In this document: piece by piece, positions 1-64,000 of the stretch | Layout: each line of letters begins with the position of its first letter | How positions within the stretch are numbered: the first letter of the stretch is position 1 | Virus record (IMG/VR): IMGVR_UViG_3300037067_025869 | Coordinates: 1-64,000 of that record | Strand: one strand, 5' to 3' | DNA from: a virus | Lineage: Duplodnaviria; Caudoviricetes | DNA length: 64,000 nt | Notes under the pieces: model-generated | What the model saw: only the letters and a program-made list of their open reading frames with translations | Databases searched by the model: none | What the model was told of the DNA's origin: nothing | Made by a program: the position numbers and the translations under genes

Positions 1-266
1 ACATAACCGCCATCCCATCCTGTGTGAAGTTCAACTTGTAATTGATCGCTCCTCCGAAGTTCTGAACATTTTCCGCTATTAACAGCTCCCTCATATTCCC
101 AATTTGTTCTTTGCTTCCAGTGTGCACAGGTTTTGCATCGCAATATACACATTTTTTCTTTATCTTTTTCAAAATCATCAAAAATTTTGTCGATTTTGTG
201 CATAATAGCCTTAGGTTTCCCATAGGAATCCGTGCGGAATATTTCTTTAGCTTCTTCCCTTGTCAT
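1..266 (-). CDS. Hypothetical protein, 3' end beyond window edge
   Basis: ATG at 266 overlaps the upstream stop (TAATG); open frame MTREEAKEIFRTDSYGKPK...CKTCAHW...GWDGGY runs off position 1; absent from the ORF track. Confidence 0.6.
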   Translation of the reverse strand, partial: MTREEAKEIFRTDSYGKPKAIMHKIDKIFDDFEKDKEKMCILRCKTCAHWKQRTNWEYEGAVNSGKCSELRRSDQLQVELHTGWDGGY

Positions 267-469
267 TACTTTTCTGTTCCTGTAAGAGTTATATTGTCCA
301 ACTTATATGTTGGAGGAAATTCAGAACGCCAATCATTTGGATCATTATGCGCACCAATATTAAAATTAATTGAATCCACTTTAATCCCCTTTTTTTCAAC
401 AAACTCTACTAAAATTTGTTCTACCTCTTTAGGATTTAAGGTAACGGTAACTTCTTTCTTTATTTCCAT
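266..469 (-). CDS. Hypothetical protein (67 aa)
   Basis: ORF in a tightly packed minus-strand run. Confidence 0.7.
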   Translation of the reverse strand: MEIKKEVTVTLNPKEVEQILVEFVEKKGIKVDSINFNIGAHNDPNDWRSEFPPTYKLDNITLTGTEK

Positions 470-482
470 GATTTCAAATTCT

Positions 483-863
483 TTAATATAGATATAATTC
501 CGCTCTCAGTTTTGAACAGATTAATATCACTAAATTACCATTACCATTAATAAACTTCACAACGCCATAGTCCGGTGTTGTCCATATCTGATTTTTAGAT
601 ATTGTTGTTGGTTCAAATCCTAGATGACTGTTTATTAAGGTTTCTAATTTTTTATTTGTCTCCATATCATTACTTAATCTTATCCTCGGATAAGTTTCAA
701 ATTCATCAGCAACTCTAAACTGCTGTTCAGTTGTTTCCATATCAACATATGCTGTTGGAAATTCCTTTTTAATTTTTTTCAATAATCCCTCTTTTGATTT
801 ATCGATAGTACATGAGGATAAAACAAATAAAACGGATACGATTATTAGAATTGTCTTTTTCAT
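483..863 (-). CDS. Putative lipoprotein
   Basis: MKK + hydrophobic stretch + lipobox-like LSSC. Confidence 0.7.
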   Translation of the reverse strand: MKKTILIIVSVLFVLSSCTIDKSKEGLLKKIKKEFPTAYVDMETTEQQFRVADEFETYPRIRLSNDMETNKKLETLINSHLGFEPTTISKNQIWTTPDYGVVKFINGNGNLVILICSKLRAELYLY

Positions 864-877
864 ATTTTTCTGAGTTA

Positions 878-1528
878 TTATATTCTTGTAAATTTTTTTG
901 CTTTAAATGGAATTTCAAAACACTTTTTTGCTTCGGGAATATGAACATCTCTCAATCCATGATGATGCCCTTTTATTCCATGAACACAATACTCATCAAG
1001 CCATGGACTAATGTCAAAAAGAGAATCATCAAGAATACAAAATCCTTTTATTTTGGAATGGTTATCTCGTATCCACATCCATATTTCTTCTCCTCGTGTA
1101 GAGCTCATTTTCTTTGGAGTTACCCCGATGACCTCGCACTTAGCTCCCCATGAATCTAAAATATTCTGTAGCTCTCTAACACTTCTTCCCAGTCTCCACG
1201 AGGAACAAATAACTACCTTTGCTTCATTTTCTTCAACAATTTTATTTAAATTTTGAATCGCAATTTCATCATGAGGGTAGAATTCTCCAGACAAATTTGG
1301 CTTTTCCCATTCTGGATCTTTTTGTTTTAATCCATAGGCTTCTTGGACATTCTTAGTAAATTCCGGATTCATTTCGTCAATGTTCCCTTGACCCCAATAT
1401 TTAGGGTCAAAATCTTCTTCTTTCCATTCAACCCCAACAGCTTCAGAAAATTTCTTATAAACTGCTCTTACTGAATTGAGAACATCATCAAAATCTAAAA
1501 ATAAAATGTTGAATTTTTCTTGAGTCAT
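878..1528 (-). CDS. HAD-superfamily phosphatase (HAD_SAK_2-like)
   Basis: FLDFDDVLNS motif I, VVICSSWR motif II, RGEEI, FCILDD motif IV. Confidence 0.8.
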   Translation of the reverse strand: MTQEKFNILFLDFDDVLNSVRAVYKKFSEAVGVEWKEEDFDPKYWGQGNIDEMNPEFTKNVQEAYGLKQKDPEWEKPNLSGEFYPHDEIAIQNLNKIVEENEAKVVICSSWRLGRSVRELQNILDSWGAKCEVIGVTPKKMSSTRGEEIWMWIRDNHSKIKGFCILDDSLFDISPWLDEYCVHGIKGHHHGLRDVHIPEAKKCFEIPFKAKKFTRI

Positions 1529-1793
1529 TTTTTGTTACAGTATATTTTTCAAATATTTTAGGATCTAACTTTCGAAAATCATCTTCTCGCTCCATTTGAG
1601 CATTAATAAATTCCGAAATTAATTCTCTAACTGGCCCCTTACCTCCCTTACCTTTTTTATAAACAACGTATCTGTCCCCAATAAATTTTTCTAAGGAATC
1701 ATAAATTTCTGTATGTTTTTCCCAGAAAATAACTGTTTCGATTAATTCTAACGTTGTTTCTTTCATTATTAAGATTTGTTTGCTAAAAATCAC
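1488..1793 (-). CDS. Hypothetical protein
   Basis: ORF track; likely start MKETT at 1766. Confidence 0.6.
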   Translation of the reverse strand: MIFSKQILIMKETTLELIETVIFWEKHTEIYDSLEKFIGDRYVVYKKGKGGKGPVRELISEFINAQMEREDDFRKLDPKIFEKYTVTKNDSRKIQHFIFRF

Positions 1794-1854
1794 ATATTGC
1801 TACATAAAAGTTTTAAACTCGGAATTTTGCGGATTCATTCAATAAGGGTTTATT

Positions 1855-2427
1855 TTAGTGTGCAATTCTTAATAACCCTTGTTCTTTACAAAATTTACAT
1901 CTGCAAGGAGCTGAGGCATCTTCGTTATAATTACCATTTTCATCAGCACCCCTCCATCTCCAACGATCCTCAGCACCCATAAGAGGAATTCCTTCCATTT
2001 CTGGTTTTCCCCTATTCTCATCTTCAACCCTGGAAACATATTCTTCAAAACTTTGAAGAGCTTCTTCATCAGTTTGTCCAATATCAAAGGTCTCGTGCTG
2101 AAACCAGGTAAGGACCCATGTATCATGTTTTTTGTATTCAGCTTTAAGATAATCCAATTCGGGATTTATAATTTTGAATTTAGATTCTTCTTTGTTTTTT
2201 GTAGTAATAAATTTTTTCCACCAGACCTGGATAAAAGCATCAAGTTGTTCTTGAGTTTGTTCTTCGCGAAACATCTTTTGAAACCCTGTGGCATTCCAAA
2301 TCCGACCTTCGGATAATCCTTCATGCCATTTGGGATAATTTGGATCCTGTGTTCCATCTTGAGACCAGCGAGCACAAAAAGAATAGATAGGAAATTTTTG
2401 TTCTTTCATATTTTTGATTTTTTCCAA
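1855..2427 (-). CDS. Hypothetical protein with C-terminal CxCxxC...H motif
   Basis: 190-aa ORF ending APCRCKFCKEQGLLRIAH. Confidence 0.7.
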   Translation of the reverse strand: MEKIKNMKEQKFPIYSFCARWSQDGTQDPNYPKWHEGLSEGRIWNATGFQKMFREEQTQEQLDAFIQVWWKKFITTKNKEESKFKIINPELDYLKAEYKKHDTWVLTWFQHETFDIGQTDEEALQSFEEYVSRVEDENRGKPEMEGIPLMGAEDRWRWRGADENGNYNEDASAPCRCKFCKEQGLLRIAH

Positions 2428-2693
2428 AGAACTAGATCTTTGGGATTAGTAGCTTGAGATGCTGGCGAAAGTTCTCCTTTATTCCAATACTTAACAAAAA
2501 CATAAGTATCGTTTTTTGAGGAGACAATTCCTTCATTGAAATTCATATTACTCATTTTGGGATCAAAAAAATCTCCATCAGAATAATCCCCTCCACCAAT
2601 CCAATTTCCATAATCTCTTATGGCACGGGGGGGAACATAAAAAACTATATCCCCAACATTAAAATAATCTACAGTATAATTTGGATTGATCAT
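2406..2693 (-). CDS. Hypothetical protein
   Basis: 95-aa ORF overlapping the next gene start. Confidence 0.65.
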   Translation of the reverse strand: MINPNYTVDYFNVGDIVFYVPPRAIRDYGNWIGGGDYSDGDFFDPKMSNMNFNEGIVSSKNDTYVFVKYWNKGELSPASQATNPKDLVLWKKSKI

Positions 2694-2839
2694 TATTTTT
2701 CTTTTACAATGGTTAAAGCTTGCGGATACTACCGATAAAATTAAAAACTGGGCTATTTAAAAAATTAACATATAAGTTATTCATAATACTTTTAATGGAT
2801 TAAATATAAGAATAATTTCCCAGATAAAAAATATTTTAG

Positions 2840-3135
2840 CACTTATTTAATGAATATATAATAAAAGATGGTAAGCTTGTAAGAGCAAGCAATGAAAAGG
2901 TGAATAACCGCTGTCCCATCTTTAAATATTTATCTAATTACCACATTATTGCTTTCAAGATTTTTATATTCCGTCCCTGAATCTCATTGTTGAAATAAAA
3001 ACATCATTTTTTTATAATAAATTTAAAAACTCCTGTGAAGCAAAGAAAAAAGCCACTATTGCTAATGGCTTTAAATATCCTATGATTTTAGATAAAAATT
3101 ATGATAAATTAAATTTATTAGCAAAATTTTCATAA
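2840..3135 (+). pseudogene. Decayed PD-(D/E)XK homing endonuclease fragment
   Basis: Frame 2938-3135 reads HYCFQDFYIPSLNLIVEIKTS...KKKATIANGFKYPMILDKNYD (PDFY..L.VEIK-type core with P>Q); no start codon; the upstream part is in another frame. Confidence 0.7.
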
Positions 3136-3914
3136 GTTATAATCTTAACCCCTTTCTTTTCAGCATTTTTCATTTTACTTGTCATTGAATCTAATGAATT
3201 GGCTATAAGATAATTACATCTAGCATCCGTTACCGATACTTGTTCAATATTATTAAATTGAGAAATGAATTCTTCTTTTGATTTAGAAATTGGGGAAGGA
3301 CTACCGGTCATGCAGACATAAATAGTTCCTGAGGAAACTTTTGCCTTTGGCCTATCGATTGTAATTCCTAAGTTTTCAAGAACTATAACAACCTTTTTAA
3401 TACAATCGCTAACTTCTTGGCTTCTTAATTTGGCTACCAGAGCTCTTTCAAGATTTGCATAATCAAAATCAAGACCTGCATGTTCACGTGCAAGCTGGGT
3501 TGAAAGTTTTTCCCCAACATTATCGTATCCCAACATTTGAATAACCTGGGTATAGGTAAGAGATTTGATATTGAAGAAAGCTTGAACAAATAATTCATGT
3601 GATCTTGAATTCCATTTCATACCATATTTTTCTATCGCATTTGTCACTCCAGCTGCTCCAAGAACCCAAACTATAAGTTCATACATGTTCTTGAAATCTT
3701 TTGCAAAAGGCTCGATGGTTTTTTCTCCAATTCCTTTTATTTCAAGAATTTTAACGGCATAAGAAAGCTGCTTAGCAATTCTTCCAACACAATTTTCGTT
3801 TGTGCAAGTAAGATGAATTCCATCGAATTCTGTGGGTGAATTACAAGCTGGACAATATTTCGGTAAAACATTATTTACGTCCAATGCTCCACCCATTATT
3901 TCTATATTTTTCAT
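3099..3914 (-). CDS. ligA: NAD-dependent DNA ligase, C-terminal half (Zn finger, HhH, BRCT)
   Basis: PKYCPAC...LTCTNENC Zn finger, IKGIGEK and LGYDNVGEK HhH motifs, VCMTG-type BRCT. Confidence 0.85.
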   Translation of the reverse strand: MKNIEIMGGALDVNNVLPKYCPACNSPTEFDGIHLTCTNENCVGRIAKQLSYAVKILEIKGIGEKTIEPFAKDFKNMYELIVWVLGAAGVTNAIEKYGMKWNSRSHELFVQAFFNIKSLTYTQVIQMLGYDNVGEKLSTQLAREHAGLDFDYANLERALVAKLRSQEVSDCIKKVVIVLENLGITIDRPKAKVSSGTIYVCMTGSPSPISKSKEEFISQFNNIEQVSVTDARCNYLIANSLDSMTSKMKNAEKKGVKIITYENFANKFNLS

Positions 3915-4659
3915 ATTCTTCTTTTTTTATAGCTTTCGTAATACGATTCTTGTTTACCCACATTCTGCCATTCATTCCATTATTGTGATTATGATGCATT
4001 TTATATTTTTCCTGACCTATTTTTTCACCATATTTTTTTTCATACCAAATTAAAGAATATCTTCCTTTGGTCTTAGACCTCATCAATTCTTTGGTTTTTT
4101 CAGTATGATGTCTATTTAACCACAAAATCGAAAGTTTATCTTTTGCAGAATCAGATAAAGTTATACCCAAATGGCTTTCTTTCAATTCTTTTATATGTTC
4201 TTCTGAGAATTTAGGTCTTCCTCTAATCCATCCTTCTTTCAAATATTTTTCTATTTCATCTCTATAAACAGATTTTTGAATATTATCTTTAAAAATCCAG
4301 GTTCTTCTTGAAGCCTTTTCGCTTAAATTTTTCTTTATATTTGCTAGATTAGGATTAAAAGAAATTGAATTATATCCAGAAGAAACATTATATCCTTCTT
4401 CTATACTATTATATTTTTTTATCCACTCTATTTCTCGGCTTTCCAGCAAATTTTGAGAAACCAATTCAAGTATTTCTTTATCAAAATTATCTTCTCCAAA
4501 TTTCCTTATTGCTTGATGAAATTTATAATTAGATCCACTTTTGGCTGTTTGGATATGCTGTTTCCATCTTTTTTTAATATTATCACTCGATCCAATATAA
4601 ACTTTTCCATTTAATTTATTTTTCCAAATATAGATACCTACTAATTTTTCTTTTTTCAT
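3871..4659 (-). mobile_element. GIY-YIG homing endonuclease (NUMOD3-like) inserted in ligA
   Basis: GIYIWKNKLNGKVYIGSS, catalytic R (KRW) and E (ESRE), HTEKTKELM repeat. Confidence 0.9.
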
Positions 4660-4702
4660 AGTTTATTTTATCTATATACCATTCAAAAAGCTGGCAATAT
4701 TA

Positions 4703-5869
4703 TCAAATTATAACTCTTTGAATGGCAGGAATAATATCTCCTCGTTTACAAATACTGACCAAAGTTCCTGATTTAATATTATTATCCAAAATATATTTCG
4801 CATTATACCCGGATGCTCTTCTAACTGTTGATCCATCAAGAAGAACAGGCTTAAGAAGAAGTGTTGGAATAAGTTCCCCCATTTTACTTAAATTCCATTC
4901 AATACCTTCTACAGTCGTGACAGCTTCGACCGGAACAAATTTGATAGCTAAAGCCCATTCAGGATCGTGATCGTTTTCCCCCAGCATTTCTCTGTATTCT
5001 ACCGGGAAAGATATAACAACCCCGTCTAATTGATATTTGTAGATCTTTCTTAAATTTTCATAGGATTTAATAGCATCAATATAATTCTCTGCAAAAAAAG
5101 GGATATTATAATCCTTTGAAAAAGCAAGATTCTTTCCAAATATAGTCTGAGAAACATGTTTTCCATTAATTAAATAATGGAGGGGAATAATATCGAGTTC
5201 TGACATTTTTTCAGAATTCTCTTCATCTTTCCCAATAACTCCGGCTACATAATTTCTGGGATTAGCAAATTCGCCAGAATATTTTTCTTCAAAGAGTTTT
5301 GCTTCAATAACAACTTCGCAACGAATTTCAATAGCATCGTTAGCTGAAAAAGTTGAAAATTCATCAATATATGGCAAATCAATTTTCGCAGGAATCTTAT
5401 CTGCGGATATAAATCTTTTTGTAACATCTTTCCCTGTAAAGCCATCCCCTCTTGTAAGTATGTTTGCAAGTTCATTACCCCGATATATTATATTGATAGC
5501 GTTTCCATCAAATTTCGGGGAGGATAAAAGAATAGGATTAACAGCCTTAATTTCAGATTTTCTCTTCTGAAACCATCTTTGAAATAAATCTTCAGCATAA
5601 TTAGTTCCCTGCTCTGTAGCTTCAGTCTGAATTTTAGAAAGAGAAAGCATTTTTGTTGGATGAGAAAAATCGAAATCTTTTCTTTTTGAACCAACTTGTT
5701 CAATAACTTTAGAACCTTCGTCTCTTAAAAGTGATTCCAGAGCATCAAATTCGGCGTCTGTAAGAAATGGGGTTCCCTCATAATAAGCTATTTTTGCTTT
5801 GAGATATTTTTCTTCGAGTAAATCAATATTATCCATAGTTAAATTTTTATCGGTACAAATATACAACAA
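4703..5869 (-). CDS. ligA: NAD-dependent DNA ligase, N-terminal half (Ia, adenylation, OB fold)
   Basis: AYYEG..TDAEFD, KFDG adenylation motif, LTRGDG, NPRN, LDGVV, ALAIKF, GDIIP; real start probably 5836. Confidence 0.95.
   Translation of the reverse strand: MLYICTDKNLTMDNIDLLEEKYLKAKIAYYEGTPFLTDAEFDALESLLRDEGSKVIEQVGSKRKDFDFSHPTKMLSLSKIQTEATEQGTNYAEDLFQRWFQKRKSEIKAVNPILLSSPKFDGNAINIIYRGNELANILTRGDGFTGKDVTKRFISADKIPAKIDLPYIDEFSTFSANDAIEIRCEVVIEAKLFEEKYSGEFANPRNYVAGVIGKDEENSEKMSELDIIPLHYLINGKHVSQTIFGKNLAFSKDYNIPFFAENYIDAIKSYENLRKIYKYQLDGVVISFPVEYREMLGENDHDPEWALAIKFVPVEAVTTVEGIEWNLSKMGELIPTLLLKPVLLDGSTVRRASGYNAKYILDNNIKSGTLVSICKRGDIIPAIQRVII
5856..5863 (-). promoter_or_regulatory. Bacteroidota-type -7 promoter element (TAnnTTTG)
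   Basis: TATATTTG about 20 nt before the ligA ATG; same octamer at 5999-6006, 6460-6467, 43623-43630 (minus) and 30388-30395 (plus). Confidence 0.6.
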
Positions 5870-5902
5870 AATCCCCAGAAGAAAAAATCTTCTGGGGGAT
5901 TT
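5868..5902 (-). terminator. Intrinsic terminator-like hairpin
   Basis: AATCCCC(C)AGAAGA inverted repeat followed by TTTTG on the minus strand. Confidence 0.6.
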
Positions 5903-6020
5903 AAAACGTTAAGGAAACGTTAATTTATTTACTTTAATTCAAATATCCCTAAAAAAATATTTTTAAAATAAATTCCGCCATCTCTTCTTATGATATTACA
6001 AATATAAGTATTGCCAGATA

Positions 6021-6590
6021 TTATCCCCATTGATTTTCAATTTTACGAGATTTTATGACATTCTCCAAAGTTTTTTTAATCAAATCGTTGATTTCAGAAA
6101 TATGATCTATAATAACTGTGAAGAATTTTTGTGCATAATAGTAAAAATCTTCCCAATACATTTGTTTATCATAGGGATATCCAATAACTTCATCCATTCT
6201 ATCCGTAAGAATATCTGCTAGGTAATCATGAACTTTCATCCTACACTCCATTACGTTATAGGTATCTTCATCTCTTGGAGTTCCTTCACATAGAATAAAA
6301 TTACAGAGTGCAGTAGAAAGAGCTATATGAATATCGGCTTTTTCAGAACCATCTTTTCTACCTTTGGCGTTGCACATCATGTATCTCACACAATAAAAAT
6401 CCAAGATATAGTGGAGCATCCAAATTTCTCTTTTTGTCAATTTTATCTGTTTCATGATGCAAATATACAAAAAGGTTTTTAATAAAAAAATATTTTTAGG
6501 GAAATCTAATAATGAGTTTATGCTCTTTGGTAAGATCGCAAGTACTATTTTCAAGAATTTGGAATTCAATGGTAGGAGTTCCCGTTTCAA
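6021..6590 (-). CDS. Hypothetical protein
   Basis: Likely start MKQIKL at 6455, just after a TATATTTG element. Confidence 0.7.
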   Translation of the reverse strand: MKRELLPLNSKFLKIVLAILPKSINSLLDFPKNIFLLKTFLYICIMKQIKLTKREIWMLHYILDFYCVRYMMCNAKGRKDGSEKADIHIALSTALCNFILCEGTPRDEDTYNVMECRMKVHDYLADILTDRMDEVIGYPYDKQMYWEDFYYYAQKFFTVIIDHISEINDLIKKTLENVIKSRKIENQWG

Positions 6591-6984
6591 TCTCTATTTC
6601 TATATCGATAATAACTTTTTCCACAACAACATCGGTAAGATAAACGATATATTCTTTAACCTTAGAAAAGTATTCAATATATTTCTCAAGAAGTTTTTGT
6701 CTTGGATAATTGGGAACTGAATAAAAAATCCTAACCATTGACTTAAACTCCTGGTCCGAATAAAACTTAAACAATAAGGGAAAATTAATAAAGTATCGAT
6801 GCTTTTTTTCCACCAAAATCATAAAAGAAACCTTCTTTTTATTGCCATCAATACTATATTGAGGCTGTAATATTTTAAAACGGCAGGGATTTCGCGGTGT
6901 ATAGTCAAAGGGTTTTTTAAATATTGAAACTAATAAAAGAATGCATAGAATTACTAGTGCTATTAGGATAAAACTTTGGATCAT
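6496..6984 (-). CDS. Membrane-anchored hypothetical protein
   Basis: N-terminal hydrophobic helix IQSFILIALVILCILLLVSIF. Confidence 0.65.
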   Translation of the reverse strand: MIQSFILIALVILCILLLVSIFKKPFDYTPRNPCRFKILQPQYSIDGNKKKVSFMILVEKKHRYFINFPLLFKFYSDQEFKSMVRIFYSVPNYPRQKLLEKYIEYFSKVKEYIVYLTDVVVEKVIIDIEIEIETGTPTIEFQILENSTCDLTKEHKLIIRFP

Positions 6985-7733
6985 TCACTTTTGTTATTTT
7001 CTTTCTGTTCTTTGAGAACTTTAATTTCGTTTTTTAACTGTTCGATTTCACCTCTATATTCTTGAATAATCTCTGCAATACTTATGCCTTTTATAATAAA
7101 ATCGGCAGCCCCGATCTTTCCATTAACTTCCATTCTATATATTTCGGGTTTTTTCCCTATACCTACGTTCCCATTTTGATCGATAACTAATTTATAGTTT
7201 CTATAATCTGCACTAGTAATCCCTAAAATAGGCCGGTTTTTTAACTCCTCATCGGCTGAATTTCGACCATCAATAATTATTAATGGGATATCAGAGGAAA
7301 GGGAATTTCCAGCTCTTCCTATAAAATATAGTCCAGCATCGTTTTCTCCTTCCCCCATTCCAATAATTTCCGGAAGGAATCCATCATTAGTTCCATTCCC
7401 CATAGAAAATCCATATCTCCCATCCCCGATATGAAAAGCAGTTTCGATAGAATTTTCCGAAACTGCAATATCAAATTTATATGTATAAAGAGGTTCTCTT
7501 CCTATACCTATTCGCTCATCTTTATAAAATAACCCACTATGCACATCCCGAAATTCAACAATAGATTCAGTCTCATTTTTAGAAGACCAAAATAGCCTTC
7601 CACTAGAATCCATACATAATGATAAAGGAAACTTTGGCGCTCCGGGAAAAATGGGGGAGTCCTCAATAAAAGAAAAATCCGAATCGCTTTTTGAAACTCT
7701 ATTAAAAATGATATTATGATTTTGATATATCAT
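6981..7733 (-). CDS. Tail-fibre-like protein
   Basis: RIGIG and GNVGIG repeats, MEVNGKI, C-terminal coiled coil EIEQLKNEIKVLKE. Confidence 0.55.
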   Translation of the reverse strand: MIYQNHNIIFNRVSKSDSDFSFIEDSPIFPGAPKFPLSLCMDSSGRLFWSSKNETESIVEFRDVHSGLFYKDERIGIGREPLYTYKFDIAVSENSIETAFHIGDGRYGFSMGNGTNDGFLPEIIGMGEGENDAGLYFIGRAGNSLSSDIPLIIIDGRNSADEELKNRPILGITSADYRNYKLVIDQNGNVGIGKKPEIYRMEVNGKIGAADFIIKGISIAEIIQEYRGEIEQLKNEIKVLKEQKENNKSE

Positions 7734-8514
7734 TGGAATTATCTAATTTTTTCTTTGGCCTCCCTCTTTTTTTGGAGGATATTTTTTTTGTCTTCTCTTT
7801 ATATTCTATCCAGCTTTGATAAATGCCATTTATTCTAGCACATTTTAGATAATCCTCCTGCTCTTTAAAAAAATCTATAAGAAAATCTATATATTGTTTT
7901 ACTTGGAAGTCATCCAATATAACAATCATTTTTTTATCAGCATATATTGGAAGGTTATCCCCATTTTTATAAAATTTATCTAAAAAATTAAAGGATTTAT
8001 TAGCAAATTCATTGAATTGGGAGATATGGAAAAAATCGGGTTGTTGTTTATCCGGATTAAATTTAAAAATAACTCTTTTATCATCAGAAATACCTACGGG
8101 ATCTAAAACTATTGATTTCGGCTTCTCCGAAGTATTTCTCGTTTCGCCCATTTCTCTAATAGTTTCGGCTGCTACTATATCAATAAATTCAAGTATTTTC
8201 CGTTTAAATATATTATAATTATCATAAATTATGGAATCCGTTAGATTCCATGAAGGATCAACCTCTGTATCATGAAGTAAAAATAATTTTGAATAACAAT
8301 GCTCTTGTATAATTTCAGAAGCTAATTTATTATAATCCTCCTCATCTGGGTTTTTTAATTCCCCCCAAACACACCAGGTATTTGGAATCTCAATCAATCT
8401 TTTTGTTTGAATATTATTAAAGCCCTTGAAAAACTCCAGTATCTCCTGATCGGAAAAAAATAATTTCAGCGGGGATAACTCTTCAGTGAGCCCATTATTA
8501 TAAAGACAAAGCAT
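7714..8514 (-). CDS. Hypothetical protein with C-terminal AT-hook-like motif
   Basis: KKRGRPKK near the C-terminus. Confidence 0.7.
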   Translation of the reverse strand: MLCLYNNGLTEELSPLKLFFSDQEILEFFKGFNNIQTKRLIEIPNTWCVWGELKNPDEEDYNKLASEIIQEHCYSKLFLLHDTEVDPSWNLTDSIIYDNYNIFKRKILEFIDIVAAETIREMGETRNTSEKPKSIVLDPVGISDDKRVIFKFNPDKQQPDFFHISQFNEFANKSFNFLDKFYKNGDNLPIYADKKMIVILDDFQVKQYIDFLIDFFKEQEDYLKCARINGIYQSWIEYKEKTKKISSKKRGRPKKKLDNSNDISKS

Positions 8515-8598
8515 TTTATAGAATTTATATGTTATATGTTTAAAATATAAAAAAGTTTATGACATTAGAAAAGAGCATTCTCGTAATTTATCATCTTT

Positions 8599-9726
8599 TT
8601 ATTTTTCAAATCGTTTTCTAGCATTTTCCGTAATAAAAATATATTCCACCTCTCCAATAAATTCCTGCAAATTTCTTACGCCGCAATAACTCATATTGGA
8701 TCGAAGATAATCCTGAAAATTTTCTACCCACTGGGAAAGATTATATTCAACTTTTTGATATTTTGTAATTCCTTCTGCGGTTATTAATTTGGCCTTCCCC
8801 CAGCTCCTTTGCACAGCTTTTGTACTCATTCCTCTATATTTCTTTTTAATGGGGAATCCCCATTTCCATAATTTTTTAGCTATAGAATATGATTTTATTC
8901 TGATTCCCCAAAGATAATTATACCCAGCACTTTGCATAGCTTTATTAAATAATGATCCGATCATTATTTGGTCCGCTCCTAGAGCTAAAGCTTTTATAAT
9001 ATCATCGTATCCTTGCATTCCCCCATCTGCAACTATTTTAGCTTCAAGTTCTGACTCCCTTTTAATGTGGTAGCACTCGCTAATTAATGAACCTAATGGA
9101 TAATTGATTGCAACGTTAGAAGAGGTAGTACACCCGCATCCCGAGCCTATAGACACCCTTACATAGTCTGCTCCTGCCATAGCAAGATTTTTATATGTAA
9201 GAGGATTAGCTACATTACCAACCATCAATTTTATATTAGGCCAATATTTTTTTATATCTATAATGATTGAAATAAGTTTAGCCATGTGACCATTCGCTAT
9301 ATCAATGAGGACATTTGGGAAATAATAAAATTCATCTTTTGTTTCATCCGAAAGCTCAAAGAGTTTATTATGAATCTGTTTTTTATAATTCTCAAGTTGG
9401 GTTTCAATTTCACATAGGCCAAAAGCCTGAAAATAATAAGGACTTCCAACCAGATGTTTCACATTTAATCCTCTTGGTAAGCAAGGGATAATTCCACGAT
9501 CAATAAATGCAGAATAATTCTTTTCACAAACAACCGTATCCATCGGAGAAGCTATTAGAGGAAGCATCATCTTTAAACCTCCGGGTCTCGGAAAATCTGT
9601 TTCCGTCTCGCATTCTTTTCGGCTAGATATATCGCTCTCTATTATTGGAACAATTGCAATATCTTTTAGATCAAACTTTTTATCCATTTTTATAATTTTA
9701 TATACATTATAAAAGAAAAAACTCAT
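8599..9726 (-). CDS. guaC: GMP reductase / IMPDH-family protein
   Basis: ASPMDTV, IDIANGH, GNVA, IGSGCGCTT catalytic loop, VADGG, YRGM, LRSNMSYCG; no CBS domains. Confidence 0.8.
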   Translation of the reverse strand: MSFFFYNVYKIIKMDKKFDLKDIAIVPIIESDISSRKECETETDFPRPGGLKMMLPLIASPMDTVVCEKNYSAFIDRGIIPCLPRGLNVKHLVGSPYYFQAFGLCEIETQLENYKKQIHNKLFELSDETKDEFYYFPNVLIDIANGHMAKLISIIIDIKKYWPNIKLMVGNVANPLTYKNLAMAGADYVRVSIGSGCGCTTSSNVAINYPLGSLISECYHIKRESELEAKIVADGGMQGYDDIIKALALGADQIMIGSLFNKAMQSAGYNYLWGIRIKSYSIAKKLWKWGFPIKKKYRGMSTKAVQRSWGKAKLITAEGITKYQKVEYNLSQWVENFQDYLRSNMSYCGVRNLQEFIGEVEYIFITENARKRFEK

Positions 9727-9743
9727 AAAGTTTTATGAGTTTT
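9716..9743 (-). terminator. Intrinsic terminator
   Basis: AAAACTCATAA/TTATGAGTTTT inverted repeat with a T tract. Confidence 0.55.
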
Positions 9744-9760
9744 CTGAAAGTTAAATAGAA

Positions 9761-12331
9761 TCATGGTTTTATTATAACAAGCTTTTGAGCAAAAAATGTT
9801 TTATTTCCAAATCCCATTTGTATAATATAAAAACCTGTTTTGAAATCTATAGGGATTCTAAACTCTTTTATATTGGGATCTAACTTTTTATCATACATTA
9901 TTTTGCCAGTTACCGAAATTATTTTTATGTAATTATAAATTGATTCAGAATTTTCTATTTTAACATTAAAGTACTCATCAGCTGGATTAGGGTAAATCCT
10001 AATTTTTTCATAAACCACAACCGGAATATCATCAATTATAGCTACGTTGTTTGTAACAATTTTTAGAGTTAAAGACTCAGCTATACCACCCTCCGGGGTT
10101 TGTATCGGATTTGACAAGGGCGAAGTATATGAAATAGTGATAACGTCTCCAAAAACAACTGCGGAGGATAGGGTTAAAATAACTTTCGTGTCTATTATAG
10201 CTATATTATTTACGCTTACCGGATTTGAATTTACGAGTATTGTGAATGCTAAAGATATAGGAGGTATATTAGCTAAAGACACGTTATAAGTCATCTCAAT
10301 TTTATCCGGTGCTTCATTTAGAATTTCAGAACTGATATATATAGGAGCTTCAACAATTGGGGGTAGGGAGCTAGAAAAAATCAATATTGCTGAGGAGTAT
10401 GGAGCAAGAGTTATGCTGCCTGAATAGGTGTTCCCTTTAACGTCGATATAACTGCCATCAAGAGAGACCACTTTATTTGAATTTGAAGCATTATACTCAA
10501 ACCGGATCCTGTTAAGGTCTGTAAAAGAGACCGGCGATTCATATGAGTTATTGTCCTGGCCGCTGAACGATTGCCAGTCATCAAGCGAACGGGCTATTGC
10601 ACTGCCTGACCATCCTGCACTCCAGGTTCTGACAACTTTACCGTTATCTGCTGGTTTTACATAACCGTTATTATCAGCTGTGCCAAAACTTGAAATATCA
10701 TTATCGGGAGTCACGAAACACAAATTATACTGAGAGGCCTCCCTTGCAAAGAAGATATTGTTGTTCATCGTTATGTTTCTGATGGGGTCATCAGGGCTGT
10801 AACCGTCATGGATGCAGAGCATCTGAGTACCCCAGTCATCACGTCCGTTTCCGTTATTATAAAGAGTGTTTCCTGTAATTCCGATCTCATGTGCATTATG
10901 CAGATATATTCCGGCGGTATTGCAGTTTGCCAATGTATTATTTTGTAAAAGAACATTTTCTGTACGGTCATCCAAATAGATTCCAAATGTCAAAATATCA
11001 TCACCCGGAGAAGCCTCTGGATATCCCATTCCATTTAATACTATATTGCTAGTTACTTTCTGGCCGGTGCATGCAGTGCCTGTCCCGACATATGTATAAA
11101 TACCACCGCCATCATCCTTAATAAGATTAAAACCATTGACGAAGTTATTGGATACAATAGTGTTATCACCAGCAAAATGAATACCGATATATCCAGTTTC
11201 CTCGATTATGTTATATTGTATTAGACTATTGTCCCCTCCGATATTTATTGCATTATATGTTCCATCACCGCTATCTCCCATACCGATAAGAACCCCTGAT
11301 TTCCTGATTGTATTTGATGTTACCGCGGCATAGGTGTGATCCCCCCTAAGCGAGATCGCATTGCTGTTGCTGTTTGTGATTGTGTTGGAGGTAATTTTGC
11401 AATACGGTGATGTACCCCACCAAGGTCCGTAGATGGCAGTTCCTCCGGTAAAGTTGATATTGCAGTTCTGGATGGTAATATAATCGGAGTTACGTACCTG
11501 AATCGCATTAACATTGGCCCCTTCAATTGTAAGGTTGTCGAAGGTGATATAGTTTTTATCGTCAAGGTAGGCAATCTCATCAATGGTGCTGACCTTTACA
11601 GTATAATTTGAAGGACTTGCGCTTCCAAAGTACATGTAAAAGTTTGAACCGTCGTAATACCATTCACCAGTTTGGTCGAGTGTTGAGAGGCTATTCTGTA
11701 TGAAATATCCATATCCGTCGCTGGCACCGTAATATGAGCCGCTGGTGTAATATACAGTACTGCCCGAATGGGACGTAATGGCATTTCTGTCCCATATATA
11801 TAAATTCTTTCTTATAACAATCTCAGCTCCTGTCCAATCAGGACTCGATGACAATTGAGCATCATAAATGGAAGTATTCGAAGAATGGGAATCGATCGAC
11901 ATGTATCCCGAATTTGGCCATCTGCCCATAGGAGTATTTGCCCCGTTTACGGTAATCATATTCGGATCAGATTCACATGAAAGCGATTTATAATAAATCC
12001 CTCCGCCATAATTAACCCAGCCGCTGATAGTCGTGAACCCGGTGATAACCGGATTGTTCCCGGAGCCATAGGCACTTATTGTAATAGGACTCCCGGCTGA
12101 TCCGGACCGGGAAATTGACAAAGAACCGTAAAAAGTTTCTCCGCGTTTAAAGAGAATCCTGTCGCCTGCGTTAAGATTTGCAAATTCTGAATTTACTTTG
12201 GAAATGCTTTCCCACGGAGTAGAGGATGAAAGCCCGGTTGAAGAATCATTCCCTGCTGAGCTGACATAATAATCCGTAGCTGAAGCAACCATGGAAATGT
12301 AGAATAATAGCATCATCAATAATTTTCTCAT
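9761..12331 (-). CDS. Secreted right-handed beta-helix protein with SwmB-like domain and T9SS C-terminal sorting domain
   Basis: Signal peptide MRKLLMMLLFYISMVASA; DYYVSSAGNDS, GDRILFKRG; many beta-helix repeats (DDGGGIY, GIYLDD); IYPNPA...GFYII...KLVI CTD. Confidence 0.85.
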   Translation of the reverse strand: MRKLLMMLLFYISMVASATDYYVSSAGNDSSTGLSSSTPWESISKVNSEFANLNAGDRILFKRGETFYGSLSISRSGSAGSPITISAYGSGNNPVITGFTTISGWVNYGGGIYYKSLSCESDPNMITVNGANTPMGRWPNSGYMSIDSHSSNTSIYDAQLSSSPDWTGAEIVIRKNLYIWDRNAITSHSGSTVYYTSGSYYGASDGYGYFIQNSLSTLDQTGEWYYDGSNFYMYFGSASPSNYTVKVSTIDEIAYLDDKNYITFDNLTIEGANVNAIQVRNSDYITIQNCNINFTGGTAIYGPWWGTSPYCKITSNTITNSNSNAISLRGDHTYAAVTSNTIRKSGVLIGMGDSGDGTYNAINIGGDNSLIQYNIIEETGYIGIHFAGDNTIVSNNFVNGFNLIKDDGGGIYTYVGTGTACTGQKVTSNIVLNGMGYPEASPGDDILTFGIYLDDRTENVLLQNNTLANCNTAGIYLHNAHEIGITGNTLYNNGNGRDDWGTQMLCIHDGYSPDDPIRNITMNNNIFFAREASQYNLCFVTPDNDISSFGTADNNGYVKPADNGKVVRTWSAGWSGSAIARSLDDWQSFSGQDNNSYESPVSFTDLNRIRFEYNASNSNKVVSLDGSYIDVKGNTYSGSITLAPYSSAILIFSSSLPPIVEAPIYISSEILNEAPDKIEMTYNVSLANIPPISLAFTILVNSNPVSVNNIAIIDTKVILTLSSAVVFGDVITISYTSPLSNPIQTPEGGIAESLTLKIVTNNVAIIDDIPVVVYEKIRIYPNPADEYFNVKIENSESIYNYIKIISVTGKIMYDKKLDPNIKEFRIPIDFKTGFYIIQMGFGNKTFFAQKLVIIKP

Positions 12332-12373
12332 AGATCATATCATCGTGATTTTAAATTCTAATGAAAAATTATT

Positions 12374-13231
12374 TTAAAGTTCTTCAGCTCCCGGTTCTTC
12401 TTCTGGTGGTAATGGTTCTGGTGGTTTTTTAGATTCTACCTCTTCCTGAGGTAGTAAAATAGTCGTTGGTTCTTCTTCTGTTTTAGGAACCGGAGCTCCA
12501 ATAGGTTTAGTAATAAATATCTTCTTTCTTCCTCTTTGTATTTCTTCCTTGGGAACTATTTCTCCTATGTTTCGAAGTCTAGCTTCCGGGACTTTGAATA
12601 AAGCATTATCTGCTGTAGTTCGAGCATAAACTGATCCGTCATCCCCTATTCTAATAATTTCAATCTGTATATTTTTACCATATCTATTGAGGTAATTTCT
12701 GACATCGCCAACCTGGAGCTCATCGATTGGTTCTTCATATTCGGGTTTAATCGCGGTAACATCAATTGGCTTTGTCGGTTTTTCTTCTCTGCGAACTTTC
12801 TTAGCTTCCTTATCTTTGTCCTGAACAACTACAATAGGTCTTCCCTTCTCCTCATCTTTCTTGAGAACAATTTCTTTGCTTCTTTGAGAAACACTCCTCC
12901 AAGCCATTTTATCTAAATCAAAGAAAGTAGCTACTTTTGTAGAAGAAGGGCGTATTCCTTTTGGATGATCTTCTCGAGGAATATATTTCATCATAGTTGT
13001 TCCAGTAGCTGGACGGACTTCTCCATCCAACTTAATAAACTCAAAATTAATAATTTTTTGGCGTAAAAGCTTTCTTAATTCCGGAATTGTGATGGGTTCT
13101 CCATATAAAAATTTCTCACATAAAAATTCTTTATAAAAAAAATCTACTATTTCTTTATCCTCTAGGTTTTCACAAATTTTATTTCCGAAAAGCTCTTCAG
13201 TTAATATATTTTTTATAAGAAATTCTGTCAT
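12374..13231 (-). CDS. SH3-fold (WYL_2/DUF2693-like) protein with Pro/Glu-rich tail
   Basis: FEFIKLDGEVRPATGT...FFDLDKMAWRS pattern. Confidence 0.65.
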   Translation of the reverse strand: MTEFLIKNILTEELFGNKICENLEDKEIVDFFYKEFLCEKFLYGEPITIPELRKLLRQKIINFEFIKLDGEVRPATGTTMMKYIPREDHPKGIRPSSTKVATFFDLDKMAWRSVSQRSKEIVLKKDEEKGRPIVVVQDKDKEAKKVRREEKPTKPIDVTAIKPEYEEPIDELQVGDVRNYLNRYGKNIQIEIIRIGDDGSVYARTTADNALFKVPEARLRNIGEIVPKEEIQRGRKKIFITKPIGAPVPKTEEEPTTILLPQEEVESKKPPEPLPPEEEPGAEEL

Positions 13232-13306
13232 CCGTTTATAAACGTTTTATTATTTATTCAAGTTCGGGATTTAACCCTCTTCCGAAATTTGAACTTTATT
13301 TTACTA

Positions 13307-14107
13307 TCATACAAATAATTTAGCCCCTATTTTTTCTTCAGCTCTTTCAATATATTTTTGATAGTTTGGGTTCTTTAAAGATTTTTGTATTGCAATAATT
13401 TCTTCTTCAGAAGGAATTTTTAATTGATCTTTTTCCTTTAATACTGTATCAGTTACAATTCCTAAGTGAAAATATGCTATTTTAGGATGCCCAGCAACCT
13501 GCCCAATTTCTAGGCATCTAATAACCCGCACGTCATTTCCTATCAAAAGAGGTTTATCCGTAATGCCCTTAAATGCAAGAATACGATGAAAATTATCATT
13601 ATCATTTATAACTAGTATTTGGCCGGGCCTCCATCCAAATAATTTTTCCTTAATCTCTCTTTCTGATGATGATCTTTTAAATTCCATCGCTTCATTGAGT
13701 GAAGGAACTAATCCAGTCTCCTCTGCTATTTTTTCCAGATATTTAGGCAATTCGGAAAGGGCTTTTCGAACTTTGTCAATTTCTTCATTAGTCAATCCTC
13801 TTTTTCCCTCAGCCCAGAGATCAGTTATTCCAAAAACTTTCGCACTTCGAACTAAAAAATGGTTTAATTTTCCATCCTTTCGAAAAAGCGCCCCAATATA
13901 GCAAACAGCAATTGGAATCCCATCCCCCTCTAAATCATCCTCTCTTGCTCTTTTGATAAACATATAAACTTCTTTATATGGTTTATTCTTTGCCCAGGGT
14001 TCATCATAAGTAATTAATTGGCCTGGTCTAAATCCTACTAATCTGTCTTTAATCTCTCTAGAAGAAAGACCTCGTTGGAAGTTGATACTTTCTCGAACCA
14101 TTCCCAT
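13307..14107 (-). CDS. Protein of two tandem related domains, putative virion internal protein
   Basis: RESINFQRGLSSREIKDRLVGFRPGQ repeated as LNEAMEFKRSSSEREIKEKLFGWRPGQ. Confidence 0.75.
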   Translation of the reverse strand: MGMVRESINFQRGLSSREIKDRLVGFRPGQLITYDEPWAKNKPYKEVYMFIKRAREDDLEGDGIPIAVCYIGALFRKDGKLNHFLVRSAKVFGITDLWAEGKRGLTNEEIDKVRKALSELPKYLEKIAEETGLVPSLNEAMEFKRSSSEREIKEKLFGWRPGQILVINDNDNFHRILAFKGITDKPLLIGNDVRVIRCLEIGQVAGHPKIAYFHLGIVTDTVLKEKDQLKIPSEEEIIAIQKSLKNPNYQKYIERAEEKIGAKLFV

Positions 14108-14108
14108 T

Positions 14109-14804
14109 TTATTCTGTTGTTTCCCCGCCGAATTTTTCCGAACTTTCTTCAGCTTCTTCTTTGGTTTTAAAACTTATTCCATCCTGATGATTTGGAGGGG
14201 AATAAAGAGTATATAATTTTAAAGCTCCTTCGCCGGTATTAATAATATTATGCTTAGAACCTGCAGGAACGATTATACCACTTCCATCTTCAACATCATA
14301 TTCTTCATCATTAATAATGACTGTTCCTTCTCCCTCTTCAAATCTAAAAAATTGATCAATATCAGAATGAACTTCTTCCCCGATGTCTTCTCCTGGTTGT
14401 AAGATCATCAATACAAGCTGAAGATTCCCACTTGTATACAATACTCTTCGAAAATCTTCATTTTCTAGGGTAGCTTCTTCGATATTTTCGTGGAATCCTT
14501 TTTTAGCTGATCCGTCTTTTGATGTTTTATCTTCAGTAGGTTCATCCTCGCTAGATTCTTCTCTAGCCATATTATAAATATATTCTTCTACTTCTTCTGC
14601 TTCAATACCCATTTCATCTGCAAGATTATGAATATCTTCGTCTTCAAAACCCCCCTGATATTCGGAAACAAAAGCTTCGATTGCTTTCTTTTGCGCTGAA
14701 GTAAATTTGATTTCATCTACTTCGGGTTTTCCATCTATTTGTTCATCCTCGACAAATACCTCCGATAGAAATTCTTGCAAATTTTCATTGACAATTTTTT
14801 TCAT
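14109..14804 (-). CDS. Cupin-domain protein with acidic N-terminal extension
   Basis: NEDFRRVLYT, GEEVH..DQFF..EEG, IVPAGSKHNIIN, LYTLYSPPNH. Confidence 0.85.
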   Translation of the reverse strand: MKKIVNENLQEFLSEVFVEDEQIDGKPEVDEIKFTSAQKKAIEAFVSEYQGGFEDEDIHNLADEMGIEAEEVEEYIYNMAREESSEDEPTEDKTSKDGSAKKGFHENIEEATLENEDFRRVLYTSGNLQLVLMILQPGEDIGEEVHSDIDQFFRFEEGEGTVIINDEEYDVEDGSGIIVPAGSKHNIINTGEGALKLYTLYSPPNHQDGISFKTKEEAEESSEKFGGETTE

Positions 14805-14823
14805 AATTATGCTATATTTTATT

Positions 14824-14832
14824 TATATATTC
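14824..14832 (-). promoter_or_regulatory. Putative phage late promoter (RATAWATA)
   Basis: GAATATATA; the same motif precedes many genes (e.g. 13251-13259, 24372-24380, 26988-26996, 32977-32985, 35863-35871, 58321-58328 minus; 49432-49440, 51915-51923 plus). Confidence 0.6.
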
Positions 14833-14836
14833 CAAT

Positions 14837-14864
14837 AAAAAAACGGGTGTTTATCCCGTTTTTT
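14837..14864. terminator. Intrinsic terminator (symmetrical)
   Basis: AAAAAAACGGG-loop-CCCGTTTTTT downstream of nrdJ. Confidence 0.75.
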
Positions 14865-14888
14865 AATAGATCCCTTTTATAAAGAGCA

Positions 14889-17480
14889 TTAATTGCATTT
14901 TGAATATCCGCAATTTTTACATGAGCTACATCCAGACTCTTTTATTAGAGGTTTTCCACATTCCGGGCATACCTCTCCAATAATTTCTTCTATAATATAC
15001 TTAGAAAGGCATCTTCTAATAACTGATGAAAAAGAAGTAATATTTTCATCTATTTTAGTAATAATATGATTAACATATCGAATTGGAGCACCGTGTCTTA
15101 AAAGCATCGAAGCAGATAGTGTTAATGTTTTTTCTTCAATCCTACTTGAAGTTAAATTGATATCTCCTATTTCAAATTCTCCATTAATAAATTTATATTG
15201 CCCCTTTTTGAGTTTAATTATTTTTCCGCGGGTATTTTTTAACACAGGGGGGTTTTCAAAAGCAAATACTTCATAAGGGCGATTAGTTCCCGGCCATAAT
15301 CCAACTATGACAGCAAATTTTATTCCTTTTGCAGTTACGGCATAATAATCTGCTTCAAGAACACGCGGTCTCTTGGGAGCAGTAGTTTCTTTAAATTCGG
15401 ATTCATCTTTTTCTTTCTTTGATAAAAGAACACCTGCTCTTGACCCCTCCCTGTAGATTGTTAATCCTTTGCAGCCTGCTTTCCATCCCTGAAAATAAAT
15501 ATCATTAACCTCTTTTATACTTATCTTTTCAGGAAGATTGTGTGTTACTGAGATCGAATGATCTATCCACTTTTGAATAGCCCCCTGCATGTGAACTTTT
15601 TCAAGATAATCAATATTATGCGATTCAGCTCCGGCCCAAGGGGATTCTTTTATTAATTCATTAAGAGTTTCTTCTGGAAGGGATTTAAATTTTGCTAATA
15701 CCTCTTCAAATGACAAATTCTCAGAAACTTGTCCCCCCCTATCCATTAATTCCTGCAAATTTTTAATCTTATGCTGAATATACCAATCAATAAATGGATA
15801 ATGAATGACATTGTATTCTTCAAAGGAATCCCCGTTATCGTCAACAAATGAAACTTTAACCCCCTTCTCACCGGGATTAACTTTTCTTCTTCTACGATAA
15901 TAAACCTTGAAAACAGGTTCTATACCTGATGTTGTTTGCGATAAAATAGCTAATGATCCTGTAGGAGCAACAGTTAAATTAGCAATATTTCTACGCCCGA
16001 ATTTTAAATAATCATCATATTCTTTATTATCGAAATTTTGACCAATGACTCTCCTAATAAATGGGTTTAAAGATTCTTTATCAACATTCCAGATCGGGAA
16101 ACATCCCCTTTCTTTAGCAAGATTTATACTTTCCCTATAAGAATTAATAGCTATAACCTTATGAATTTGTTCGGCTAATTCCGTAGCCTCTGAGGTTCCG
16201 TACTTAATTCCGAGAGCTGCAAACATATCGCCAAGCCCCAAAATACCTACTCCTGTACGTCTTCCATTGCGAAGAAATTTAAGTATTTTTGTCCATACTT
16301 CTTTTTCGGTTCTTTTAAATTCTTCAGGCTCCTTATCATTAGTGATTTTATTTAATATTTGAAGTATTTTCTCTTCCTCTGCATCAATAACATCATCCAT
16401 AAATCTTTGAGCATATTTTGCCCTCTTTGCAAGTTCTGCCCAATCGATTCTTGCATCTTTTGTAAATGGATTTTCAACGATGGTATAAAGATTAATACTG
16501 CCTAACCTGCAGCTATCGTAGGGGGATAATGGTAATTCTCCGCAAGGGTTGGTTCCCAATGTTCTGAAACCCATGTCATTATACATATCGGCTGGGGATT
16601 CTTTCAATATATTATCCCAAAATAATACCCCCGGCTCTGCGTTCTTGTGTGCTTGTTTTATTATAGCATTCCAAATCTCCCTTGCTTTTACCCTACGAAC
16701 ATAGCATCCTTCTTCGGTTCTATAAAGTTTATTGTAAATATATTTTTCAAAAACTTTTGGCTGAATAGATTCTGCTGGCCACCGAAGAAGATAATCTTCA
16801 TCTCGTTCGACAGCGGTCATAAATTCATCTGTAATCTTTACTGAAACATTAGCTCCGGTTACTTTTGTAAGATCCTCCTTTTTCATGATAAAATCCATGA
16901 TATCTGGGTGGTTGACATGACAAGTTATCATAAGGGCCCCCCTTCTACCATCTTGAGCAACCTCTCTTGTAGAATTAGAATACCGCTCCATAAAAGAGGT
17001 AGCTCCAGTTGAAGATTGAGCAGCATTGTTTACAGAAGCGGTTGCAGGGCGAAGATGTTCAAGAGTTATTCCGACCCCTCCTCTTCTTTTCATAAGTTGG
17101 ACAATGGATTCGTCAATATTGAATATGCCTCCATATGAATCTGAGCCATTATCAATAAAAAAACAATTTCCTAATGAAGATATTTGCCCGGTATTTCCTA
17201 ATCCAAATTGGATTGACCCGCCAAATATAAATTTCTTAAAGTTTTTTAAAGAGTCATATATTTCTTCATAGGGTAGGGGGTTGGGATATTTTTGTTCGAT
17301 CCTGTAGATTTCTTTTGCTAATCTTCGAATCGTATCATCCGGGGTTAATTCTAGGTAATAATTTTCATTTTTTAATTTTAATGCGTATTTTTTTATCCAT
17401 ACATTCGTTGCTAACAAATCCTGCTGAAAATATTTTAATCCAGCCTCCTTTAATTGATCCTCCGTATACTTATTTTCCAT
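14889..17480 (-). CDS. nrdJ: Class II (adenosylcobalamin-dependent) ribonucleotide reductase
   Basis: GNCF, GGVGI, TNPCGE, CRLGSINL, APTG, Q..IDHSIS, C-terminal CPECG...CxxC zinc ribbon; no ATP cone. Confidence 0.9.
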   Translation of the reverse strand: MENKYTEDQLKEAGLKYFQQDLLATNVWIKKYALKLKNENYYLELTPDDTIRRLAKEIYRIEQKYPNPLPYEEIYDSLKNFKKFIFGGSIQFGLGNTGQISSLGNCFFIDNGSDSYGGIFNIDESIVQLMKRRGGVGITLEHLRPATASVNNAAQSSTGATSFMERYSNSTREVAQDGRRGALMITCHVNHPDIMDFIMKKEDLTKVTGANVSVKITDEFMTAVERDEDYLLRWPAESIQPKVFEKYIYNKLYRTEEGCYVRRVKAREIWNAIIKQAHKNAEPGVLFWDNILKESPADMYNDMGFRTLGTNPCGELPLSPYDSCRLGSINLYTIVENPFTKDARIDWAELAKRAKYAQRFMDDVIDAEEEKILQILNKITNDKEPEEFKRTEKEVWTKILKFLRNGRRTGVGILGLGDMFAALGIKYGTSEATELAEQIHKVIAINSYRESINLAKERGCFPIWNVDKESLNPFIRRVIGQNFDNKEYDDYLKFGRRNIANLTVAPTGSLAILSQTTSGIEPVFKVYYRRRRKVNPGEKGVKVSFVDDNGDSFEEYNVIHYPFIDWYIQHKIKNLQELMDRGGQVSENLSFEEVLAKFKSLPEETLNELIKESPWAGAESHNIDYLEKVHMQGAIQKWIDHSISVTHNLPEKISIKEVNDIYFQGWKAGCKGLTIYREGSRAGVLLSKKEKDESEFKETTAPKRPRVLEADYYAVTAKGIKFAVIVGLWPGTNRPYEVFAFENPPVLKNTRGKIIKLKKGQYKFINGEFEIGDINLTSSRIEEKTLTLSASMLLRHGAPIRYVNHIITKIDENITSFSSVIRRCLSKYIIEEIIGEVCPECGKPLIKESGCSSCKNCGYSKCN

Positions 17481-17554
17481 TAAACATATTTTATTTTTAT
17501 TATTTTTATCTCATTTTAAGCAAGTTATATATCCATTTTTAACGGTTTTCGATA

Positions 17555-19207
17555 TTAAGAAGAAAAATTATAATTTTTTTTATATTTTAAATTGCCAGAG
17601 TCAAAAGCTCTAATGAATCCTTTTTCGTGCATTATTTCTATCTCAGTTTTCTGTTTATTTGATTCATTTATAATTTTATCTTTCCTATAAGAAAACCTAT
17701 GCTTTCTACATCCATTTATAATCCAGTAATAGCCTGGGTCACATTCTTTTTCCTTTTTAAATCCTATTTTCTCATAAAATTTTCCATTAGAATAATCTCT
17801 TTTAGCATAAGTTATAATACAATTTGGTTTATAAGTTTTTTCAAAATATGTTAATATTTTTGAAGCACCCCCGACAATTACGGTATTTAGAGCAGAACAA
17901 AATCGATGAAGTTCGTAATTTCCTTCCGCATATTTTGAACCTAAAGAAATTCTATTTTTTCCGAATCCCATTACCGAAACCAATTGATCTGAATAGAAAA
18001 GCCCGATTTTAATAGAAGAATTTATAGCTCCTTGTAAATGGTTTTTTATTAAAAATTCTTTATATTCATAAGACCCTATTTCTCTAATATAAGTTTTCCT
18101 TGCGAAAATTATATTTTCAGTTTTATTTAATTTATTAGAAATTAAAGATTTAATTATTTCTTTTTTATTATAAAAATCGTCTTCCCATATTTGAATTAAC
18201 TGTATTCCCCTTTCCTCGCATTTTTTTAATTTATTTAAATGATATTTTTTATTTTTATAAATTTCAGAATGCCAGTAAATGCCATTTAGTTCAATAGCTA
18301 AATTAAATTCCGGAATAAAAAAATCTATTTCTTCTGGCTTTATAATTAATCTGTCATTTTTAAGATAATTTATTTTTAGATCTCTTAAAATTTCTTCAAA
18401 TTCGCTTTCAAACGAAGAAAATGAATTTAAAGGATTACATATAGGACAAATTACGCCATTTCTGTTTCGAGCAGCTCTATTATAAAAAGTTATAGCATCT
18501 ATTTTGAACTCAGGATGCTTTTCACATGCATTAAAAATTTTCAAAGAATTTGTATCCAAATACTCTACTTTATAACCCTTTACACACCACTGATTAATAG
18601 AGTTTTCTTTTTTATTTTTCCCGTTATCTCTATATTCTTTTAATGAAAATATATTTCTTACCCCATATTTTACTAATAACGTATTTTCGGCTTTTTCTTT
18701 TATCTCCTTTATTTCGAATGGAGATTTAACATTTATCCCATACTTTTTATAGAGAGTTTTATTTCTTTTCTTTTTAATGAAATCCCCATTTTCTGAATAA
18801 ATTTTTTTTAAGGATTTAGAAACCGATAAACTATTTTTATTTATAATCTCTGGATCTTTATTAGCGCATGATCGGGAACAATAAATCCCATAATTATATT
18901 TAAATTTTAGAGGGGTTTTACAAATTTTACAAAGAGGGCGTGTTGATAAGTCATGGGTTAAACAATATATTTTCTCCTGTAAAGAAAAAGATGAATCAAA
19001 AGAGGAATTTATGAAATCCCATAAATCATATTTCAAGAGAAATTTTTTATTTGTTCTAGAAGGAATAATTAATTTTTTTCCATTTAATAGCAAAGACTTA
19101 ATTCTATCAATCATACGAGCATTTTCTCTATATATCCCTTTACTATGAGAGGGATTTAGATATTTTATTTTCTCTTTCCTTAAGTATTTTTTGTAATTCA
19201 ATAGCAT
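17555..19207 (-). mobile_element. Free-standing endonuclease: Zn finger + PD-(D/E)XK (Vsr/Hef-like) + GNAT-like domain
   Basis: CKIC/CSRSC, EIDFFIPEFNLAIELNGIYWHS, IQIWEDD, NHLQG, YELHRFC, GGASK, YEKIGF. Confidence 0.8.
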
Positions 19208-20591
19208 CTAATTCAGCATCCTTAGCCTTTTTCTGAGCTTTCTTCCTCTGAGCATAATAATCTGTTAAGATCTCTGGGAGCAATGGTTCATAAGACGCAT
19301 CAAAAACTGCGCCAGAAGAACACTTTACCCGCTTATCATTCGCTTTATAATTTTTATCTTTTGTAATAAAATTCTCAATAGAAATTTTAAATTGTCTCAT
19401 TATAGTAGGATACAGAGAATTAAAATCAAAGGATCCTACCCATCCATATAAATCTGGAGTGGGATTAAATACAAAAGCTCCTTCATAAGATTCTCTCGTT
19501 CTCTCTCTCCTTTCTTGGGGAAATACCAAATTTCTACCATAAGCATATCTAGCTGCAATAGCTTCAAGCATGTATATCGGGGAAAAAGCATTCATGGCTT
19601 CAACCCTTGTAATATTGCTTAATCCTAGAAAGATACCAAGAGTTTTAAGTTTATAATGAATCTGTTCTACAAGTATAGAATCTATTGCATTATAAAAAAC
19701 ATATTGATCAAAATCCTTATTATATTGTTCGGAAAAAGATCCAGGGTATTTAACTTTAGTAACCCCAAGAGTTGCTTCAGCTGTAAAATCTAAAGACATG
19801 TTTTCTTTTGGATCAATTACTCGATCCCATTTTTTATAGATCTCCATATAGTCTACAATAAGCTTATGCTGGGGGAGAAGAATATCAACCCTTTCATTTT
19901 TATCCATAATCTTATGTTTATACCATTGTTTGGTCGGGCTCATCCAAGAAATGTCTATATGTAATAGATGACAACGATTAGAGATGTATCTCCAGTCATA
20001 ATTCCAAAAATTCCATCCAATAATAAGGGGGGCATGACGTGCATAATTATAAAGGAAATCATAAAGCATATCTGCTTCGTTATTGAATTGCTTATAAACA
20101 AAAGAATATCGGATACCCAATTTTTCTAAGTGTTTATTGATATTTGATTCAATTTTATCAATCTCAGGAGCCGATAAAGGTTTTAATCCAAAAACAATGA
20201 CTTGATCTTTATGACTCCATGAAATGGTATTAATTCGACTCATTGCATCTCTTGGCTCAGCAAATCCGCTATCTTCATCAACATCTACTTCAATATCACA
20301 TGAATAAGCATTGGGTTTGTTCATCTCAAATAATGGGCCAACCAATTCTTCCCCTGCATCTACAAAAAATTCCTGTATTCTGTATCGGGAAAGAAACTCA
20401 CTCGGAGTTTTTCTGACTGGACGATTATCCCAAGACCTCACTTTTGGGTCAGATCCGGATTGTGATCTAGAATAAGTATAAATATATTGATGAGATGGAG
20501 GAATATTTAACTGCATAAAAGAAATATTTCCTTCCTTGTTGATATAAGAAACAATTAATTTTCCGTGTCTTTGTTCGATATTAATTATCAT
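19143..20591 (-). CDS. gp43: Family B DNA polymerase, N-terminal half (exonuclease + motif A)
   Basis: DIEVD ExoI, GWNFWNYD ExoII, YNAID ExoIII, YEGAFV, SFDFNSLYPTIM; ends in the fingers after QRKK; no KxxxNSxYG or YGDTDS. Confidence 0.9.
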   Translation of the reverse strand: MIINIEQRHGKLIVSYINKEGNISFMQLNIPPSHQYIYTYSRSQSGSDPKVRSWDNRPVRKTPSEFLSRYRIQEFFVDAGEELVGPLFEMNKPNAYSCDIEVDVDEDSGFAEPRDAMSRINTISWSHKDQVIVFGLKPLSAPEIDKIESNINKHLEKLGIRYSFVYKQFNNEADMLYDFLYNYARHAPLIIGWNFWNYDWRYISNRCHLLHIDISWMSPTKQWYKHKIMDKNERVDILLPQHKLIVDYMEIYKKWDRVIDPKENMSLDFTAEATLGVTKVKYPGSFSEQYNKDFDQYVFYNAIDSILVEQIHYKLKTLGIFLGLSNITRVEAMNAFSPIYMLEAIAARYAYGRNLVFPQERRERTRESYEGAFVFNPTPDLYGWVGSFDFNSLYPTIMRQFKISIENFITKDKNYKANDKRVKCSSGAVFDASYEPLLPEILTDYYAQRKKAQKKAKDAELDAIELQKILKERENKISKSLS

Positions 20592-21030
20592 TTTTATTTT
20601 TTATTTTATTTCGATTTTTATAAGCTCCATTTTCCCAAGCTTTATGAATTTTATTTGTATTTCCTATTTTAGATATTGATATATTTTTCTTGGCTTCTTC
20701 TGACAAAATCATTCCTAATCCGCCATCTCCTCCTTTTGTCATATTATATCCATATTCTGATAAATTCGTTTTGTCTTTATCAATCCAATAAGTTTCTCTT
20801 TCGCATAAAATTTTATGTAACTCTATTTTATTATCTGCTATATGTTCTTCAATAAGCTCCCATAAAATCTTTTCCCATCCATATTTTTTGATTGCGGAAT
20901 AAAAACTGCATTTTCTTCCTTTCAAAAAAGAATATCTATGTTTGATTTTTCGTTCCTCGAATCCCAAAGATGAATATCCATAATATTTTTTACCTGAAGG
21001 CGATGTAGCACAATAAATTATACCTTTCAT
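20581..21030 (-). mobile_element. GIY-YIG homing endonuclease
   Basis: GIIYCATSPSGKKYYG, ERETYWI, GYNMTKGGDG, SEEAKKNIS. Confidence 0.85.
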
Positions 21031-21084
21031 CTTAATTATTTTATATGCGGGGGGAGGGGAAGAGTTTATATAAAAACGTTAAAT

Positions 21085-21106
21085 AAAAAAGACCCCTCGC
21101 GGAGCC
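21085..21106 (-). terminator. Intrinsic terminator with GNRA loop
   Basis: GGCTCC-GCGA-GGGGTC-TTTTTT on the minus strand. Confidence 0.6.
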
Positions 21107-21124
21107 AGTTTTGCATGGAGATTT

Positions 21125-21535
21125 TTATACTCGTTCGAGATTTGGATTCCAGAATAAACACTGAAGCCTAAGCCTATCAGTAGTTTCCAGAAAATATTTT
21201 AATTGTTCAATACTAATAAATTCCAAAAATGGAATATTCAATCTTATAGCTTCTTCTTGTTCCATATCCGCTCCCAGAGAAGGGATTTCAGCTCCAAAAT
21301 TATCTCTTGGACGAATGCGAATAATTCCCTGACACATCTTAAGAATTTCAAAATCATACTCAAGCCATTCGGAAGCAGATCTTTCCCTGATTTCGTTTAT
21401 ATAATGAGTTAGAAGAGGAGCAATTGGAATATAGCCAAAATCTTTTAATACATTCCACACGTCAATTTGTAATTTGACCATTTTTAATTTATCCCCATTT
21501 GTATACGGTGAAGCAATATAGATCTTTTCTTTCAT
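21125..21535 (-). CDS. Nucleoside deoxyribosyltransferase-like protein (DUF1937/DUF4406-like)
   Basis: KIYIASPYT, PIAP, WLEYD, SLGADME. Confidence 0.7.
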   Translation of the reverse strand: MKEKIYIASPYTNGDKLKMVKLQIDVWNVLKDFGYIPIAPLLTHYINEIRERSASEWLEYDFEILKMCQGIIRIRPRDNFGAEIPSLGADMEQEEAIRLNIPFLEFISIEQLKYFLETTDRLRLQCLFWNPNLERV

Positions 21536-21894
21536 TTAGGTAAAACCCCAATTTTTCTAAAAATTTTTGTTAATATGGATTTATCGTCTAAAAGAAATTC
21601 CGAATGATTTTTACTGACTTTTTCTTGTTTTGATTTGATCTTAGATTTCTCATGAAACGATCTCATTTTAGACTCTATTATATCCTTAAGCTCTTGATAA
21701 TGGATTTCTTCGAAATCCTTGTCATAAAAAACCTGAATATTTGAATCCATAGTTACAGGGAGAAGAAATGTATAATATTCATCGTTAGCATTGGATTCAT
21801 TAACTACTCGTTGAAGCTCATTCAGATTTTTTATAATTATATCCATTGACATTCCTTCAACACAATAATTTATAACAAGAATTGGCTTTGCCAT
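21532..21894 (-). CDS. Hypothetical protein
   Basis: ORF coupled to its neighbours. Confidence 0.7.
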   Translation of the reverse strand: MAKPILVINYCVEGMSMDIIIKNLNELQRVVNESNANDEYYTFLLPVTMDSNIQVFYDKDFEEIHYQELKDIIESKMRSFHEKSKIKSKQEKVSKNHSEFLLDDKSILTKIFRKIGVLPK

Positions 21895-21896
21895 TT

Positions 21897-22127
21897 TTAT
21901 GAATTTAATTTCTGATATTTTATTTCTTTTTTACCTTCATCCATCTCTAAAATGCCTAGTTCTTTTAAAGTACTAATCGATAGGATAATGTTATTTGGTG
22001 CTAAAGTAAATGGCGCTTCTTTAAAAGCAATTACTTGTTGAAGCATAAGATGAAGGGTATAGTTGGGCAAGCCCTGCTCCCTATACTGTTCTTCAACCTC
22101 TTTAAGTTTTTCTAAATTGAGTCTCAT
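21897..22127 (-). CDS. Hypothetical protein
   Basis: 76-aa ORF. Confidence 0.7.
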   Translation of the reverse strand: MRLNLEKLKEVEEQYREQGLPNYTLHLMLQQVIAFKEAPFTLAPNNIILSISTLKELGILEMDEGKKEIKYQKLNS

Positions 22128-22351
22128 ATATTTTCAATAATTTTATTTAATCTCTTTACCATTTCTTCCATGCCCCATGTTTTTTCTTCTGATCCATTTA
22201 ATTTTTAACTATTAATCGAGGTGTCATAAAATCTCTTATCATTATTTCTTGAATAAGTGTTATGGATTTAACCCCGATTTTTTCAAGATTCTCTTGGGTA
22301 GCTTTCTCCAAAAATATTAATATAGTTAATATATTTCTGCTTGCTTATCAT
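22124..22351 (-). pseudogene. Frameshifted small gene (compensating +1/-1 lesions)
   Basis: 228-nt slot with ATGA overlaps at both ends; the middle is open only in the +1 frame. Confidence 0.5.
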
Positions 22352-22875
22352 TTTTTGTCTGTGCTTCCGAATCCATCAGCTCCTCTTGTAGTAGTTTTTT
22401 CTTCATAGAATTTTTCGAGAGTTTTTCCTTCTTCAACTTCTATATCTGAATTGTATATTGGGATTTCGAGAAATTGGATGGCTTTCATCCCAGGGGTAAT
22501 CATAGCTGGAATTGGAATATTACTAGTATTAATAAGACTAATATGTATTTCCCCCTGATACTCATAATCTACTACACAAGCACCCACAATTAATCCTGTT
22601 TTTGTAGCAACGCCAGATTTATTAGCAGCAATTAATGCTCTTCCAGAATGTGCCATTTGGCAATGAATCCCCGAAGGAATAAGAATTCTATCTCCTTGTC
22701 TGAGATAAATTCCATCTTTTGAAATTTCGTTATTGTTCGGATTTTTTGCCTTTAGATCTCTAATGAATTCGGGGGTAAATTCAGGAACATAAAAATCTAT
22801 TCCTGCATCATATTTATTAGCACGGCTGGGTGATTTAACGTCTCTTGTTTTAAGAAATTTTATTGATTCGATCAT
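22348..22875 (-). CDS. dut: Trimeric dUTPase
   Basis: DAGIDF, RILIPSGI, NKSG, GACVVDYEYQGEI, RGADGFGST. Confidence 0.92.
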   Translation of the reverse strand: MIESIKFLKTRDVKSPSRANKYDAGIDFYVPEFTPEFIRDLKAKNPNNNEISKDGIYLRQGDRILIPSGIHCQMAHSGRALIAANKSGVATKTGLIVGACVVDYEYQGEIHISLINTSNIPIPAMITPGMKAIQFLEIPIYNSDIEVEEGKTLEKFYEEKTTTRGADGFGSTDKK

Positions 22876-22916
22876 AATATATTTTTTATATTATAATCCT
22901 TAAAGAAGGAAAAGTT

Positions 22917-23123
22917 TTACTTAACGCCTATTTTTTGCATAAGTTTTTTTACAATATCCCAAGATATGAGGGTTCCATCTTTTCCTAATAGACCTTCTTT
23001 GCCAGCAAAAACCCTTGAAATTCCATCAATTTTGAAACCCTCATAATTATGACCACCCATTTGAATAGTTTCATTAACGGGTTCGTCAATAGATTCTTTT
23101 ACTAGTTTAACGGATTTTTTCAT
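22917..23123 (-). CDS. Small putative virion internal protein
   Basis: N-terminus MKKSVKLVKESIDEPVNE. Confidence 0.7.
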   Translation of the reverse strand: MKKSVKLVKESIDEPVNETIQMGGHNYEGFKIDGISRVFAGKEGLLGKDGTLISWDIVKKLMQKIGVK

Positions 23124-23890
23124 TTTATAGTCTGTTTCATCGAATTTTGATTTTCCTTGGCTTTTTTCTTCTTAAATGGAAGTTTTACCCCCATTTTTTT
23201 AGCTATTGCCACCCCCAATTTATCGTATGGCGAAATATTTGTTTCATTAAGCGATTCTTTAACCAGTTTTACTTTTTTTCTTTTCCTTTTCTTTTTCTGT
23301 TTCTGATTACCGCTTCCCCAGATATCTCCGGATCCTTTAACCCCCGATTGATAAAATTGATTCCCAGTAGTAGCAACTTGCTGAGCTGGTACAGCATTAC
23401 TCATTCCTGGGACACTTCCCGCCCCGGTCATAGGAGCTCCCGTATCTTCATTTATTGGATTTCCTTTTTCGTCATACCCCCAAGCTTTTCTCCGATATTT
23501 TTCTTCATATGGCTGAGAATAAATTTCTCTATTTAGAAAATCATCAATAGCTGATTTATAAGGAGGACTAAAATAATAAGGTCTCCCATTATAATTGATG
23601 AAATCTTCTAATGTAGCCCATGGTTTATTTGTATCCGTACTATAATCCCCTGAATTATCAGCAGTACAACGCATAAGTTTGCTTCTAAGGATATTTTCAA
23701 TATCAAATGGGGTGTATTTTTCTTTTAAAAGCCATCGAATAATCCTCATCCATTCATTATCACTATAGTAAAGACCATAAGAATAAGCCCGATTATCTCC
23801 AGATGTAGTTTTTTTAAAAATAACATTAGCAATACCAATACCCATGGTTTTTTTAGGGTCCTGACCCCGTAAGAATCCTGCTTTAGACAT
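23120..23890 (-). CDS. Hypothetical protein with FxRGxDP leader
   Basis: GFLRGQDPKKTMGIG; internal INE and LVKESLNE sites. Confidence 0.75.
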   Translation of the reverse strand: MSKAGFLRGQDPKKTMGIGIANVIFKKTTSGDNRAYSYGLYYSDNEWMRIIRWLLKEKYTPFDIENILRSKLMRCTADNSGDYSTDTNKPWATLEDFINYNGRPYYFSPPYKSAIDDFLNREIYSQPYEEKYRRKAWGYDEKGNPINEDTGAPMTGAGSVPGMSNAVPAQQVATTGNQFYQSGVKGSGDIWGSGNQKQKKKRKRKKVKLVKESLNETNISPYDKLGVAIAKKMGVKLPFKKKKAKENQNSMKQTIK

Positions 23891-23901
23891 GAGAGCTAAT
23901 T

Positions 23902-24354
23902 TTATGCTCCTCCAAAGGTTGTATGACCGCTGGTTCCACCGCTAGCAAATGCAGTTTTAAGATTTACGGCTTCCATATTTTTCCATGCAACTTGAAGTTT
24001 TCCTTGAACATAGGTAGGGCTAGTTCTCCCATAGAATTTTGCAGAAGCTGCTTTTTCGAGATATTTCTGAAGCATTTCCAATGGAGCTTTTTCCGCCCAT
24101 ACCTTAAGTGTTTTTCTTCCAGCTTCGGGTGAATCAGCAACATAAGTTTTGAGAGCTACCCCCCAGGCAAATTTTCTAACGGATTTTTCATCATCTTTAT
24201 TAAGACTCTCATATTCCTTATTTAAACCCTGAAATGCTTTTTTAAGCCCGGCAACAAAATCATTTACGATTGATTCGGAAACAGCATTCATTTCTTCGTT
24301 TAATTTTGCATAAGCACTCTCATTGAGAGATTCTGCTACTAATTGGATTTTCAT
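23902..24354 (-). CDS. Putative virion internal protein
   Basis: MKIQLVAESLNES leader; late-type motif upstream. Confidence 0.75.
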   Translation of the reverse strand: MKIQLVAESLNESAYAKLNEEMNAVSESIVNDFVAGLKKAFQGLNKEYESLNKDDEKSVRKFAWGVALKTYVADSPEAGRKTLKVWAEKAPLEMLQKYLEKAASAKFYGRTSPTYVQGKLQVAWKNMEAVNLKTAFASGGTSGHTTFGGA

Positions 24355-24415
24355 AATAATTATTTTTATTTTATATATTCATTATTTTACAAAACTCTTA
24401 ATATAAAGATAATTT

Positions 24416-25393
24416 TTATAGATTAAGAGAATCTATTAAGCGAGTTCTAATTTTGCTAATTTTTTGAGCTATTTTAATATTTTCAGGATTATCGTCAAAA
24501 AATGTTATATCATCATATTTGTCTGCTAAGCTTTGTAGAATCTTTCTTTTCTCCTCCGGTATATTAATTTCCCCTTTATCATCACCAATAGTTATAATAT
24601 GATCCTCAGGAATATCAATTCCATTTCTTCTAAAAAAAGTCCAAATAGGTATTTTAGCAATAGCTGATCTAGCTGTAAGTATAAAAATTTCTGAAGTGCT
24701 TCTTCCCTGTTTAATAGCTGCATCCATATTTTGAAGAGCAGGCCACATTTTATATGGTTTTGCTTTTAAAATTATTCTGGGGTCCTTAAATTCAGAAACA
24801 TCTATTTCTTCATCTTCAGCTTTCTGATAAAAATTAAATTCTTCCGGGGTTAATGATTTTAGGAACTTACCTGCTTTATAAACATGAACTTTTGCATCAG
24901 TTTTTACCAAAGTATCATCAAAATCCCAGATATACGCCTTGGTCTTTCTATTTACTGTTTTTGCTCTCATTCTATTTTCTTTAAGAGGAAAAGATTTAAT
25001 TTTTTCTATTTGTTCTTTAATTTTTTCAAGTCTTCGAACAGTTCTCCATTCATGATTAGCATCAGCATTTTTAATTGCCCCCTCAAGGTCTGCTCCTCTT
25101 TTTTGAATTATATGTATTGCTACCTCGTCATTTTTTTCCCAAGCTAAAACTTTCAATATTTCATGCTCCTGAGAATTTATATCAAGGCCTTGCGATAAAA
25201 GATAATCCATAAGATCAGATCTTTTTGCTGTAGCACAACTAATGAAATATCCTATTTCGTCCATGCTTTCAGTATTTTTCTCTTGAGATTTAGCCAATTG
25301 TTTAATTTGACCCATCATTCCTATGCCAATAGCATTTTTTGGATCTATGTCTCGGCTAAAATTCAATACTTCGCTGATAATTATAGCTCTCAT
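24416..25393 (-). CDS. FxRGxDP-leader, ankyrin-like + HAD phosphatase fusion
   Basis: NFSRDIDPKNAIGIG; LLSQGLDIN and KRGADL ankyrin-like turns; WDFDDTL, ILTAR, FFDDN HAD motifs. Confidence 0.75.
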   Translation of the reverse strand: MRAIIISEVLNFSRDIDPKNAIGIGMMGQIKQLAKSQEKNTESMDEIGYFISCATAKRSDLMDYLLSQGLDINSQEHEILKVLAWEKNDEVAIHIIQKRGADLEGAIKNADANHEWRTVRRLEKIKEQIEKIKSFPLKENRMRAKTVNRKTKAYIWDFDDTLVKTDAKVHVYKAGKFLKSLTPEEFNFYQKAEDEEIDVSEFKDPRIILKAKPYKMWPALQNMDAAIKQGRSTSEIFILTARSAIAKIPIWTFFRRNGIDIPEDHIITIGDDKGEINIPEEKRKILQSLADKYDDITFFDDNPENIKIAQKISKIRTRLIDSLNL

Positions 25394-25427
25394 ATTTTAT
25401 ATATTTCAACTCTAAATGCGGGAAAAC

Positions 25428-25456
25428 AAAAAACCCTCTAAAAAAGAGGGTTTTTC
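25428..25456. terminator. Intrinsic terminator
   Basis: AAAAACCCTCT/AGAGGGTTTTT inverted repeat. Confidence 0.75.
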
Positions 25457-25475
25457 TATATTTTAATTTTATAGT

Positions 25476-26918
25476 TTATAGTTTATCAACGATCTTCTGA
25501 GCAACTTTATCAGCAATTTTATCTGCTAAAGTATCAGCTGGAGCATCCATTACATCTGCCGGGCCTTCTGTAGCCTCTTCAAGATCAAGTGAGAAATCAT
25601 CGGATTTTTCCCCCGCTTCTTCGCCATCTCCAAGATCAAGGTCAAAATCCTCTGTTCCTTCTTCGTCTTCTCCCTCCTCGCCTTCGGGTTTTTCTTCATC
25701 TTCTACTTCAATTTCACCGCCAAACATTTCTTCAACGTCTACGCCTTTTTCCTCAAGCCACCCTTTGAGTTTTTCCCAGTAGTCAACAGAAACTTTAATC
25801 TTTTCTTCTGTGGTAGGTTCCTCTTCACCTTCGGCTGCTTCTCCTAAATCGGGACTTTCTGTATGTTTTTCTTCGTCTTCGTCTTCTTTTTCTTCGCTTT
25901 CTGTATTTTCTTCTTTTTCTTTTTCATCTTCAACTTTTTCAGCAGGAACTCCAAGTTCATCGAGTTCTTTGACTGCTTCTTCAGCATTAGTTACAGTGAT
26001 AATGAACTCTGTAATTTCTACCTTTTCGTCTTCAGATTCTTCACCTTCTGGTTTTTCTTCTTTTTCTTCGCCCTCTTCACCTTTAGATTCTTCTTCTTTT
26101 TCTTCTTCACCGCCGAGATCTAAATCATCAAATGAGAGTTCGTCCTCCTCTTTCTTTTCTTCTTCAGCTTCATTTATCTTTTTACCACCTTTTTCTTCTG
26201 GAAATTTGGAAAATTCATTTTCGTCTTTATCCTGTTCTGGCTCTAATTGATTATGAAGATTTTTATCAAGTTTACCATCTAATTTATCTTTTCTTTTTTC
26301 AGTTCTAGCAATAGGATCTTTTCCCATAATTTCAGCTTTTTCAGTAAGTTCTTGAGCTCTCTTAGCCTTTATTCTTTCAATGATAGCTTCAATTTTAGCT
26401 TTTCTAAATTCGATGATAGATTCTTTACATTCGCATTTTTCTTTTTCCTTTCCGCATGTTTCGCATTCTTCTTCCCCTTCGGTACCATCATAAATGCCTT
26501 TTCTAGGATAACCTTTCTTAGTATCTACAAAATCATAATCATCTTTGATCTCTGTTTTCTTTTCCGTAAGAGGGGTGGAGACAAAACGATCAGCTAATCT
26601 TTTACCTACTGGTGATAATTTGAAGAATGCTTGCCCTTCTTTAGATTCAGCTACAAAGAACTGAGAATTTCTTTTTAACCACATAATAGCAGAAGCATTT
26701 GGATTTTTACTACATTCATTTAAGTCAGCAATAAATCTTTTTAATTTCCCCTTAGATACACGCTGATTTTCAGCTACATAAGCGAGAACCTGATTCCTAA
26801 TTGGAGCATTAACTCCAACTACTACTGGTTTTTTTTCACCATATCCCCTTTTAAGTGTTATAGATTTTGACTCATTTAAATATTGATCAAGAGTCATTGG
26901 AACATAATTCATTTTCAT
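25476..26918 (-). CDS. Highly acidic protein, scaffold or internal-protein-like
   Basis: MTLDQYLNES leader; Glu/Asp-rich C-terminal half; several LxE sites. Confidence 0.75.
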   Translation of the reverse strand: MKMNYVPMTLDQYLNESKSITLKRGYGEKKPVVVGVNAPIRNQVLAYVAENQRVSKGKLKRFIADLNECSKNPNASAIMWLKRNSQFFVAESKEGQAFFKLSPVGKRLADRFVSTPLTEKKTEIKDDYDFVDTKKGYPRKGIYDGTEGEEECETCGKEKEKCECKESIIEFRKAKIEAIIERIKAKRAQELTEKAEIMGKDPIARTEKRKDKLDGKLDKNLHNQLEPEQDKDENEFSKFPEEKGGKKINEAEEEKKEEDELSFDDLDLGGEEEKEEESKGEEGEEKEEKPEGEESEDEKVEITEFIITVTNAEEAVKELDELGVPAEKVEDEKEKEENTESEEKEDEDEEKHTESPDLGEAAEGEEEPTTEEKIKVSVDYWEKLKGWLEEKGVDVEEMFGGEIEVEDEEKPEGEEGEDEEGTEDFDLDLGDGEEAGEKSDDFSLDLEEATEGPADVMDAPADTLADKIADKVAQKIVDKL

Positions 26919-27041
26919 AATTTTAATATTTTATTTTATAATATTTTTTAATTTAGAATAATCCAACATTAATTCTTTAGATATATTTATATATTCACAC
27001 TTATTTATAATGATTTGTGACTTTTAATTAACATTAAAGTT

Positions 27042-27854
27042 TTAAAATTTCCCCTCTTCCCAATCATATTTAGAATCATTCTCTGCTTTATCGTCTAGTA
27101 GATCCTTATATTCTTCCATCGATATTTCTTCAACATCATCATATATTTCACCAATTTTTTCAATAACATCTACAAATTCCATATCTGGATCAAATTGCAT
27201 GGTTTCGAGAGGTTCTTCATCCCCTTGAACAACTCTTATCTTCCAAAATGAGTCTTCTTTATTTCTATAAACCTTTGCAATAATTTCATCTTCTTCATCG
27301 GCATTAATTCTAATTGCAAAAACATAATCAGGATTTAGATCCTCATCTGTAGCTTGTTGTTCATCTTCGATATCTCTATAATCTAAAAAATCCTCTTCAT
27401 CTGCACTGTCCTCAAATTCTTCATTCATTTTAAGAAGCCAATTCCGATCCATTTCATTTAGTTCGTTAAATAAATCCGATATTTTTTCTGATTCCACTGT
27501 TGTCGAAGTTCCAGCTGATACTGGCTCTTTATTTTCAGGTTTGGTTGTTTCCCCTGATTGAACCTGAGCATCTTTTCCCTGCAGTTGAGCTGCTTTGGTT
27601 TCAATAGCAATGAGATTTTTGGTGAGAATATTTATTTCATTATCTTTTTGATTCATTTGTTTCATAAGAAGATCTTTTTGTGTTTGTTTATCAGCTATTT
27701 GTTTTTTAACTGCTAAATACTGATTCGATAGGGAAGCTGGAATAACAACATCTTCATTTAGCCCTTCCAATATTTCTTCCCCCAACATTATCATATGATC
27801 ATTTTCCCAAGCTTCCCCATTCATTTCTTCTATGATTTTATCAAGATTTATCAT
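27042..27854 (-). CDS. Acidic coiled-coil protein
   Basis: LNED, LNE and MNEE sites; heptad-like segment. Confidence 0.75.
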   Translation of the reverse strand: MINLDKIIEEMNGEAWENDHMIMLGEEILEGLNEDVVIPASLSNQYLAVKKQIADKQTQKDLLMKQMNQKDNEINILTKNLIAIETKAAQLQGKDAQVQSGETTKPENKEPVSAGTSTTVESEKISDLFNELNEMDRNWLLKMNEEFEDSADEEDFLDYRDIEDEQQATDEDLNPDYVFAIRINADEEDEIIAKVYRNKEDSFWKIRVVQGDEEPLETMQFDPDMEFVDVIEKIGEIYDDVEEISMEEYKDLLDDKAENDSKYDWEEGKF

Positions 27855-27872
27855 AATAATTCTTTATTTTAT

Positions 27873-29663
27873 TTATTTTCGAAGTATCTTGCCATTCCAG
27901 GTCTTCCATTCACTTTGAAAGGAATCCCATAATCCCCATATACTTTGGGGGGTTACTGTCTTAAAAGTAACAAAATCCATATCTTCAATAGCTCTAAATG
28001 CATGAAATTGATCCTTATTTTCCAATTCCCCAATATTTAGATTCTTTTCCACAGCAATTCTTTCATCCATAACTTCTTCTTCAAAATAAAGTTGCAAAGA
28101 TAATTCGCTTTTCTTTGTTGAATCCGTTATAATTACAATAGGTTCATATTTAGGCCGGACAGTATCAAAAATACTATATAAATCCCAGTCATTTAATAGA
28201 AAGAATGCGGGGACAACATCTTTGTTAGAATTAGCAAATGCTTTCATTTGAGCCCGGACAAGACCATCCGTAAAGAAAAAATTCTCTCCCCTAACTCTTC
28301 TGGAATTGCCTACGGAAACAATAATTACAGGACATTTCCACATATTTTGAATTGAGCGTATATTATCCTCCTGAGATTTTGTAAATGGTTTGAAATCTGT
28401 AATATAAATAGCACATTTTTCTAATCCGGGTTTTCCTTTTTTCCCTTTAGGCTCAAAAGTTTTCTGGATAGAAGCAATAACTCTCATATTATCAACATCA
28501 GAAGCGACCTTTCTAGCTATAGCATCTACAACAATATTATCAGATTTTTCAGTAATCATTTGGGTATCAGCAAATGGGCTCTCCCGAATAGGGTTAAGAA
28601 TTTTCTCGCTTATTAGATAAACATAACTATTAAATTTATTAATGGCTGATTCATTAAGAAGACCATATTCTTTTTTATACTTTCGAAGAGAGGAAAGTAT
28701 AACTCTAAATATAGACTCATAAAGTTTTCCCCCGCTTTCAAGAAGTTCAAGGGTTTTTTTATTTTTGATTAATAATAGATTTAATCCTCCAGCATATCCA
28801 AAATTAGGAGGGGTAAGATATTCCGGCTTCATCCCTTCCGTAACAGAAGGACTTTCACAATAATGATTAAATATATCACACACTATTTCTAGATACATAT
28901 CATCGGGATTTTTGCCTTCCAATATGGGAAACGGGTATCTTTCTAGAAAATTATTAAGGCTTAATATTGTAAGATCATAAAAATCCCTAGAGAATTCAGC
29001 TTTTTGATAAGACTCATTCAAAAGTTCAAATTCATAAGAAACAATTTGAGCTAATCTTTCCCCGTCTGAAATTATAATTCCTTCAATAATATTTTGTTTA
29101 GAATAAGTTCCATTGAATCTATTGATTAGAAGTTCGCTTAAATTATCTTCGATATTATCATAGTCCCCATTAGCATATTCCAATAGAGCTTTCTTTTGTT
29201 CCTTGGATAATTTGCCCTTAAATATTACAGGGGGTCTTCCTAGTTGAAGTATTTCAGCCCACTGTTGTAATTCATTATAATCAAAAGATTCAACAACTTT
29301 ATTATTTTTTCTACGAGTTATATCTGTAATAAGATATTTTGGCAGTTTAGTATAGGGAATTCTTATTGGCCTTTCAACCGGTGTATAAGCTAATCCGAAA
29401 CAAATTCCTTCTGGTATCTTTGCTTCATTCAAAATAATGGAAAGCTCTATAATAGCATCCTCCCAAACATTGGTGAGAACTCTTGAAATTAATCCTAACT
29501 CTGTATTATCTTTCTTATAGAATTTAATTTCCCCATTTACATTTTCAAAAAGAATTCTATAAGTATCGAGTTTTTCAGTAATGATTAGTTCTTCATTTAG
29601 AAATTCATCAACGTACTTAGATCCATTTTTTTGTAAAATCTTCTGTAACGTATTTAATGCCAT
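27873..29663 (-). CDS. RNA-ligase-like domain fused to degenerate HIGH-type nucleotidyltransferase domain
   Basis: TEKLDT (motif I variant), EGIII, AQIV; C-terminal YITDFKPFTKSQ. Confidence 0.6.
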   Translation of the reverse strand: MALNTLQKILQKNGSKYVDEFLNEELIITEKLDTYRILFENVNGEIKFYKKDNTELGLISRVLTNVWEDAIIELSIILNEAKIPEGICFGLAYTPVERPIRIPYTKLPKYLITDITRRKNNKVVESFDYNELQQWAEILQLGRPPVIFKGKLSKEQKKALLEYANGDYDNIEDNLSELLINRFNGTYSKQNIIEGIIISDGERLAQIVSYEFELLNESYQKAEFSRDFYDLTILSLNNFLERYPFPILEGKNPDDMYLEIVCDIFNHYCESPSVTEGMKPEYLTPPNFGYAGGLNLLLIKNKKTLELLESGGKLYESIFRVILSSLRKYKKEYGLLNESAINKFNSYVYLISEKILNPIRESPFADTQMITEKSDNIVVDAIARKVASDVDNMRVIASIQKTFEPKGKKGKPGLEKCAIYITDFKPFTKSQEDNIRSIQNMWKCPVIIVSVGNSRRVRGENFFFTDGLVRAQMKAFANSNKDVVPAFFLLNDWDLYSIFDTVRPKYEPIVIITDSTKKSELSLQLYFEEEVMDERIAVEKNLNIGELENKDQFHAFRAIEDMDFVTFKTVTPQSIWGLWDSFQSEWKTWNGKILRK

Positions 29664-29695
29664 AATTTAAATTTATTTGTTATAATTTATATATT

Positions 29696-29722
29696 AAAAA
29701 AAGGGATGCTCTGCGTCCCTTT
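29696..29722 (-). terminator. Intrinsic terminator
   Basis: AAAGGGACGC/GCATCCCTTT stem with T tract on the minus strand. Confidence 0.7.
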
Positions 29723-29728
29723 ATATCT

Positions 29729-29851
29729 TTAACCCCCACAGCATTTACGTTTTCTGGGTAGAATAAACCTGAAATTTTTTAAGAGAGGTTTTTGTCTTTC
29801 CGGCGGTTTTGGCCCTGGTTTTTTATGAAGTTTTGGCCCCAGTATTTTCAT
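29729..29851 (-). CDS. 40-aa basic, proline-rich peptide
   Basis: MKILGPKLHKKPGPKPPERQKPLLKNFRFILPRKRKCCGG; TAATG-coupled to the upstream ORF; not in the ORF track. Confidence 0.55.
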   Translation of the reverse strand: MKILGPKLHKKPGPKPPERQKPLLKNFRFILPRKRKCCGG

Positions 29852-30360
29852 TACTTGCTTTCTTTAAGTTCACAATTAATTTCATGCAATAATTCTTTAA
29901 TGTTTTTAACAAAAGATTCTTTAAATGTTTCGAAAATAACTTCAGAAGGGAGAACACCAGATAAATCCGAAGCTTTTACTTCGTTATATATTTCATCTAC
30001 CACATTGTATAATTTATATTTTAACTCACTTTGACGAAGGGTTTCACTAATAACAATGTTGGCTTTTTCTTTCAAAAAATTCTTTTTTTGATCTGCAGAA
30101 GAATGCTCATTAAGAGCACGTCCTCTCGTATTTAAAAACTTAATTCCCATTTCACTTATGCCTTCAGATTCGGACCAGTAGGAATTAAGTTCCAATAAAA
30201 ATATATTCTGAGCTTTTTCAGAAAGCTGTTTAAATTCTGGTATTCCATACTTTTCTAAGAGAGTATTATAAACCTTTGTAAACTGCCCAAGAACCTTACT
30301 TTCAACAAGATTATCTTCTTTAGTTTGCTTCTCCTTCAGTATAGTATTGAATTTTCTCAT
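29851..30360 (-). CDS. Hypothetical protein, putative internal protein
   Basis: MRKFNTILKE leader; LVES and LNE sites. Confidence 0.75.
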   Translation of the reverse strand: MRKFNTILKEKQTKEDNLVESKVLGQFTKVYNTLLEKYGIPEFKQLSEKAQNIFLLELNSYWSESEGISEMGIKFLNTRGRALNEHSSADQKKNFLKEKANIVISETLRQSELKYKLYNVVDEIYNEVKASDLSGVLPSEVIFETFKESFVKNIKELLHEINCELKESK

Positions 30361-30441
30361 AACAAGAGGATTTTATTTTATATATTATATATTTGTTCAT
30401 TTTTTTATAAATTGCGATTTTTTTGCTTTAAATGAAAATAT

Positions 30442-31491
30442 ATGACTATTTTTAAATTTCGGCATAATATTCTCATATATTATAGTAAAAACCCAAATAA
30501 TATTTTAACTATGAAAAAACTAATATCAATTTTAATAGGGTTTCTCTTTTCTTATATATCTTTCTCTCAGATTGAGAGATCAACCCCCACCCAGCAGAGG
30601 TCTAATTATGAAATATATGTTATAAATAAGGATAAAGGTATTTCCCAAAATACTATAGATCCGCAAAAAAAGGAATGGGATGATCTATATTATATTCCTT
30701 CAAGAGATGAATTAAAACGTAAAGCAAAGAATATTAACCTTCGAAAAAAAGGGATAAGAATAGAACATGATTCTTTATATTACGATGCAAAAAAAGAAGT
30801 TTATGAGGATCTTTCTTTTACAGCACAGATTTATAGATTTCATCGTCCTTATTATGGATTTGGTTATTATAATTATTATTGGGATCCATTTTGCAATCTG
30901 ACGTTCTTAAAGTCATGGTATTATGGGTATTATCCTTATTGGGGATTTAGATTTGATTATAATAATTGGTATAGCTGGGGGTATACATATGATTCATATT
31001 ATCCAAATTGCTATTTTGGTAGAAATACTTATTACAGCCATTACTATAATTCCAAGATCCAATACGGAAGGCGAGAAAAGCCTTCAAATTTATCTTCTTC
31101 TTTTAATACAAATATTAAAAGACAACCTTCTAAAATTGATAGAACCCCGATCAGACCCTCTGCAATCCAAGAAAATAGAAGGGTTAATAATTTGCAAAAA
31201 ATAAATTCATCTAATGAAAGAAGAGTAACTACAAATCGATCTAACTATAATCCGGCGAGAAATAATCAAATACGAAGTTATACTCCAAATTACTCACAGC
31301 CTCACTCTCGTTCTCAGTATAACAATACGAATATAAATAGAAGTTATTCACCCGTAGAACATAGAAGTTATTCTACCCCTTCTGGGAATTATAACTCCGG
31401 GTCTTCTTATTCTGGGGGATCGAGCGGATCTAGATCAGGAGGGGCTTCAGGCAGATCAGGTTCTTCCAGAACTACATCACGAAGGAATTAG
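30442..31491 (+). CDS. Bacteroidota-like secreted Tyr/Trp/Gly-rich protein with Arg/Ser tail
   Basis: Likely start MKKLISILIGFLFSYISFSQ at 30511 (signal peptide); DDLYY, YYWDP, SRSGGASGRS tail. Confidence 0.7.
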   Translation: MTIFKFRHNILIYYSKNPNNILTMKKLISILIGFLFSYISFSQIERSTPTQQRSNYEIYVINKDKGISQNTIDPQKKEWDDLYYIPSRDELKRKAKNINLRKKGIRIEHDSLYYDAKKEVYEDLSFTAQIYRFHRPYYGFGYYNYYWDPFCNLTFLKSWYYGYYPYWGFRFDYNNWYSWGYTYDSYYPNCYFGRNTYYSHYYNSKIQYGRREKPSNLSSSFNTNIKRQPSKIDRTPIRPSAIQENRRVNNLQKINSSNERRVTTNRSNYNPARNNQIRSYTPNYSQPHSRSQYNNTNINRSYSPVEHRSYSTPSGNYNSGSSYSGGSSGSRSGGASGRSGSSRTTSRRN

Positions 31492-31519
31492 CAGAAAGGA
31501 GCTTAAAAAACTACTTTTT

Positions 31520-32962
31520 TTATTTCTCAGTCAAAAGTTCAGCAACTTTATTCTTAAATCCTTTATATGATCCCCAGTCGGATCCAAATCTTAGACCTTT
31601 TGTAGGTTTGTTTGGGTCTACGATCCAGGGTTCAATATCTTCTCCCGACATGCCAAGTCTTTTTATATCTCGAACTAAAATATTTAAGGGGCCAATAGCA
31701 TAATATCTTTCAATAATTTTTTTACCGATAGATTCTACTCTGCTTACTCTTCCCACTTTAAAATCTACTTCTAAATCTTCAGCAAGAGGTTTAAGTATTT
31801 CTTCCTCAAAGCGTTTAAAGTTTATTCTATGGGAAACCCCTTCATTCAAAGATTCATATATATTTCCTAATTTACTGAGTTCTTCCTCCTTTTGATCAAT
31901 TTGATGCTGCAATTCTTCTTCTTTATCTTTTTCCCCGGGGGTGTAATATTCATGGTCGTTTAAAACAGATTCGGGATTTCGAATTTCCTTAGATTTTTCA
32001 TCTTGATGTAAATTCCATTCTTTAATGGCCTTAAGTTTTTCTTCTTTAGAAAGCCCGGAATTTAACATATCTAAGAAATCCCACCCATATCTTTCAATTA
32101 TATCTGAGCTATATTGTTCTGATTCATTGTATTTATTTCTGCTATCACTTTGAATATCTCTTAAATGCTGTCTTAGGTCCCGAATTTCATCTTCTAAATT
32201 TTTCATTTCTTCAATGGCTTTCTTTGTAGGCTTTTTCTTTTTAGGAGATCTTACTTTTTCTTCTTTATATCCAGGTTGAGCTTCTGGCTTTTGATACCAA
32301 TTTCGTAAATGCATAGGAATATGAGTATATTTGTCTTCAAAAGCTTCATCAATTTCCCCCTCCATTTTTCCTTCAACGACTGTCATTACTAAATGATCCA
32401 ATATTTCCATTTCTTCATCTGTAGCATCCTCCATATAAATGGTAGCCAAATCTTGTAATTCTGATAATGTCATGTCATTTTTTTTAGCATAATCGCTAAG
32501 AGTCGAAAAGGTTAATGGGGTATTCTTAACAATCCATCTGATAAAAGATTCTTCTCCGGGTCCTTTTAATATAAGTTCTTTAACAGCTCCTTCGTTGAGG
32601 GATTCATCCATTTTTCCATAAGCAATTTCCTCTGCCTCTTCAAGAACTGCTATCATATTGCCTACTATCCAATGAGATACATAATCTATATAAATAGAAT
32701 CGCTTTTTAATCTGCTTCCATAATCATCATATCCTAAAAGGGTGTCTAAGTACCAGCTGCCAGCGGTTATGCTGAGGCCATTATCATCGATTAATACGAT
32801 TTTAAGAATCCAAGCACCATCAAATCCTTTTTCATAAGATTTCTCGGTATCTGAATGCTTTCTTTGAAGAATCGCTTTATATTGATATTTTCCTCTTGGG
32901 TCTGATGGCTCGGTATCTAACACAATAACACCAGGGGTTTTTAATGGATTATCTAGTTTCAT
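31520..32962 (-). CDS. Multi-segment protein punctuated by ESLNE sites
   Basis: DESLNEG, EIDEAF and YESLNEG separate unrelated-looking blocks. Confidence 0.75.
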   Translation of the reverse strand: MKLDNPLKTPGVIVLDTEPSDPRGKYQYKAILQRKHSDTEKSYEKGFDGAWILKIVLIDDNGLSITAGSWYLDTLLGYDDYGSRLKSDSIYIDYVSHWIVGNMIAVLEEAEEIAYGKMDESLNEGAVKELILKGPGEESFIRWIVKNTPLTFSTLSDYAKKNDMTLSELQDLATIYMEDATDEEMEILDHLVMTVVEGKMEGEIDEAFEDKYTHIPMHLRNWYQKPEAQPGYKEEKVRSPKKKKPTKKAIEEMKNLEDEIRDLRQHLRDIQSDSRNKYNESEQYSSDIIERYGWDFLDMLNSGLSKEEKLKAIKEWNLHQDEKSKEIRNPESVLNDHEYYTPGEKDKEEELQHQIDQKEEELSKLGNIYESLNEGVSHRINFKRFEEEILKPLAEDLEVDFKVGRVSRVESIGKKIIERYYAIGPLNILVRDIKRLGMSGEDIEPWIVDPNKPTKGLRFGSDWGSYKGFKNKVAELLTEK

Positions 32963-33059
32963 CTAGTCTTTTTATTTATTTATTCAAATAAAAAAGCGAA
33001 GCTGTTTGAAAGAATTTGACCCCGGAATTATGGGTATTATCATGATGAAAAATGCAAAT

Positions 33060-34601
33060 CTAAAGTTTAATTTTAAATTTTTTAAAAGGGAATTTTTTAT
33101 CTTTATAAACTCGCTCTCTTTCCGAAGCATGCCGCATAAGATAGTTTTTTCTCTGGAAATGATTTGGACCATTCCAAAAATAGCTATCGCTAAAATCCAC
33201 AACAACTACCTGGGTTTTTCCTTCTTTTAAACGCATAGGCCTTCCTAAAATTTGTCTTATAATTATCTCAGAGGCATGACTTTCCGTTATGAAAAGATTG
33301 TGGATATTAGGTAAGTCAATTCCTTCCGAGAATGTTCCGGTGGAAGCAACAAGCACGGTATCTTCTTCTTCCTCCATCTTTCGTTTGAAGAAGTCTCTGT
33401 TGTCCACTTTCGTATTACCATCAATATAATAAACATTTTTTTGTGTGTTTTCTCTTAACCAATCATAAATTTTTCGGCCATATTCATGTTTAACGTCAGC
33501 AAATAAAACTAATGAATTCTTTTTCGTCTTATTTATCATCTCGCAAATATATACAAGTCTTCTTCTGTCATTTCTAGCAATTTCTTTTTCCGTATTCAAG
33601 AGTTTTACCCCATCTTTTTCATCTGCTTTAACATCTCTTAATAGATAAAGATCTTTTTTCTTATCTGAGGAAAGATAATCCAGTTCAATGCAAATAACAT
33701 TTACTGGGGTGGCTTTCCCTCTTTCTATCAGTTCTACAGATTCAAGGGTAAAAACTTTTGGTCCTAAATACGCCTGTATTGTAAAAGAATTGCATGTTCC
33801 TTCTTTAGGAAGAGTTCCCGTTAATCCTATTTTATAATAGAGAGCATTATAACACTTAACTACAATATTTTTAATTGAATTGGATTTTGAATGGTGACAT
33901 TCATCTATTAAAACCGAATCAAATTGGGAAAAGTATTCTCCAGATCTTTTTGTTAAGCTTTGATAAGTTCCAAAAACAATATCAGCATTTTCTTTTTCCT
34001 TTCCCGCTCCTGAATAAACGCATTGGCTTTTCCATGGTGGGGTGCCATCATTTACTTTACTCTCGTATTCATAAAATTTTTCCTGGGTCTGAGTTACCAA
34101 ATCAATATTTGGAACAACATAAAGCATCTTATTTATTTTCTTCCTATCGAAAAGATAGCGAAAAAGAGCAAAGGCGATGATAGTTTTTCCTCCTGAAGTA
34201 GATATTTCTTCTGTGCAAAAACGAAATTTAAGAGCTTTTAAACAAGCTTCTATTTGATAATCTCTTAATGTAAATTCTTCTGGATCTGGAAAGAATTCAT
34301 TCATCCAATTCGTAAAATCCTCTTTGACAAATTCTTTATCTATAAGAGTTTCTGTATCATCAATAAAAAAAGGAAAATTGTATTTTTTTGCAAGAGCTCT
34401 GACTTCTCCCCAAAGTCCAATTGGAATCCGCTGATATCTATCAATAAATTTAATCTCTCCGTCCCAGTGAGGGATTTTCTTTTTGATAATAAACCAGTTG
34501 TCCACACGCTTAGTAAATGAAGATTCCAGCTGAGAGTATTCCAATTCCGTACAATCATCTAAAATCAAAAATTTTTTATCTTCTGAAACTTTTAGTTGCA
34601 T
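33060..34601 (-). CDS. uvsW: UvsW-like SF2 DNA helicase
   Basis: LRDYQ, STSGGKT Walker A, DECHH, GLTGT, TFSEGID, QILGR. Confidence 0.92.
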   Translation of the reverse strand: MQLKVSEDKKFLILDDCTELEYSQLESSFTKRVDNWFIIKKKIPHWDGEIKFIDRYQRIPIGLWGEVRALAKKYNFPFFIDDTETLIDKEFVKEDFTNWMNEFFPDPEEFTLRDYQIEACLKALKFRFCTEEISTSGGKTIIAFALFRYLFDRKKINKMLYVVPNIDLVTQTQEKFYEYESKVNDGTPPWKSQCVYSGAGKEKENADIVFGTYQSLTKRSGEYFSQFDSVLIDECHHSKSNSIKNIVVKCYNALYYKIGLTGTLPKEGTCNSFTIQAYLGPKVFTLESVELIERGKATPVNVICIELDYLSSDKKKDLYLLRDVKADEKDGVKLLNTEKEIARNDRRRLVYICEMINKTKKNSLVLFADVKHEYGRKIYDWLRENTQKNVYYIDGNTKVDNRDFFKRKMEEEEDTVLVASTGTFSEGIDLPNIHNLFITESHASEIIIRQILGRPMRLKEGKTQVVVVDFSDSYFWNGPNHFQRKNYLMRHASERERVYKDKKFPFKKFKIKL

Positions 34602-34672
34602 GCAATTTGTTCTATTTTATATTTTTGAAGATCTTTGAAGAAGGGTTTTTTTAGTCATAATATCTTTCTCTT

Positions 34673-34973
34673 TTACTCAGCTCTGACCAATGCAATATGA
34701 TGTTCCAAATCCGTAATAACAGCTTCTTGACTTACTAGGACAAATTCCAATGGTGTTTTTCCCTAAATAAATACCTAATCTAAATTCTTCCTTTCCCCAT
34801 TTTTTATCAAATAGGCGATATTTATCGTTCAATTTAAAATTTATTCTTTGTCCAATCTCATATCTTTTTGGAATAAAAATAAGAAGAATTTTATTCCATC
34901 TTAAGATGATTGTAATAATTGTAGTAATTCCTACGATGCTGGAAATAATTCAATAAAGAATCTATATTTTCAT
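34673..34973 (-). pseudogene. Disrupted membrane-anchored protein gene
   Basis: ATG overlaps the upstream stop (ATGA); in-frame TAG and TGA at codons 4 and 8, then a hydrophobic helix; apparent late frameshift. Confidence 0.55.
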
Positions 34974-35855
34974 ATTTTTTGTTTACAGTCATAAAACCCT
35001 CTTAAAATTCTAGCTATACATGATATGGAAAATTTGTATAAATTTGCTATTTCTTTTTGAGTTTTTCCCCCATGATATAAAAATTTTATATCTAAAATAA
35101 TTTTTTCATTAATATTCAAAGAGGTTTTGTTCTTATTCCATACATCATAGTTTTTTGGTTTTCCTATTGCCGACAAAGACATTTTGATTTTTGTTTCCTC
35201 TGAATTTTTTCTCCCTTTGTGTTTTGCAGCTCTTTTATTTTTCGTTTTTTCGGATTGTTTGTGTCCCAATAAAGCTATTTTATTTTTTTCCCCTATTTTT
35301 CTTTTTGTCTCTTCTGTTCTTATTTTTCCTTTATTAGCTTTACTTATTTTTATTTTTACCTCCTCATTAAGAGAAGCACATTTTTCTCTCATTAATCTTT
35401 TAGTTTCTTCTGAATGCTTTCTTCCCTTGATTTTTTCCAAAATTAATTTTTGCCATTCAAAATATTTAATTTTTCCATTATCTTCCCCATATTTTTTAAT
35501 ATAGTAATTTATTTTTGTAATTCCTTTTTGCTTATTTTTTATTTTTTCTATAGTTTCTAAAGAAGGGCTAGCTCCATTAAATCCCAATCCTCCTAGTGGA
35601 GCTAAATTATATCCTGATGGAATTAATGTATTATATTGAATAATATATTTTTCTTCTAATCCTCTTGCATCTTTAATTGTTTCACATGTTTCCAATATTT
35701 CTCTTTTGAAATTCCCCTTTCCATATTTTTTTATAGCTTTTAAAAAATATCTCCCACTTCCAATATATCCATCATTTATATTTTCTGTTTTGTGAGATCC
35801 AGCATATTTTTTCCCATTTATCAAATTAGTAGTTGATATAAACAAAATTTTGCAT
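34970..35855 (-). pseudogene. GIY-YIG/NUMOD3 homing endonuclease with a +1 frameshift in the GIY motif
   Basis: ATG 35855 MQNFVYI, an extra A at 35833-35834, then TTNLINGKKYAG; repeated HSEETK-type motifs. Confidence 0.75.
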
Positions 35856-35895
35856 TTTATCTTATATATTCATGCAAAATTTATTGAAATACCTA

Positions 35896-36402
35896 TTATT
35901 TACCATTTAATAAGTTTTCTATATCAATTCTATTTTTTATCCCAAATATTATAGAATCCAAGGATTTTATTGTTTCAGATATAAACTTGGAATGGTTTTC
36001 GATTTGCTCTTTTAAGAAAACAGTTGGAGATAAATCAGCTAAAATTTGAATTTCTTTTACCTTTTCATTAGGAAATCTCTTTTGAGATTTGTAAGTATAA
36101 AAATCATATTTTTCGGTAAATTGCTTACGATAAGTTTTTCCTATTTTATACAGGAGAGACATTAAATAATGATAATATTCAACAGCACGTTGACGCTCTG
36201 TATAAATGTTTGTCATTAATTCAGCAACGTCAGGAAGTCTCTTCATCATAGTTGACATATTCTTTACTTTTTCAGTCCACTCTACTCTTTCCTTAGCAAA
36301 GCGAACTTCCATAGTATCTTCCCTCTCTTTATTTTCGGGAGGATTCTCTTTTATAAATTCGTCAAAAGAGTCCGGAATTATAGGTTGAAGTATCTCGTCC
36401 AT
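35896..36402 (-). CDS. uvsY: UvsY-like recombination mediator
   Basis: Helical protein ending TIKSLDSIIFGIKNRIDIE; lies between primase and uvsW. Confidence 0.55.
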   Translation of the reverse strand: MDEILQPIIPDSFDEFIKENPPENKEREDTMEVRFAKERVEWTEKVKNMSTMMKRLPDVAELMTNIYTERQRAVEYYHYLMSLLYKIGKTYRKQFTEKYDFYTYKSQKRFPNEKVKEIQILADLSPTVFLKEQIENHSKFISETIKSLDSIIFGIKNRIDIENLLNGK

Positions 36403-36538
36403 TTTTCACCTTTTTATGAATAACAATTTTAGTTTTCTTACTTTCTTTTTTTTCCAAAGGAATCTCAATATTCAAATTGGGGATTTCCCCATCAAATTCA
36501 AATTTGAATTTTAAACCAGGGGCAATTTTTCCTTTCAT
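36362..36538 (-). CDS. Small hypothetical protein (58 aa)
   Basis: MKGKIAPGLKFKFEFDGEIP...; ATGA-coupled to the primase stop. Confidence 0.45.
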   Translation of the reverse strand: MKGKIAPGLKFKFEFDGEIPNLNIEIPLEKKESKKTKIVIHKKVKNGRDTSTYNSGLF

Positions 36539-37671
36539 AAATCTATTACATCCATTGGGTCATCACTAAAGTATTTATCCCATAATGGAACGGGAATGTT
36601 TTTATTATTAAACCAAATAATCACATTATTAAGATCCCATTTTTTATCATTTTCTGGTTTATATGGAAGACCATACTCATGCTTAAATCTTTCCCATAAA
36701 AATATAGGATATCCTTCATTTATTCTTTTTATAGCATTTTGGCTTCCCGCCTCATCATCATCATAAAAATATCTTCTCGGTATCTCTAATGGGAATTGTT
36801 TATTTGCTCCCCCGTTTCCAATGGAATTGCGAAAGAGAAAAGAATCAAGTGGTCCTTCGAAGACTGTTATCAACTGATTAAAATTAAGCGCACAAATGCC
36901 AAAAAGTTGGGAAAGAGTATCGATTTCATCAGGGACTTTTTCTTCCTTTTTTAACAGATTATAAATTCCAGATAAACTATATGTAAGGTATTTAGAACTT
37001 CCTCTAAATGTTTGAAATGGTCTTTTCTGAAATCCAAGTATTTTACCGGATGGAGTTAGATTTAATATTAAAAGATAATTTCCAGTTGGATGGTAAAGAA
37101 ATTTTATTGCATCAAATTGTAATCTTTTATTTAACCATAGCCAAGCAGAGGACTCTTTAGCCTCTATCAAGCCAAAAGAATTTTTGAGTTCCTGCCTTTC
37201 GATAGCATATTTTTCAATAGTGATAGCATCTAATAAAAGAGATATATCATAAGCACCCCTGCTTGATGTAAAATCCCCTTTATTATTTGAGATATAAGAA
37301 ATAGCGTCTAGACTTAAATCGATTTTGAAATCTTTAAAAAAATGGTCTGCTCTTTTGAATTCACCACAATTAAAGCATTTCATATAATACTTATGCTTTC
37401 CCTCCAATATAATATTTCCCCTCTGCTTCCAAGAATTTTGCATAGAATCACCACAAACTGGGCAGCTAAAAGTAATTCTTTTATTTTTATGAATTCTAAC
37501 CTTCCTTTTTATTGGATTTTCGGGAAATCTTTGATCTACGATTTTTTGAACATAAGAAACCAATATTCTCTCAAAATCTTCTTGAGACAAATTATTTAAA
37601 CCAAAAAAATCAAAATCCGTATTATCAATTTTTACCGAACTATCTTTTATAATTTCTAATTGCTGCTGCAT
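36535..37671 (-). CDS. gp61: T4 gp61-like DNA primase
   Basis: FSCPVCGDS...CFNC zinc domain; VFEGPLDS and YDDD Toprim motifs. Confidence 0.9.
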   Translation of the reverse strand: MQQQLEIIKDSSVKIDNTDFDFFGLNNLSQEDFERILVSYVQKIVDQRFPENPIKRKVRIHKNKRITFSCPVCGDSMQNSWKQRGNIILEGKHKYYMKCFNCGEFKRADHFFKDFKIDLSLDAISYISNNKGDFTSSRGAYDISLLLDAITIEKYAIERQELKNSFGLIEAKESSAWLWLNKRLQFDAIKFLYHPTGNYLLILNLTPSGKILGFQKRPFQTFRGSSKYLTYSLSGIYNLLKKEEKVPDEIDTLSQLFGICALNFNQLITVFEGPLDSFLFRNSIGNGGANKQFPLEIPRRYFYDDDEAGSQNAIKRINEGYPIFLWERFKHEYGLPYKPENDKKWDLNNVIIWFNNKNIPVPLWDKYFSDDPMDVIDL

Positions 37672-37701
37672 TTATATTTTATGATTTGAACTCGGAATTA
37701 T

Positions 37702-37738
37702 AAAAAAATCAGGAGGAATAAATCACTTTACCCCTCCT
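37702..37738 (-). terminator. Intrinsic terminator after SSB
   Basis: AGGAGGGGTAAA-GTGA-TTTATTCCTCCT then GATTTTTTT. Confidence 0.75.
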
Positions 37739-37760
37739 AAAAAAATTTTTTGGGCTTTAG

Positions 37761-38744
37761 TTACATTGTCCCGATAATATCATCTAAATTTCCAGGAATT
37801 CCTGGGGATCCTGCTATATTTCCTAAATCAAGATCCGGAATATTAAGCACTTCATCCGATCCACCCACGCCGAGATCAAGGTTGTCTATAGAAATATCTG
37901 ATGATGTTATGCCTGTATTAGAGGACTGTTGAGACTTAGCATTATCCTTGGTAACAACATTTGCATATTTGGCTGAAACCTGGCCTTCTCCGGTAACTGC
38001 TACAATTACATGGTTAACGTAATCATATGTATCCTGATCCCATTCTTTATAAGCATATCTAGAAAGATCCGGGGAATTAGTTTTAACCCATTCAAAAACC
38101 TCTTTCTTATTACTTTGAGGTGTAATTGGTATAAGTTTGCCATCAGCATTTGGCAAGCAAAGGGGAATTCTCTTGTCAACGAATTTAGATTGATCGTAGT
38201 TATTGTAACCAGAAACCTTGGTAATAACAAGAGCAAAAGCCTTCCCCCCTATTATATCAAATGGATCATGAGGTTCGCCAATAACAGGTTTAAGTTCAGC
38301 ATTAATTTTTTCCCAGATTTTAACGCCATAGCGGAAGACCATAATTTTTCCTTCTGCTTCTGGATTGTTTTCATCGCGAATAATCTGAACAAGAGAAGCA
38401 TAAGAATGTCTTCGTGAGAAGTTTTGCGCAAGTTTCTGCATTTGAACGCTTTCGCTCTTACGGAGTTTCCAGTAAATATCCTGAAGAGGAGAGGGTTTAC
38501 CCACAGAAGATGGGCAATCGATATATCGACCTCGCTGTGTTATCGGATCCATCAAATAGGAAACCCATTTTTCCTGGATTGAACCGTGTTTTGGATCTGC
38601 ATGCCAAGGTATAAGTCTAATGATAGACTGATAAATTCCGCCCTTCCCCTTATCAGAAGTTGGATTATACTCTTCAGTTTGTTTTGCTGAAACTACAGGA
38701 GCTTCTACCCCCGGATTAAAAAATGCGTCATAATTTTCACTCAT
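37761..38744 (-). CDS. gp32: T4 gp32-like single-stranded DNA-binding protein
   Basis: IIRLIP, CPSSVGKPSP, GKIMVFRYGVKIWEKI, PFD..GG, NYDQSKF, acidic DDII tail. Confidence 0.9.
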   Translation of the reverse strand: MSENYDAFFNPGVEAPVVSAKQTEEYNPTSDKGKGGIYQSIIRLIPWHADPKHGSIQEKWVSYLMDPITQRGRYIDCPSSVGKPSPLQDIYWKLRKSESVQMQKLAQNFSRRHSYASLVQIIRDENNPEAEGKIMVFRYGVKIWEKINAELKPVIGEPHDPFDIIGGKAFALVITKVSGYNNYDQSKFVDKRIPLCLPNADGKLIPITPQSNKKEVFEWVKTNSPDLSRYAYKEWDQDTYDYVNHVIVAVTGEGQVSAKYANVVTKDNAKSQQSSNTGITSSDISIDNLDLGVGGSDEVLNIPDLDLGNIAGSPGIPGNLDDIIGTM

Positions 38745-38777
38745 AGTTTTTAGTCTTTTTAGTTATTTTAGTTATTT
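38745..38777 (-). repeat. ACTAAAA repeats directly upstream of the SSB start
   Basis: AACTAAAAT AACTAAAAA GACTAAAA ACT ATG. Confidence 0.7.
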
Positions 38778-38812
38778 AATTATTCTCTATACTATTAGTT
38801 CTTTCTTTAGTT

Positions 38813-39200
38813 TTATAATATCTCGTTAAAAATTCTTTCATATATAAGATTTCCCGTATTGAAGATTTTAAAATAACCTCTTTCATACATTATTTGATTC
38901 CCAGATTTATTCTTATCCTCTTCATTTTTTATTATTTTCTATTTTTAAATTTATATATTTTTTATCCCCACAAGTAGAATATAAATATTTTTTATATTTT
39001 AATGGTTTCCCGCAGGAACACAATGGCATTTCTAAAATATTATTCTTTAGACAAAAAATACGAAGAGATAAAGAAGAATCCGATGATAAAAAGGAGGTTT
39101 TGTCCAAAACCTCTTTATATAATTCAGGTTTAGATTTAACGAAGTTAAATATTCCTAAATTTTTTCCATTTAATATTTTTAATAAATCTTCTTTAGACAT
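38813..39200 (-). pseudogene. Internally deleted Hef-like endonuclease remnant
   Basis: N-terminal LRIFCLKNNILEMPLCSCGK joined out of frame to KNKSGNQIMYERGYFKIFNTGN, the C-terminal tail of the three intact paralogs. Confidence 0.75.
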
Positions 39201-39260
39201 TTTAGATAGTAAGACAATTTAGCTTTTTAGATATCTTTAATATATTCTATATATCTACGA

Positions 39261-39291
39261 AAAAAGGTAAAGTTTTTGACTTTACCTTTTT
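39261..39291. terminator. Intrinsic terminator
   Basis: AAAAAGGTAAAGT/ACTTTACCTTTTT perfect inverted repeat. Confidence 0.75.
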
Positions 39292-39315
39292 ATTTTATTA
39301 ATATTTTATTAAAAA

Positions 39316-39654
39316 TTACATTGATAAATATTCCTCCATTTTTCTTTTTGCTTGCCCCAGTTTAGGAAAAGTATTCTGAGCTCCCCTTTCCCCTTCTTTA
39401 CTCCAAGCTGCAATATAATATTCTAAACCCGAATCTACCCATGCTAAGTGATATCCTGTTGCATCTAATGATATAGATACCACTACTATTTCAAGGTCAG
39501 GATCTTTTTCTGTTTTATCATCAGTTATTCGAGGATTTAGATTTGGGTTAATTTCTTTAAAAGCTGCTATAAGTTTTTGTGCTTCTCTAGCATGTTTATT
39601 CCCAATATTCATCGAATCTTTAGGATCTACCCCCCTTACAAACTGCGCTCTCAT
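39316..39654 (-). CDS. Hypothetical protein with FxRGxDP leader
   Basis: MRAQFVRGVDPKDSMNIG. Confidence 0.75.
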   Translation of the reverse strand: MRAQFVRGVDPKDSMNIGNKHAREAQKLIAAFKEINPNLNPRITDDKTEKDPDLEIVVVSISLDATGYHLAWVDSGLEYYIAAWSKEGERGAQNTFPKLGQAKRKMEEYLSM

Positions 39655-39968
39655 TATAATAAAAGAAGTTCTATTTTTTTAACGAAAGATTGTTTATTTC
39701 CAGCGCCAATTTTAGTATCAAATACTTCTCCTTTTTTTATAAAAAAAACAGAAGGTATACTTTTTATTTTGTATTTTTCGCATAATTCAGGATTTTCATC
39801 TACATTACATCTAACTATTTTTACTTCATTTCTATATTCTTTTGATAAATCCTCTAAAATGGGGGAAATAATTCTGCAAGGGCCGCACCAGTCAGCTTCG
39901 AATTTAATGATTAAGTTTGGAGCATTTTTTATGATTTCATCGTAATTTTTATTGGTTAATTCTTCCAT
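39654..39968 (-). CDS. trxA: Thioredoxin
   Basis: FEADWCGPC, NVDENP, IKSIPS. Confidence 0.95.
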   Translation of the reverse strand: MEELTNKNYDEIIKNAPNLIIKFEADWCGPCRIISPILEDLSKEYRNEVKIVRCNVDENPELCEKYKIKSIPSVFFIKKGEVFDTKIGAGNKQSFVKKIELLLL

Positions 39969-40059
39969 ATTTCTTCATTTTTATTTTATATTCCAAATAA
40001 TTTTCCCTCTTTATTAATTTATCTGCATTTTGAACCCCTTATTTTCCCCCATTGAGCGA

Positions 40060-40296
40060 TCATTTCATTTGCATTCCATATCCGTATTTAGAAGATTCGG
40101 GTGTCCAAGTAGCCTTAACCCCGGTTTCTAGGGAGCTAAGAGCTTTATAAACTCTTGACCTTCCCCCATACTCTTTGACTATTCTGTCAAAAATTGATTT
40201 AAGCTGAGCTTTAGCTTGATCAAGTTGTCTTTCGTGAAATCTTCCGAGTTCCATAGAATCCATTGGATCTACTCCTCTTACAAAGCGAGCATTCAT
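40060..40296 (-). CDS. Small protein with FxRGxDP leader
   Basis: MNARFVRGVDPMDSMELG. Confidence 0.7.
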   Translation of the reverse strand: MNARFVRGVDPMDSMELGRFHERQLDQAKAQLKSIFDRIVKEYGGRSRVYKALSSLETGVKATWTPESSKYGYGMQMK

Positions 40297-41510
40297 TCTT
40301 TGTCTCTTCCAAAGCGGAAGAAGCTGATTATTTTAAGTAGAGGAAGATAACTTCCAGTAAGTTTAAATAATTTTCCTTCATAATTGAAAACAACCCCCTC
40401 TATTGGTGCTATCGAGTCGAATCCCCCCGCTCTAAGAAATCTTTCATATTGAGCTTTTAGAAACTTGGATTTTTCTCCACGGTATTCACTCATCTTATTT
40501 ATCGCATCATCAGTTTTATCTATTATGGATTTTTGGGCTTTTGAAGGGTCGGAAGAAGCTATATTCTCCGAATTTAATAGTACTTTTGATCCAACTCTAG
40601 AAAATATTTCAATTATTTGTTCCAAAAATACTGTTCGGATACTATCTATATTTTTATCTGTTTCTTTTACCCATTTAACGGTTTGCTGATTTTTTCCAGC
40701 TAAAAGTTTAGTAATAGATGTTGATTTATCCAGATATGCCCATCTTCGAATAAGACTTTTTATTAGGTTAAAATCCCTTTCCCTAATTTTTGAAAATTCG
40801 AAATCGATAAAATCCCAGAATTCAATTGCTAAAAAATCTTCAATAGTATTTCTTTCTGCCAGATTAAAATTTTCCATCAGGGAATCCAGATCTTTTAAAA
40901 ATTCTGTAGGATCCATAAATTTAAGTGAAACCTTATTAGTCTTATCGATTTCAAAAGTTTTTGAAATTCCCTCTTGAGCAACTTTTATTAGTTTCAATAA
41001 TGGGTCAAAATTAATATCTATAACCCCATTTTCAGTTTGCACATTATGAATTCGGAGTTGATTTTTATTATATGGAATAATATTTTCCATTAAAGGTGTC
41101 AACAATTCCATATTCAGCCAATATTTTCCATTTAGAAAGAAATTTTGAAGAATTTCTTCATCTATAGTAAATAAAACGTTTTGTAAATCCTTTGCGGCGG
41201 TTGAATAAGCTTCTCGGGATTCTAGAGTTTTCATATATTCTCCCACCAGATCCCAGCGCATCGCTTCAGCACCGTTATCCCGGACTTGTTTTAGGGAACG
41301 AGCAATATAGACATGACCGCTCTTATAAGTTGCTAGAATATTTACCCCATCCAATTTTTCTTTTGCATTCTCTAAAGTACCTAAACACGATTTAATGATA
41401 ATCTCTCTAATCTGTCCAAATGTTAAATCCATATTCTCCCATGGAGATTGGATATGTCCTGCTGCACCGCTCATATATTTTTTCCGATTAATTTTTCCAT
41501 TATTTTTCAA
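40293..41510 (-). CDS. RNA-ligase-like nucleotidyltransferase
   Basis: GAAGHI, EKLDG motif I, LNMEL, IEGVV motif IV, FKLTG motif V. Confidence 0.7.
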   Translation of the reverse strand: MKNNGKINRKKYMSGAAGHIQSPWENMDLTFGQIREIIIKSCLGTLENAKEKLDGVNILATYKSGHVYIARSLKQVRDNGAEAMRWDLVGEYMKTLESREAYSTAAKDLQNVLFTIDEEILQNFFLNGKYWLNMELLTPLMENIIPYNKNQLRIHNVQTENGVIDINFDPLLKLIKVAQEGISKTFEIDKTNKVSLKFMDPTEFLKDLDSLMENFNLAERNTIEDFLAIEFWDFIDFEFSKIRERDFNLIKSLIRRWAYLDKSTSITKLLAGKNQQTVKWVKETDKNIDSIRTVFLEQIIEIFSRVGSKVLLNSENIASSDPSKAQKSIIDKTDDAINKMSEYRGEKSKFLKAQYERFLRAGGFDSIAPIEGVVFNYEGKLFKLTGSYLPLLKIISFFRFGRDKE

Positions 41511-41555
41511 TGATATATTGACAAATTTGGATTGTCGCCGCCATTATGGTTCCTG

Positions 41556-41876
41556 CTAAATAAGCCGCAGCGATCTAAACCAATTTAAAATCCTATTTTT
41601 TTTAGTCTGAGGATAAAACCAGCTTCCTGTAATTAAAAACACAATTGGCAATCCGATGAGCATTAGCAACATTAAAATAATTGCAAAGGGTAGTGTAAAT
41701 CTCAGCCATGTTTTTACAGGGGTTTCATTTTCGGTATAAAAATCAATACCTAATAAAATCCATCTATCACACATTTCTTCGCTTGAAACTTTCTTAAGCT
41801 CTGGAAATGTTTCTTTGAATTTTGGTATGTAGTTCATATCATTATGAGACCATACTCGTTTTAATTTCCTGTACAT
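41556..41876 (-). CDS. Membrane protein
   Basis: Hydrophobic helix FAIILMLLMLIGLPIVFLITG. Confidence 0.7.
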   Translation of the reverse strand: MYRKLKRVWSHNDMNYIPKFKETFPELKKVSSEEMCDRWILLGIDFYTENETPVKTWLRFTLPFAIILMLLMLIGLPIVFLITGSWFYPQTKKNRILNWFRSLRLI

Positions 41877-41926
41877 TTTTATCTAATTTTAGGTTAACAA
41901 TTTAATTAAAAAACACGAAACCAAAG

Positions 41927-42766
41927 TTATTTTTTACGTGTCCAAGTTTTCTTTGTCTCATTCCATTCCCAATCTTTGAGAGGTTCTTCATCCTCGTCTT
42001 CATCTTCTTCCTCCGTAATAGGAAATTGGGATTTATAATTATATCCTGCTTGATAGCGATCATATCCTAATGGGGAACTTTCTGATGGGGTTCCAGATGT
42101 ATGTAAAGCTTCGGTAACTTGATCCGCAGCAACGTCAGATTCTGGTAAACTAATATTTTGTTCCAGAGTATCCCAAACGAATGAAACTTGTTCTTCTGTT
42201 GAGTCAGGGTATCCTGTCATAAAATTTTCTAAATCGCCATTAATTAAATCTTGTCTTAGAACACTTGCAGAGATAGGTTCGCCTTCATGTTCATCTGTTC
42301 TACCTTTGAATCTTAAAGGCTCAATATTGACAGGCAATTCAACTATATTGATTCCCCTTCTATAAAATTTGCCTTCTAAAGAATGTTTCCAAGCAAAATC
42401 TGAAATTCTTTTAGCATTTTCTTCTTCCTTGCTGGAAGCTGCTAAAGTATATTGACCCGGATCTGCTTCTTGAACAATCTTATAAGCTGCTAATATTGGA
42501 GAAGCCCAAGGAACTGCTTCGATTGTTGCTTTTTTAATATTTTCAGTTAGTTTTTCAATCATTTTTACAGCTATATTTTGGGTGATTCCCCCTCGAACAC
42601 CTGGCCCAACAAGAATTCTGATTTCTTCAACTTCAGGAAGTTCGGCATATTTTTTAATAAGGTCAATATGCCCGCCGCTACACGGTTTAAAACTCCCCGG
42701 AAATAAAACTATTACGTTTTTAACTTCTGATTTTTTATTCATAAATTTGAATTTTTTATATCGCAT
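41927..42766 (-). CDS. HIGH-type (cytidylyltransferase/NMNAT-like) nucleotidyltransferase
   Basis: LFPGSFKPCSGGH, ISASVLR; acidic tail. Confidence 0.75.
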   Translation of the reverse strand: MRYKKFKFMNKKSEVKNVIVLFPGSFKPCSGGHIDLIKKYAELPEVEEIRILVGPGVRGGITQNIAVKMIEKLTENIKKATIEAVPWASPILAAYKIVQEADPGQYTLAASSKEEENAKRISDFAWKHSLEGKFYRRGINIVELPVNIEPLRFKGRTDEHEGEPISASVLRQDLINGDLENFMTGYPDSTEEQVSFVWDTLEQNISLPESDVAADQVTEALHTSGTPSESSPLGYDRYQAGYNYKSQFPITEEEDEDEDEEPLKDWEWNETKKTWTRKK

Positions 42767-43635
42767 TTTTTTAAAACTTCATTTGGTAGGGGAAGATTTT
42801 GCTCCTCTATGCACTCGATAAATCTATTAATGATATCTGCTCGTTTATTTATCCATTTAAAATTAGGGGACATAACTATATGCCATAGCTTTTCAAATGT
42901 ATCAATATCTGATGGAATAAACTGGCTTCCCACAGTCAGATCTAAAATTTCCATAGGTTGATCTGTAACAAAATATTCGGATCCATTGACATTCGTTCCA
43001 CCCTTAACCAATTTTCCTTTCTTCCCCATAAAATTTTTGCGAACCCTCCAAACCCCCCACGGAAATTTAAGTATGTTTACTTCGATTTCTTCTATTCCCC
43101 CTATATCAGTAAACTTAATTATTTCTTTTTTTGATTCTGTAATAATAGCCATTAAAAGAATATTTCGATAAAATCCTTTGTATTCAGATTCCCCTTTGCG
43201 AAAATCCGGAGAATGATAAATGAATTCTGACCACTCGAGATTGTGTGTTATCATAAAATCCACTTGAACAATCCCCATTTCATGATTCCCTGCAATAGGA
43301 CAGCCGAAGGAAACAATTCTAAATCCATAATTAATAGCTGAATCAAATCCCAGTGTTTCTAATTGATGCTGCAGCATATTTAATTCAGTATTTTTAGGAA
43401 AAGAATTGGGGTCTGGTTTAAGAAGAACGGCAATATCAATATCCCCATAAATTTCCCCGTCTTTTTTCTTTCCATAAGAACCCAATAATTCAATATCCTG
43501 TTCTCTGATTAGTAAATGCCGAAGAACATTTTCTTTTAGCCATTTAACTGTTTCTTGAGCTTCGTCAAAAGTAACCGGACGAGAAGTTTTAATTGCATTC
43601 CCTCCCATGATAATATTTTTTACAAATATACACAA
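42739..43635 (-). CDS. Pol-beta-superfamily nucleotidyltransferase
   Basis: LLGSYGKK...GDIDIAV, third Asp in VQVDFM; likely start MGGNA at 43608. Confidence 0.75.
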   Translation of the reverse strand: MCIFVKNIIMGGNAIKTSRPVTFDEAQETVKWLKENVLRHLLIREQDIELLGSYGKKKDGEIYGDIDIAVLLKPDPNSFPKNTELNMLQHQLETLGFDSAINYGFRIVSFGCPIAGNHEMGIVQVDFMITHNLEWSEFIYHSPDFRKGESEYKGFYRNILLMAIITESKKEIIKFTDIGGIEEIEVNILKFPWGVWRVRKNFMGKKGKLVKGGTNVNGSEYFVTDQPMEILDLTVGSQFIPSDIDTFEKLWHIVMSPNFKWINKRADIINRFIECIEEQNLPLPNEVLKKCDIKNSNL

Positions 43636-43655
43636 AAATGGGATAAGTTTTATTC

Positions 43656-43937
43656 TTATCCCGTTATGATTTCGTTAAACCCCCATTCTTGAAAGCTTTC
43701 GAATGCTTGTTTTTGGGTGGGTTGTAAATCCCTTTGGAGAATACTGATTAATTTCATGGAAGGCTTTCGAACTAATTCCCCTTGCGTCTGATATATCTTA
43801 GGATCTACTTTACCTAAATATTTCCAACGCATAAGTTGATTAGGAGTAATGTGAACTTGATAAAGATCCTCTCCTTTTAAAACAGTATGGGAATAAATGT
43901 AATTTCCCCTATTTTTGTATATTTGGAGGTAAGGCAT
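43656..43937 (-). CDS. Hypothetical protein
   Basis: 93-aa ORF overlapping the upstream gene. Confidence 0.6.
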   Translation of the reverse strand: MPYLQIYKNRGNYIYSHTVLKGEDLYQVHITPNQLMRWKYLGKVDPKIYQTQGELVRKPSMKLISILQRDLQPTQKQAFESFQEWGFNEIITG

Positions 43938-44538
43938 CTTCTTTTGGAGCTTCTTTTTTAACTAGATTAACTACCTTTCGAGAGGTTTTGTCTGGATCTT
44001 TATCTTTATTGGGATGCCAGGAATAAACCCCTTTCGTAAATGTAATCTGGAAAGGCTCCCGAAGCTCCCTTTTATATTTTCCCCCCTTACCTGATAAAAC
44101 ATAGGCAAGAGTGAGATGAGGATGAAATTCAGGGAAAGTCTGGGTATTTGGAATTTGCATAAAAAGATCCCGATATTTTTGTAATTGACCGGTTAGAGGA
44201 ACATTATATTTTACAACATCATATTCTTTTCCGGGAAAAACATCAACTTCCTTGATTGTAACGGTTACCGGTTTCATATAGTATTCAATTAGATCGGCCA
44301 TCCTCTGAGGATCAACTTCTTTTTCGTGGATGCCATAAAGAATTGTTACGTGGGGTTGTTCTTCCAACCCATAGGAATCATCATAAGGTTTTAAATAAAT
44401 ATCTTCCCTTTCAATTCCTGCTGTATGAAATTCTGTCCAATTTTTTATATCGGCATCCATCATAACACAGCCAAATTTTTCATCATTAGCTGAAGTGTCG
44501 GATTCATTTAACCATTGCAAAAAACTTTGAAATTTCAT
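43909..44538 (-). CDS. 2H phosphoesterase, Acb1/gp57B-like
   Basis: Two HxT motifs: PHVTILYG and PHLTLAY; leader MKFQSFLQWLNE. Confidence 0.8.
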   Translation of the reverse strand: MKFQSFLQWLNESDTSANDEKFGCVMMDADIKNWTEFHTAGIEREDIYLKPYDDSYGLEEQPHVTILYGIHEKEVDPQRMADLIEYYMKPVTVTIKEVDVFPGKEYDVVKYNVPLTGQLQKYRDLFMQIPNTQTFPEFHPHLTLAYVLSGKGGKYKRELREPFQITFTKGVYSWHPNKDKDPDKTSRKVVNLVKKEAPKEDALPPNIQK

Positions 44539-44567
44539 CTTTTAAATATTTTTAATTTTATTTTAAA

Positions 44568-45347
44568 TTATATGGTTTTTAACATCCCGATTAAAGATGG
44601 ATCCGGGTGGCAATCAGATTTATCCTTACGATATGATACATGAGTCCATACTCCAGGCATACCAGATAGAGCATCCTGGGAAAGATCCCACATTTTCTCA
44701 TGATACATGAGAGTAATATTATATTTCTGTTTCCAAAATAATAAAAGTTCCCCTATAGTTTGTATCTGTTCATTTGTATATTTTTCATAGTAGTTATATC
44801 CGCGAAATCCGCTTGGATAATATTGCATTGCAACATCAACGGCATTACCATAGTAGGTATAAAATTTTCCTACTTCAGTATGAATATTTTTAGAGGGATT
44901 TCCAAATTTTTTAATGGTTCCATCACCAGGAATTAATCCCCCCCAGTTATCAATCTCAATACCAATTGATTGAGAATCTCTAAGTTTGTTTCCTATTCCT
45001 AAATGCCAAGCCCAGTATTTTGAAGAGAATAACTGATGCGGAATTCCATTTCGATCGATAATCATAGCGGTTCCTACAACTGTTGGATCGTCTTCCCAAG
45101 TTGCAATATCTCCGGTAACACCATTGCCACTTATTGTATGATGCAAGCAAATTTGTTTTTTCAGACACTCCTCATGAAAATATTGATCTTCTGGAAAATC
45201 AATAACTTTGATTTTGTGAAGTTCAATGGGTTTTAAATCTGACCGCATATTAGAAATTATTTTAGTTGCAGAAGCATCTTCTTCTGGCGTATGCTCATAA
45301 AACTTCCAATCTTTGATCCAAGACCAATAAAAAGGAAATGATAGCAT
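44568..45347 (-). CDS. N-acetylmuramoyl-L-alanine amidase (Amidase_2), putative endolysin
   Basis: ICLHHT, AWHLG, SIGIEIDN, YTNEQI, THVSYRKDKSDCHP. Confidence 0.85.
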   Translation of the reverse strand: MLSFPFYWSWIKDWKFYEHTPEEDASATKIISNMRSDLKPIELHKIKVIDFPEDQYFHEECLKKQICLHHTISGNGVTGDIATWEDDPTVVGTAMIIDRNGIPHQLFSSKYWAWHLGIGNKLRDSQSIGIEIDNWGGLIPGDGTIKKFGNPSKNIHTEVGKFYTYYGNAVDVAMQYYPSGFRGYNYYEKYTNEQIQTIGELLLFWKQKYNITLMYHEKMWDLSQDALSGMPGVWTHVSYRKDKSDCHPDPSLIGMLKTI

Positions 45348-45357
45348 AAGTTTTATT

Positions 45358-45852
45358 TTATTTATCCATCATTTCATTTCTTATTAATCTATTGCACTTA
45401 CTTTTCCAATTAGCCCCAATTGAATTAATTGCTTTAGTTTTAGTATATTTGAGTATACATCTATTCTCAATCCAATCATTATCAAGATGCCATAAAAAAT
45501 CATTCCAGAATTTAAAAAATGGCCATTTATCATCCATATCTGTAAAGTGAATCCTTTCTTTGGGAATTCTTAGTCGTTCAGCTATTTCAAAAAGATCTTT
45601 ATTTGTTAAGCCAACAGCAGCTGTATTTTGGAAAAAAGATTTATATCTTTCATCATCTCCAAATCGAGAGGTTACAATCCACACTTCAATTCCCTCATCA
45701 ACAAGTTCTTGAGCATATTTTTGAACTGATTCCCTCGATAGGGTTTCATCGAAACCAAAGCTTACACGGATTGTTTTTTCCTTTTCCATGTTTTTAGAAA
45801 AAATTAAGAAGCTTAGGCCTGTTTTTAATATGTCTAAGCTCCTTAGATCCAA
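45358..45852 (-). CDS. HAD-like protein with nucleophile Asp replaced by Gly
   Basis: VSFGFDETL, VWIVTSR, WHLDND; likely start MEKEK. Confidence 0.7.
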   Translation of the reverse strand: MDLRSLDILKTGLSFLIFSKNMEKEKTIRVSFGFDETLSRESVQKYAQELVDEGIEVWIVTSRFGDDERYKSFFQNTAAVGLTNKDLFEIAERLRIPKERIHFTDMDDKWPFFKFWNDFLWHLDNDWIENRCILKYTKTKAINSIGANWKSKCNRLIRNEMMDK

Positions 45853-45857
45853 AAAAA

Positions 45858-46184
45858 TTAATAGGGTTTAATATGGGGGAGAAGTTTTTCCCCTCTAGGA
45901 GTAACTGCCCAACCAGATTCTGTTTTTTCTACTATTCCGACTTTTGAAAATAAAGCTAAAGATATTGCTGCTACTTCTTTAGCATCGTGAATAGCATTTT
46001 TTATTTCTGATTCTGTTAAAACAGGAGTTCCCCCTGTTTCGAGTTTCTTTACTACACGAGCCTTCATAGACGCATAAATTGATTCTCTTTTCATAAAAGG
46101 AACGGTTATTTCCTTATCATATTCCCCCTTATCAATTTTATCCTTCATTTTATTTAGAAAGACATGTGATGATTCTGCATTCAT
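45858..46184 (-). CDS. Hypothetical protein, possible winged helix
   Basis: C-terminal KVGIVEK...WAVTPRGEK. Confidence 0.65.
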   Translation of the reverse strand: MNAESSHVFLNKMKDKIDKGEYDKEITVPFMKRESIYASMKARVVKKLETGGTPVLTESEIKNAIHDAKEVAAISLALFSKVGIVEKTESGWAVTPRGEKLLPHIKPY

Positions 46185-46420
46185 AATTTATCAGGTTTTT
46201 CGTATTTATTTCTTATTATACCCGAAAAAGCTACGATAATTTTCTATTAACGAAGATTTAACACTAAAATTATAGCTCAAAAAAGAATTTAACTAATTTT
46301 TAACGAAAAAATAAAAACTATCATTAGAGAAGTCATACAATAAGTGTCCAAGAGAAAAAGAAAGAATTTACTCTAATAGAAAGAAAAGAAAAAAGAAAGA
46401 TAAATAAATAAAAATATATT

Positions 46421-46795
46421 ATGAATCTAATCCCCGAATCTTTAGAAGAATCTCTAAATTTTGAAAGAGGGCAAGATCCCAAGAAAAGTATAAGGATCGG
46501 TTTAAAATATCCAAGAAGATTTGAGACTATTGACGAATTTGTTGATTATATCATATCTGCTATGCCCTTAATTTTTAATGGTGAAATCCCTGATGATATT
46601 TTAAACTCCGAAGAACATTTATGGCTTCCCATAGCATATTTCCAAAAAATAGCTACTTGGTTGAAGAAAGAAAAATTTGAAATGCCCAATGGAAATACTA
46701 ATTGGGACTATACATTTGGCATGTCCGATGAATTCGCGCATTGGCCTAAATCAATTGCTTTAAGATTAGAACAAATGCTTGATCAGAAGAGGTGA
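46421..46795 (+). CDS. Hypothetical protein with ESLEES + FxRGxDP leader
   Basis: MNLIPESLEESLNFERGQDPKKSIRIG. Confidence 0.75.
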   Translation: MNLIPESLEESLNFERGQDPKKSIRIGLKYPRRFETIDEFVDYIISAMPLIFNGEIPDDILNSEEHLWLPIAYFQKIATWLKKEKFEMPNGNTNWDYTFGMSDEFAHWPKSIALRLEQMLDQKR

Positions 46796-46820
46796 AATGA
46801 TAGAATTAATTGTTTAAATA

Positions 46821-47441
46821 TTAATTTTTAGCTAAATAAGTTTCAACTGCCCAGTAACTATCAACTAAATCATCAAGGTGCTCTATCCAAGTCCCTGTTT
46901 TCTTTTGAAATAAAGAAGAGTTTGAAGATATAGTCTTTGCTAAATCGCAAGATGAGGATTGGACAAAAGCATCAATCATATCTTTTTTATTTTTGCCTTT
47001 TTGAGAGCATCCGGCAGTTTTTTTTATTGTAATCGGAGAATAAGTAGTCATATTTTCAAAAGGAACACATTTATCAAATAAATCCCTCATTATCATATAC
47101 TTATATGATCCTAGCTGAATTCCCATATTCCCAGATGAATTAAAAGAAAGACCTTCAAAAACTATTTGCCATTTGCTTATATCCCCATCGGGTAGGCTAG
47201 TAATAATTAAATTTGAAAGATACATGGAGTTGGATACTTCCCATCGCATTTTTTCAGAAGAATCTTTTCCTTTATATTTTTTATCATCTCTATCTATAAG
47301 ATTAACGCCCGCGTCGCGATAAATTTTTTTAAGTTTTTCACTTAAATCAAAAGGCCAAGAATAAAAGATATATTTATTATTTTGGTAAAAACATGCAGCG
47401 GGTTTATTAATTGAAAAGTCAAACCCAAATATTGGATTCAT
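46821..47441 (-). CDS. RuvC-like Holliday junction resolvase
   Basis: FGFDFSINKPA, IVFEG, YSPITIKK, DDLVDSYW. Confidence 0.7.
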   Translation of the reverse strand: MNPIFGFDFSINKPAACFYQNNKYIFYSWPFDLSEKLKKIYRDAGVNLIDRDDKKYKGKDSSEKMRWEVSNSMYLSNLIITSLPDGDISKWQIVFEGLSFNSSGNMGIQLGSYKYMIMRDLFDKCVPFENMTTYSPITIKKTAGCSQKGKNKKDMIDAFVQSSSCDLAKTISSNSSLFQKKTGTWIEHLDDLVDSYWAVETYLAKN

Positions 47442-47484
47442 TAATTTAGTTTTAAATGATTATTAATATGGTGGTTTTTATAAA

Positions 47485-47868
47485 TTATCTAAGAGCTGTA
47501 TAAGTTATAGCAGATAGGACTAATTTGCTGGTTAGCAATTTACCGAGGGTTCCATTTTCATCTATTCCCAATGCTTTACACAATGCTTTCATAATACTGG
47601 GTCCTACTAAAGCCGAAGCTCCCGCACCAGCTATAGCTCCTAGAAACCCCTCATCCATATCTTCTCCTTTATTAAGTTTTTCCAAAATTTGATAATAAGT
47701 TTTTTCAGCTTCTTGTATTTGATCCGGGGTCATATCCTTTATCTCCTCGGATTCAAAAATCTTTGATGATTGCGAATATTTAATATCGTAGTAAGTAGGA
47801 AAATCAAATTTTTTTGATTCTTCTAAACGGATTCTGGATTTAATTTCTTTTTCCATAAGAAAGCTCAT
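47485..47868 (-). CDS. Hypothetical protein with Gly/Ala-rich C-terminal helices
   Basis: DEGFLGAIAGAGASALVGP...KALGI...LLTSKL. Confidence 0.7.
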   Translation of the reverse strand: MSFLMEKEIKSRIRLEESKKFDFPTYYDIKYSQSSKIFESEEIKDMTPDQIQEAEKTYYQILEKLNKGEDMDEGFLGAIAGAGASALVGPSIMKALCKALGIDENGTLGKLLTSKLVLSAITYTALR

Positions 47869-47879
47869 TTATTTATATA

Positions 47880-48440
47880 TTAAAGTCCTTCTGGGGTGTC
47901 TGTTCTTCTTTTAATTGTATATCTATTATATTTTATATTCATTGAAAAAGTATTAAATTCTGCTGCAGTTGTAGCATATGAAATTTCAAATTGGGATAAA
48001 CTCGTAGGAATAAGTTTTGTAAAGGTAAATTCCACTAATTCAAATCCATGATGATCTAAAAAGGAAACAAACATAGGGGGCCAAAAAGGAACTCTATCTG
48101 AGTATTCCACAAATTTTTCAATTTGCTCAAAGAGAATCCAATAAGAAATAAATCCCTCTGATAATTTAAAAGTAATACTTAAATTTTTATCTAAGACTGC
48201 TTCAAGCTCTTTTCCCCCTCGATAAGCAATTTTATATTGAGATTGCTGCTGCTCTGCTGTTGGAAGATCAACGGCAGGAAATGTGATATTTTGAACCGAA
48301 GCATTAATAAAATCCTCAACACTTTCGTAAGGGAGTTTTAGCCTTTTGATAATAGGAGTCCACCTGGTATGAATTTCTGGATAAAAGAAATTCTTAGGAA
48401 AAACTACGACGAATTGGTTAGACAAACTGTTAATTAGCAT
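47880..48440 (-). CDS. Tail-tube-fold (gp19-like) protein
   Basis: SVQNITFPAV, LSITFKL, FTFTKLIPTSLS, MNIKYNRY pattern. Confidence 0.55.
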   Translation of the reverse strand: MLINSLSNQFVVVFPKNFFYPEIHTRWTPIIKRLKLPYESVEDFINASVQNITFPAVDLPTAEQQQSQYKIAYRGGKELEAVLDKNLSITFKLSEGFISYWILFEQIEKFVEYSDRVPFWPPMFVSFLDHHGFELVEFTFTKLIPTSLSQFEISYATTAAEFNTFSMNIKYNRYTIKRRTDTPEGL

Positions 48441-48469
48441 TTCGAATATAATTTAAATATATATTCATT

Positions 48470-48675
48470 ATGAAAAAAGAAAAATTTATTTGCAAAATTT
48501 ATTCAAAAGAATATCTCTCTTTATCCATCTATCTAGGCATGTTAGTATTCACAATATTTCTATAATAGATCCATTAAAGAAAAAAACTGTATTAAATACA
48601 GAATTTCAATTTATAATGATTATAGATAAAAAATATGATGAATTTGAAAAACTTATTTCCCCCTCTATACTATAA
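48470..48675 (+). pseudogene. Internally deleted homing endonuclease remnant
   Basis: MKKEKFICKIYSKEY (broken C2H2 finger), frameshift to LSRHVSIH, then KKKTVLNTEFQFIMIIDKKYDEF resembling the 2938-3135 remnant tail. Confidence 0.6.
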
Positions 48676-48696
48676 TTTAAAAATAATGTAAAAAAT

Positions 48697-49335
48697 ATGG
48701 CAGAACTTGAAATTAATAATGCAGAGGATCTTAAAAAAGAGCTTAAAAAAGCCGTTGAAAATAATCCAAATAAACCAACTGAGGAGGAGATTAAAGCTGC
48801 AGCAGCTGAATTCGAATCTGCTTCTAAAACTTTCCCTTCTAAATTATGGGAAATAGGCAAGGTTAAAGATGCTAGAACTTTTTGTGACTATCTCAAACAC
48901 TATGTAAGAAATAGATTATTTTGGACTAAAAATGGCTGGATGGGAGTCGTAAAATTAAACGAGGAGCTTCAAGCAGCTGAAAATCTATTAAATGGGAAAG
49001 AACCTCTTAAATTGGGATATCAAGCACTGGAGTTTGTTTATTATTCCTTAATGAATCCCGGAGGGATTGGTCTTCAAACAGCACAGGATTTTGAATCGGA
49101 AAGTGAAAATTATCTTCCTCTTATGGAATCGGTTTCTATCTCTCTAGAAAAAGCTAGAATTGAGCTTAAACAAATTCAATTCTTGCAAGATAAGTATGCA
49201 GCTATGCAGCAAGGTTTTTATCTTGAGCTTGAACCTACAGAAGGAGATCCTGCATCGGAGTTAGAAACACCCCTTAATTTAGACGAACCCATTGCTGTAG
49301 ATCCCGGGGATCTTGCTATTCATCCTGCTGAATAG
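48697..49335 (+). CDS. Hypothetical protein
   Basis: 212-aa ORF followed by a terminator. Confidence 0.8.
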   Translation: MAELEINNAEDLKKELKKAVENNPNKPTEEEIKAAAAEFESASKTFPSKLWEIGKVKDARTFCDYLKHYVRNRLFWTKNGWMGVVKLNEELQAAENLLNGKEPLKLGYQALEFVYYSLMNPGGIGLQTAQDFESESENYLPLMESVSISLEKARIELKQIQFLQDKYAAMQQGFYLELEPTEGDPASELETPLNLDEPIAVDPGDLAIHPAE

Positions 49336-49359
49336 TTACTTTTCCTTTAATAAAACTAT

Positions 49360-49383
49360 AAGGATCCTAAAACTAGGATCCTT
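49360..49383 (+). terminator. Hairpin, probable terminator
   Basis: AAGGATCCTA-AAAC-TAGGATCCTT. Confidence 0.6.
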
Positions 49384-49461
49384 TGTTCTGATATAAAGTA
49401 TAATAAAAAGTTTACATCTACTTTAAAATAAGAATATATAAAAATAAAATGATCAATTATT

Positions 49462-49818
49462 ATGACAACAACTCCAGATCAATTTTTCTCTAAAAACATG
49501 AAATGGATTACTTTAATCCTATTCTTTCTTCTTTTATTCAGTTCGGTAAGAAGCTGTAATAGGAAAATGCAATTAGATATAGGAACAAAACAATATATTG
49601 AACAAATAGATTCTTTAAAAACCCTTATCAATAAAACTAGACAAGAGGGCCAAGACAGCATCAAAAAGCTAAATTTTGAATTAAAATTTACTTCTGAACA
49701 AACAAGAGCTGCAAATGATCGAGCTCAAGCAGTTCAAAATGCTGTTGAAAAGATTAAAACAAATACCACTATTACAGTAAAGGGTGTGGAAGAAATAAAG
49801 GATGCATTTAAAAAATGA
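49462..49818 (+). CDS. Membrane-anchored coiled-coil protein (spanin-like)
   Basis: N-terminal TM, SVRSC, long coiled coil. Confidence 0.55.
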   Translation: MTTTPDQFFSKNMKWITLILFFLLLFSSVRSCNRKMQLDIGTKQYIEQIDSLKTLINKTRQEGQDSIKKLNFELKFTSEQTRAANDRAQAVQNAVEKIKTNTTITVKGVEEIKDAFKK

Positions 49819-50042
49819 AAAGCAAAGTTTATAAGCACATTACCATCTCTGAAGCAGATGAGACTCATAACGATAAACTTGTTTATATAGTAGTTAATAC
49901 TAAAAAGGGTGATCCGCTTGAATATATCTATTATGAGCCTAGCTGGAAACAATATGTTCTTACTACTATAAATGATATAATTTTTAGCGTATCCTGTTTA
50001 GAAAATATTATTGATTTTATCAAAAATGAAATTAAAAAGTAA
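49815..50042 (+). CDS. Hypothetical protein
   Basis: ATGA-coupled ORF. Confidence 0.7.
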   Translation: MKSKVYKHITISEADETHNDKLVYIVVNTKKGDPLEYIYYEPSWKQYVLTTINDIIFSVSCLENIIDFIKNEIKK

Positions 50043-50197
50043 TGGAATCAACAGTTAAAAAATCAGAAAAGGAAAGATGCATTCATTGTGGAGCAAAAAC
50101 CCCTTATTTTATAGATACCCCTGTTAATCTTAGAAATTACTATATTGATGGAGCAGGTCAATTATGCAAAAAATGTTTTGAAAAAATATATAATTAA
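50042..50197 (+). CDS. Small CxxC...CxxC zinc-finger protein (51 aa)
   Basis: ERCIHCGAKTPY...NYYIDGAGQLCKKC; TAATG-coupled; not in the ORF track. Confidence 0.75.
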   Translation: MESTVKKSEKERCIHCGAKTPYFIDTPVNLRNYYIDGAGQLCKKCFEKIYN

Positions 50198-51464
50198 AAA
50201 AATGAATTTTAAAAATTTTAAAATAACTAATAAAGGGTTATATTGGGGGTTGATTGCAACATTTGCAATTTTATATTTATGCGTTGGATTTGTAAGTACT
50301 TTACATAGCATAACTTTTTTTCATCTTGCTAATAGTTTAGGTCTTGCTATATTGCTTGGATTAACCTATGAATTAGGCCAAGCTAGTGTGCTATTCGGAC
50401 TTCTAATGACAAAAAACTCGAATAAATTTTTGCCATGGGCGTTAATGATTTTATTGACTGCTCTTCAAGTCACGGCAAACGTATATGCTTCATTTAAATT
50501 TATGGCCAATTCAGGAAGTAATGATTGGCAGTATTGGCAAAAATCTATATTGATTGGTGTTCAAGCAGCAAATCCCGAAATGTATCAAGTTATTATCTCT
50601 TGGATTGCCGGTGCTTTACTTCCTGTAGTTGCATTAGGTATGACAGCTTTAGTTGCTCAAAATATGAGATTTATTGCTGAAGAAGGGGAGGAAGAGGAAA
50701 AACCTAAAGATGTTGTAAAAGAATTTCTAAATCATGAATTTAAAAAATCTGAGGAAATTAAAGATGAAGAATCCAAACCTGTTGAAATGCCTTCAGTAGA
50801 AGAACAATTAGATAAATTTAAAAATAAACTTCTTTCGAATGCTAGTCCCCAAACTGAATTAGAAGAAAATTCAATTATAGGGGAAGGCGGTGTCGAAGTT
50901 ATTAAACCGGAATTTCAAACTTCCTTACAAGGTAAAAAATTCGTTGATGGCAAAGGAGTAGAATGGGAAGCTGGGGAACACCCCAAAGTAGATTTTCCCC
51001 CATTTAAATTTGTCCCCGAAAATATAGAAATGACAGCTGAAAATCCGGATGCAATTGTTGGAGATGAGATAAAAAGAAGAATTAAAGAATCTGCGGATAA
51101 GAAAAATCTCGAGGATCTGAAAAAGGATGTACAAGATGCTAAAGATTATCTGGATGAAGAAATAGAAAGACCTGTTCCCGAAATAAATCTTCCTAGAGAG
51201 ACAAAGCATGTTGAAGCAGAAGTAGCTCAAATTCCAACCTCTATTATAACTGAAATAGGAGAACCTGAAGTTGTTATCTCTAAGAAAACTCTAAAAGAAG
51301 CAGAAGATGCTACAAGAAGAGAACTTGGAGAAAAAATTCCATTTATTAAAACTAGGGGATGGCATTTGAAAAAGACTTATATCGATTCAAATGGTGATAT
51401 TTATCATTATGGCAAATTCTGCCCTCCAGAAAAGGAACAATCCAAGAAATCAAAAAAAGTTTAG
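50145..51464 (+). CDS. Multi-TM membrane protein with long acidic tail (short isoform)
   Basis: About four hydrophobic helices in the N-terminal third; likely start 50202. Confidence 0.8.
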   Translation: MMEQVNYAKNVLKKYIIKKMNFKNFKITNKGLYWGLIATFAILYLCVGFVSTLHSITFFHLANSLGLAILLGLTYELGQASVLFGLLMTKNSNKFLPWALMILLTALQVTANVYASFKFMANSGSNDWQYWQKSILIGVQAANPEMYQVIISWIAGALLPVVALGMTALVAQNMRFIAEEGEEEEKPKDVVKEFLNHEFKKSEEIKDEESKPVEMPSVEEQLDKFKNKLLSNASPQTELEENSIIGEGGVEVIKPEFQTSLQGKKFVDGKGVEWEAGEHPKVDFPPFKFVPENIEMTAENPDAIVGDEIKRRIKESADKKNLEDLKKDVQDAKDYLDEEIERPVPEINLPRETKHVEAEVAQIPTSIITEIGEPEVVISKKTLKEAEDATRRELGEKIPFIKTRGWHLKKTYIDSNGDIYHYGKFCPPEKEQSKKSKKV

Positions 51465-51507
51465 GAGCGAGCACTGGAAACAGGGGTAAAAATGAGCCCG
51501 CTCCTAA
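51452..51507 (+). promoter_or_regulatory. Candidate -1 ribosomal frameshift signal
   Basis: A AAA AAA (51452-51458) two codons before TAG; TTAGGAGCG/CGCTCCTAA 9-bp stem. Confidence 0.65.
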
Positions 51508-51757
51508 TAATCAAGAGATAAACCCTATTGAAGAACTTAACAAGCCTTCTCCGGGAAAAGAACTTATCGAAAGAATTAAAAAAGAAGATTCTGAAAGAAA
51601 AGCTAAGAAAGAAACCAAAATTGAAGAATATGTCCCATCTACAATTATTGATGGGGTTGAAATTATTGATGCAAAAGCAGTTCCTAAAGAAAAAAGAAAA
51701 ACCGATAAATTCGGAATCCCCGCATCTGAAACCAGATTAAATTGGGATAGGATCTAA
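51458..51757 (+). CDS. -1-frame C-terminal extension of the membrane protein (99 aa)
   Basis: SLGASTGNRGKNEPAP...TRLNWDRI; no ATG, GTG or TTG codon; composition matches the upstream tail. Confidence 0.7.
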   Translation, partial: SLGASTGNRGKNEPAPNNQEINPIEELNKPSPGKELIERIKKEDSERKAKKETKIEEYVPSTIIDGVEIIDAKAVPKEKRKTDKFGIPASETRLNWDRI

Positions 51758-51816
51758 CTATATTGAAATGCTTAAGACTCCTTGCTAGAACTTATAGGGA
51801 TACGCCTGTTAAGCTT

Positions 51817-51860
51817 AAATCCCCTAGACATATTAACCTATGTCTAGGGGATTTTCTTTT
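51817..51860 (+). terminator. Intrinsic terminator
   Basis: 16-bp perfect stem AAATCCCCTAGACATA/TATGTCTAGGGGATTT followed by TCTTTT. Confidence 0.85.
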
Positions 51861-51946
51861 TAAAAATGAATCTAATAAGTTTCTTCAAAAATTTATTCCC
51901 TCCGATTTAATCTTGAATAAATAGATAAAATAATAAGCTAATTATA

Positions 51947-53494
51947 ATGGCTACAACTGACGTATTCAATAACAGCAACAATAACTATGTAAATCCCGGT
52001 TTTTCCCCATGCGTAGGAACTGGGGATGATTCTTTTTTGGAATTTCTTCCAAATAAATCTATTGCAGTCATAAATGGAAGTAATACTCTTGCAGGGATTT
52101 CTTTTTCAGATATACAAATTCCGGTTTCAGCTTATAGTTCTCAGAAAAAAATTCTCGAACCAGGCGAAGTATCTTTTATCCCCGGATTATCAAAGGGATT
52201 AAATTATAGATCACAATATTTTACATTACCTGAATTTGATGAGGATCCTGGGGGTCTTCAGCCATATTATATGACTATTGATCTTTCCATTGCATTTTAT
52301 AAAAATTTCGGGTATAAAACTTATAATTTGTATGCTACAGCAGATGCTTCAAATAACGTCAATATAAATGAAGCTCTTGATATAGCTCTTTCAAATATTC
52401 AAGCAAAAATAACATCTGTTTATGATCCAAGCGATATGGGATTTATCGGAACTCAGTTAGGATGGGATTTTAATATATCCAATGTCAAATTAACCCTTAT
52501 TGATGCTTCGGAGAATTCGGACTCCCCATTTCCTTCTATTATCATAGACGGGGTAAATGTCCCTCAATCTTTTTCTTTAGAAGAGGATTTAGAAAAAATG
52601 ATTCTTTATGCTAAATATCCTAATTCAGCAATGCAGGGAATTATACTTAAAGCAACCTATCCAGAAACAGAATCAGATTATAATAAATGGTTTGAAATTA
52701 ATCACGTTCCGGATATAGTAGCAATTTATGAACCAATTGAAATAAATAATTTCATTAGTTCATTGGACCTTGCAATTAATTTTGATCCTTCTATTTATTT
52801 TGGACCTTTTATTACGGACTTTTCTGGCGCAACTTATGGGTTGGATGCAAGTAATGGTTCTGGATCATATATTGCTGGAGTTGTAGATTCATCTTTTGCA
52901 ACTTATAATCTTTCAAATTCATTAGTTTACAGCTCTAATTTAACGTTAAGCTCTACCCTGATGAACGGAATACTGGAAAAATCCTGGACAAATAAGGATT
53001 ATCCTTTGCTTCCATATGGGGATCCTTCTGCTAGAGTAGAAATTAATTTATCAACAATAAATGAATGTTCAATTTATAACACTTTTATTAGAGATACTTC
53101 GATATATAAATCTCTTTTAACCGATGTTTCTTTATCAAACTGTACACTTTATAATTGCTTTTATGATTCTAGCTTAATTGGATTAGAAAATTGTACGATT
53201 ATAAGAATAAATGAAAATATAGAACCATCAGCTGCCTATGATTCTTCAACTTATTATCGCCCAATTATTAAAACCATTGAGGTAGGTATGAGCGGCTGTT
53301 CAAATTCATCCCAAATGAGCGCGGGGGATTATCTTGAATGGATAACTACTAATGATGCTTGGGAAAAAGTCGGAGATATGTATATTCGAACATCTGCTCC
53401 GGATGCTGAAGATACAAGAAATTTAATCGACGGCTTCTATGCTTTTAATCCTCAGGTATTTTCAATTCAGCTTGAATATTTAATATTTGTATGA
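51947..53494 (+). CDS. Putative virion structural protein rich in D-x-S motifs
   Basis: Late-type motif upstream; Ser/Asn/Ile-rich, beta-structure-like sequence. Confidence 0.65.
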   Translation: MATTDVFNNSNNNYVNPGFSPCVGTGDDSFLEFLPNKSIAVINGSNTLAGISFSDIQIPVSAYSSQKKILEPGEVSFIPGLSKGLNYRSQYFTLPEFDEDPGGLQPYYMTIDLSIAFYKNFGYKTYNLYATADASNNVNINEALDIALSNIQAKITSVYDPSDMGFIGTQLGWDFNISNVKLTLIDASENSDSPFPSIIIDGVNVPQSFSLEEDLEKMILYAKYPNSAMQGIILKATYPETESDYNKWFEINHVPDIVAIYEPIEINNFISSLDLAINFDPSIYFGPFITDFSGATYGLDASNGSGSYIAGVVDSSFATYNLSNSLVYSSNLTLSSTLMNGILEKSWTNKDYPLLPYGDPSARVEINLSTINECSIYNTFIRDTSIYKSLLTDVSLSNCTLYNCFYDSSLIGLENCTIIRINENIEPSAAYDSSTYYRPIIKTIEVGMSGCSNSSQMSAGDYLEWITTNDAWEKVGDMYIRTSAPDAEDTRNLIDGFYAFNPQVFSIQLEYLIFV

Positions 53495-53522
53495 GAACCA
53501 TATAATTAATGATAAATAAAAT

Positions 53523-54023
53523 ATGAAAGCAAAGACTATACAAGAAGCACTTAATGAATTTGGGGGAGCAGGTTATGCAGTATACGGCGGCGCTGCTAAT
53601 TATGGCAATCCCGGACGAGGAATTGGTTTTGGCCAAAGCTCCCAGAATAAAGGAGGTCCAAATTTAATGTACACCTATGATGTTAAGGATTTAAATCAAG
53701 CATTGCAACCCCCTCCAACTACTCAAGGAGAAGAAAAATACATACATATTGGTTCTCATGTTAAAGCTAAATCATTGGAATCAGAAAAATGGGTAGAAGG
53801 AAATATACTTTCTACTAAATTTGATGCGGATGGAAATATCCTTCATTATGAGGTTTTAAATCCTGCATCAGGACAATCTGAAAAAGTAGATCCTACCTCA
53901 ATTGAACTTATTGAAAATGATCTGCTTCCCGGGTTAGCAACTTTAGATAGAGATATCGTGGGAGAATCTCTTTTTGTCTCCGAATCCATAGAGCAATTAT
54001 ATGAAAATAAAAAAAGAGGCTAA
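53523..54023 (+). CDS. Putative internal protein
   Basis: MKAKTIQEALNEFGG leader; SH3-like middle. Confidence 0.7.
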   Translation: MKAKTIQEALNEFGGAGYAVYGGAANYGNPGRGIGFGQSSQNKGGPNLMYTYDVKDLNQALQPPPTTQGEEKYIHIGSHVKAKSLESEKWVEGNILSTKFDADGNILHYEVLNPASGQSEKVDPTSIELIENDLLPGLATLDRDIVGESLFVSESIEQLYENKKRG

Positions 54024-54038
54024 ATAACCTCTTTTTTT
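54009..54038. terminator. Bidirectional terminator between convergent genes
   Basis: AAAAAAAGAGG/CCTCTTTTTTT. Confidence 0.75.
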
Positions 54039-54889
54039 ACATTCTCTGGTTGTTTCAATCTCCATTGCTCCATTTCTTCTTCTACCCATGGAATTTTTAT
54101 GGATGTTATTCTTTTTTCTAACTTTTTAACTATCACTGAATTCTCTGGAACATTAAATAGCATAATTGCTGGGTCACCTTCGTGCCAATTTTCAAACTGT
54201 TTAACAGCTTTGTTAATTAGATTTTGATCAAAATGATCTTTAGCTGACCAGTTATCTAATTTCTTACGAATGTTTTTTCTAACCCACGCAAGATGTTGCA
54301 TTCTGATTTCATCATCTTCAAAAACATAAGTTCCTATATTTAATGGGTTTAAAATTCTTCTTGTCGGATCTGTTGGGCCGGGAGCAGGACCGTTAAATGT
54401 GTATGTAAAGAATGTTGAATGGATACCAGGAACAAAAGGTCTAAATGGATATACCAAATAATGTTCTAGGTCTCTAAAATAATTTACATAACTCCAGTAT
54501 GTGATTGGACAACCTTTTTTATTTATTATATCTTTGGCATTTCTGAATTGATCAGCATCATAAAATTCATCTGCATCGATATTTAAAATATGAGAGCATC
54601 CTCGTTGTTTTGCTAGCTCGATACCCATATTTCTTTTATCCGTTTCCTGCTCTCTTGAATATTTGAGATAATTTGGTTTAAATTCTATTAACTCATCAAT
54701 AAGCCCGATTTTTTTTAATCTATTCAACTCTTCCATATCAGCTGGATCCATTGGATTTTTCCAATAAGATTTTTTCTGATAAAATCCTGCAACCCAATCC
54801 ACTTGATCCCTTATCTGAGAAATTAAGTCAAATAAAAGTTCACTCGAGTCAAAGCAGTTTACAGTAACACCTAATCGCTTTATCTTCAT
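54020..54889 (-). CDS. GT-A fold glycosyltransferase (GT2-like)
   Basis: ETDKRNMG, SHILNIDADEFY (DxD), MQHLAWVR. Confidence 0.8.
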   Translation of the reverse strand: MKIKRLGVTVNCFDSSELLFDLISQIRDQVDWVAGFYQKKSYWKNPMDPADMEELNRLKKIGLIDELIEFKPNYLKYSREQETDKRNMGIELAKQRGCSHILNIDADEFYDADQFRNAKDIINKKGCPITYWSYVNYFRDLEHYLVYPFRPFVPGIHSTFFTYTFNGPAPGPTDPTRRILNPLNIGTYVFEDDEIRMQHLAWVRKNIRKKLDNWSAKDHFDQNLINKAVKQFENWHEGDPAIMLFNVPENSVIVKKLEKRITSIKIPWVEEEMEQWRLKQPENVKKEVI

Positions 54890-54937
54890 ATACTTATATC
54901 CTTATTTATATCTTTTTATTTCTCTAAATATATTGTG

Positions 54938-55174
54938 CTATTTATCAATCTCCTCTTTATTAAATAAACTTATCCATTCCCTTTCAAAACGAATCCATCT
55001 TTTTTCCCTTTCCTTTCTCTCTTTTTTATTTTGAATAATAATTTTAATAATATAAATAAAAAATAAAATTAAAGCTATGTATGTTAAAGCTGTAATCGCA
55101 TTTGAATAAAAAGCATCCTGTATATTTAATATTCCTTTTACAAGATCATCTCTAAATTGCGAAAATGGATTCAT
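54938..55174 (-). CDS. Small membrane protein
   Basis: One TM segment followed by a basic tail. Confidence 0.65.
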   Translation of the reverse strand: MNPFSQFRDDLVKGILNIQDAFYSNAITALTYIALILFFIYIIKIIIQNKKERKEREKRWIRFEREWISLFNKEEIDK

Positions 55175-55189
55175 TTCATATTTAATATT

Positions 55190-55891
55190 TTAATATGACA
55201 AATCATCGAAAATGATTGGGATCTTTGATTTAAAATCCGCTAATAAAGGAATCGTTATTTCTCTCATCTGCGGGTGAGCAGGTGCATCGCATCTCATGCG
55301 AAAGAAATGTCTCCATTCGCGAAGATTATATTTACAATTGATCTCTGTTTTAACAGAATTAGGCAGCACACTACGAGCTAATTGAGCCGGACAATATGCG
55401 TTAGTAAGATTATGATAATGCCTTTCGGAATCTTCCATTGCTTTATACCATTCATCATACCAATATAGAATGTCTTCTTCAGCTATTTCTTTTGTATTTC
55501 CAGAAATAGGATGACTAAATTCCTTCCCAATTTGTAATTTAAATATATTATTAATATCAATGAATGTAATTCCATGATCATATTTGTCCTTAGAATAATT
55601 ACAATATCGAGTACTTTCTTGAGCATAAGATGCAAGTCGATGACGTACAATTTCATGGGAAATTCCTCTGTCGCAAGTAAATTTAACAATGATATCGTAA
55701 AATTCAATCATTGCTTCATGTTTTCTCTTAATAAGATTATTAATCATTTTTTCGGCAGAATCCTCTGCTATTTTATCTTCTGATTTATAGCAGGTTCTTG
55801 CGACTCTTTCGATAGTTCGCATTAGACATTTTACTTCTTCCGGATCGTCAATTGGTGTGATGATCTCATAGGAGGGTTTAATTAAATTCAT
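55190..55891 (-). CDS. thyX: FAD-dependent thymidylate synthase
   Basis: ARTCYKS, HEAMIE, SHEIVRHRLASYAQESTRY, ARSVLP, NLREWRHF. Confidence 0.95.
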   Translation of the reverse strand: MNLIKPSYEIITPIDDPEEVKCLMRTIERVARTCYKSEDKIAEDSAEKMINNLIKRKHEAMIEFYDIIVKFTCDRGISHEIVRHRLASYAQESTRYCNYSKDKYDHGITFIDINNIFKLQIGKEFSHPISGNTKEIAEEDILYWYDEWYKAMEDSERHYHNLTNAYCPAQLARSVLPNSVKTEINCKYNLREWRHFFRMRCDAPAHPQMREITIPLLADFKSKIPIIFDDLSY

Positions 55892-55943
55892 AAAAATAAT
55901 ATATAATTTTTTATTATACAGTTTTTATCCTTTATAGTTTTAA

Positions 55944-58304
55944 TTAATCAAAACTTAAAACTCCTTTTCCTGGGGATGACGGGCTAAATTCAAATTTAAC
56001 TTGGCCTTTTTTCATAGCATCTAATAATTGGGAACCAACAGCAACTCCTATTTGAGCAGAGATTACATCCCAATTTGTTGTTGGAATAGAGGATTCATTG
56101 ACAACTTTGGAGGTTGTTTGAATTTTTTCAGCAGTAGTTCCTCTCGTAGTTCCATCGGAAATTCCGCTAGTTACCCCAGCACTCACAGAAATAGCAGCAA
56201 GTTTTGAAAGTTTTGCCGTATCAAATCCATCGAGACTTACAGAAAGATCATTGAGAGATTTAGCTAAATTTGAAATGGTATCATTAGTTTTTTCTAAAGC
56301 TGATAATGATTCTGAAAATTTAGAAAGTTCTTCTATAACCCCGCTATATTTTTGGATGGCTTTTTTAGCATCTTTTGCACTAGATTTTTCTAATTTTGTT
56401 GCGAGAGTATCCGAAAAAGTTGTAAGAGCGGAAACAATATTTTGAGCAATAATGCCCATCGAAAGTATTTTGGGTTTTCCGTTTTCCATTACAGGTTTAC
56501 CCTCTGCATCCAGAATCGGAATTTCATTATTAGGGCCAAATTCAGCAAACATTTTTAAAGTATCGGCGAATTGCATAACTGCTCCAAGAATACCATTTCT
56601 TCCAACAAGAGCTTTAGACATTCTTTTCATTCTTCTTTTTTGCTTACCCGAAATTCCCTTCCCCTCAGGCTCACCATCCCCAAACTCGCTTTCTGATTTC
56701 GAAAATAGTTGTTCTGTAAAATATAAGAAACTACTAATCATATTTTTAACAACAGTCTTGGCTGCAACCTTTTTCCTTATCTCGTTTCCTTTATCGTCAT
56801 AATCAATATATCCTATTTCATTTTTTTCCCCAAATTCGGCATATATTTTCATCGCATCTGCAAATTGAATAACTGCCGAAAGAATACCTCTTCTTCCGGT
56901 AAGCGCTCTACCCATTTTTCGAATGGCAATAGCTTTTTGCTTTGTAAGTCCTTCTGTAGATTCAAGAAGAGCAGTTAAAAAAGTACTAATTGAATAAGAT
57001 ATGTTATCGGCAACTTTTGATAAATTAACTTTTTCGCCGAATATTGGCTTTCCGTTCTTATCATATCCTTCAATAATTCTCATACTATTTAGTTCGGCAA
57101 AAGCAGATACCGCTCTTGCAAACATCGAAAGTGCAACAGACATTGCCATTAATACCACTATTCCAGCAAATATCTTAGCACTATTTTTTATAAATTCCCC
57201 AATACCTGCGAATCCTTTCTTCCCCCCGGAAAGAACTGAAATACCGTCAATCATGCCGCCAAGAACCCCTCCGATTAAATGCCCGAGCGTTTCCCTAATA
57301 TCTACATCTTTTAATTCATTCGAAATGCCAACAATTTTTTTAATCATTACTGCAAGTAAAAAGAAAGTTCCTCCAAGCATTAAAATAGTCAAAGCACCAA
57401 GAGCTACTTCAACAATCATAGTTCCTAATAAAGCAAATATAAGAGCAGATCCAACGATAACTCCTCCGATAACTAGCATAGATTTTAATAATCCCCCGCC
57501 GGTTTCCTTCCCCAATATTTTAGGAATTAAACTAACTGCTAAAGCAAAAGAAACTAATCCAAGTGCCAATGCAGCCATCCCGATACCCATTTCAACAAGG
57601 GTGGAGCTTCCTTTTTTAATGAACTTATTAGCTAAAGCAAGAGCTCCAAATACTACTAATAATCCTAATATAGCAACCCCAAGGAAAATAAAAACATCTT
57701 TTGGGCTAGCTAATTTCATGATCATTGCAGTTAATAGTAATGACCCGGCAAAGGCAAGTATTCCTATACCTAAATATGCAAAGCTAAGAGAAATATCTTT
57801 AATTGGTTTAGCTATTTTTTGAAGAGATTTAGCTATCTTATCAAATGTTTTAACAGCTTTATCTACTTTTCTAGTACTTGAAGCATCCCCTTTTTCCTCC
57901 ATAAAATTATAAAGAGATTCTAAAGTAGTAAGAGCCATATGAACTTGTCTCTGCTTGATCCTACCTAAAGCATCTAACCCTGTAGCTAATCCAGGCAGAC
58001 CTTGACCTAAAAGATTTAACGATTCTGCTAGATTTTTTAAACCTTTTGCCCCCTTCTGACTTTTGGCGCCAATAGCTACAAATTGCTCAATAAAAGTAAA
58101 AAAATCTTTTATTGTTTTGGGCTTAACCCTGCCAAATGATAATAGAGAAGGTCCTAAATTAGATAGTACTGAAATTTTATTTTTTATTTGCGATCCTACT
58201 TCTTGAGGAGCAGGACCACCTGACCCTTTAGCAGATCGGGTATTCTCCTCAATTTTTCCGAGGGTTTTTAAAATACCATATAAAAGTTCATTAGCTTGAA
58301 GCAT
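55944..58304 (-). CDS. Tape-measure-like protein
   Basis: 786 aa, Ala/Leu/Gly-rich helical with a central hydrophobic block and internal repeats; downstream of tube and gp26-like genes. Confidence 0.65.
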   Translation of the reverse strand: MLQANELLYGILKTLGKIEENTRSAKGSGGPAPQEVGSQIKNKISVLSNLGPSLLSFGRVKPKTIKDFFTFIEQFVAIGAKSQKGAKGLKNLAESLNLLGQGLPGLATGLDALGRIKQRQVHMALTTLESLYNFMEEKGDASSTRKVDKAVKTFDKIAKSLQKIAKPIKDISLSFAYLGIGILAFAGSLLLTAMIMKLASPKDVFIFLGVAILGLLVVFGALALANKFIKKGSSTLVEMGIGMAALALGLVSFALAVSLIPKILGKETGGGLLKSMLVIGGVIVGSALIFALLGTMIVEVALGALTILMLGGTFFLLAVMIKKIVGISNELKDVDIRETLGHLIGGVLGGMIDGISVLSGGKKGFAGIGEFIKNSAKIFAGIVVLMAMSVALSMFARAVSAFAELNSMRIIEGYDKNGKPIFGEKVNLSKVADNISYSISTFLTALLESTEGLTKQKAIAIRKMGRALTGRRGILSAVIQFADAMKIYAEFGEKNEIGYIDYDDKGNEIRKKVAAKTVVKNMISSFLYFTEQLFSKSESEFGDGEPEGKGISGKQKRRMKRMSKALVGRNGILGAVMQFADTLKMFAEFGPNNEIPILDAEGKPVMENGKPKILSMGIIAQNIVSALTTFSDTLATKLEKSSAKDAKKAIQKYSGVIEELSKFSESLSALEKTNDTISNLAKSLNDLSVSLDGFDTAKLSKLAAISVSAGVTSGISDGTTRGTTAEKIQTTSKVVNESSIPTTNWDVISAQIGVAVGSQLLDAMKKGQVKFEFSPSSPGKGVLSFD

Positions 58305-58328
58305 CTGTAAGGGTTTTATTTATATATC

Positions 58329-59897
58329 TTATGCTTCAATATATTCCCATTTTATATTTCCCGAATTCCATATTTTATGAAAATCCCTTTCCCCCATTAA
58401 TTCATCCCCTGTTTTTTCTGAATTCTTGCAAATTTTCCATTTTTGAAAATTTCTTCTATTGTATTTATGATGATTATCACTCCACCAAAAACCAGGACCA
58501 GTTTCCCCTAAATTTTTAAATCCTAATTTTCCATAAATATCACCAGAAAATATATCTAAATCCGAATATGATATTATTTTATTTGGTTGAAAATTTTTTA
58601 TAAAATATTTAAATAATTTTTGTGCTCCCCCAATAATGGATATATTTTTTTTATTACAAAATCTTAATAATTCCCACCCCTCAGAATTTCCCCTGTTTTT
58701 TGAAAAATTCATCACAGAAATTAAATTATCATTAAAAAATAGTCCCAGATTTACAGATCCATATATTTTTCCTTGCAGATGATTGTCATCCAAAAACTGC
58801 ACTATATCAGAGGATTTTAATTCTTTTATTATTGTTTGTCGTGCATATATTCTTTCAGTTTTGCCAAATTTATTTTTTATGAGGGATTTTATAATTTCTC
58901 TCTTAAAATTCCAATTATCTTCCCATATATAAAAAAGATCTATACCTTGTTTTTCAAAAAAAGCTTTTTTATCTCGATGATATTTTCTATTTTTAAATAC
59001 ATCACTATGCCAATATAAACCATTAAATTCAAACCCCATTTTATATTCGGGAATAAAAACATCGATTTCAGCATTATTAACTCTATAATTTCTAATAATT
59101 TCTATATCCGGAATGGTGTCTTTTATAAAATTATATAATTCTATCTCTCCAGAAGAAGTTCTATGTAAGTTTGCATGATAATCACAATATAAATTATAAA
59201 TTTTTTTTGACTTACAAAATTTTACTTCATTGGAACATTCTAAACATTTTGGCCTACTTGAAATATTATTTTTAAAAGCAAATACTTTTTCCTGAAAATC
59301 TCCAAACGGTATATTTAGTATAGATTTGTATAAGGAAGGAAAATAAGTAGATATATATTTTTCTTCTAATTGCTTTGGATATAAGATTTTTTTAATATTT
59401 TCTTTGTCTAACGACGTATTTTCCAGAATGCTTCCGCGACAGATGGGGCAAAATTCCCCATTTAAGCTATAAATTTTTTTAAATAAGATCTTTCTGATAG
59501 TAAAACTTCCATGGGAACAATAATTAGAAATTTCATAAAAATATCTATCCTTTATTTTTATATTTCCTTTAAAATTAATATATTTTTCATTAATTTTATT
59601 TTCCTTGCCTATTTTCATATTTTTCCGCTTTTCTTCGGATATATTATATCTATAATAATAAGAAAGCGGGTTCATAATATATTTTTCTTTGTAATATTTG
59701 TATTTAACAATTAACTCCTCCTTATCATTAATTTTTTCAACTATCTCTGTAGAAAAATTTTTATATCCAATTTTTTTTATATCTTCTTTTAATAATTTAT
59801 TAGAAGAATATCCGATTTTAATTCTATTATCAGAATTATTTCTGGCATATAAAAATCTTCCCGATATATTATTGGTTACTTTATAAATATAATACAT
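58329..59897 (-). mobile_element. Endonuclease: degenerate GIY-YIG + PD-(D/E)XK + GNAT-like domains
   Basis: MYYIYKVTNNISG; EIDVFIPEYKMGFEFNGLYWHS; NHLQG, WELLRFC, GGAQK, YGKLGF. Confidence 0.8.
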
Positions 59898-59938
59898 GTA
59901 TCAAATCTTTATTATCATATATATCGCAAAAAAGTTTG

Positions 59939-59968
59939 AAAAAAAAGAGGATAATAATTTATCCTCTT
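59939..59968 (-). terminator. Intrinsic terminator
   Basis: AAGAGGATAA/TTATCCTCTT with T8 on the minus strand. Confidence 0.75.
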
Positions 59969-60173
59969 AAAATTTAGACTTTGAAATATTAGGTAAACCC
60001 ATCTTCGGGATTTTAAACCCCCCATAGTCCGTTTTTTGGGAAGGCTTCTGAGCTTGAGCTTTTTTCATCTCTTGCTCTTCTTTCTTATATCTTTTCTCCT
60101 CCTCCTTATCGTGTTCTTCTAATTCCTGAAGAATATATTCGATTTCATAAAAATCCATTTGATATAAATCCAT
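59967..60173 (-). CDS. gp51-like tail/baseplate assembly chaperone, possibly a frameshift partner
   Basis: FHISPMDLYQMDFYEIEYILQEL pattern; frame open upstream to 60275 without a canonical start. Confidence 0.55.
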   Translation of the reverse strand: MDLYQMDFYEIEYILQELEEHDKEEEKRYKKEEQEMKKAQAQKPSQKTDYGGFKIPKMGLPNISKSKF

Positions 60174-60213
60174 CGGGGAAATATGGAATCTATTAGCAAA
60201 TATAAATTCTATT

Positions 60214-61143
60214 TTAATCCAGTTGAGAAAACGGATCTGAAATAAGGAAAATAGATTTAATCCCTCCTTGAAAGTTTAGCGGGATAACCCGCTCACCTCC
60301 GTTTTCATCTTTATATTTAAGTACAGGATTAATAGCTTCAGAGAAGATCTTTTTTACTTCTGTTAGCATTGAAATTTCTCCAGCAGACCAATTGTTGGAA
60401 TCCATGACGAATTTTTCGTAAGAAGCATCATTTAACCCTCTCCAGTCGCCTATTACGAAGGGTGCATAGCTAATAAAATCCTCATCGAACATTTCACCAG
60501 CATTTCTTTTTCTATTGATATATTGTTTTAGCCAGTTTGTAACACCAGCTGTTGGCAGATGAACTCTGATTTTCTTTCCAGACTTAAAAGGAAGAACTAT
60601 ACATCTTTCATCAGGGGAATAGTATTTCATAACTCTATCATCAAAAGTGATATAGTTTACCATATCCTTAACAACATCTATTTTTGCCGTTTCGGATACC
60701 TTTGCTTGAAGCTTGTTATCCCCCTTAAGAAAGGTTCTTTCCCTGATTGCAAGAATAATATAGAAACGATCTACTTCTTTAATATCCCTCCAGGAAGATA
60801 ATTTATTATCTGGATATTTTACATTGCAGCATCTTTCCAAAACATAATTCAACATATCATCAAGAACAAAAACATCATCTTCATTTAATGTTGACCAGTG
60901 TCTTATTTCAGCTGCCGTTGCTGAACGAATTATAATTTCAGTTTGCTCCGGGTAAAACAATCCCTGGGTAGGAAGATCTGTTGTTTTTAATTTTTCCCAT
61001 CCCAATTCATTTTGAGGATCCTTTGACTGTGCAAATGGAAATGGAACAGCTCCAACGGGTATCGGAGTTATTAAAGGGCCGATTTGTCCTTCTTTTGACT
61101 CTGCAAATTCTCTTAATTTTTCTTCATTAGCATTTTCTGACAT
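60214..61143 (-). CDS. gp26: T4 gp26-like baseplate hub assembly protein
   Basis: LPTQGLFYP, IIIRSAT, DRFYIILAIRE. Confidence 0.65.
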   Translation of the reverse strand: MSENANEEKLREFAESKEGQIGPLITPIPVGAVPFPFAQSKDPQNELGWEKLKTTDLPTQGLFYPEQTEIIIRSATAAEIRHWSTLNEDDVFVLDDMLNYVLERCCNVKYPDNKLSSWRDIKEVDRFYIILAIRERTFLKGDNKLQAKVSETAKIDVVKDMVNYITFDDRVMKYYSPDERCIVLPFKSGKKIRVHLPTAGVTNWLKQYINRKRNAGEMFDEDFISYAPFVIGDWRGLNDASYEKFVMDSNNWSAGEISMLTEVKKIFSEAINPVLKYKDENGGERVIPLNFQGGIKSIFLISDPFSQLD

Positions 61144-61220
61144 AGTTTATATAATTTTATACAATTTATCTATATATTATTATATGTCAAAAAGCTCGTT
61201 AGTTTCGAATAAATATTCAT

Positions 61221-62726
61221 TTATCCTCTTTTTTCAAATTTTATATTGCCATTCCCCCATAATTTGATAAACCCTCTTTCTCTCATAATTTGATCTTCCG
61301 ATTTATTTTTGTCAAACCCTTCTTTGACTAATTTATGCTTCATAAAATTACTTCTATGATATTTTTTCCCATCTTTTATCCACCAATAATTTGGATCAGT
61401 ATCTTTAATGTGGGAGAATCCTAATCTATAGTATAAATCCCCTTGAGATATATCTCTATTTGCAAATGAAATAATGTTTTCTGAATTATATTTTTTTACA
61501 AAAACCGAGAATAATTTACTGGCTCCACCAACGATACTTGTATCCAATTTATTACAGAATCTTAATAGCTCATAGCCTCTGGCATTTCCTTTGAAAATCA
61601 TTCTTTTTTTGCCAAAGGTCATTATAGAAACTAGTTCATTATTATTATATAATCCTATATTTATGGAAGAGAGGCAATCCCCCTGTATATGATTTTTTAA
61701 CAAGAAATTTTTTTTGTTTATAGCATTAACATATTTAATTTCGCAATTTCTTGCGAATATTCTAAAGATATTTTGTTTTAATTTATTTCGCAAAATTGAT
61801 TTAATAATTCCGTTTTTATATTTCCAGTCATCCTCCCAAATAGTTATAATATGAATGCCTCTTTCCTTAAAAAAATTCGTTTTTCTAACATGATCTTTTT
61901 TATTTTTAAATTTTTCACTATGCCAATAAAGCCCATTATATTCTATTCCTAACTTTTGATCCGGTAAATAAATATCCAATTCGATATTTTGAAATCCCCT
62001 AAAATTTTGCAGAATTTCCCCTTTATAAATTTCTCTCAAAAAATTAAAAACTTCTTTCTCACCATCACTTGAAAAGTCAAGATATTTATGTTTTTTACAA
62101 TATTTCGTAAATCCAAATGAAGAAGTAGATACTAGCAATTCTTTATTTTCAGTGCATCCATTTTTTTCACAGATAGGTATTTTAGAAATATTATTTTTTA
62201 TAAAATATATTTTATCTGAAAAACGTAGATTCAAATGGGGTAAAGAAAAATTATTAACTATTTTAAAAAATTGAGGCATATATTTTTTAAAATATAATGG
62301 AGTTTGCTGGCTAGAAGAAACAAAAATAATTTTTTTTAAGGCTTTTTTACATGCCTCAATCTCTTTGATTGATGGAATGTACTGATCACTCAGATAAAAA
62401 TCACGGCATTTAGGACATAGGATTTTAAATTCTTCCGGGATTTTAGCACTTCTTAATCTTTTTTGATTTTCTACTATTTGTTTCCCATGTAAATTACAAT
62501 TGAAAAAATGCTTTGCTTGAGCTACAAATAATTCTTGGGAAAATAATCGGGGATCATCCTTGAAAACCGTAAATTTATTATTATTGAAATCTTTTACAAC
62601 CACTTGATATTTAGAAGACTTAATGATATCCTCTGATTTTTTTTCATATTCTTCTTTAGAAAGATGGATGATTTCTTTCTTTTTAAGATCGTAGCATCGA
62701 ATTTTTCCGGGTATATATTTTGGCAT
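61221..62726 (-). mobile_element. Endonuclease: PD-(D/E)XK (Vsr/Hef-like) + GNAT-like domain
   Basis: ELDIYLPDQKLGIEYNGLYWHS, ITIWEDD, NHIQG, YELLRFC, GGASK, YYRLGF. Confidence 0.8.
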
Positions 62727-62782
62727 TTTTTAATTATTTTAATTATACGCCCAAATGGTTTAAAAGTTTTATTTTAGACAAC

Positions 62783-62814
62783 AAAAAAGGCTTAACCGTT
62801 AGAGTTAAACCTTT
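62783..62814 (-). terminator. Intrinsic terminator after tail tube gene
   Basis: AAAGG.TTAAC/GTTAA.CCTTT with T tract. Confidence 0.6.
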
Positions 62815-62841
62815 AGCTTATATAGACTTTATATCTTATTA

Positions 62842-63441
62842 TTATACAATAGTCTCATCCCAGGAATCACATGCTAAAACGTAACCTTCGATTCTGTAAA
62901 TTTCTTCACTCATGTAAGCAATTTCAGGAACATTAAGGGGGGTTATGGGAAATACGTTATATAATTTCCATTGCCAATAAGGATTATTAGCTCTATCATA
63001 AAGAGTTATTAAAACCCATGGAGCGACATAATCGGCTTTAATACCGGTTCTACCAGTTAACGGATCATAAACTAAATCATTCCATTTTCTAAGGGTTTTT
63101 AGAACATAAGCACTTGGTGTACGATTCAAGTTAACTTCAAATGAAAGCGCAACATCCATCGTGGTCTTATCGGGTTTAGCTCCTGCAAATCTTCTTGCAG
63201 CCCATTTATAATTCTGTTGCTGCGGGGTTGTTGGAAATGAGTTTGATTCAAGACCGCCGATACTTATAATATTTTCAAGAAGAAGATTCGTGTTCTCTTC
63301 TGTAGAGCCGACGCCAACAGGAAGAGAGATCTGAACTGTAAATAAATTAAGGTATAAGGGTTCATATAATTCGGCTGCAGCTCTTGAACTTCTCCAATGA
63401 GGTATTCCGAATGTTCCTTGCGATTTTGAAAATTCTGCCAT
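62842..63441 (-). CDS. gp19: Tail tube protein
   Basis: EPLYLNLF, RRFAG, LRKWNDLVYDPLTG, KADY, WKLYNVFP; follows the sheath gene. Confidence 0.85.
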   Translation of the reverse strand: MAEFSKSQGTFGIPHWRSSRAAAELYEPLYLNLFTVQISLPVGVGSTEENTNLLLENIISIGGLESNSFPTTPQQQNYKWAARRFAGAKPDKTTMDVALSFEVNLNRTPSAYVLKTLRKWNDLVYDPLTGRTGIKADYVAPWVLITLYDRANNPYWQWKLYNVFPITPLNVPEIAYMSEEIYRIEGYVLACDSWDETIV

Positions 63442-63460
63442 TTTTATTTATTTATTTTTT

Positions 63461-63559
63461 CTAATTTTCTTTATTTAAATTTTTATAGCAAACTCTACTG
63501 CCAACATATTTTTTATCATTTAATGTATTGGTTATTATGTATGTATAAATATGCTTTAT
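63461..63559 (-). pseudogene. GIY-YIG N-terminal remnant between sheath and tube genes
   Basis: (ATA)KHIYTYIITNTLNDKKYVGSRVCYKN*; start codon apparently lost. Confidence 0.7.
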
Positions 63560-63580
63560 CCCTCTCGTATTTATTATTTA

Positions 63581-64000
63581 TTAAAGTGAACTAAAACTAC
63601 CTGAACTGGATCCTCCTGTTTTGTATACTGTAATTCTCTGAATAATCTTTTCCATGCCTTTAGTAATCCAAACACCAATATCGATAATAGCAAATCCTTC
63701 ATCGATAATATCGGAGGTATTGTTTGTTTCATCCATCACGATTTCGTATTGGGTAAGAGCTCCAGCATCCTGAATACTTTGAAGGATCGGGGTAATTGTA
63801 TTAACAATAGTAAGTCTAGTTACAGCATTATTGAAATCAAATACAAAGTTTTTAAGAACTTCTTCCACCTGTAATTCAATTGTATTCAAAAGTTCCCTAA
63901 CATGTAAGTAGTTATAATCACTTTTTACAGTTTGAAAAGCAGTTCTGTTAGAATAGATAAGTATTTCACCGGTTGATGTTCTTTCGACTATTGAATTGTA
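63581..64000 (-). CDS. gp18: Tail sheath protein, C-terminal part (5' end outside window)
   Basis: Frame open to 64000: RTAFQTVKSDYNYLHVRELL...FVFDFN...MDETNNT..IIDEG. Confidence 0.85.
   Translation of the reverse strand, partial: YNSIVERTSTGEILIYSNRTAFQTVKSDYNYLHVRELLNTIELQVEEVLKNFVFDFNNAVTRLTIVNTITPILQSIQDAGALTQYEIVMDETNNTSDIIDEGFAIIDIGVWITKGMEKIIQRITVYKTGGSSSGSFSSL

Follow-up and report, generated by a model that had tools for sequence, protein, structure and literature searches.

In bacteriophage T4, ejection proteins carry a capsid-targeting sequence (CTS) of 10-20 amino acids that is removed by the prohead protease gp21, and the internal proteins bearing it are otherwise unrelated to each other, fast-evolving and small (PMC3012670; PMC5694885; PMC7411985). 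Proteases of the gp21 family from T4, phiKZ, 201phi2-1 and SPN3US cut after Glu at x-X-E motifs (PMC5694885; PMC7411985; PMC3012670). Many head proteins of giant phages are internal as well, and their paralogues keep an identical N-terminal stretch while the rest of the protein has diverged (PMC5694885). Polyvalent proteins, found in phages and conjugative elements, combine 2-15 unrelated domains in one polypeptide; their packaging and injection have been predicted, a proteolytic release of the domains has been proposed, and the corresponding genes are located near virion genes (Iyer et al., 2017; PMC5512222).

The DNA studied here, a stretch of 64,000 nucleotides that we refer to as the window, is part of an 18%-complete piece of a T4-like jumbo phage of about 400 kb, whose hosts probably belong to the Bacteroidota. 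It encodes a peptide tag that, like the CTS of IPI-III and Alt, is short, N-terminal and common to unrelated small proteins (PMC3012670; PMC7411985; PMC5694885). One such peptide recurs on unrelated proteins of a single phage, namely on five open reading frames (ORFs) of the window and 19-37 times per 66-137-kb fragment in related records; it is associated with a hydrophobic-x-Glu (h-x-E) site, and the clade possesses gp21- and gp23-type head genes. The T4 peptide precedes the cut and is lost with it, whereas the best-conserved 14 residues of the tag come after the putative cut and would be retained, and many tags are preceded by M-N or M-R-A-Q only. Furthermore, there are internal copies of the tag, with up to 12 in one protein, and tens of modules per 100 kb stand against four proteins in T4, a comparison in which the tag side is known from sequence alone. 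The T4 CTS, M-K-T-Y-Q-E-F-I-A-E, shares with the tag only the h-x-E element. As in the giant phages, whose E or inner-body proteins (SPN3US gp53/gp54, phiKZ gp93) are cut by gp21-like proteases after Glu at x-X-E sites, the setting is that of a jumbo phage; their propeptides, however, comprise 100-130 residues, are removed and belong to few paralogous families, and neither bead-on-a-string polyproteins nor an FxRGxDP-like motif have been described for them (PMC5694885). The resemblance to polyvalent proteins is limited to the string of unrelated domains: these proteins are defined by enzymatic and anti-restriction domains (MPTase, ART, ParB-like and others) and lack a shared junction peptide, whereas the tagged modules, uniform in size, are for the most part orphan or binder domains with one conserved motif between them, and the words 'linker' and 'ankyrin' are absent from the text describing the former (PMC5512222). 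None of the polyvalent conflict domains (MPTase, ART, ParB-like, primase, anti-restriction and others) was found by a Pfam scan of 122 module representatives.

Five ORFs of the window, all starting with ATG, match the pattern F-x-R-[GD]-x-D-P-x5-[IL]-G, with the cores lying inside the first 5-27 residues. In 200 shuffles of the window, the mean number of matches was 0.01 (mononucleotide) or 0.025 (codon-block), with a maximum of one. A profile derived from 149 instances in other phages recovered all five copies (E = 1e-14 to 7e-7 per genome); pattern and profile hence both return the canonical tags at the positions given in the initial annotation of this DNA, and the complete 74,849-bp record contains zero canonical tags besides these. 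The consensus reads h-x-E-S-h-N-F-E-R-G-x-D-P-K-x-x-M-x-I-G, although most foreign tags were retrieved by a DNA pattern fixing F, R, G, D, P, K, I and G; part of the conservation at these positions is due to ascertainment. Across 238 instances, Arg is encoded by AGA, AGG, CGT, CGA and CGG, Gly and Pro each by all four codons, and Ser at position -3 by both TCN and AGY. The synonymous variation noticed earlier in the window is thereby borne out, and it supports the view that the tag is under selection as a peptide. That the tag belongs to no named family also stood up: the six window proteins gave no match to it in Pfam-A or PHROGs v4 at E<=1, these proteins together with three polyproteins gave none in NCBIfam 20 at E<=0.1, and the tag profile had 0 matches among PDB sequences at E<=10.

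The copy with the best profile score opens a 124-amino-acid protein (46421..46795, plus strand), in which leader, h-x-E site and tag (46430-46501; core 46460-46501) read I-P-E-S-L-E-E-S-L-N-F-E-R-G-Q-D-P-K-K-S-I-R-I-G (E=1.1e-14) and precede an all-helical orphan body. AlphaFold2 (AF2) assigns pLDDT values below 50 to residues 1-23 and of 85-93 to the body (residues 30-123), for which a fold search of the PDB found no match; relatives of this body occur as four tandem modules in P0129 and as two in P0139. On the minus strand, the 325-amino-acid ORF 24416..25393 comprises a leader and tag (25319-25378; core 25319-25360; E=3e-12) with an ankyrin module (residues 1-139), followed in frame by a HAD phosphatase (residues 141-325) that is a separate 182-amino-acid protein in more than 100 relatives. 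The junction between the two parts is F-P-L-K-E|N-R-M-R-A-K-T-V (24953-24991). The same tag-plus-ankyrin module is joined to other 3' modules in P0188, P0261, P0266, P0268 and P0191, and every one of these junctions reads P-[LV]-[KY]-E.

The 256-amino-acid protein 23120..23890 (minus strand) carries the core F-L-R-G-Q-D-P-K-K-T-M-G-I-G (23834-23875; E=7.5e-8) and, at 23318-23458, the sequence P-I-N-E| followed by a copy of the mature N-arm of the capsid protein: its residues 151-190 align to residues 51-90 of the gp23-like major capsid protein (MCP) of the related record G002 with 65% identity over 40 amino acids (E=1e-12). It ends (23162-23266) with a K-rich stretch, L-V-K-E-S-L-N-E and an N-x-S-P-Y-D-K-L-G tail, and its C-terminal module is also found on HAD homologues (P0237, P0247, P0250), there behind I-L-E|D-M-G-G-V-S-A-P. 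Two smaller minus-strand genes have short prefixes in front of the tag. The 112-amino-acid protein 39316..39654 (prefix M-R-A-Q; core 39601-39642; E=3e-8) has a near homologue with an identical prefix in L059; the stop of the preceding thioredoxin gene (39654-39968) and the start of this gene overlap. The start of the gene for the 78-amino-acid protein 40060..40296 (prefix M-N-A-R; core 40243-40284; E=7e-7) overlaps the stop of an upstream 405-amino-acid ORF (40293-41510). Since this 78-residue protein matches module 2 (residues 137-208) of a 517-amino-acid four-module polyprotein of L059 (47% over 72 amino acids, E=1e-23), genes and modules appear equivalent; by this sequence comparison, single genes and polyprotein modules are shown to interchange by fusion and fission.

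The variant tag reported to occur twice in 13307-14107 is present in both places, each time as half a tag only. This 266-amino-acid protein (minus strand) consists of two modules that are homologous to each other and both begin with a half-variant (14018-14098 and 13619-13702; residues 4-30 and 136-163) of the form h-x-E-[SA]-h-x-F-x-R, continued by S-x-x-E-I-K-x-[RK]-L-x-G-[FW]-R-P-G-Q; the second copy is preceded by S-L-N-E|A. The 149-instance profile detects the N-terminus (E = 2.6e-5) over model positions 2-16 only, that is, the leader plus F-x-R-G. The protein is 54% identical to modules of polyproteins from L001, L041 and L053 that also hold canonical tags, and in the 667-amino-acid polyprotein of L001 its body family alternates with such tags.

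Beyond the window, the tag is common in metagenomes, where 1978 protein clusters match it (102 with at least three tags, one with 12), and it is essentially missing from 596 Gb of prokaryote genomes. It is mostly an internal junction of polyproteins of up to 12 modules and also occurs in single genes; about 50 of 254 unique tags at IMG/VR loci sit at the native N-terminus with only M-N or M-D before them. The modules have a median length of 118 residues (range 80-160) across different folds. The payloads had been called unrelated, and 869 unique modules indeed fall into 243 BLAST clusters with several folds, among them ankyrin (Ank), BspA-like leucine-rich repeat (LRR), all-helical and helix-plus-beta-sheet (alpha/beta) bodies. 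In the 122 representatives, Pfam recognized body domains only, e.g., Ank, LRR and VWA-like, and a few tagged bodies match fibre-type domains (endosialidase beta-barrel, PilW_C). In a clade of uncultured phages of about 400 kb, hundreds of modules that are unrelated to each other and about 120 residues long begin with the tag; the record G002, for instance, has 37 tags in 133 kb. In the AF2 model of P0268, both tags (residues 1-23 and 133-160) have pLDDT values below 50 and alternate with folded domains, and no AF2 model packs the tag onto a body; the tags are thus predicted to be intrinsically disordered and exposed, and the bodies to be folded.

Where an xES/LNE site is present, the tag had been described as following it, and this holds well beyond the window. 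Among 877 tags with at least eight coded residues upstream, Glu occupies position -4 in 98.3% and [ILVFMY]-x-E positions -6 to -4 in 90.3%; residues -8 to -1 lay outside the DNA retrieval pattern, while the tag-finding profile contains upstream columns and is slightly biased toward tags with Glu at -4. Any h-x-E is found in 16.9% of background 8-mers from the same proteins. The P1' residue behind this Glu is S, N, A or G, and N-terminal copies of the tag either keep the h-x-E site or have a prefix of just 2-4 residues. A cut at the site would place the tag three residues from the new N-terminus. The site is separable from FxRG: the variant tag of P0229 has V-N-E at another offset, and the P-[LV]-[KY]-E junction is kept after the tag-plus-ankyrin module whether a tagged module, the HAD enzyme (24953-24991 in the window) or another module comes next. 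Inside the bodies, [ILV]-x-E-[SNAG] is under-represented (O/E 0.77, z=-4.5), whereas it is over-represented (1.35) in the untagged proteins that these phages encode, with D/Q/N controls at 1.24-1.45; since [KRDNQ]-x-E-[SNAG] likewise falls below expectation in the two sets of proteins (0.83 and 0.81), this site-avoidance statistic is a soft one. The alternation of hydrophobic and polar residues between -6 and 0 would suit a beta-strand in a partner-induced fold just as well.

The upstream h-x-E agrees with the motif at which prohead proteases of the T4 gp21 type cut. In the related record G002, a gene encodes a Peptidase_S77 (T4 gp21) domain (E=3e-16) together with a scaffold-like tail in one fusion protein, and the adjoining gene codes for a gp23-like MCP (E=8e-38). 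Among the related records, the protease lies above the cut-off in G002 only, with a weak match in G004, and the MCP is present in G002 and G003; in the 75-kb record of the window itself neither gene was found. At the position of the T4 gp23 maturation site, 40 MCPs carry H-A-L-N-E|A-x-M-G-G-V-S with little or no variation. The P' side of this segment (A-x-M-G-G) is unlike S-h-N-F-E-R-G, and FxRG itself is therefore without a link to the protease; no motif similar or complementary to the tag was present in any head protein examined.

Taken together, these data lend themselves to a reading that we hold tentatively, at somewhat below an even chance: the tagged proteins might be cargo modules that are loaded into the head, cut by the protease and keep a docking peptide. 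We infer cleavage, head location, docking and ejection as follows. The tag would be a two-part disordered junction peptide at the start of each small cargo module. Its first part, [V/I/L]-x-E followed by S, N or A, would be the cleavage site of a gp21-type prohead protease cutting after Glu; its second part, F-x-R-G-x-D-P-K-x-x-M-x-I-G, would remain on the released module, three residues from the new N-terminus; tags of the forms 'M-N-F-E-R-G' and 'M-R-A-Q-F-V-R-G' have it at the native N-terminus already. As a short linear docking motif, this second part might hold the module in the prohead, at the scaffold core or the inner capsid wall, and perhaps steer its exit along with the DNA. Single tagged genes would be equivalent to polyproteins of up to 12 modules, which would be loaded and afterwards cut to pieces small enough for storage and possibly ejection. 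Such modules would be akin to T4 internal proteins, with a far greater variety. This proposal draws for indirect support on the h-x-E site at the junctions and its separability from FxRG, on the gp21-type protease and gp23-like MCP in tag-rich relatives, on the MCP N-arm copy behind P-I-N-E| in 23120-23890, on disordered tags, narrow module size and the equivalence of genes and modules, on the softer finding that h-x-E-type sites are rarer inside bodies, and on the position of tagged genes at either side of a baseplate spike gene, since Alt-family genes of T4-like phages likewise lie beside baseplate genes and their products are nevertheless packaged into the head (PMC5512222). Against it speaks that the protease and MCP genes are known from related records only and that FxRG has no link to the protease. 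The HAD phosphatase joined to the modules is a metabolic enzyme and no obvious head cargo. Furthermore, the tagged genes of the window lie in the replication module rather than in a structural module, and share strand and block with genes for PolB, a UvsW-like helicase, primase, RNR and thioredoxin; two of them overlap the stops of enzyme genes and therefore look early or middle, not late.

These last points would suit a library of cytoplasmic adaptors, in which the tag connects diverse binder modules (ankyrin, LRR, SH3-like and others) to a single shared hub of the infected cell, in the manner of F-box or SOCS-box motifs. The hub could be a host or phage protease, a chaperone, a polymerase or a compartment, and the polyproteins could stay intact as multivalent binders or be cut by a non-head protease. 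We consider this doubtful, yet worth serious attention: the identifiable bodies are mainly protein-binding folds (Ank, LRR, VWA-like), the tag is conserved and disordered as linear motifs are, a HAD enzyme is joined to tagged modules, and further tagged polyproteins are found among methylase, PolB and NUDIX genes. No candidate hub was found, however, and such a library leaves unexplained the nearly invariant Glu at -4 with its hydrophobic residue at -6, the site at junctions lacking FxRG, the narrow module size, the capsid N-arm copy and the clustering at baseplate genes. That the peptide is conserved simply as a linker or cap between domains, or as a boundary that favours shuffling of modules by recombination, and has neither partner nor cleavage, is improbable in our judgment. 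Tag boundaries are clearly points at which modules have been shuffled, fused and split, and the most-used tag codons provide short DNA microhomologies; homologous recombination, though, needs identity of DNA rather than of peptide, ten near-invariant residues under free synonymous change (Arg from both codon blocks, Ser from TCN and AGY) are unexpected for a linker, the AF2 models pack the tag on no body, and the native N-terminal copies have no need of one. Most improbable by far is a single diverged family in which all payloads are homologous and the tag is the best-kept part of one fold. The narrow module length would agree with it, and whole polyproteins do align in several registers at 23-30% identity, but these alignments are carried by the tags and their even spacing, and the bodies range from ankyrin and LRR to all-helical and helix-plus-sheet folds, with as many BLAST clusters as given above.

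The surroundings of tagged genes elsewhere bear on whether the tag might instead anchor modules to the spike, the baseplate or the outside of the virion, as adhesion arrays or for delivery by puncture. Two diverged phages share one gene order, in which a tagged gene is followed by the Phage_base_V spike, by tagged polyproteins and by a 1117-1221-amino-acid protein; the spike is 76% and the large protein 37% identical between the phages, and the interval from spike to large protein varies from 1.4 to about 11 kb. Together with the few fibre-type matches, this arrangement favours such an attachment, which we nevertheless regard as unlikely. On the basis of 19-37 tags per fragment, the modules of a genome would number on the order of 100, more than a spike tip or tube lumen could take; the bodies are unlike the trimeric fibre folds usual in receptor-binding proteins, many tagged genes are distant from tail genes, and away from the head there would be no use for the Glu-specific site of a head protease. 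The anchoring would correspond to that of effector markers on VgrG/PAAR of type VI secretion systems (T6SS). The MIX, FIX and RIX markers of polymorphic T6SS effectors and the packing signals of eCIS/PVC payloads are conserved and N-terminal, precede diverse payloads destined for a machine related to contractile tails, and are encoded next to a spike gene; they are folded domains or 50-amino-acid signals, differ from the tag in sequence, occur once per protein and belong to bacterial systems. No T6SS or eCIS marker is known to be repeated as a junction; the tag itself gave no Pfam match and has a phage rather than a T6SS as its context.

With regard to docking within the head, encapsulin cargo-loading peptides offer a parallel: they are short and disordered, with a G/I/L-rich end, and dock diverse cargo inside an HK97-fold shell by binding a groove on the inner face of the protomer, at one site per subunit; they are usually C-terminal and without the invariant F, R and P of the tag. 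An apparent resemblance between S-M-G-I-G of the tag and S-L-G-I-G-S-L of the encapsulin peptides extends over about five residues.

The junction peptide shared by these proteins, referred to here as the tag, reads in full [V/I/L]-x-E-[S/N/A]-[I/L/V]-[N/D/E]-F-[E/Q]-R-G-x-D-P-K-x-[S/A]-[M/I/L]-x-[I/L]-G, with F counted as position 0 and the upstream E as position -4; a tag together with the body following it is termed a module. A six-frame scan of the window with [FYW]-x-[RK]-[GDNE]-x-D-P-x(2-10)-[ILMV]-G gave five matches, against 0.01-0.03 in shuffled windows, and all five sit at residues 5-27 of ATG-started ORFs: 23120-23890, 24416-25393, 39316-39654 and 40060-40296 on the minus strand, and 46421-46795 on the plus strand. 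No further canonical copy was found across the whole 74,849-bp record. The variant that the initial annotation had noticed twice in 13307-14107 is present in two copies, each of them only a half-variant of the tag (h-x-E-[SA]-h-x-F-x-R, then S-x-x-E-I-K-x-K-L-x-G-[FW]-R-P-G-Q); the body family of this ORF alternates with canonical tags within polyproteins from other phages. All six sites were recovered by a 32-position profile made solely of instances from other phages. Codons at the conserved residues vary freely, R and S each being encoded from either of their two codon blocks. Selection therefore acts on the peptide, as the initial annotation had held, and conservation driven mainly by the DNA itself, as a promoter or recombination site, was rejected on this evidence.

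A degenerate DNA pattern encoding F-x-R-G-x-D-P-K-x-x-[IM]-x-I-G, expected by chance less than once in IMG/VR, matched 84 loci of that database, many of them holding 2-5 copies, and a looser peptide scan of these loci yielded 254 unique tag instances. A profile scan of the kind suggested at the outset was run on related viral records and on 1.84 billion representative proteins, and it found diverse payloads. By profile count, the record containing the window (75 kb) holds 6 tags, and four related records hold 21 (G001, 137 kb), 37 (G002, 133 kb), 25 (G003, 78 kb) and 19 (G004, 66 kb). Among the proteins, 1978 matched at E<=1e-3, 534 at E<=1e-10 and 102 at E<=1e-30; the richest carries 12 tags within 1511 residues, and all ten of the top matches checked are unnamed metagenomic proteins. 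The absence of the tag from Pfam, PHROGs, NCBIfam and PDB agrees with the earlier statement that no named family covers it. Searching proteins by word index with the first 40 residues returned a single relative; such a method is too insensitive for so short a motif. When applied to 596 Gb of prokaryote genomes, the same DNA pattern gave only three matches, one due to chance and two being true tags on short contigs of MAGs labeled 'uncultured Bacteroidetes' (CAIMVD010000236.1) and 'Candidatus Diapherotrites' (MWBV01000048.1), which probably derive from these phages and were mis-binned. A homologue of the HAD phosphatase is annotated in a Diapherotrites MAG, and one of the capsid protein in a 'Nanoarchaeia' MAG.

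Internal copies of the tag are about as frequent as N-terminal ones, and many ORFs carry 2-10 copies, spaced by 80-160 residues (median 118 in the top profile matches). These polyproteins are not an artefact of an alternative genetic code, since translation with table 11 leaves their long frames open. The payloads are as unrelated as the initial annotation had supposed: BLAST groups the 869 unique modules into 243 clusters, and the recognizable bodies are ankyrin repeats, BspA-like LRRs and a VWA-like domain, the remainder being orphans. Single genes and polyprotein modules are interchangeable. A 78-aa protein of the window shares 47% identity with module 2 of a four-module protein of 517 aa, and the body of 46421-46795 recurs four times in tandem in the protein P0129. 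The ORF 24416-25393 (minus strand) joins a tag+ankyrin module and a HAD phosphatase in one reading frame, with the junction at 24953-24991; the partner of the same module is another tagged module in four relatives and a different domain in three, and more than 100 relatives encode the HAD part separately, as a protein of 182 aa. In the fusion, the HAD part retains its own M-R-A-K-T-V start, the start also found on stand-alone HAD enzymes, and could thus be translated separately as well.

AlphaFold2 predicts residues 1-23 of the protein encoded by 46421-46795 at pLDDT<50 and its body at pLDDT 85-93. Both tags of P0268 (residues 1-23 and 133-160) are likewise below 50, the second forming a disordered stretch between a folded ankyrin domain and a folded alpha/beta domain. 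Strong conservation combined with predicted disorder is the hallmark of a short linear motif. Foldseek found no match in PDB at E<=0.001 for the AlphaFold2 model of the 124-aa protein of 46421-46795, and the model stored for it in the ESM Atlas is poor (pLDDT 0.42) and gave no usable neighbors. In P0229 (477 aa), HAD, ankyrin and LRR modules are joined by a variant, V-N-E-K-F-T-[DE]-D-S-D-P-I-H-D-M-x-I-G, that retains the F...D-P...M-x-I-G spacing, lacks R-G and has its h-x-E at another offset.

Where the upstream sequence is coding, which is so for 877 tags, E occupies position -4 in 98.3% and [ILVFMY]-x-E positions -6 to -4 in 90.3%, against 16.9% of background 8-mers holding any h-x-E. Some N-terminal copies retain this site (M-I-V-R-E-S-I-N-F..., M-K-A-K-F-V-Y-E-S-L-N-F...); the remaining ones have just 2-4 residues ahead of F (M-N-F, M-R-A-Q-F). 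As the V-N-E-K-F variant and a P-[LV]-[KY]-E junction kept even where the next module lacks FxRG show, the h-x-E site is separable from FxRG. Prohead proteases of the T4 gp21 family all cut after Glu, with the motifs L/I-x-E in T4, A-x-E in SPN3US and S/A/G-x-E in phiKZ (PMC5694885), a specificity that the h-x-E upstream of the tag, as a putative cleavage site, matches. The tag-rich relative G002 encodes a gp21-type protease (PF03420, E=3e-16) in an ORF at 60768-63302 (L087:1456 onward), whose protease domain is followed by a coiled-coil-like, lysine-rich tail of about 600 residues with 16 h-x-E sites, many of them h-N-E, so that it looks like a protease-scaffold fusion. The gp23-like major capsid gene comes next. 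In 40 capsid proteins of this clade the segment H-A-L-N-E/A-x-M-G-G-V-S (slash, putative cut) is invariant or nearly so, and it lies where T4 gp23 has its maturation site. Within module bodies, [ILV]-x-E-[SNAG] is under-represented (O/E 0.77), against 1.35 in proteins of these phages that lack the tag and 1.24-1.45 for D/Q/N controls; this apparent site avoidance is soft evidence because E-[SNAG] is generally somewhat depleted.

A further link to the capsid is provided by the tagged ORF 23120-23890 (minus strand). At 23318-23458 it contains, behind P-I-N-E/, a 40-residue copy of the mature N-terminal arm of the capsid protein (65% identity, E=1e-12), followed by a lysine-rich stretch and a second h-x-E site (h-x-E-S-L-N-E). 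The same C-terminal module is found on the HAD homologues P0237, P0247 and P0250 behind I-L-E/D-M-G-G-V-S-A-P, and after its K-rich stretch it reads N-x-N-P-Y-D-K-[IL]-G...K-K-M-G-V-K-x-P-F-K-K-K-K. With the arm copy placed behind h-x-E sites, these proteins mimic the cleavage region of the capsid protein itself, and the module may offer another, independent means of associating with the capsid. A 184-aa ORF of G002 (87638-88192) starts with M-K-E-L-T-Q-A-E-I-T-T-K-W-G-P-M-L-E-Q, closely like the capsid propeptide, and its product may be a second user of the capsid N-terminal assembly signal. Neither the major capsid protein nor portal or protease was found in the window's 75-kb record, whose recognizable structural genes are only those for sheath, tube and a lectin-like protein, and the link to the head consequently rests on the related records. 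The capsid protein itself starts with M-K-Q-L-N-E/A, N5 and E6 being invariant in 40 sequences. Similar leaders (M-K-x-x-h-x-E-S-L-N-E and the like), ending in L-N-E or h-x-E without FxRG, occur on the untagged window proteins 23902-24354, 14109-14804, 22917-23123, 43909-44538 and 53523-54023 and on many untagged products of G002 and the ENA contig L086.

Collectively, we tentatively favor, with somewhat less than even confidence, a reading in which the junction combines a putative protease site with a retained docking peptide for prohead-loaded, possibly ejected cargo. Tagged modules would enter the prohead and be cut apart there, the docking peptide would stay on each released module, and the modules might then be ejected. 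The model to which we liken the tag is the T4 capsid-targeting system (PMC3012670; PMC7411985), from which it differs in that the conserved peptide lies downstream of the putative cut, recurs as a polyprotein junction and would serve a cargo repertoire larger by one to two orders of magnitude; as the defining removal of the targeting peptide is missing, we do not file the tag as a member of that system. A more far-reaching version, which we regard as doubtful, envisages a head-packed library of about a hundred domains: small binder and effector domains would be made as beads-on-a-string polyproteins, cut by the maturation protease in the prohead, docked by their N-terminal peptide to the capsid inner surface one per subunit, in the way of encapsulin cargo, and injected with the DNA as a combinatorial anti-defense or host-takeover cocktail, with the bore of the tail channel setting the narrow module size.

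The genomic neighborhoods bear on the alternatives. Attachment of the modules to tail, baseplate or surface, which we consider improbable, might be suggested by the tagged genes that flank a baseplate spike gene in both G002 and the unrelated contig L086; Alt-family genes of T4-like phages, however, are located with baseplate genes and yet their product is packaged into the head (PMC5512222). The two sequences share 76% identity in the spike and 37% in the next conserved protein (1117-1221 aa; region 99.5-105.4 kb in G002, 1.3-17.5 kb in L086). In G002 the interval between spike and this protein spans 1.4 kb and codes for a single four-module protein; in L086 it extends over about 11 kb and includes at least 25 modules. 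It is a hyperplastic locus, comparable to the T4 internal-protein locus. A contrary context is given by the window's tagged genes and several polyproteins, which sit among replication and nucleotide-metabolism genes; a motif docking a library of binders to a cytoplasmic hub would suit such a setting, and the putative protease sites would suit loading into the prohead, and we judge the hub rather unlikely. That the tag is a passive linker or shuffling junction would be in line with its changing partners; set beside the conservation of the peptide itself, this idea is distinctly improbable. A single diverged domain family is, next to the range of bodies, hardly credible. The T4-like TATAAATA, which lies upstream of MCP-adjacent, protease and several tagged genes, was dropped as late-promoter evidence for the timing of expression, since its 39 copies in G002 are fewer than the 49 expected from composition and lie mostly within genes.

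If prohead loading is true, no other phage is known to have a natural protein-delivery cargo system as large or as modular; its 14-residue address and protease site could load and release any domain of about 12-15 kDa, and it would extend the T4 capsid-targeting idea. T4 capsid targeting is already used for engineering protein-carrying phage particles. One profile with about 2000 protein clusters would then be a sequence handle for mining hundreds of orphan domains that likely target the bacterial host as soon as infection begins, anti-defense proteins included. Even without head loading, the tag is a widespread, unnamed and strongly selected linear motif, and it organizes about one tenth of the coding capacity of G002, one well-sampled relative; its occurrence in an abundant jumbo-phage clade makes its partner worth finding.

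The clade in question consists of uncultured jumbo phages and is very abundant. At E<=1e-10, relatives of its gp23-like capsid protein number more than 2385, the best 120 listed being 71-85% identical. CheckV puts the completeness of the window's record at 18%, from which a genome of about 400 kb follows, and contigs of 376, 388 and 405 kb carry homologues of the window's HAD gene and of the related records' capsid gene (contigs of the clade stand behind P0173, P0207, P0293 and P0335); genomes of the clade appear to measure about 376-405 kb. Among 50,697 GenBank phage records, neither megablast with 24 kb of the window nor tblastn with a 1167-aa polyprotein and a 28-aa tag gave a match, and, with no cultured relative found, no proteomics literature could be tied to the tag. 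The window encodes tail sheath and tube, as well as a protein whose T9SS C-terminal sorting domain points to a Bacteroidota host. Its replication genes are T4-like and comprise a split family-B polymerase with an HNH insertion, a UvsW-like helicase, primase and RNR. Three paralogous HNH/homing-endonuclease-like ORFs of 500-550 aa are present at 17555-19207, 58329-59897 and 61221-62726 (minus strand); one of them directly follows and overlaps the ORF with the N-terminal part of the family-B DNA polymerase, and one of the three has a Mom-like region.

Follow-up and report, generated by a model that had tools for sequence, protein, structure and literature searches.

Three Hef-type homing endonuclease genes in a phage genome with a predicted C-terminal domain related to phage Mu Mom

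Three genes (ORF1, ORF2 and ORF3) in a 64,000-nucleotide stretch of phage DNA, here called the window, are ordinary members of the known Hef-type family of homing endonucleases and behave as plain mobile insertions. Their C-terminal domain is, as judged from the predicted structure, a true relative of Mom of phage Mu, with the GNAT fold and Mom's extra DNA-facing insertion. This domain is the rule in the Hef-type family and does not represent a special fusion. A preliminary description had taken the genes for nucleases joined to a Mom-like GNAT domain and had suggested that, if so, they are not plain homing endonucleases but units that cut and modify DNA. The structural half of that interpretation is supported, the functional half is not. 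We consider it rather probable that ORF1–ORF3 are free-standing Hef-type homing endonuclease genes, each of them a separate arrival of about 1.6 kb, in which the GNAT domain serves as an accessory module. For these genes the result is mostly ordinary: three further members of a known family, with an under-described domain. Their source is an uncultured jumbo phage that probably infects Bacteroidota.

Gene structure and the Hef-type nuclease

ORF1–ORF3 are intact and all lie on the minus strand (Table 1). In a profile search they matched PHROG 3339 'homing endonuclease' with E-values of 1e-113 to 5e-89, and homologues at E<=1e-3 numbered more than 4,500. The nuclease and C-terminal core shared by three genes, as noticed before, is thus real and far beyond chance, and the motif series quoted for it (NH.QG, EL.RFC, GGA.K and Y..LGF) is present in all three proteins. 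The family is very large: the proteins retrieved with a profile built solely from the C-terminal domain form 19,549 clusters at 50% identity, nearly all of which show the same architecture. The conserved core common to the three paralogues comprises about 285 residues and follows variable zinc-finger N-termini; pairwise identity amounts to 45–46% in the core and 34–35% over the full length. A recent duplication within the genome was considered and rejected because each gene has closer relatives elsewhere (56% identity for ORF3) than its two companions. The model of the core, which is confident over both parts (pLDDT 95.4, pTM 0.90), resolves into two domains, nuclease and then GNAT, and the same arrangement is found across the predicted structures of the family (TM ~0.9 over 290 residues). 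A structure prediction with two copies of this core gave no support for a homodimer and says nothing for or against one. In the predicted structure of full-length ORF3, two Cys/His clusters of the N-terminal region (C77/H80/C104/C107 and C186/C191/C210/H213) have the look of zinc-binding sites, and this variable region is presumably the part that recognises the target.

The PD-(D/E)XK core proposed in the preliminary description is real as well and belongs specifically to the Vsr-like/EDxHD branch of that superfamily. The nuclease domain aligned with I-Bth0305I (PDB 3R3P), the EDxHD prototype, over 94 residues (Z 12.2, rmsd 2.6, 26% identity) and with Vsr (1cw0) at Z 11.5; 3r3p was also reached by sequence with phmmer and a profile (E 0.0016 and 7.5e-6). 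Equivalents of the catalytic residues D196 and H213 of I-Bth0305I exist in every copy (Table 1), as do the E-x-D and W-E-D motifs, so that the catalytic nuclease residues are directly supported. I-Bth0305I has the same Vsr-like catalytic domain with the same catalytic Asp and His, but unlike ORF1–ORF3 it is intron-encoded, carries N-terminal NUMOD/helix-turn-helix DNA-binding repeats and ends with the nuclease, without a GNAT domain. Hef-type enzymes are included in the EDxHD family (PMC3239194).

The closest known system is formed by the Hef-like free-standing endonucleases, namely Hef of phage U5, those of the Campylobacter phages CP220, NCTC12673 and CP21, F-LimIII/VII/VIII/X of LIMEstone and those of PA5oct. 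Genes annotated as Hef-like in Campylobacter, PA5oct, Acinetobacter and ViI-like phages were matched by tblastn. They share the nuclease-plus-GNAT core with 36–43% identity over residues ~200–497, a comparison that was made through annotated Hef-like genes. Predicted structures of the family overlay the core at TM 0.86–0.95, whereas the N-terminal regions of ORF1–ORF3 differ. Membership in this family is therefore directly supported, and it agrees with the genomic setting: Hef-like genes occur in multiple copies in large myoviruses, where their neighbours are conserved genes, the tail tube gene being one example (PMC3296691).

Table 1. Positions of the three genes, their domains and a decayed copy in the window
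Feature	Positions	Strand	Remarks
ORF1, Hef-type homing endonuclease, 550 aa	17555–19207	−	PHROG 3339, E 1e-113
ORF1 Vsr-like/EDxHD nuclease domain, residues 264–362	18122–18418	−	E293, D295 (I-Bth0305I D196), E306, H313 (I-Bth0305I H213), H323, K326, E342 and D343 all present
ORF1 Mom-like GNAT domain, residues 363–550	17558–18121	−	H390, R435, S449 and Y478 kept; K469/D471 at the positions of Mom D149/R151
ORF2, Hef-type homing endonuclease, 522 aa	58329–59897	−	PHROG 3339 match
ORF2 nuclease domain, residues 248–346	58860–59156	−	Catalytic D279 (I-Bth0305I D196) and H297 (I-Bth0305I H213) present
ORF2 Mom-like GNAT domain, residues 347–522	58332–58859	−	H373, R412 and Y455 kept; Q426 at the position of Mom S124; D446/D448 at those of D149/R151
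ORF3, Hef-type homing endonuclease, 501 aa	61221–62726	−	PHROG 3339 match
ORF3 variable N-terminal region	62070–62726	−	Small beta domain, two Cys/His clusters and helical domain (full-length model, pLDDT 89)
ORF3 nuclease domain, residues 220–318	61773–62069	−	3r3p match; D251 (I-Bth0305I D196), H269 (I-Bth0305I H213)
ORF3 Mom-like GNAT domain with strand 6–7 insertion, residues 319–501	61224–61772	−	8bv8 match
Decayed fourth Hef-like copy	38825–39206	−	E 9.7e-7

Insertion sites

Each gene is a precise insertion of about 1.6 kb with exact edges, and most related phages lack an insertion at these sites, which makes the insertion polymorphism a direct observation. ORF1 (inserted segment ~17563–19159) has the DNA polymerase N-terminal gene on one side and the ribonucleotide reductase gene on the other; in relatives these two genes follow each other directly, with a gap of ~80 bp and no ORF1. 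ORF2 (inserted segment 58330–59962) is located between a tail gene (60214–61143) and the tape-measure gene (55944–58304), and ORF3 (inserted segment 61214–62837) between the tail tube gene (62842–63441) and the same tail gene. In the relative L044 the empty sites measure 30 bp at the ORF2 position and ~40 bp at the ORF3 position. Gaps in relatives with empty sites are 117 bp from the tube gene to the next gene and 328 bp from that gene to the tape-measure gene. All three insertions fall between the end of a conserved phage gene, which for ORF2 and ORF3 has a hairpin with a T-run, and the start of the conserved gene that follows. With its start at 19207, ORF1 overlaps the DNA polymerase gene at the latter's end; as homology to the relatives with empty sites stops near 19159, the real start may be a later ATG. 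The idea that ORF1 splits the polymerase gene was rejected since the last residue encoded by the polymerase N-terminal gene is the same in every relative, whether the insertion is there or not.

In other relatives (L031/L032, L026 and L057) the same three sites are occupied by different Hef-like genes, which belong to different lineages of the family. The window also contains a decayed fourth copy, which consists of a zinc-finger N-terminus (a 92-aa ORF at 38922–39200) followed by the last ~35 residues of the GNAT tail, interrupted by stops; its nuclease has been deleted, together with the greater part of the GNAT domain. Empty sites, differing occupants and a decayed copy together form the pattern that selfish genes usually leave as they are gained and lost. 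This pattern makes it very unlikely that the three genes no longer home and are kept as domesticated nucleases for the phage's own use, such as degradation of host DNA or exclusion of rivals, even though all three are intact and stand beside essential genes and free-standing endonucleases of T4-like phages cause marker exclusion (PMC2988022).

If ORF1–ORF3 are homing endonucleases as we favour, their cycle would begin when a cell is co-infected by a relative without the endonuclease gene: the variable zinc-finger N-terminus would recognise a site within the adjacent conserved gene or close to it. The Vsr-like EDxHD domain would then cut this site, and recombinational repair would copy the gene into the rival genome. 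In this reading the conserved His/Arg/Ser/Tyr pocket of the GNAT domain would hold DNA and possibly also a small ligand or a flipped base. What we infer in this scheme is the target of cleavage, the homing and the part played by the GNAT domain.

The Mom-related C-terminal domain

The last ~180 residues were predicted to adopt the GNAT fold, with a mixed sheet, splayed strands 4 and 5 and four helices. Foldseek returned phage Mu Mom (PDB 8BV8) as the top solved match of this second domain (E 7e-8), and among 79 PDB matches at E<=1e-3 all those listed were Mom or acetyltransferases. In a fold comparison Mom aligned over 163 residues with Z 10.1; other GNATs aligned over ~120–144 residues, many with Z 9.6–10.7. 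Strand 6 and the final strand of the model are separated by a hairpin and helices, which correspond to the strand 6–7 insertion that is specific to Mom and common to both proteins. When a library of viral structures was ranked, Mom came immediately below full-length and partial entries of the endonuclease family itself. An hhalign comparison with a Mom alignment gave an E-value of 8.5e-6, the alignment running through the Y-H motif. The resemblances to GNAT proteins and to Mu Mom that had been read from the sequence are thus borne out; the folds of both halves are directly supported.

The link to Mom is visible only by profile-against-profile comparison and fold search. When PDB sequences were searched with an ordinary profile, 8BV8 was not among the hits, and the family profile matched a single Mom sequence weakly (E 0.13). 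The cut-off of the Pfam Mom family (PF25680), 27.1 bits, was not reached by the ORF3 core (17.5) or by full-length ORF3 (13.9), and ORF1 and ORF2 had no match to it at E<=1. In the wider family, 16 of 42 members matched Pfam Mom at E<=0.1 (best 2.9e-7), and relatives with 45–53% identity to the GNAT domain carry PF25680 in precomputed tables. Mom is a stand-alone dimer of 231 residues that uses Gly-tRNA to carbamoylmethylate adenine at N6 in double-stranded DNA, whereas in ORF1–ORF3 the domain follows a nuclease within one polypeptide. Few selfish nuclease genes of large phages are as common as those of the Hef-like kind, and in the literature searched we found no description of a Mom or GNAT domain in Hef-type enzymes; their conserved C-terminal half is left unnamed there.

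Mom active-site residues and the function of the GNAT domain

Residues of Mom are numbered according to PMC13219725. Equivalents of H58, R111 and Y159, which line the cleft of Mom, are kept in all three copies, and that of S124 in ORF1 and ORF3 but replaced by Gln in ORF2; His, Arg and Tyr were each present in 145 of 145 family representatives and Ser in 125. R111 and S124 have been shown to be catalytically essential in Mom (PMC13219725). D149 and R151 (D139 and R141 in the old numbering) are essential by experiment (PMC13219725; PMC7261163) and invariant among 25 Mom proteins, but the pair is not kept in ORF1–ORF3: at the R151 position every copy has Asp, and at the D149 position ORF1 has Lys, ORF2 Asp and ORF3 Asn. 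In the wider family the former position is Arg in 69 and the latter Asp in 125 of 145 representatives. A neighbouring clade has lost the D/R pair, yet His, Arg, Tyr and the glycine loop are nearly invariant in it. Y59, W181 and the dimer Trp W48 are absent throughout the family sampled; the Y59 position has Ile or Leu, that of W181 Lys or Arg, and that of W48 is variable. The loop between strand 4 and helix 3 reads x-x-x-G-G-A-S-K, compared with Q/R-x-x-G-x-G/A in GNATs, the first position not being Gln or Arg; its first Gly was found in 122/122 and 145/145 representatives and the Ala in 117/122. The basic insertion, which is needed for the activity of Mom and has been modelled against DNA (PMC13219725), is conserved (R458, K463 and K465).

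In a cut-and-modify unit, an active Mom-like transferase would add an acyl or aminoacyl group to a base at or near the target and so shield the carrier genome against its own nuclease or against restriction by the host. We regard this as unlikely for the three genes, and the function was not supported as stated. The substitutions at R151 in all copies, at D149 in two of them and at Ser in ORF2, the absence of Y59, W48 and W181 from the whole family sampled and the Pfam scores all argue against it; ORF1–ORF3 lack residues which Mom needs. On the other side stand Mom as the closest solved structure, the shared insertion, the retained cleft residues and the near-invariance of the glycine-rich loop for the donor phosphate. 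Given how widespread the D149 and R151 equivalents are in the family, catalysis may be ancestral and could survive in altered form in ORF1–ORF3. Sandegren et al. are said to have reported in 2005 that Hef also cut the DNA of its own phage, which would argue against self-protection. Cleavage and a base-modifying domain are combined in one polypeptide, as this proposal requires, in Type IIG/IIL restriction-modification enzymes such as MmeI, with no homology implied. In MmeI-type enzymes the modifying part is a SAM-dependent methyltransferase domain, and the PD-(D/E)xK nuclease is of a different type.

The most conserved residues of the GNAT domain, His, Tyr and the G-G-A-S-K loop, line the cleft that in Mom receives the donor (CoA or the tRNA 3' end), a pattern that suits an enzyme better than a passive DNA clamp. 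It could therefore be asked whether the domain acts away from DNA, acylating a protein such as the endonuclease itself or a host repair factor, or binding acyl-CoA or a tRNA 3' end and thereby tying the nuclease to the state of the cell. The variation at the flipped-adenine residues D149 and R151 and a loop nearer to the classical CoA loop of GNATs than to Mom's own would fit this. We nevertheless judge it quite unlikely, as the basic insertion that Mom requires is conserved and the fixed arrangement of nuclease and GNAT domain throughout the family fits a shared DNA substrate. In ORF1–ORF3 the GNAT domain is most likely a DNA- or ligand-binding partner of the nuclease and not an adenine modifier of the Mom type.

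For Hef-type endonucleases in general, a Mom-related domain that transfers an acyl or aminoacyl group to a base at the target site or to another substrate would make them two-function proteins, whose gene cuts rivals and also marks or protects its carrier. We hold this to be unlikely and, since Asp stands in place of the Arg that Mom cannot do without, less likely for ORF1–ORF3 than for the whole family. If true, Mom-like hypermodification of DNA would be extended to over ten thousand clusters of proteins. The chemistry of Mom was solved only in 2026, and the close structural relationship of the Hef C-terminal domain raises the question whether a homing endonuclease also modifies DNA or a DNA-modifying fold now serves a new purpose as a DNA clamp. 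In both cases the answer would inform the origin of Mom and the way in which Hef-type endonucleases find and hold their targets, which is relevant to their use as tools. Among four candidates for stand-alone GNAT-domain genes, a single one looks truly separate; it adjoins a T4-type portal gene and is too thin a sign of an independent enzyme. One of the other candidates is interrupted by the end of its contig, and one, which a zinc-finger ORF precedes by 145 bp, probably belongs to a split gene.

Three genes of the Hef-type family

The preliminary description of this DNA had reported three open reading frames with a common core and a series of shared motifs. All three are present (ORF1, ORF2 and ORF3), with pairwise identities of 34-35% over the full length and 45-46% in the core. 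Their first 220-260 residues are weakly conserved and the final ~285 residues, which carry the motif series, are highly conserved. Recent duplication was rejected because a homologue 56% identical to ORF3 exists elsewhere.

Positions of genes and segments
Feature	Position (nt)	Strand	Length
ORF1	17555-19207	-	550 aa
ORF2	58329-59897	-	522 aa
ORF3	61221-62726	-	501 aa
ORF1 inserted segment (DNA alignment)	about 17563-19159
ORF2 inserted segment (DNA alignment)	58330-59962
ORF3 inserted segment (DNA alignment)	61214-62837
Decayed fourth Hef-like gene	38825-39206	-
ORF within decayed fourth gene	38922-39200		92 aa
Tail gene between ORF3 and ORF2	60214-61143
Family-B DNA polymerase, N-terminal gene	19143-20591	-	482 aa
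GIY-YIG homing-endonuclease-like ORF	20581-21030	-	149 aa
Ribonucleotide reductase	14889-17480
Beta-helix protein	9761-12331	-	856 aa
Nucleoside 2-deoxyribosyltransferase-like gene	21125-21535	-
Thymidylate synthase-like gene	55190-55891	-
NAD-dependent DNA ligase	4703-5869	-
Methyltransferase-like and protease-like ORFs	7941-9702 of related locus L005
AAA-type ATPase	7237-8944 of related locus L040

ORF1, ORF2 and ORF3 matched PHROG 3339 ("homing endonuclease") with E-values of 1e-113 to 5e-89, and ORF3 also matched the Mom-like PHROG 1384 (E 2.9e-7). In Pfam, the ORFs reached only sub-threshold scores with the Vsr-like REase family MTES_1575, as did ORF3 with Mom. A tblastn search of phage genomes yielded 416 records, many of the matched genes being annotated as "Hef-like homing endonuclease"; they belong to Campylobacter phages (10-12 copies in each), PA5oct-like Pseudomonas phages, Lak phages and others. 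A review describes Hef of phage U5 as free-standing and as cutting the nrdB gene (PMC2988022), and Taylor et al. included Hef-type enzymes in the Vsr-like EDxHD family (PMC3239194).

A profile restricted to the GNAT domain retrieved 19,549 clusters at 50% identity, 10,071 of them below E 1e-30. Among 145 new diverse representatives taken from the best 150 hits of this profile (median length 560 aa) the GNAT domain is C-terminal. Apparent stand-alone forms of the domain were mostly fragments or split genes. Given this number of clusters and the constant position, the GNAT domain is the rule in the Hef-type family and no special fusion of this phage. The genes themselves are further, ordinary members of a known family, and the earlier view that they are not plain homing endonucleases is not supported as it stood.

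Structure of the nuclease and GNAT domains

For residues 215-501, the core of ORF3, folding together with 42 homologues gave a model with a pLDDT of 95.4 and a pTM of 0.90. Model residues 4-104 match the catalytic domain of I-Bth0305I (3r3p; Z 12.2, 26% identity), which was also found directly by sequence searches, and the nuclease part matches Vsr with Z 11.5. D251 and H269 of ORF3 align with D196 and H213 of I-Bth0305I, the positions mutated in the crystal construct, and their equivalents are kept in ORF1, ORF2 and ORF3 together with nearby Glu/Asp residues.

Model residues 112-287 form a GNAT fold. Foldseek against the PDB ranked the Mu Mom crystal structure first (8bv8, E 7e-8), ahead of dozens of acetyltransferases. 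The alignment with Mom covers 163 residues compared to about 120-144 for other GNATs, the additional residues corresponding to an insertion of a hairpin plus helices between strand 6 and the final strand; in Mom this insertion is needed for activity (PMC13219725). A profile built from 122 GNAT domains aligned to one of 25 Mom proteins with an E-value of 8.5e-6, and 16 of 42 family members matched Pfam Mom at E<=0.1. In a viral structure library, the two-domain core matched other Hef-like proteins with TM 0.86-0.95, and a phage Mom entry ranked directly after the full-length and partial entries of the endonuclease family. These comparisons confirm the initial assignment of the C-terminal part as GNAT-like and close to Mu Mom. 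The kinship is visible in the Pfam and PHROG tables; our literature search found no paper describing it for the Hef C-terminal domain.

Residues of the GNAT cleft

Mom modifies adenine N6 using Gly-tRNA; activity of its R151A variant was undetectable, D149A was severely impaired and variants of H58, Y59, W48, Y159 and W181 were strongly reduced (PMC13219725; PMC7261163). Numbers follow PMC13219725 and are 10 lower in PMC7261163. All proteins of the Mom alignment share D149 and R151 (old numbering: D139 and R141).

Residues of the GNAT domain at positions of Mu Mom
Mom residue	ORF1/ORF2/ORF3	Near relatives of ORF3 (n=122)	Diverse representatives (n=145)
H58	H/H/H	122/122	145/145
R111	R/R/R	122/122	145/145
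S124	S/Q/S	116/122	125/145
Y159	Y/Y/Y	121/122	145/145
D149	K/D/N	mostly N or S	D 125/145
R151	D/D/D	D 106/122	R 69/145
Y59	L/L/I	I or L	I or L 138/145
W48	not kept (ORF3 I)	variable
W181	R/K/K	K or R	R or K 139/145

On its donor side, the cleft is strongly constrained. The glycine-rich loop G-G-A-S-K of the Hef GNAT domain is almost invariant and resembles the phosphate loop of classical GNATs more than the loop of Mom does. The D/R pair that Mom needs around its target adenine is lost in the clade of ORF1-3, and the remaining pocket residues stay invariant in this clade, whose pocket function does not require the pair. An invariant pocket despite the lost pair argues against Mom-type chemistry in ORF1-3. 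That the three proteins are active cut-and-modify units, as had been proposed, is unlikely. The residue pattern would not count against binding of a ligand or of DNA, or against another transfer reaction; that the domain is a transferase or sensor for which DNA is not the target seems to us unlikely. We consider it probable that ORF1-3 are ordinary Hef-type homing endonucleases composed of an EDxHD nuclease and a Mom-related GNAT domain, the latter most likely a DNA- or ligand-binding module that would serve the nuclease. The presence of a Mom-related domain in Hef-type enzymes poses a clear question for experiment.

In most of the 145 representatives (P0361-P0505) the loop that follows strand 5 has the sequence A-D-R/K-R/S-W-S, a close match to A-D-E-R-C-G of Mom, and in the clade around the window A-N/S-x-D-I-S instead. 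Judged by this loop, the Mom-like subtype would be the better candidate for retained catalysis.

Insertion sites and neighbouring genes

The window comes from a 74.8-kb viral contig that makes up an estimated 18% of its genome, so that the source is a jumbo myovirus. ORF3 and ORF2 lie in the order tail sheath, tail tube, ORF3, tail gene, ORF2, tape measure, and ORF1 between the DNA polymerase N-terminal gene and ribonucleotide reductase. We compared 43 related loci via the tail tube protein and 23 via the polymerase fragment. The flanking genes directly adjoin each other in most relatives, with gaps of 117, 328 and about 80 bp, and DNA homology ends and picks up again precisely at the edges of three segments, each about 1.6 kb long. 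Every segment lies between the end of its upstream gene and the start region of the following one; the genes upstream of ORF2 and ORF3 end in a terminator-like hairpin plus T-run. Other Hef-like genes (38-47% identical) occupy the three positions in the relatives L031/L032, L026 and L057, and in the LIMEstone phage a Hef-like gene likewise adjoins the tail tube gene (PMC3296691). A fourth Hef-like gene of the window has lost its entire nuclease and the greater part of the GNAT domain; its short ORF retains the zinc-finger N-terminus, after which the final ~35 aa of the GNAT tail follow, broken by TAG/TAA stops. Empty sites, exact edges, other Hef-like occupants and a decayed copy form the pattern of gain, spread and decay expected of free-standing homing endonuclease genes, and we regard domesticated, non-mobile nucleases as very improbable.

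Relatives carry other cargo in the spacer between tail tube and next tail gene, a hot spot that holds methyltransferase-like and protease-like ORFs in L005 and an AAA-type ATPase in L040.

The separate polymerase N-terminal gene ends shortly past motif A. This end point is identical in all related contigs and the 74.8-kb contig lacks the C-terminal half; the split is accordingly an ancestral one, and ORF1 was rejected as its cause. Just upstream of the polymerase gene, the GIY-YIG ORF is present in L046 and L049 and absent from L045, L047 and L050; this locus thus has mobile nuclease genes of two kinds. The ribonucleotide reductase gene is uninterrupted in the window; in L047, L048, L055, L056 and L060 it is broken by 0.8-1.1 kb near residue 313-348, possibly an intron, an intein or a further endonuclease gene.

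The window further encodes a DNA ligase and a beta-helix protein with a C-terminal type IX secretion sorting domain (Por_Secre_tail), an unusual phage cargo that points to a Bacteroidota host. The deoxyribosyltransferase-like and thymidylate synthase-like genes could have to do with base modification of the DNA or with an unusual nucleotide metabolism in this phage.

Follow-up and report, generated by a model that had tools for sequence, protein, structure and literature searches.

A conserved nucleotidyltransferase module in T4-like phages with a possible role in RNA-end repair

Introduction

Why should a phage keep an RNA-ligase-like enzyme, a HIGH-type nucleotidyltransferase, a Pol-beta nucleotidyltransferase and a 2H phosphoesterase side by side? 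The question is raised by part of the genome of a T4-like phage of very large size, of which 64,000 nucleotides (the window) were analysed here and in which a first-pass annotation had placed these four enzymes between positions 40293 and 44538. Motif checks, which show the catalytic motifs of all four to be intact, and two confident structural models bear this placement out, and the conservation of the motifs over hundreds of homologues, together with the agreeing folds, puts the observation far beyond chance. On the basis of sequence, predicted folds and gene context, we propose that the region encodes a set of phage enzymes for mending RNA ends, most likely as a counter-defence where host ribonucleases cleave tRNA or other RNA, a reading to which we give about an even chance.

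Results

The genes of the module all lie on the minus strand, in replication and recombination surroundings that include gp32, UvsW and UvsY-like genes. The relevant features of the window are:

43909..44538, minus strand: 2H phosphoesterase, 209 aa (Pfam PF13563; two HxT motifs; leader MKFQSFLQWLNE, followed by S)
43656..43937, minus strand: 93-aa ORF, clustering with the Pol-beta family in BLASTP and resembling the N-terminal extension of some relatives' enzymes
42739..43608, minus strand: Pol X-like nucleotidyltransferase of the Pol-beta superfamily, 289 aa (motifs, AF2 model, fold matches)
41927..42766, minus strand: HIGH-superfamily nucleotidyltransferase (cytidylyltransferase-like, PPAT/NMNAT-like), the N-terminal half of a split HIGH-ligase
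41556..41876, minus strand: single-pass membrane protein with a hydrophobic helix, 106 aa (phrog_36118, 3.2e-32)
40293..41474, minus strand: LIG1, RNA-ligase-like lysyl-NMP nucleotidyltransferase, 393 aa, the C-terminal half of the split HIGH-ligase
39654-39968: thioredoxin (PF00085, 8e-27)
27873..29663, minus strand: LIG2-HIGH2, a fused ligase-like and HIGH-like paralogue, 596 aa, outside the main four-gene region
25476..26918, minus strand: 480-aa protein starting MKMNYVPMTLDQYLNE, about 110 residues of which show homology to the ORF found after LIG2 in many related loci

The thioredoxin previously reported next to the enzymes is thus present, though it had been placed only loosely. The 106-aa ORF between the HIGH and ligase genes, by contrast, codes for a membrane protein with one helix and not for a thioredoxin.

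The Pol-beta ORF had been listed as 42739-43635, from a TTG at 43635; an ATG at 43608 gives the 289-aa product. It carries the motif GS...DIDIAV, and G43, S44, D56, D58 and D117 are invariant in the family alignment. Its AF2 model (pLDDT 92.8) is matched in Foldseek by Cid1, Pol beta, Pol lambda and TdT (E about 2e-4), all of which extend polynucleotide 3' ends. The best fold match is to a DNA polymerase, namely the palm and fingers of Pol beta (residues 104-334; VIA Z 10.5, rmsd 3.7, 173 aligned residues), and PF14792 (DNA_pol_B_palm) is found in 10 of 33 family members; PF10127 (RlaP) is absent from the 18 Pfam families listed for these 33. The 93-aa ORF is the counterpart of an extension that some relatives carry fused to their Pol-beta enzyme via an ALNE/GGNAI site, as in the 381-aa protein P0147, which opens with MAYLQIYKNR..., like the 93-aa ORF, and continues into ...WKALNE-GGNAI.

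For LIG1, listed as 40293-41510, translation probably begins at the ATG at 41474, since homologues open with M-[AS]-G-[AS]-A-G-H. The sequence contains EKLDG, EGVVF and KLFKLTG, and E39, K40, D42, G43, R59, E123, E359, G360 and K371 are invariant among 33 homologues. Motifs I, III, IV and V can be assigned, with a helical domain of about 165 residues between IIIa and IV; an OB domain is absent from the predicted model (AF2, pLDDT 94.2). In VIA, an unbiased comparison with 48,161 chains ranks RNA ligases first, within the top 8 (Z 8.5 for NgrRnl, 8.0 for T4 Rnl1, 7.9 for Rnl2 and, over 202 aligned residues, 7.9 for Trl1), the Z scores of 8.0-8.8 for the ligase lying in a range that the tool itself calls middling and the lead of RNA over DNA ligases amounting to just 1-3 Z units. 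The family has no dedicated Pfam model; PF09414 (RNA_ligase), the commonest Pfam family among the 33 homologues and the only ligase family matched there, gives weak matches in 14 of them (best 2e-4).

A Pol X-like polymerase next to a ligase could also serve as a DNA repair or end-processing kit that fills and seals nicks, gaps and breaks in the genome, perhaps in injected DNA, much as ASFV Pol X and its ligase fill and seal DNA as a minimal base-excision repair pair. The Pol beta match and the PF14792 hits speak for this, as do the ASFV DNA ligase among the LIG1 fold matches (Z 7.3), the location of the module in a replication and recombination region, and the capsid leaders described below, which would put the enzymes beside DNA. 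However, every DNA ligase ranks below the RNA ligases in the fold searches, the ligase lacks an OB domain, PF09414 is the sole ligase family matched, and the substrates of 2H enzymes are ribose 2',3'-cyclic phosphates. A LigA-type DNA ligase, moreover, is already present in four of five large related contigs, indicating that LIG1 is not the replicative ligase. Considering also the fusions to tRNA CCA-adding enzymes and the neighbouring RNA-repair phosphatase of some relatives, we regard a DNA repair function as improbable.

These fusions and neighbours are the reason why we favour RNA or tRNA repair. In one relative (L063), the head of a CCA-adding enzyme is fused to the ligase (PF01743, 2.8e-31; CCA enzymes in the PDB, 1e-29), while in another (L134) HIGH, CCA-adding head, HD and Pol-beta family domains are joined in a single protein of 1517 aa. 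Further fusions combine an AAA_33 kinase with HIGH and ligase (L085) and the Pol-beta domain with DUF6267, which bears KIDG and EG..K motifs (L133); P0245 is assigned by Pfam to PF09414 plus CTP_transf_like. In one clade of relatives, HAD_SAK_2, a 'Swiss-army-knife' RNA-repair phosphatase, is encoded about 5 kb from the module. Among the purposes put forward in the first-pass annotation, RNA/tRNA repair was accordingly strengthened by CCA-adding enzyme, HD, P-loop kinase, PF09414 and HAD_SAK_2 partners, whereas NAD or nucleotide-signal regeneration and protein nucleotidylation drew no support from the domain fusions and neighbours found. A 5' kinase is not a regular part of the module: the 75-kb contig lacks AAA_33, and the AAA_33 kinase of relatives is located far from the module. 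As Tpt1 is also absent from all five related large contigs searched and no tRNA genes were found near the module, a full heal-and-seal path for breaks that leave 5'-OH plus 2',3'-cyclic-phosphate termini is not visible.

The HIGH gene carries GSFKPCSGGH and ISASVLR; G24, F26, P28, H33, S166, A167 and R171 are invariant in 16 HIGH domains. An alternative start, ATG 42742, overlaps the stop codon of the Pol-beta gene (ATGA), and the product matches phrog_3041. It shares 52% identity with residues 1-235 in the fusion protein P0034, and from such comparisons the HIGH gene and LIG1 are recognizable as a split copy of one widespread two-domain phage protein. At least 452 viral contigs encode this protein. 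HIGH and ligase are joined at nearly all of the 80 loci anchored on the ligase and in 57 of the 116 homologues from databases, and the reversed order, ligase before HIGH, is seen in P0114 and P0245. The split nature of the two genes had been missed in the first-pass annotation. The closest relatives have no 106-aa membrane ORF between HIGH and ligase, and in L086 and L088 the two genes abut without it; the membrane protein probably does not belong to the enzyme system.

The HIGH domain also invites an NAD-centred explanation, in which an NMN adenylyltransferase would restore NAD+ in the face of NAD-depleting defences or feed an NAD-using partner. Its profile does match NaMN/NMN adenylyltransferases in the PDB at about 2e-3, the P-loop kinase-HIGH fusion of one relative recalls NadR, and related phages use the NAD-dependent LigA. 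Yet the best match is PPAT (1.9e-6), all scores lie far under the equivalog cut-offs (TIGR01510, 5.6e-6), no nicotinamide phosphoribosyltransferase or Nudix partner is found among the Pfam-annotated neighbour ORFs, Tpt1 is missing from the five related contigs, and NAD salvage would leave the constant ligase-like partner unexplained. This makes an NAD-centred role quite unlikely in our estimate.

The linkage of the three transferases can be followed across phages. Within 10 kb of the Pol-beta gene in 60 viral loci, HIGH is found in 52, LIG1 in 37 and LIG2 in 31, and the order of Pol-beta, HIGH and ligase genes takes six or more forms. The 2H gene joins the module at only 10 of the 60 loci, all in the window's own subclade. 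The cluster is therefore not a unit of four enzymes, as first suggested, but a conserved core of three transferases, for which co-occurrence and fusion hold up, with the 2H enzyme as a lineage-specific fourth member. Many loci share synteny with the window around gp32 and UvsW, so common descent explains part of the co-occurrence; at most of the loci anchored on the ligase, moreover, the fusion gene has head genes beside it and is on its own, a Pol-beta gene being absent from the surrounding 10 kb.

In many relatives, the Pol-beta gene is directly followed by a homologue of LIG2-HIGH2. The window's own copy has eroded motifs, with KLDT and with TKSQ in place of the HIGH motif; hhalign pairs its family with P0245 over the full length (99.95%, 1e-38) and its C-terminal domain with the HIGH profile (95%, 2.7e-8). 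The 480-aa protein, which has no match in a Pfam search, may be a further module member, judging from the BLASTP link of its roughly 110 residues to the ORF following LIG2 in many loci.

The 2H protein contains the motifs HVTI and HLTL and matches Pfam 2_5_RNA_ligase2 (PF13563; 3.3e-8, 34.2 bits, cut-off 27), LigT_PEase (23.9 bits, cut-off 23.3) and phrog_755. Its match to Acb1 (PF23474; 20.4 bits, 4.6e-4) is weak and falls below the cut-off of 27, whereas the general 2H/LigT models exceed theirs. Where a 2H homologue is present, in 13 fetched loci, it always lies directly upstream of the Pol-beta gene and starts with the same kind of T4-CTS-like leader as MKFQSFLQWLNE. On another reading the region would be not one pathway but a variable block of independent counter-defence proteins, with the 2H enzyme degrading cyclic-nucleotide immune signals like Acb1 and the transferases acting on nucleotide signals or other small molecules. 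The weak Acb1 match and the restriction of 2H to one subclade would fit, as would the crowding of relatives' neighbourhoods with unrelated leader-bearing ORFs (seven just upstream of the Pol-beta gene in L142) and a survey of polyvalent proteins in which injected 2H domains never accompany RNA ligases and have other proposed roles (PMC5512222). But fusions, seen in either domain order, and differing gene arrangements tie the transferases together, and the Pol-beta enzyme has the kind of fold that goes with extending polynucleotides, with no cGAS/CD-NTase or small-molecule transferase among the matches listed. We thus hold such a block to be unlikely.

The leaders suggest that the enzymes are delivered in the virion. 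In relatives, all four enzyme families have leaders of the T4 capsid-targeting type along with protease sites of the form [ILV]-x-E; the leaders, for example MKYVKLFEQFINE, MRFQSLKEWISINE and MKHVKTFESFIFE, resemble the T4 leader MKTYQEFIAE. A leader ending in [ILVM]-x-E stands just ahead of the conserved start in 92 of 120 Pol-beta homologues, and 40 of 57 fusions have [ILV]-x-E/GGxxGH at the HIGH-ligase domain junction, a site that falls exactly at the split point of the window's HIGH-ligase gene. In T4, the first 10 residues of IPIII direct capsid targeting, the same or a similar leader is found on other internal proteins, and gp21 cleaves after L/I-x-E (PMC9026906). A T4-type prohead protease (S77) is encoded in four of five related contigs; T4-type portal and terminase are likewise found in related contigs. 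Most relatives bear such leaders and cleavage sites on the enzymes, which in these phages are probably loaded into the head, separated by cleavage and injected along with the DNA. Within the window only the 2H protein has kept a capsid-type leader, and the genes of the three transferases have the look of ordinary cytoplasmic genes with translational coupling.

Injected transferases could conceivably AMPylate or NMPylate host proteins, given that T4 injects the host-modifying enzyme Alt (PMC9026906) and that protein modification has been suggested for the Pol-beta transferases of polyvalent proteins (PMC5512222). The folds of the ligase-like and Pol-beta enzymes, however, find their matches among polynucleotide polymerases and RNA ligases rather than among protein AMPylators, and the CCA-adding enzyme fusions point to RNA, leaving protein nucleotidylation a very unlikely purpose.

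Discussion

If the module does repair RNA ends, opening of 2',3'-cyclic phosphate ends would fall to the 2H enzyme and replacement of nucleotides lost from the 3' end, the role shown for RlaP, to the Pol X-like enzyme, and the ligase would join 3'-OH to 5'-phosphate ends. The HIGH enzyme might, more speculatively, move a nucleotide onto a terminal phosphate, for example in making or reversing a 5'-adenylylated (AppRNA) intermediate; AppRNA shares the A-5'-pp-5'-N linkage with NAD+. To our knowledge, no RNA repair system uses a HIGH enzyme; our literature searching found none, nor any description of a HIGH-superfamily transferase as a constant fused ligase partner.

The closest parallel is modular RNA repair (T4 Pnkp with Rnl1; ligase with RlaP and end-healing enzymes; Burroughs & Aravind), whose 'syntax' combines a ligase, a nucleotidyltransferase and end-modifying enzymes, with RlaP adding 1-2 nt to damaged RNA (PMC7824862, a jumbo-phage survey; PMC12776372). 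The module follows the same syntax, with an ATP-dependent KxDG RNA-ligase-like enzyme, a linked Pol-beta-superfamily transferase and a 2H esterase, joined in relatives by CCA-adding enzyme, HD, P-loop kinase and HAD phosphatase. It differs in the helical domain inserted before ligase motif IV, in a ligase family without a Pfam model, in a Pol-beta partner that is Pol X-like and not RlaP, in the constant fused HIGH partner, in having no fixed kinase or phosphatase, and in the capsid-targeting leaders of relatives. With fungal and plant Trl1 (ligase, kinase and 2H CPDase, acting with Tpt1) it shares the ligase fold match and a 2H cyclic phosphodiesterase, but not the kinase domain or, in the five related large contigs, Tpt1. 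Like ASFV Pol X and DNA ligase, it encodes a minimal palm and fingers core without the 8-kDa domain beside a ligase; this ligase, however, is nearer to RNA ligases, lacks DNA-binding and OB domains, and occurs in an RNA-related context.

The HIGH domain has the GxFxPxxxGH and ISxxxxR motifs of PPAT (CoaD), NadD, NadM and NadR, but is fused to a ligase domain, not to Nudix or ribosylnicotinamide kinase, and scores far below their cut-offs. With Acb1 (T4 gp57B, anti-CBASS) the 2H protein has in common the fold, the two HxT motifs and a T4-like phage as host genome; it is set apart by its score (20.4 against 27 bits) and by its gene position directly upstream of Pol-beta (13 of 13 loci). As in the T4 internal proteins and Alt, finally, the relatives' leaders have [ILV]-x-E as their last residues, where the mature domain begins, but they are 3-4 residues longer, and the cargo that sequence suggests they carry into the head consists of RNA-end enzymes, not of small basic proteins or an ADP-ribosyltransferase.

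Results

Fold assignment of the four enzymes

The module consists of four genes, all on the minus strand:

40293-41474, minus, ligase-like protein (LIG1)
41927-42766, minus, HIGH protein of the cytidylyltransferase-like superfamily
42739-43608, minus, Pol-beta enzyme, a Pol X-like nucleotidyltransferase
43909-44538, minus, 2H protein

From motifs, the first-pass annotation had seen here an RNA-ligase-like nucleotidyltransferase with intact KLDG, EGVV and K, a HIGH-type nucleotidyltransferase with SGGH, a Pol-beta nucleotidyltransferase with GS-DxD-D and a 2H phosphoesterase, and all four readings hold. Judging from its homologues, which open with M-[AS]-G-[AS]-A-G-H, the ligase-like protein probably starts at the ATG at 41474; it carries EKLDG, EGVVF and KLFKLTG. 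Motif I (KxDG) of the covalent nucleotidyltransferase superfamily (K40, D42, G43) is followed in order by motifs III (E123), IV (E359-G360) and V (K371); these residues, as well as H7, E39 and R59, are invariant in 33 homologues. The protein was recognised by neither Pfam nor PHROGs, and PDB sequence searches, single-sequence and profile, gave no meaningful match for it or for the Pol-beta enzyme. Both families, the ligase being found on at least 452 viral contigs and the Pol X-like enzyme on many, are without a Pfam model.

With an AlphaFold model of the ligase built on the alignment (pLDDT 94.2), the top ranks of Foldseek and of two VIA searches were occupied only by covalent nucleotidyltransferases. 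In the unbiased VIA search of 48,161 chains, the first 13 matches were all ligases and the first eight all RNA ligases. VIA scores for Naegleria NgrRnl (Z 8.5, rmsd 4.4, 183 aligned), T4 Rnl1 (Z 8.0, rmsd 4.0, 176 aligned), Rnl2 (Z 7.9), Trl1 (Z 7.9) and REL1 (Z 7.4), and for the DNA ligases (Z 7.3-5.1) and capping enzymes (Z 5.8-5.1) ranking below the RNA ligases, are middling by the tool's own warning. Since the list of folds is consistent and the motifs are in order, the prediction of a covalent nucleotidyltransferase is safe. The preference for RNA over DNA is suggestive, helped by weak matches to PF09414 (RNA_ligase) in 14 of the 33 homologues (best 2.1e-4; none for the window protein) and by the model, which has no OB-fold domain after motif V of the kind present in DNA ligases and capping enzymes and ends ~20 residues past this motif, in a single helix. 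Its unusual feature is a helical domain of ~165 residues (about 190-354) between motifs IIIa and IV. In T4 Rnl1, the helical domain that binds tRNA is C-terminal and follows motif V; the position of the helical domain here, before motif IV, led us to reject the Rnl1 family for this protein. Nor is it the replicative ligase of the phage: four of five large related contigs have a LigA-type ligase.

The HIGH protein, whose start is probably the ATG overlapping the Pol-beta stop codon (ATGA), contains GSFKPCSGGH and ISASVLR, corresponding to the superfamily motifs GxFxPxxxGH and ISxxxxR (PF01467), with invariant G24, F26, P28, H33 (the final His of the first motif), S166, A167 and R171. PF01467 matches its homologues (2e-14, 1.7e-7), and its profile finds PPAT (1.9e-6) and NaMN/NMN adenylyltransferases (~2e-3) in the PDB. 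Both PPAT (CoaD) proper (TIGR01510, 26.4 bits against a cut-off of 103.3) and NMN/NaMN adenylyltransferase proper (NadD/NMNAT models, 17-24 bits against cut-offs of 112-240) were rejected; as all curated family scores lie far under their cut-offs, the protein is a divergent superfamily member.

In the Pol-beta enzyme, the G[SG], DxD and third acidic residue are represented by invariant G43-S44, D56, D58 and D117. Its AlphaFold model (pLDDT 92.8) matched Pol beta, Pol lambda, TdT and the RNA uridylyltransferase Cid1 with a Foldseek probability of 1.00, and in VIA the palm and fingers of DNA polymerase beta (residues 104-334; Z 10.5, rmsd 3.7, 173 aligned) and Pol lambda (Z 10.3). The 8-kDa domain of Pol beta (residues 1-87) has no counterpart in the 289-aa window protein. 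PF14792 is matched by 10 of 33 family members. RlaP, the RNA-ligase-associated Pol-beta enzyme (PF10127), was rejected as an assignment; the list of 18 families matched by the 33 members at E <= 1 does not contain it.

The 2H protein has two H-x-[TS]-x motifs, HVTI and HLTL, and passes two general 2H Pfam models, PF13563 (34.2 bits, cut-off 27) and PF02834 (23.9 bits, cut-off 23.3). The Acb1 anti-CBASS family (PF23474) was rejected at 20.4 bits against a cut-off of 27, and a sequence search of the PDB gave no match. A 93-aa ORF was ruled out as the missing C-terminus of longer 2H proteins. In the closest relatives (L087:8980-9906 and L088:7276-8238), the 2H ORF is extended upstream by ~98 residues, which include a GNAT-like RRQGxGSRL motif.

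A split fusion and its gene context

The window is part of a 74,849-bp IMG/VR contig with a CheckV completeness of 18%, and is therefore a fragment of a very large phage. It has a GC content of ~31% and encodes a gp32-like SSB, a UvsW helicase, a split family-B polymerase and a ribonucleotide reductase; a protein with a type-IX secretion sorting domain suggests a Bacteroidota host. The module region had no blastn match among 50,697 phage records. The ORF at 35896-36402 (minus), between a GIY-YIG endonuclease gene and a 378-aa ORF, gives a weak UvsY-like match (PF11056, 1e-3) and is conserved across 26 related loci.

Roughly half of the ligase homologues have a length of ~660 aa, with 52% identity to the window HIGH protein over the 235 residues at their N-terminus. 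Of 80 ligase-anchored viral loci, nearly all that escape truncation by a contig end have the ligase domain C-terminal to a HIGH domain in one protein. One example comes from Microcystis phage Mel-JY01, where the only annotation of the fusion is 'cytidylyltransferase like'. The domains are in the opposite order, ligase before HIGH, in the homologue P0114, and the viral locus L018 has a HIGH-ligase-HIGH form. Given that the homologues are HIGH-ligase fusions, the two window genes are the product of a fission. In the closest relatives the two halves abut; in the window a foreign gene is inserted exactly between them:

41556-41876, minus, 106-aa single-pass membrane protein (phrog_36118, 3e-32)

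The thioredoxin gene previously placed next to the cluster does exist, at 39654-39968; the ORF between HIGH and ligase is this small membrane protein.

The co-occurrence of the genes, on which the proposal of a four-enzyme cluster depended, is borne out in part, and the picture depends on which gene anchors the survey. The best 80 ligase-anchored loci come mostly from one clade, in which the fusion gene immediately precedes T4-type genes for terminase, portal and S77 prohead protease, with no Pol-beta or 2H gene within 10 kb. Around the Pol-beta gene, HIGH is found within 10 kb in 52 of 60 loci, the ligase in 37 and a second ligase-like family (LIG2) in 31; the 2H gene is present in only 10, always immediately upstream of the Pol-beta gene, and iterated searches of the other Pol-beta-anchored loci yielded no more distant 2H genes. 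These 60 loci display at least six gene orders, among them ligase-HIGH-Pol-beta-LIG2 (18 loci), 2H-Pol-beta-[HIGH+ligase] (5 loci) and ligase-Pol-beta-LIG2 followed by a HIGH match (3 loci). In many of them gp32 and UvsW are syntenic with the window, and common descent therefore accounts for some of the association. That genes have been rearranged and fused also speaks for a functional link. In the recoded Lak phages, Pol-beta and HIGH homologues are ~100 kb apart, and in Sinorhizobium phage Phosso the genes flanking the Pol-beta homologue are not homologous to ligase or HIGH.

The LIG2 family has a member in the window itself:

27873-29663, minus, LIG2-HIGH2, a 596-aa eroded fusion of ligase-like and HIGH-like domains (motif I KLDT; HIGH motif changed to TKSQ)

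This paralogue escaped BLASTP and HMM searches with the LIG1 and HIGH profiles. Its C-terminal domain aligns with the HIGH profile (hhalign 95%, 2.7e-8), and its N-terminal domain reached a probability of just 6.5% with the motif I region of the ligase. Its ligase nature rests on the 558-aa homologue P0245, which the LIG2 family matches over its full length (hhalign 99.95%, 1e-38) and in which Pfam finds RNA_ligase and CTP_transf_like domains (PF09414, 27.2 bits, just at the cut-off of 27). Some LIG2 relatives retain GRFQPFTLGH. In many loci, LIG2 directly follows the Pol-beta gene and is itself followed by an ORF to which part of a 480-aa window protein (25476-26918) is homologous. Within the LIG2-HIGH2 block, the product of 24416-25393 (minus) has a weak HAD-hydrolase match (PF00702, 2e-4, below the cut-off) and could be a phosphatase partner.

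Putative capsid-targeting leaders

In T4, the prohead protease cleaves after L/I-x-E, and the first ten residues of the internal protein IPIII suffice for head targeting (PMC9026906); foreign proteins fused to the IPIII leader enter the head, and the cargo is delivered into the host (PMC9026906; PMC3012670). The window 2H protein begins with a leader of this type, MKFQSFLQWLNE, with the predicted cleavage site before S. The window ligase, HIGH and Pol-beta genes are without one. Among 120 Pol-beta homologues, 92 have a leader, usually of 13-14 residues, which ends in [ILVM]-x-E right before the conserved domain, as in MKYVKLFEQFINE followed by SGNA or MRFQSLKEWISINE followed by GG; another 24, including the window protein, begin directly with M-GGNA. 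The fused HIGH-ligase proteins have MSFKxxxKWINE at the N-terminus in 43 of 57 cases, and in 40 of the 57 a second predicted cleavage site, [ILV]-x-E before GGxxGH, falls exactly at the domain junction, the point where the window genes split. In phage Mel-JY01, the 639-aa protein WWT39297.1 has the leader MGKLINILLSE and, at the junction, IIAE before GGLGGH. Standalone ligase, HIGH and 2H proteins of relatives have the same type of leader. In the 2H ORFs of L087 and L088, it is internal, between extension and 2H part.

Many unrelated neighbouring ORFs carry this leader type too, seven of them just upstream of the Pol-beta gene in L142. Runs of up to seven sequence-unrelated ORFs that share one 13-residue leader, MKNIPTFENFVNE, are seen in L142:357-9704 and also in L106, L111, L114, L094 and L097, and would mean that uncultured giant phages have extensive arrays of genes for putative capsid-targeted cargo. 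In the window, three ORFs with leaders ending in LNE, like that of the 2H protein, are candidate capsid-targeted proteins:

25476-26918, minus, ORF with leader MKMNYVPMTLDQYLNE
23902-24354, minus, ORF with leader MKIQLVAESLNE
53523-54023, plus, ORF with leader MKAKTIQEALNE

Four further window ORFs (40060-40296, 39316-39654, 23120-23890 and 24416-25393, all minus) share the N-terminal motif F-[VL]-R-G-x-D-P-x-x-[ST]-M-x-[IL]-G, for example MNARFVRGVDPMDSMELG, MRAQFVRGVDPKDSMNIG and MSKAGFLRGQDPKKTMGIG, which might represent another type of common tag.

A T4-type S77 prohead protease is encoded in four of five related large contigs and in ligase-anchored loci; none was found in the 74.8-kb contig, which is 18% complete by CheckV. 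From the leaders, the T4 precedent and the protease in relatives, we infer that in most relatives the enzymes are packed into the capsid, cleaved into separate domains and injected. The three transferases of the window look like coupled cytoplasmic genes, which would be a lineage-specific change. A published survey of polyvalent proteins, which are injected, reports that its 2H domains never accompany RNA ligases (PMC5512222).

Larger fusions and neighbours

The module enzymes also occur, rarely, in larger fusions:

L063:652-5643, 1663 aa, CCA-adding head, RNA-binding region and ligase, with ~870 unassigned residues between head and ligase
L134:2-4555, 1517 aa, HIGH, CCA-adding head, HD and Pol X-like domain
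L085:851-4279, 1142 aa, AAA_33 kinase, HIGH and ligase
L133:10001-11899, Pol X-like domain with DUF6267 behind (PF19782, 1e-42; KIDG and EG...K motifs)

Judged by eye from its motifs, DUF6267 may be another ligase-like family; the LIG1 profile did not support this in hhalign. In one clade, a HAD 'Swiss-army-knife' RNA-repair phosphatase is encoded ~5 kb from the Pol-beta gene.

Discussion

The RNA-repair set of prokaryotes and jumbo phages includes a ligase, RlaP, 2H, HD or HAD end-healing enzymes and a CCA-adding enzyme (PMC7824862). Since the fusion partners and neighbours of the module enzymes match this set, we read the module as a putative RNA, probably tRNA, repair system, a reading to which we give about an even chance. 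Among the purposes initially considered for the cluster, which ranged from RNA or tRNA repair to NAD or nucleotide-signal regeneration and protein nucleotidylation, the CCA-adding, HD, AAA_33 and HAD partners in relatives favour the first. This reading is weakened by several absences: the module has no fixed kinase, AAA_33 being missing from its own 74.8-kb contig, and Tpt1 was found neither there nor in five large related contigs. The window and 32 related loci are also devoid of tRNA genes. Together with the Pol-beta enzyme, whose closest structural match is a DNA polymerase, these absences keep a role in repairing DNA nicks or gaps as a real rival, which we nevertheless consider improbable.

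What the HIGH protein contributes to RNA repair is less obvious. Enzymes of its superfamily nucleotidylate a phosphate or carboxylate, and AppRNA, the intermediate of the ligase reaction, shares its A-5'-pp-5'-N linkage with NAD+. From this likeness in linkage and chemistry we can only infer a function, and our best guess is that the HIGH domain might make or reverse 5'-adenylylation. The reaction would be ATP + pRNA <-> AppRNA + PPi, with the same chemistry as in the step from NMN to NAD+. In this reading HIGH is always partnered with an RNA ligase, and ligation would be shared out over two different nucleotidyltransferase folds. The full scenario, in which huge T4-like phages inject a capsid-packed RNA-repair kit whose ligase-partnered HIGH enzyme performs or proofreads 5'-adenylylation, is speculative, and we would not expect all of it to prove correct.

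The leaders suggest that the virion delivers the enzymes in finished form. In that case, RNA repair would be a pre-emptive rather than an expressed counter-defence, and one would have to ask how a PPAT/NMNAT-like enzyme acts on an RNA end. The leaders also flag large numbers of proteins from uncultured giant phages as candidates for injection. The literature that we searched contained no description of capsid-targeting signals on RNA ligases or repair enzymes, nor of the ligase and Pol X-like families, and nothing relevant on DUF6267 or phage Mel-JY01; a HIGH-RNA ligase fusion or obligate HIGH partner was likewise not found there, the 2016 NAR survey of RNA repair lying outside this search.

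Defences that cut RNA are widespread, among them anticodon nucleases and HEPN or PIN effectors, and the known answers of phages include T4 Pnkp/Rnl1 and RtcB or RlaP systems. Phage RNA repair as a general kind of system is thus already known. To its repertoire, the module would add two enzyme families without a Pfam model, an unexpected third partner and putative targeting signals; the third partner is a HIGH transferase found in two paralogous lineages and joined to RNA-ligase-like domains in either order. RlaP extends the 3' ends of damaged RNA by one or two nucleotides (PMC12776372), and the Pol X-like enzyme would be its functional analogue rather than a member of its family, the two being alike in gene context and proposed role only.
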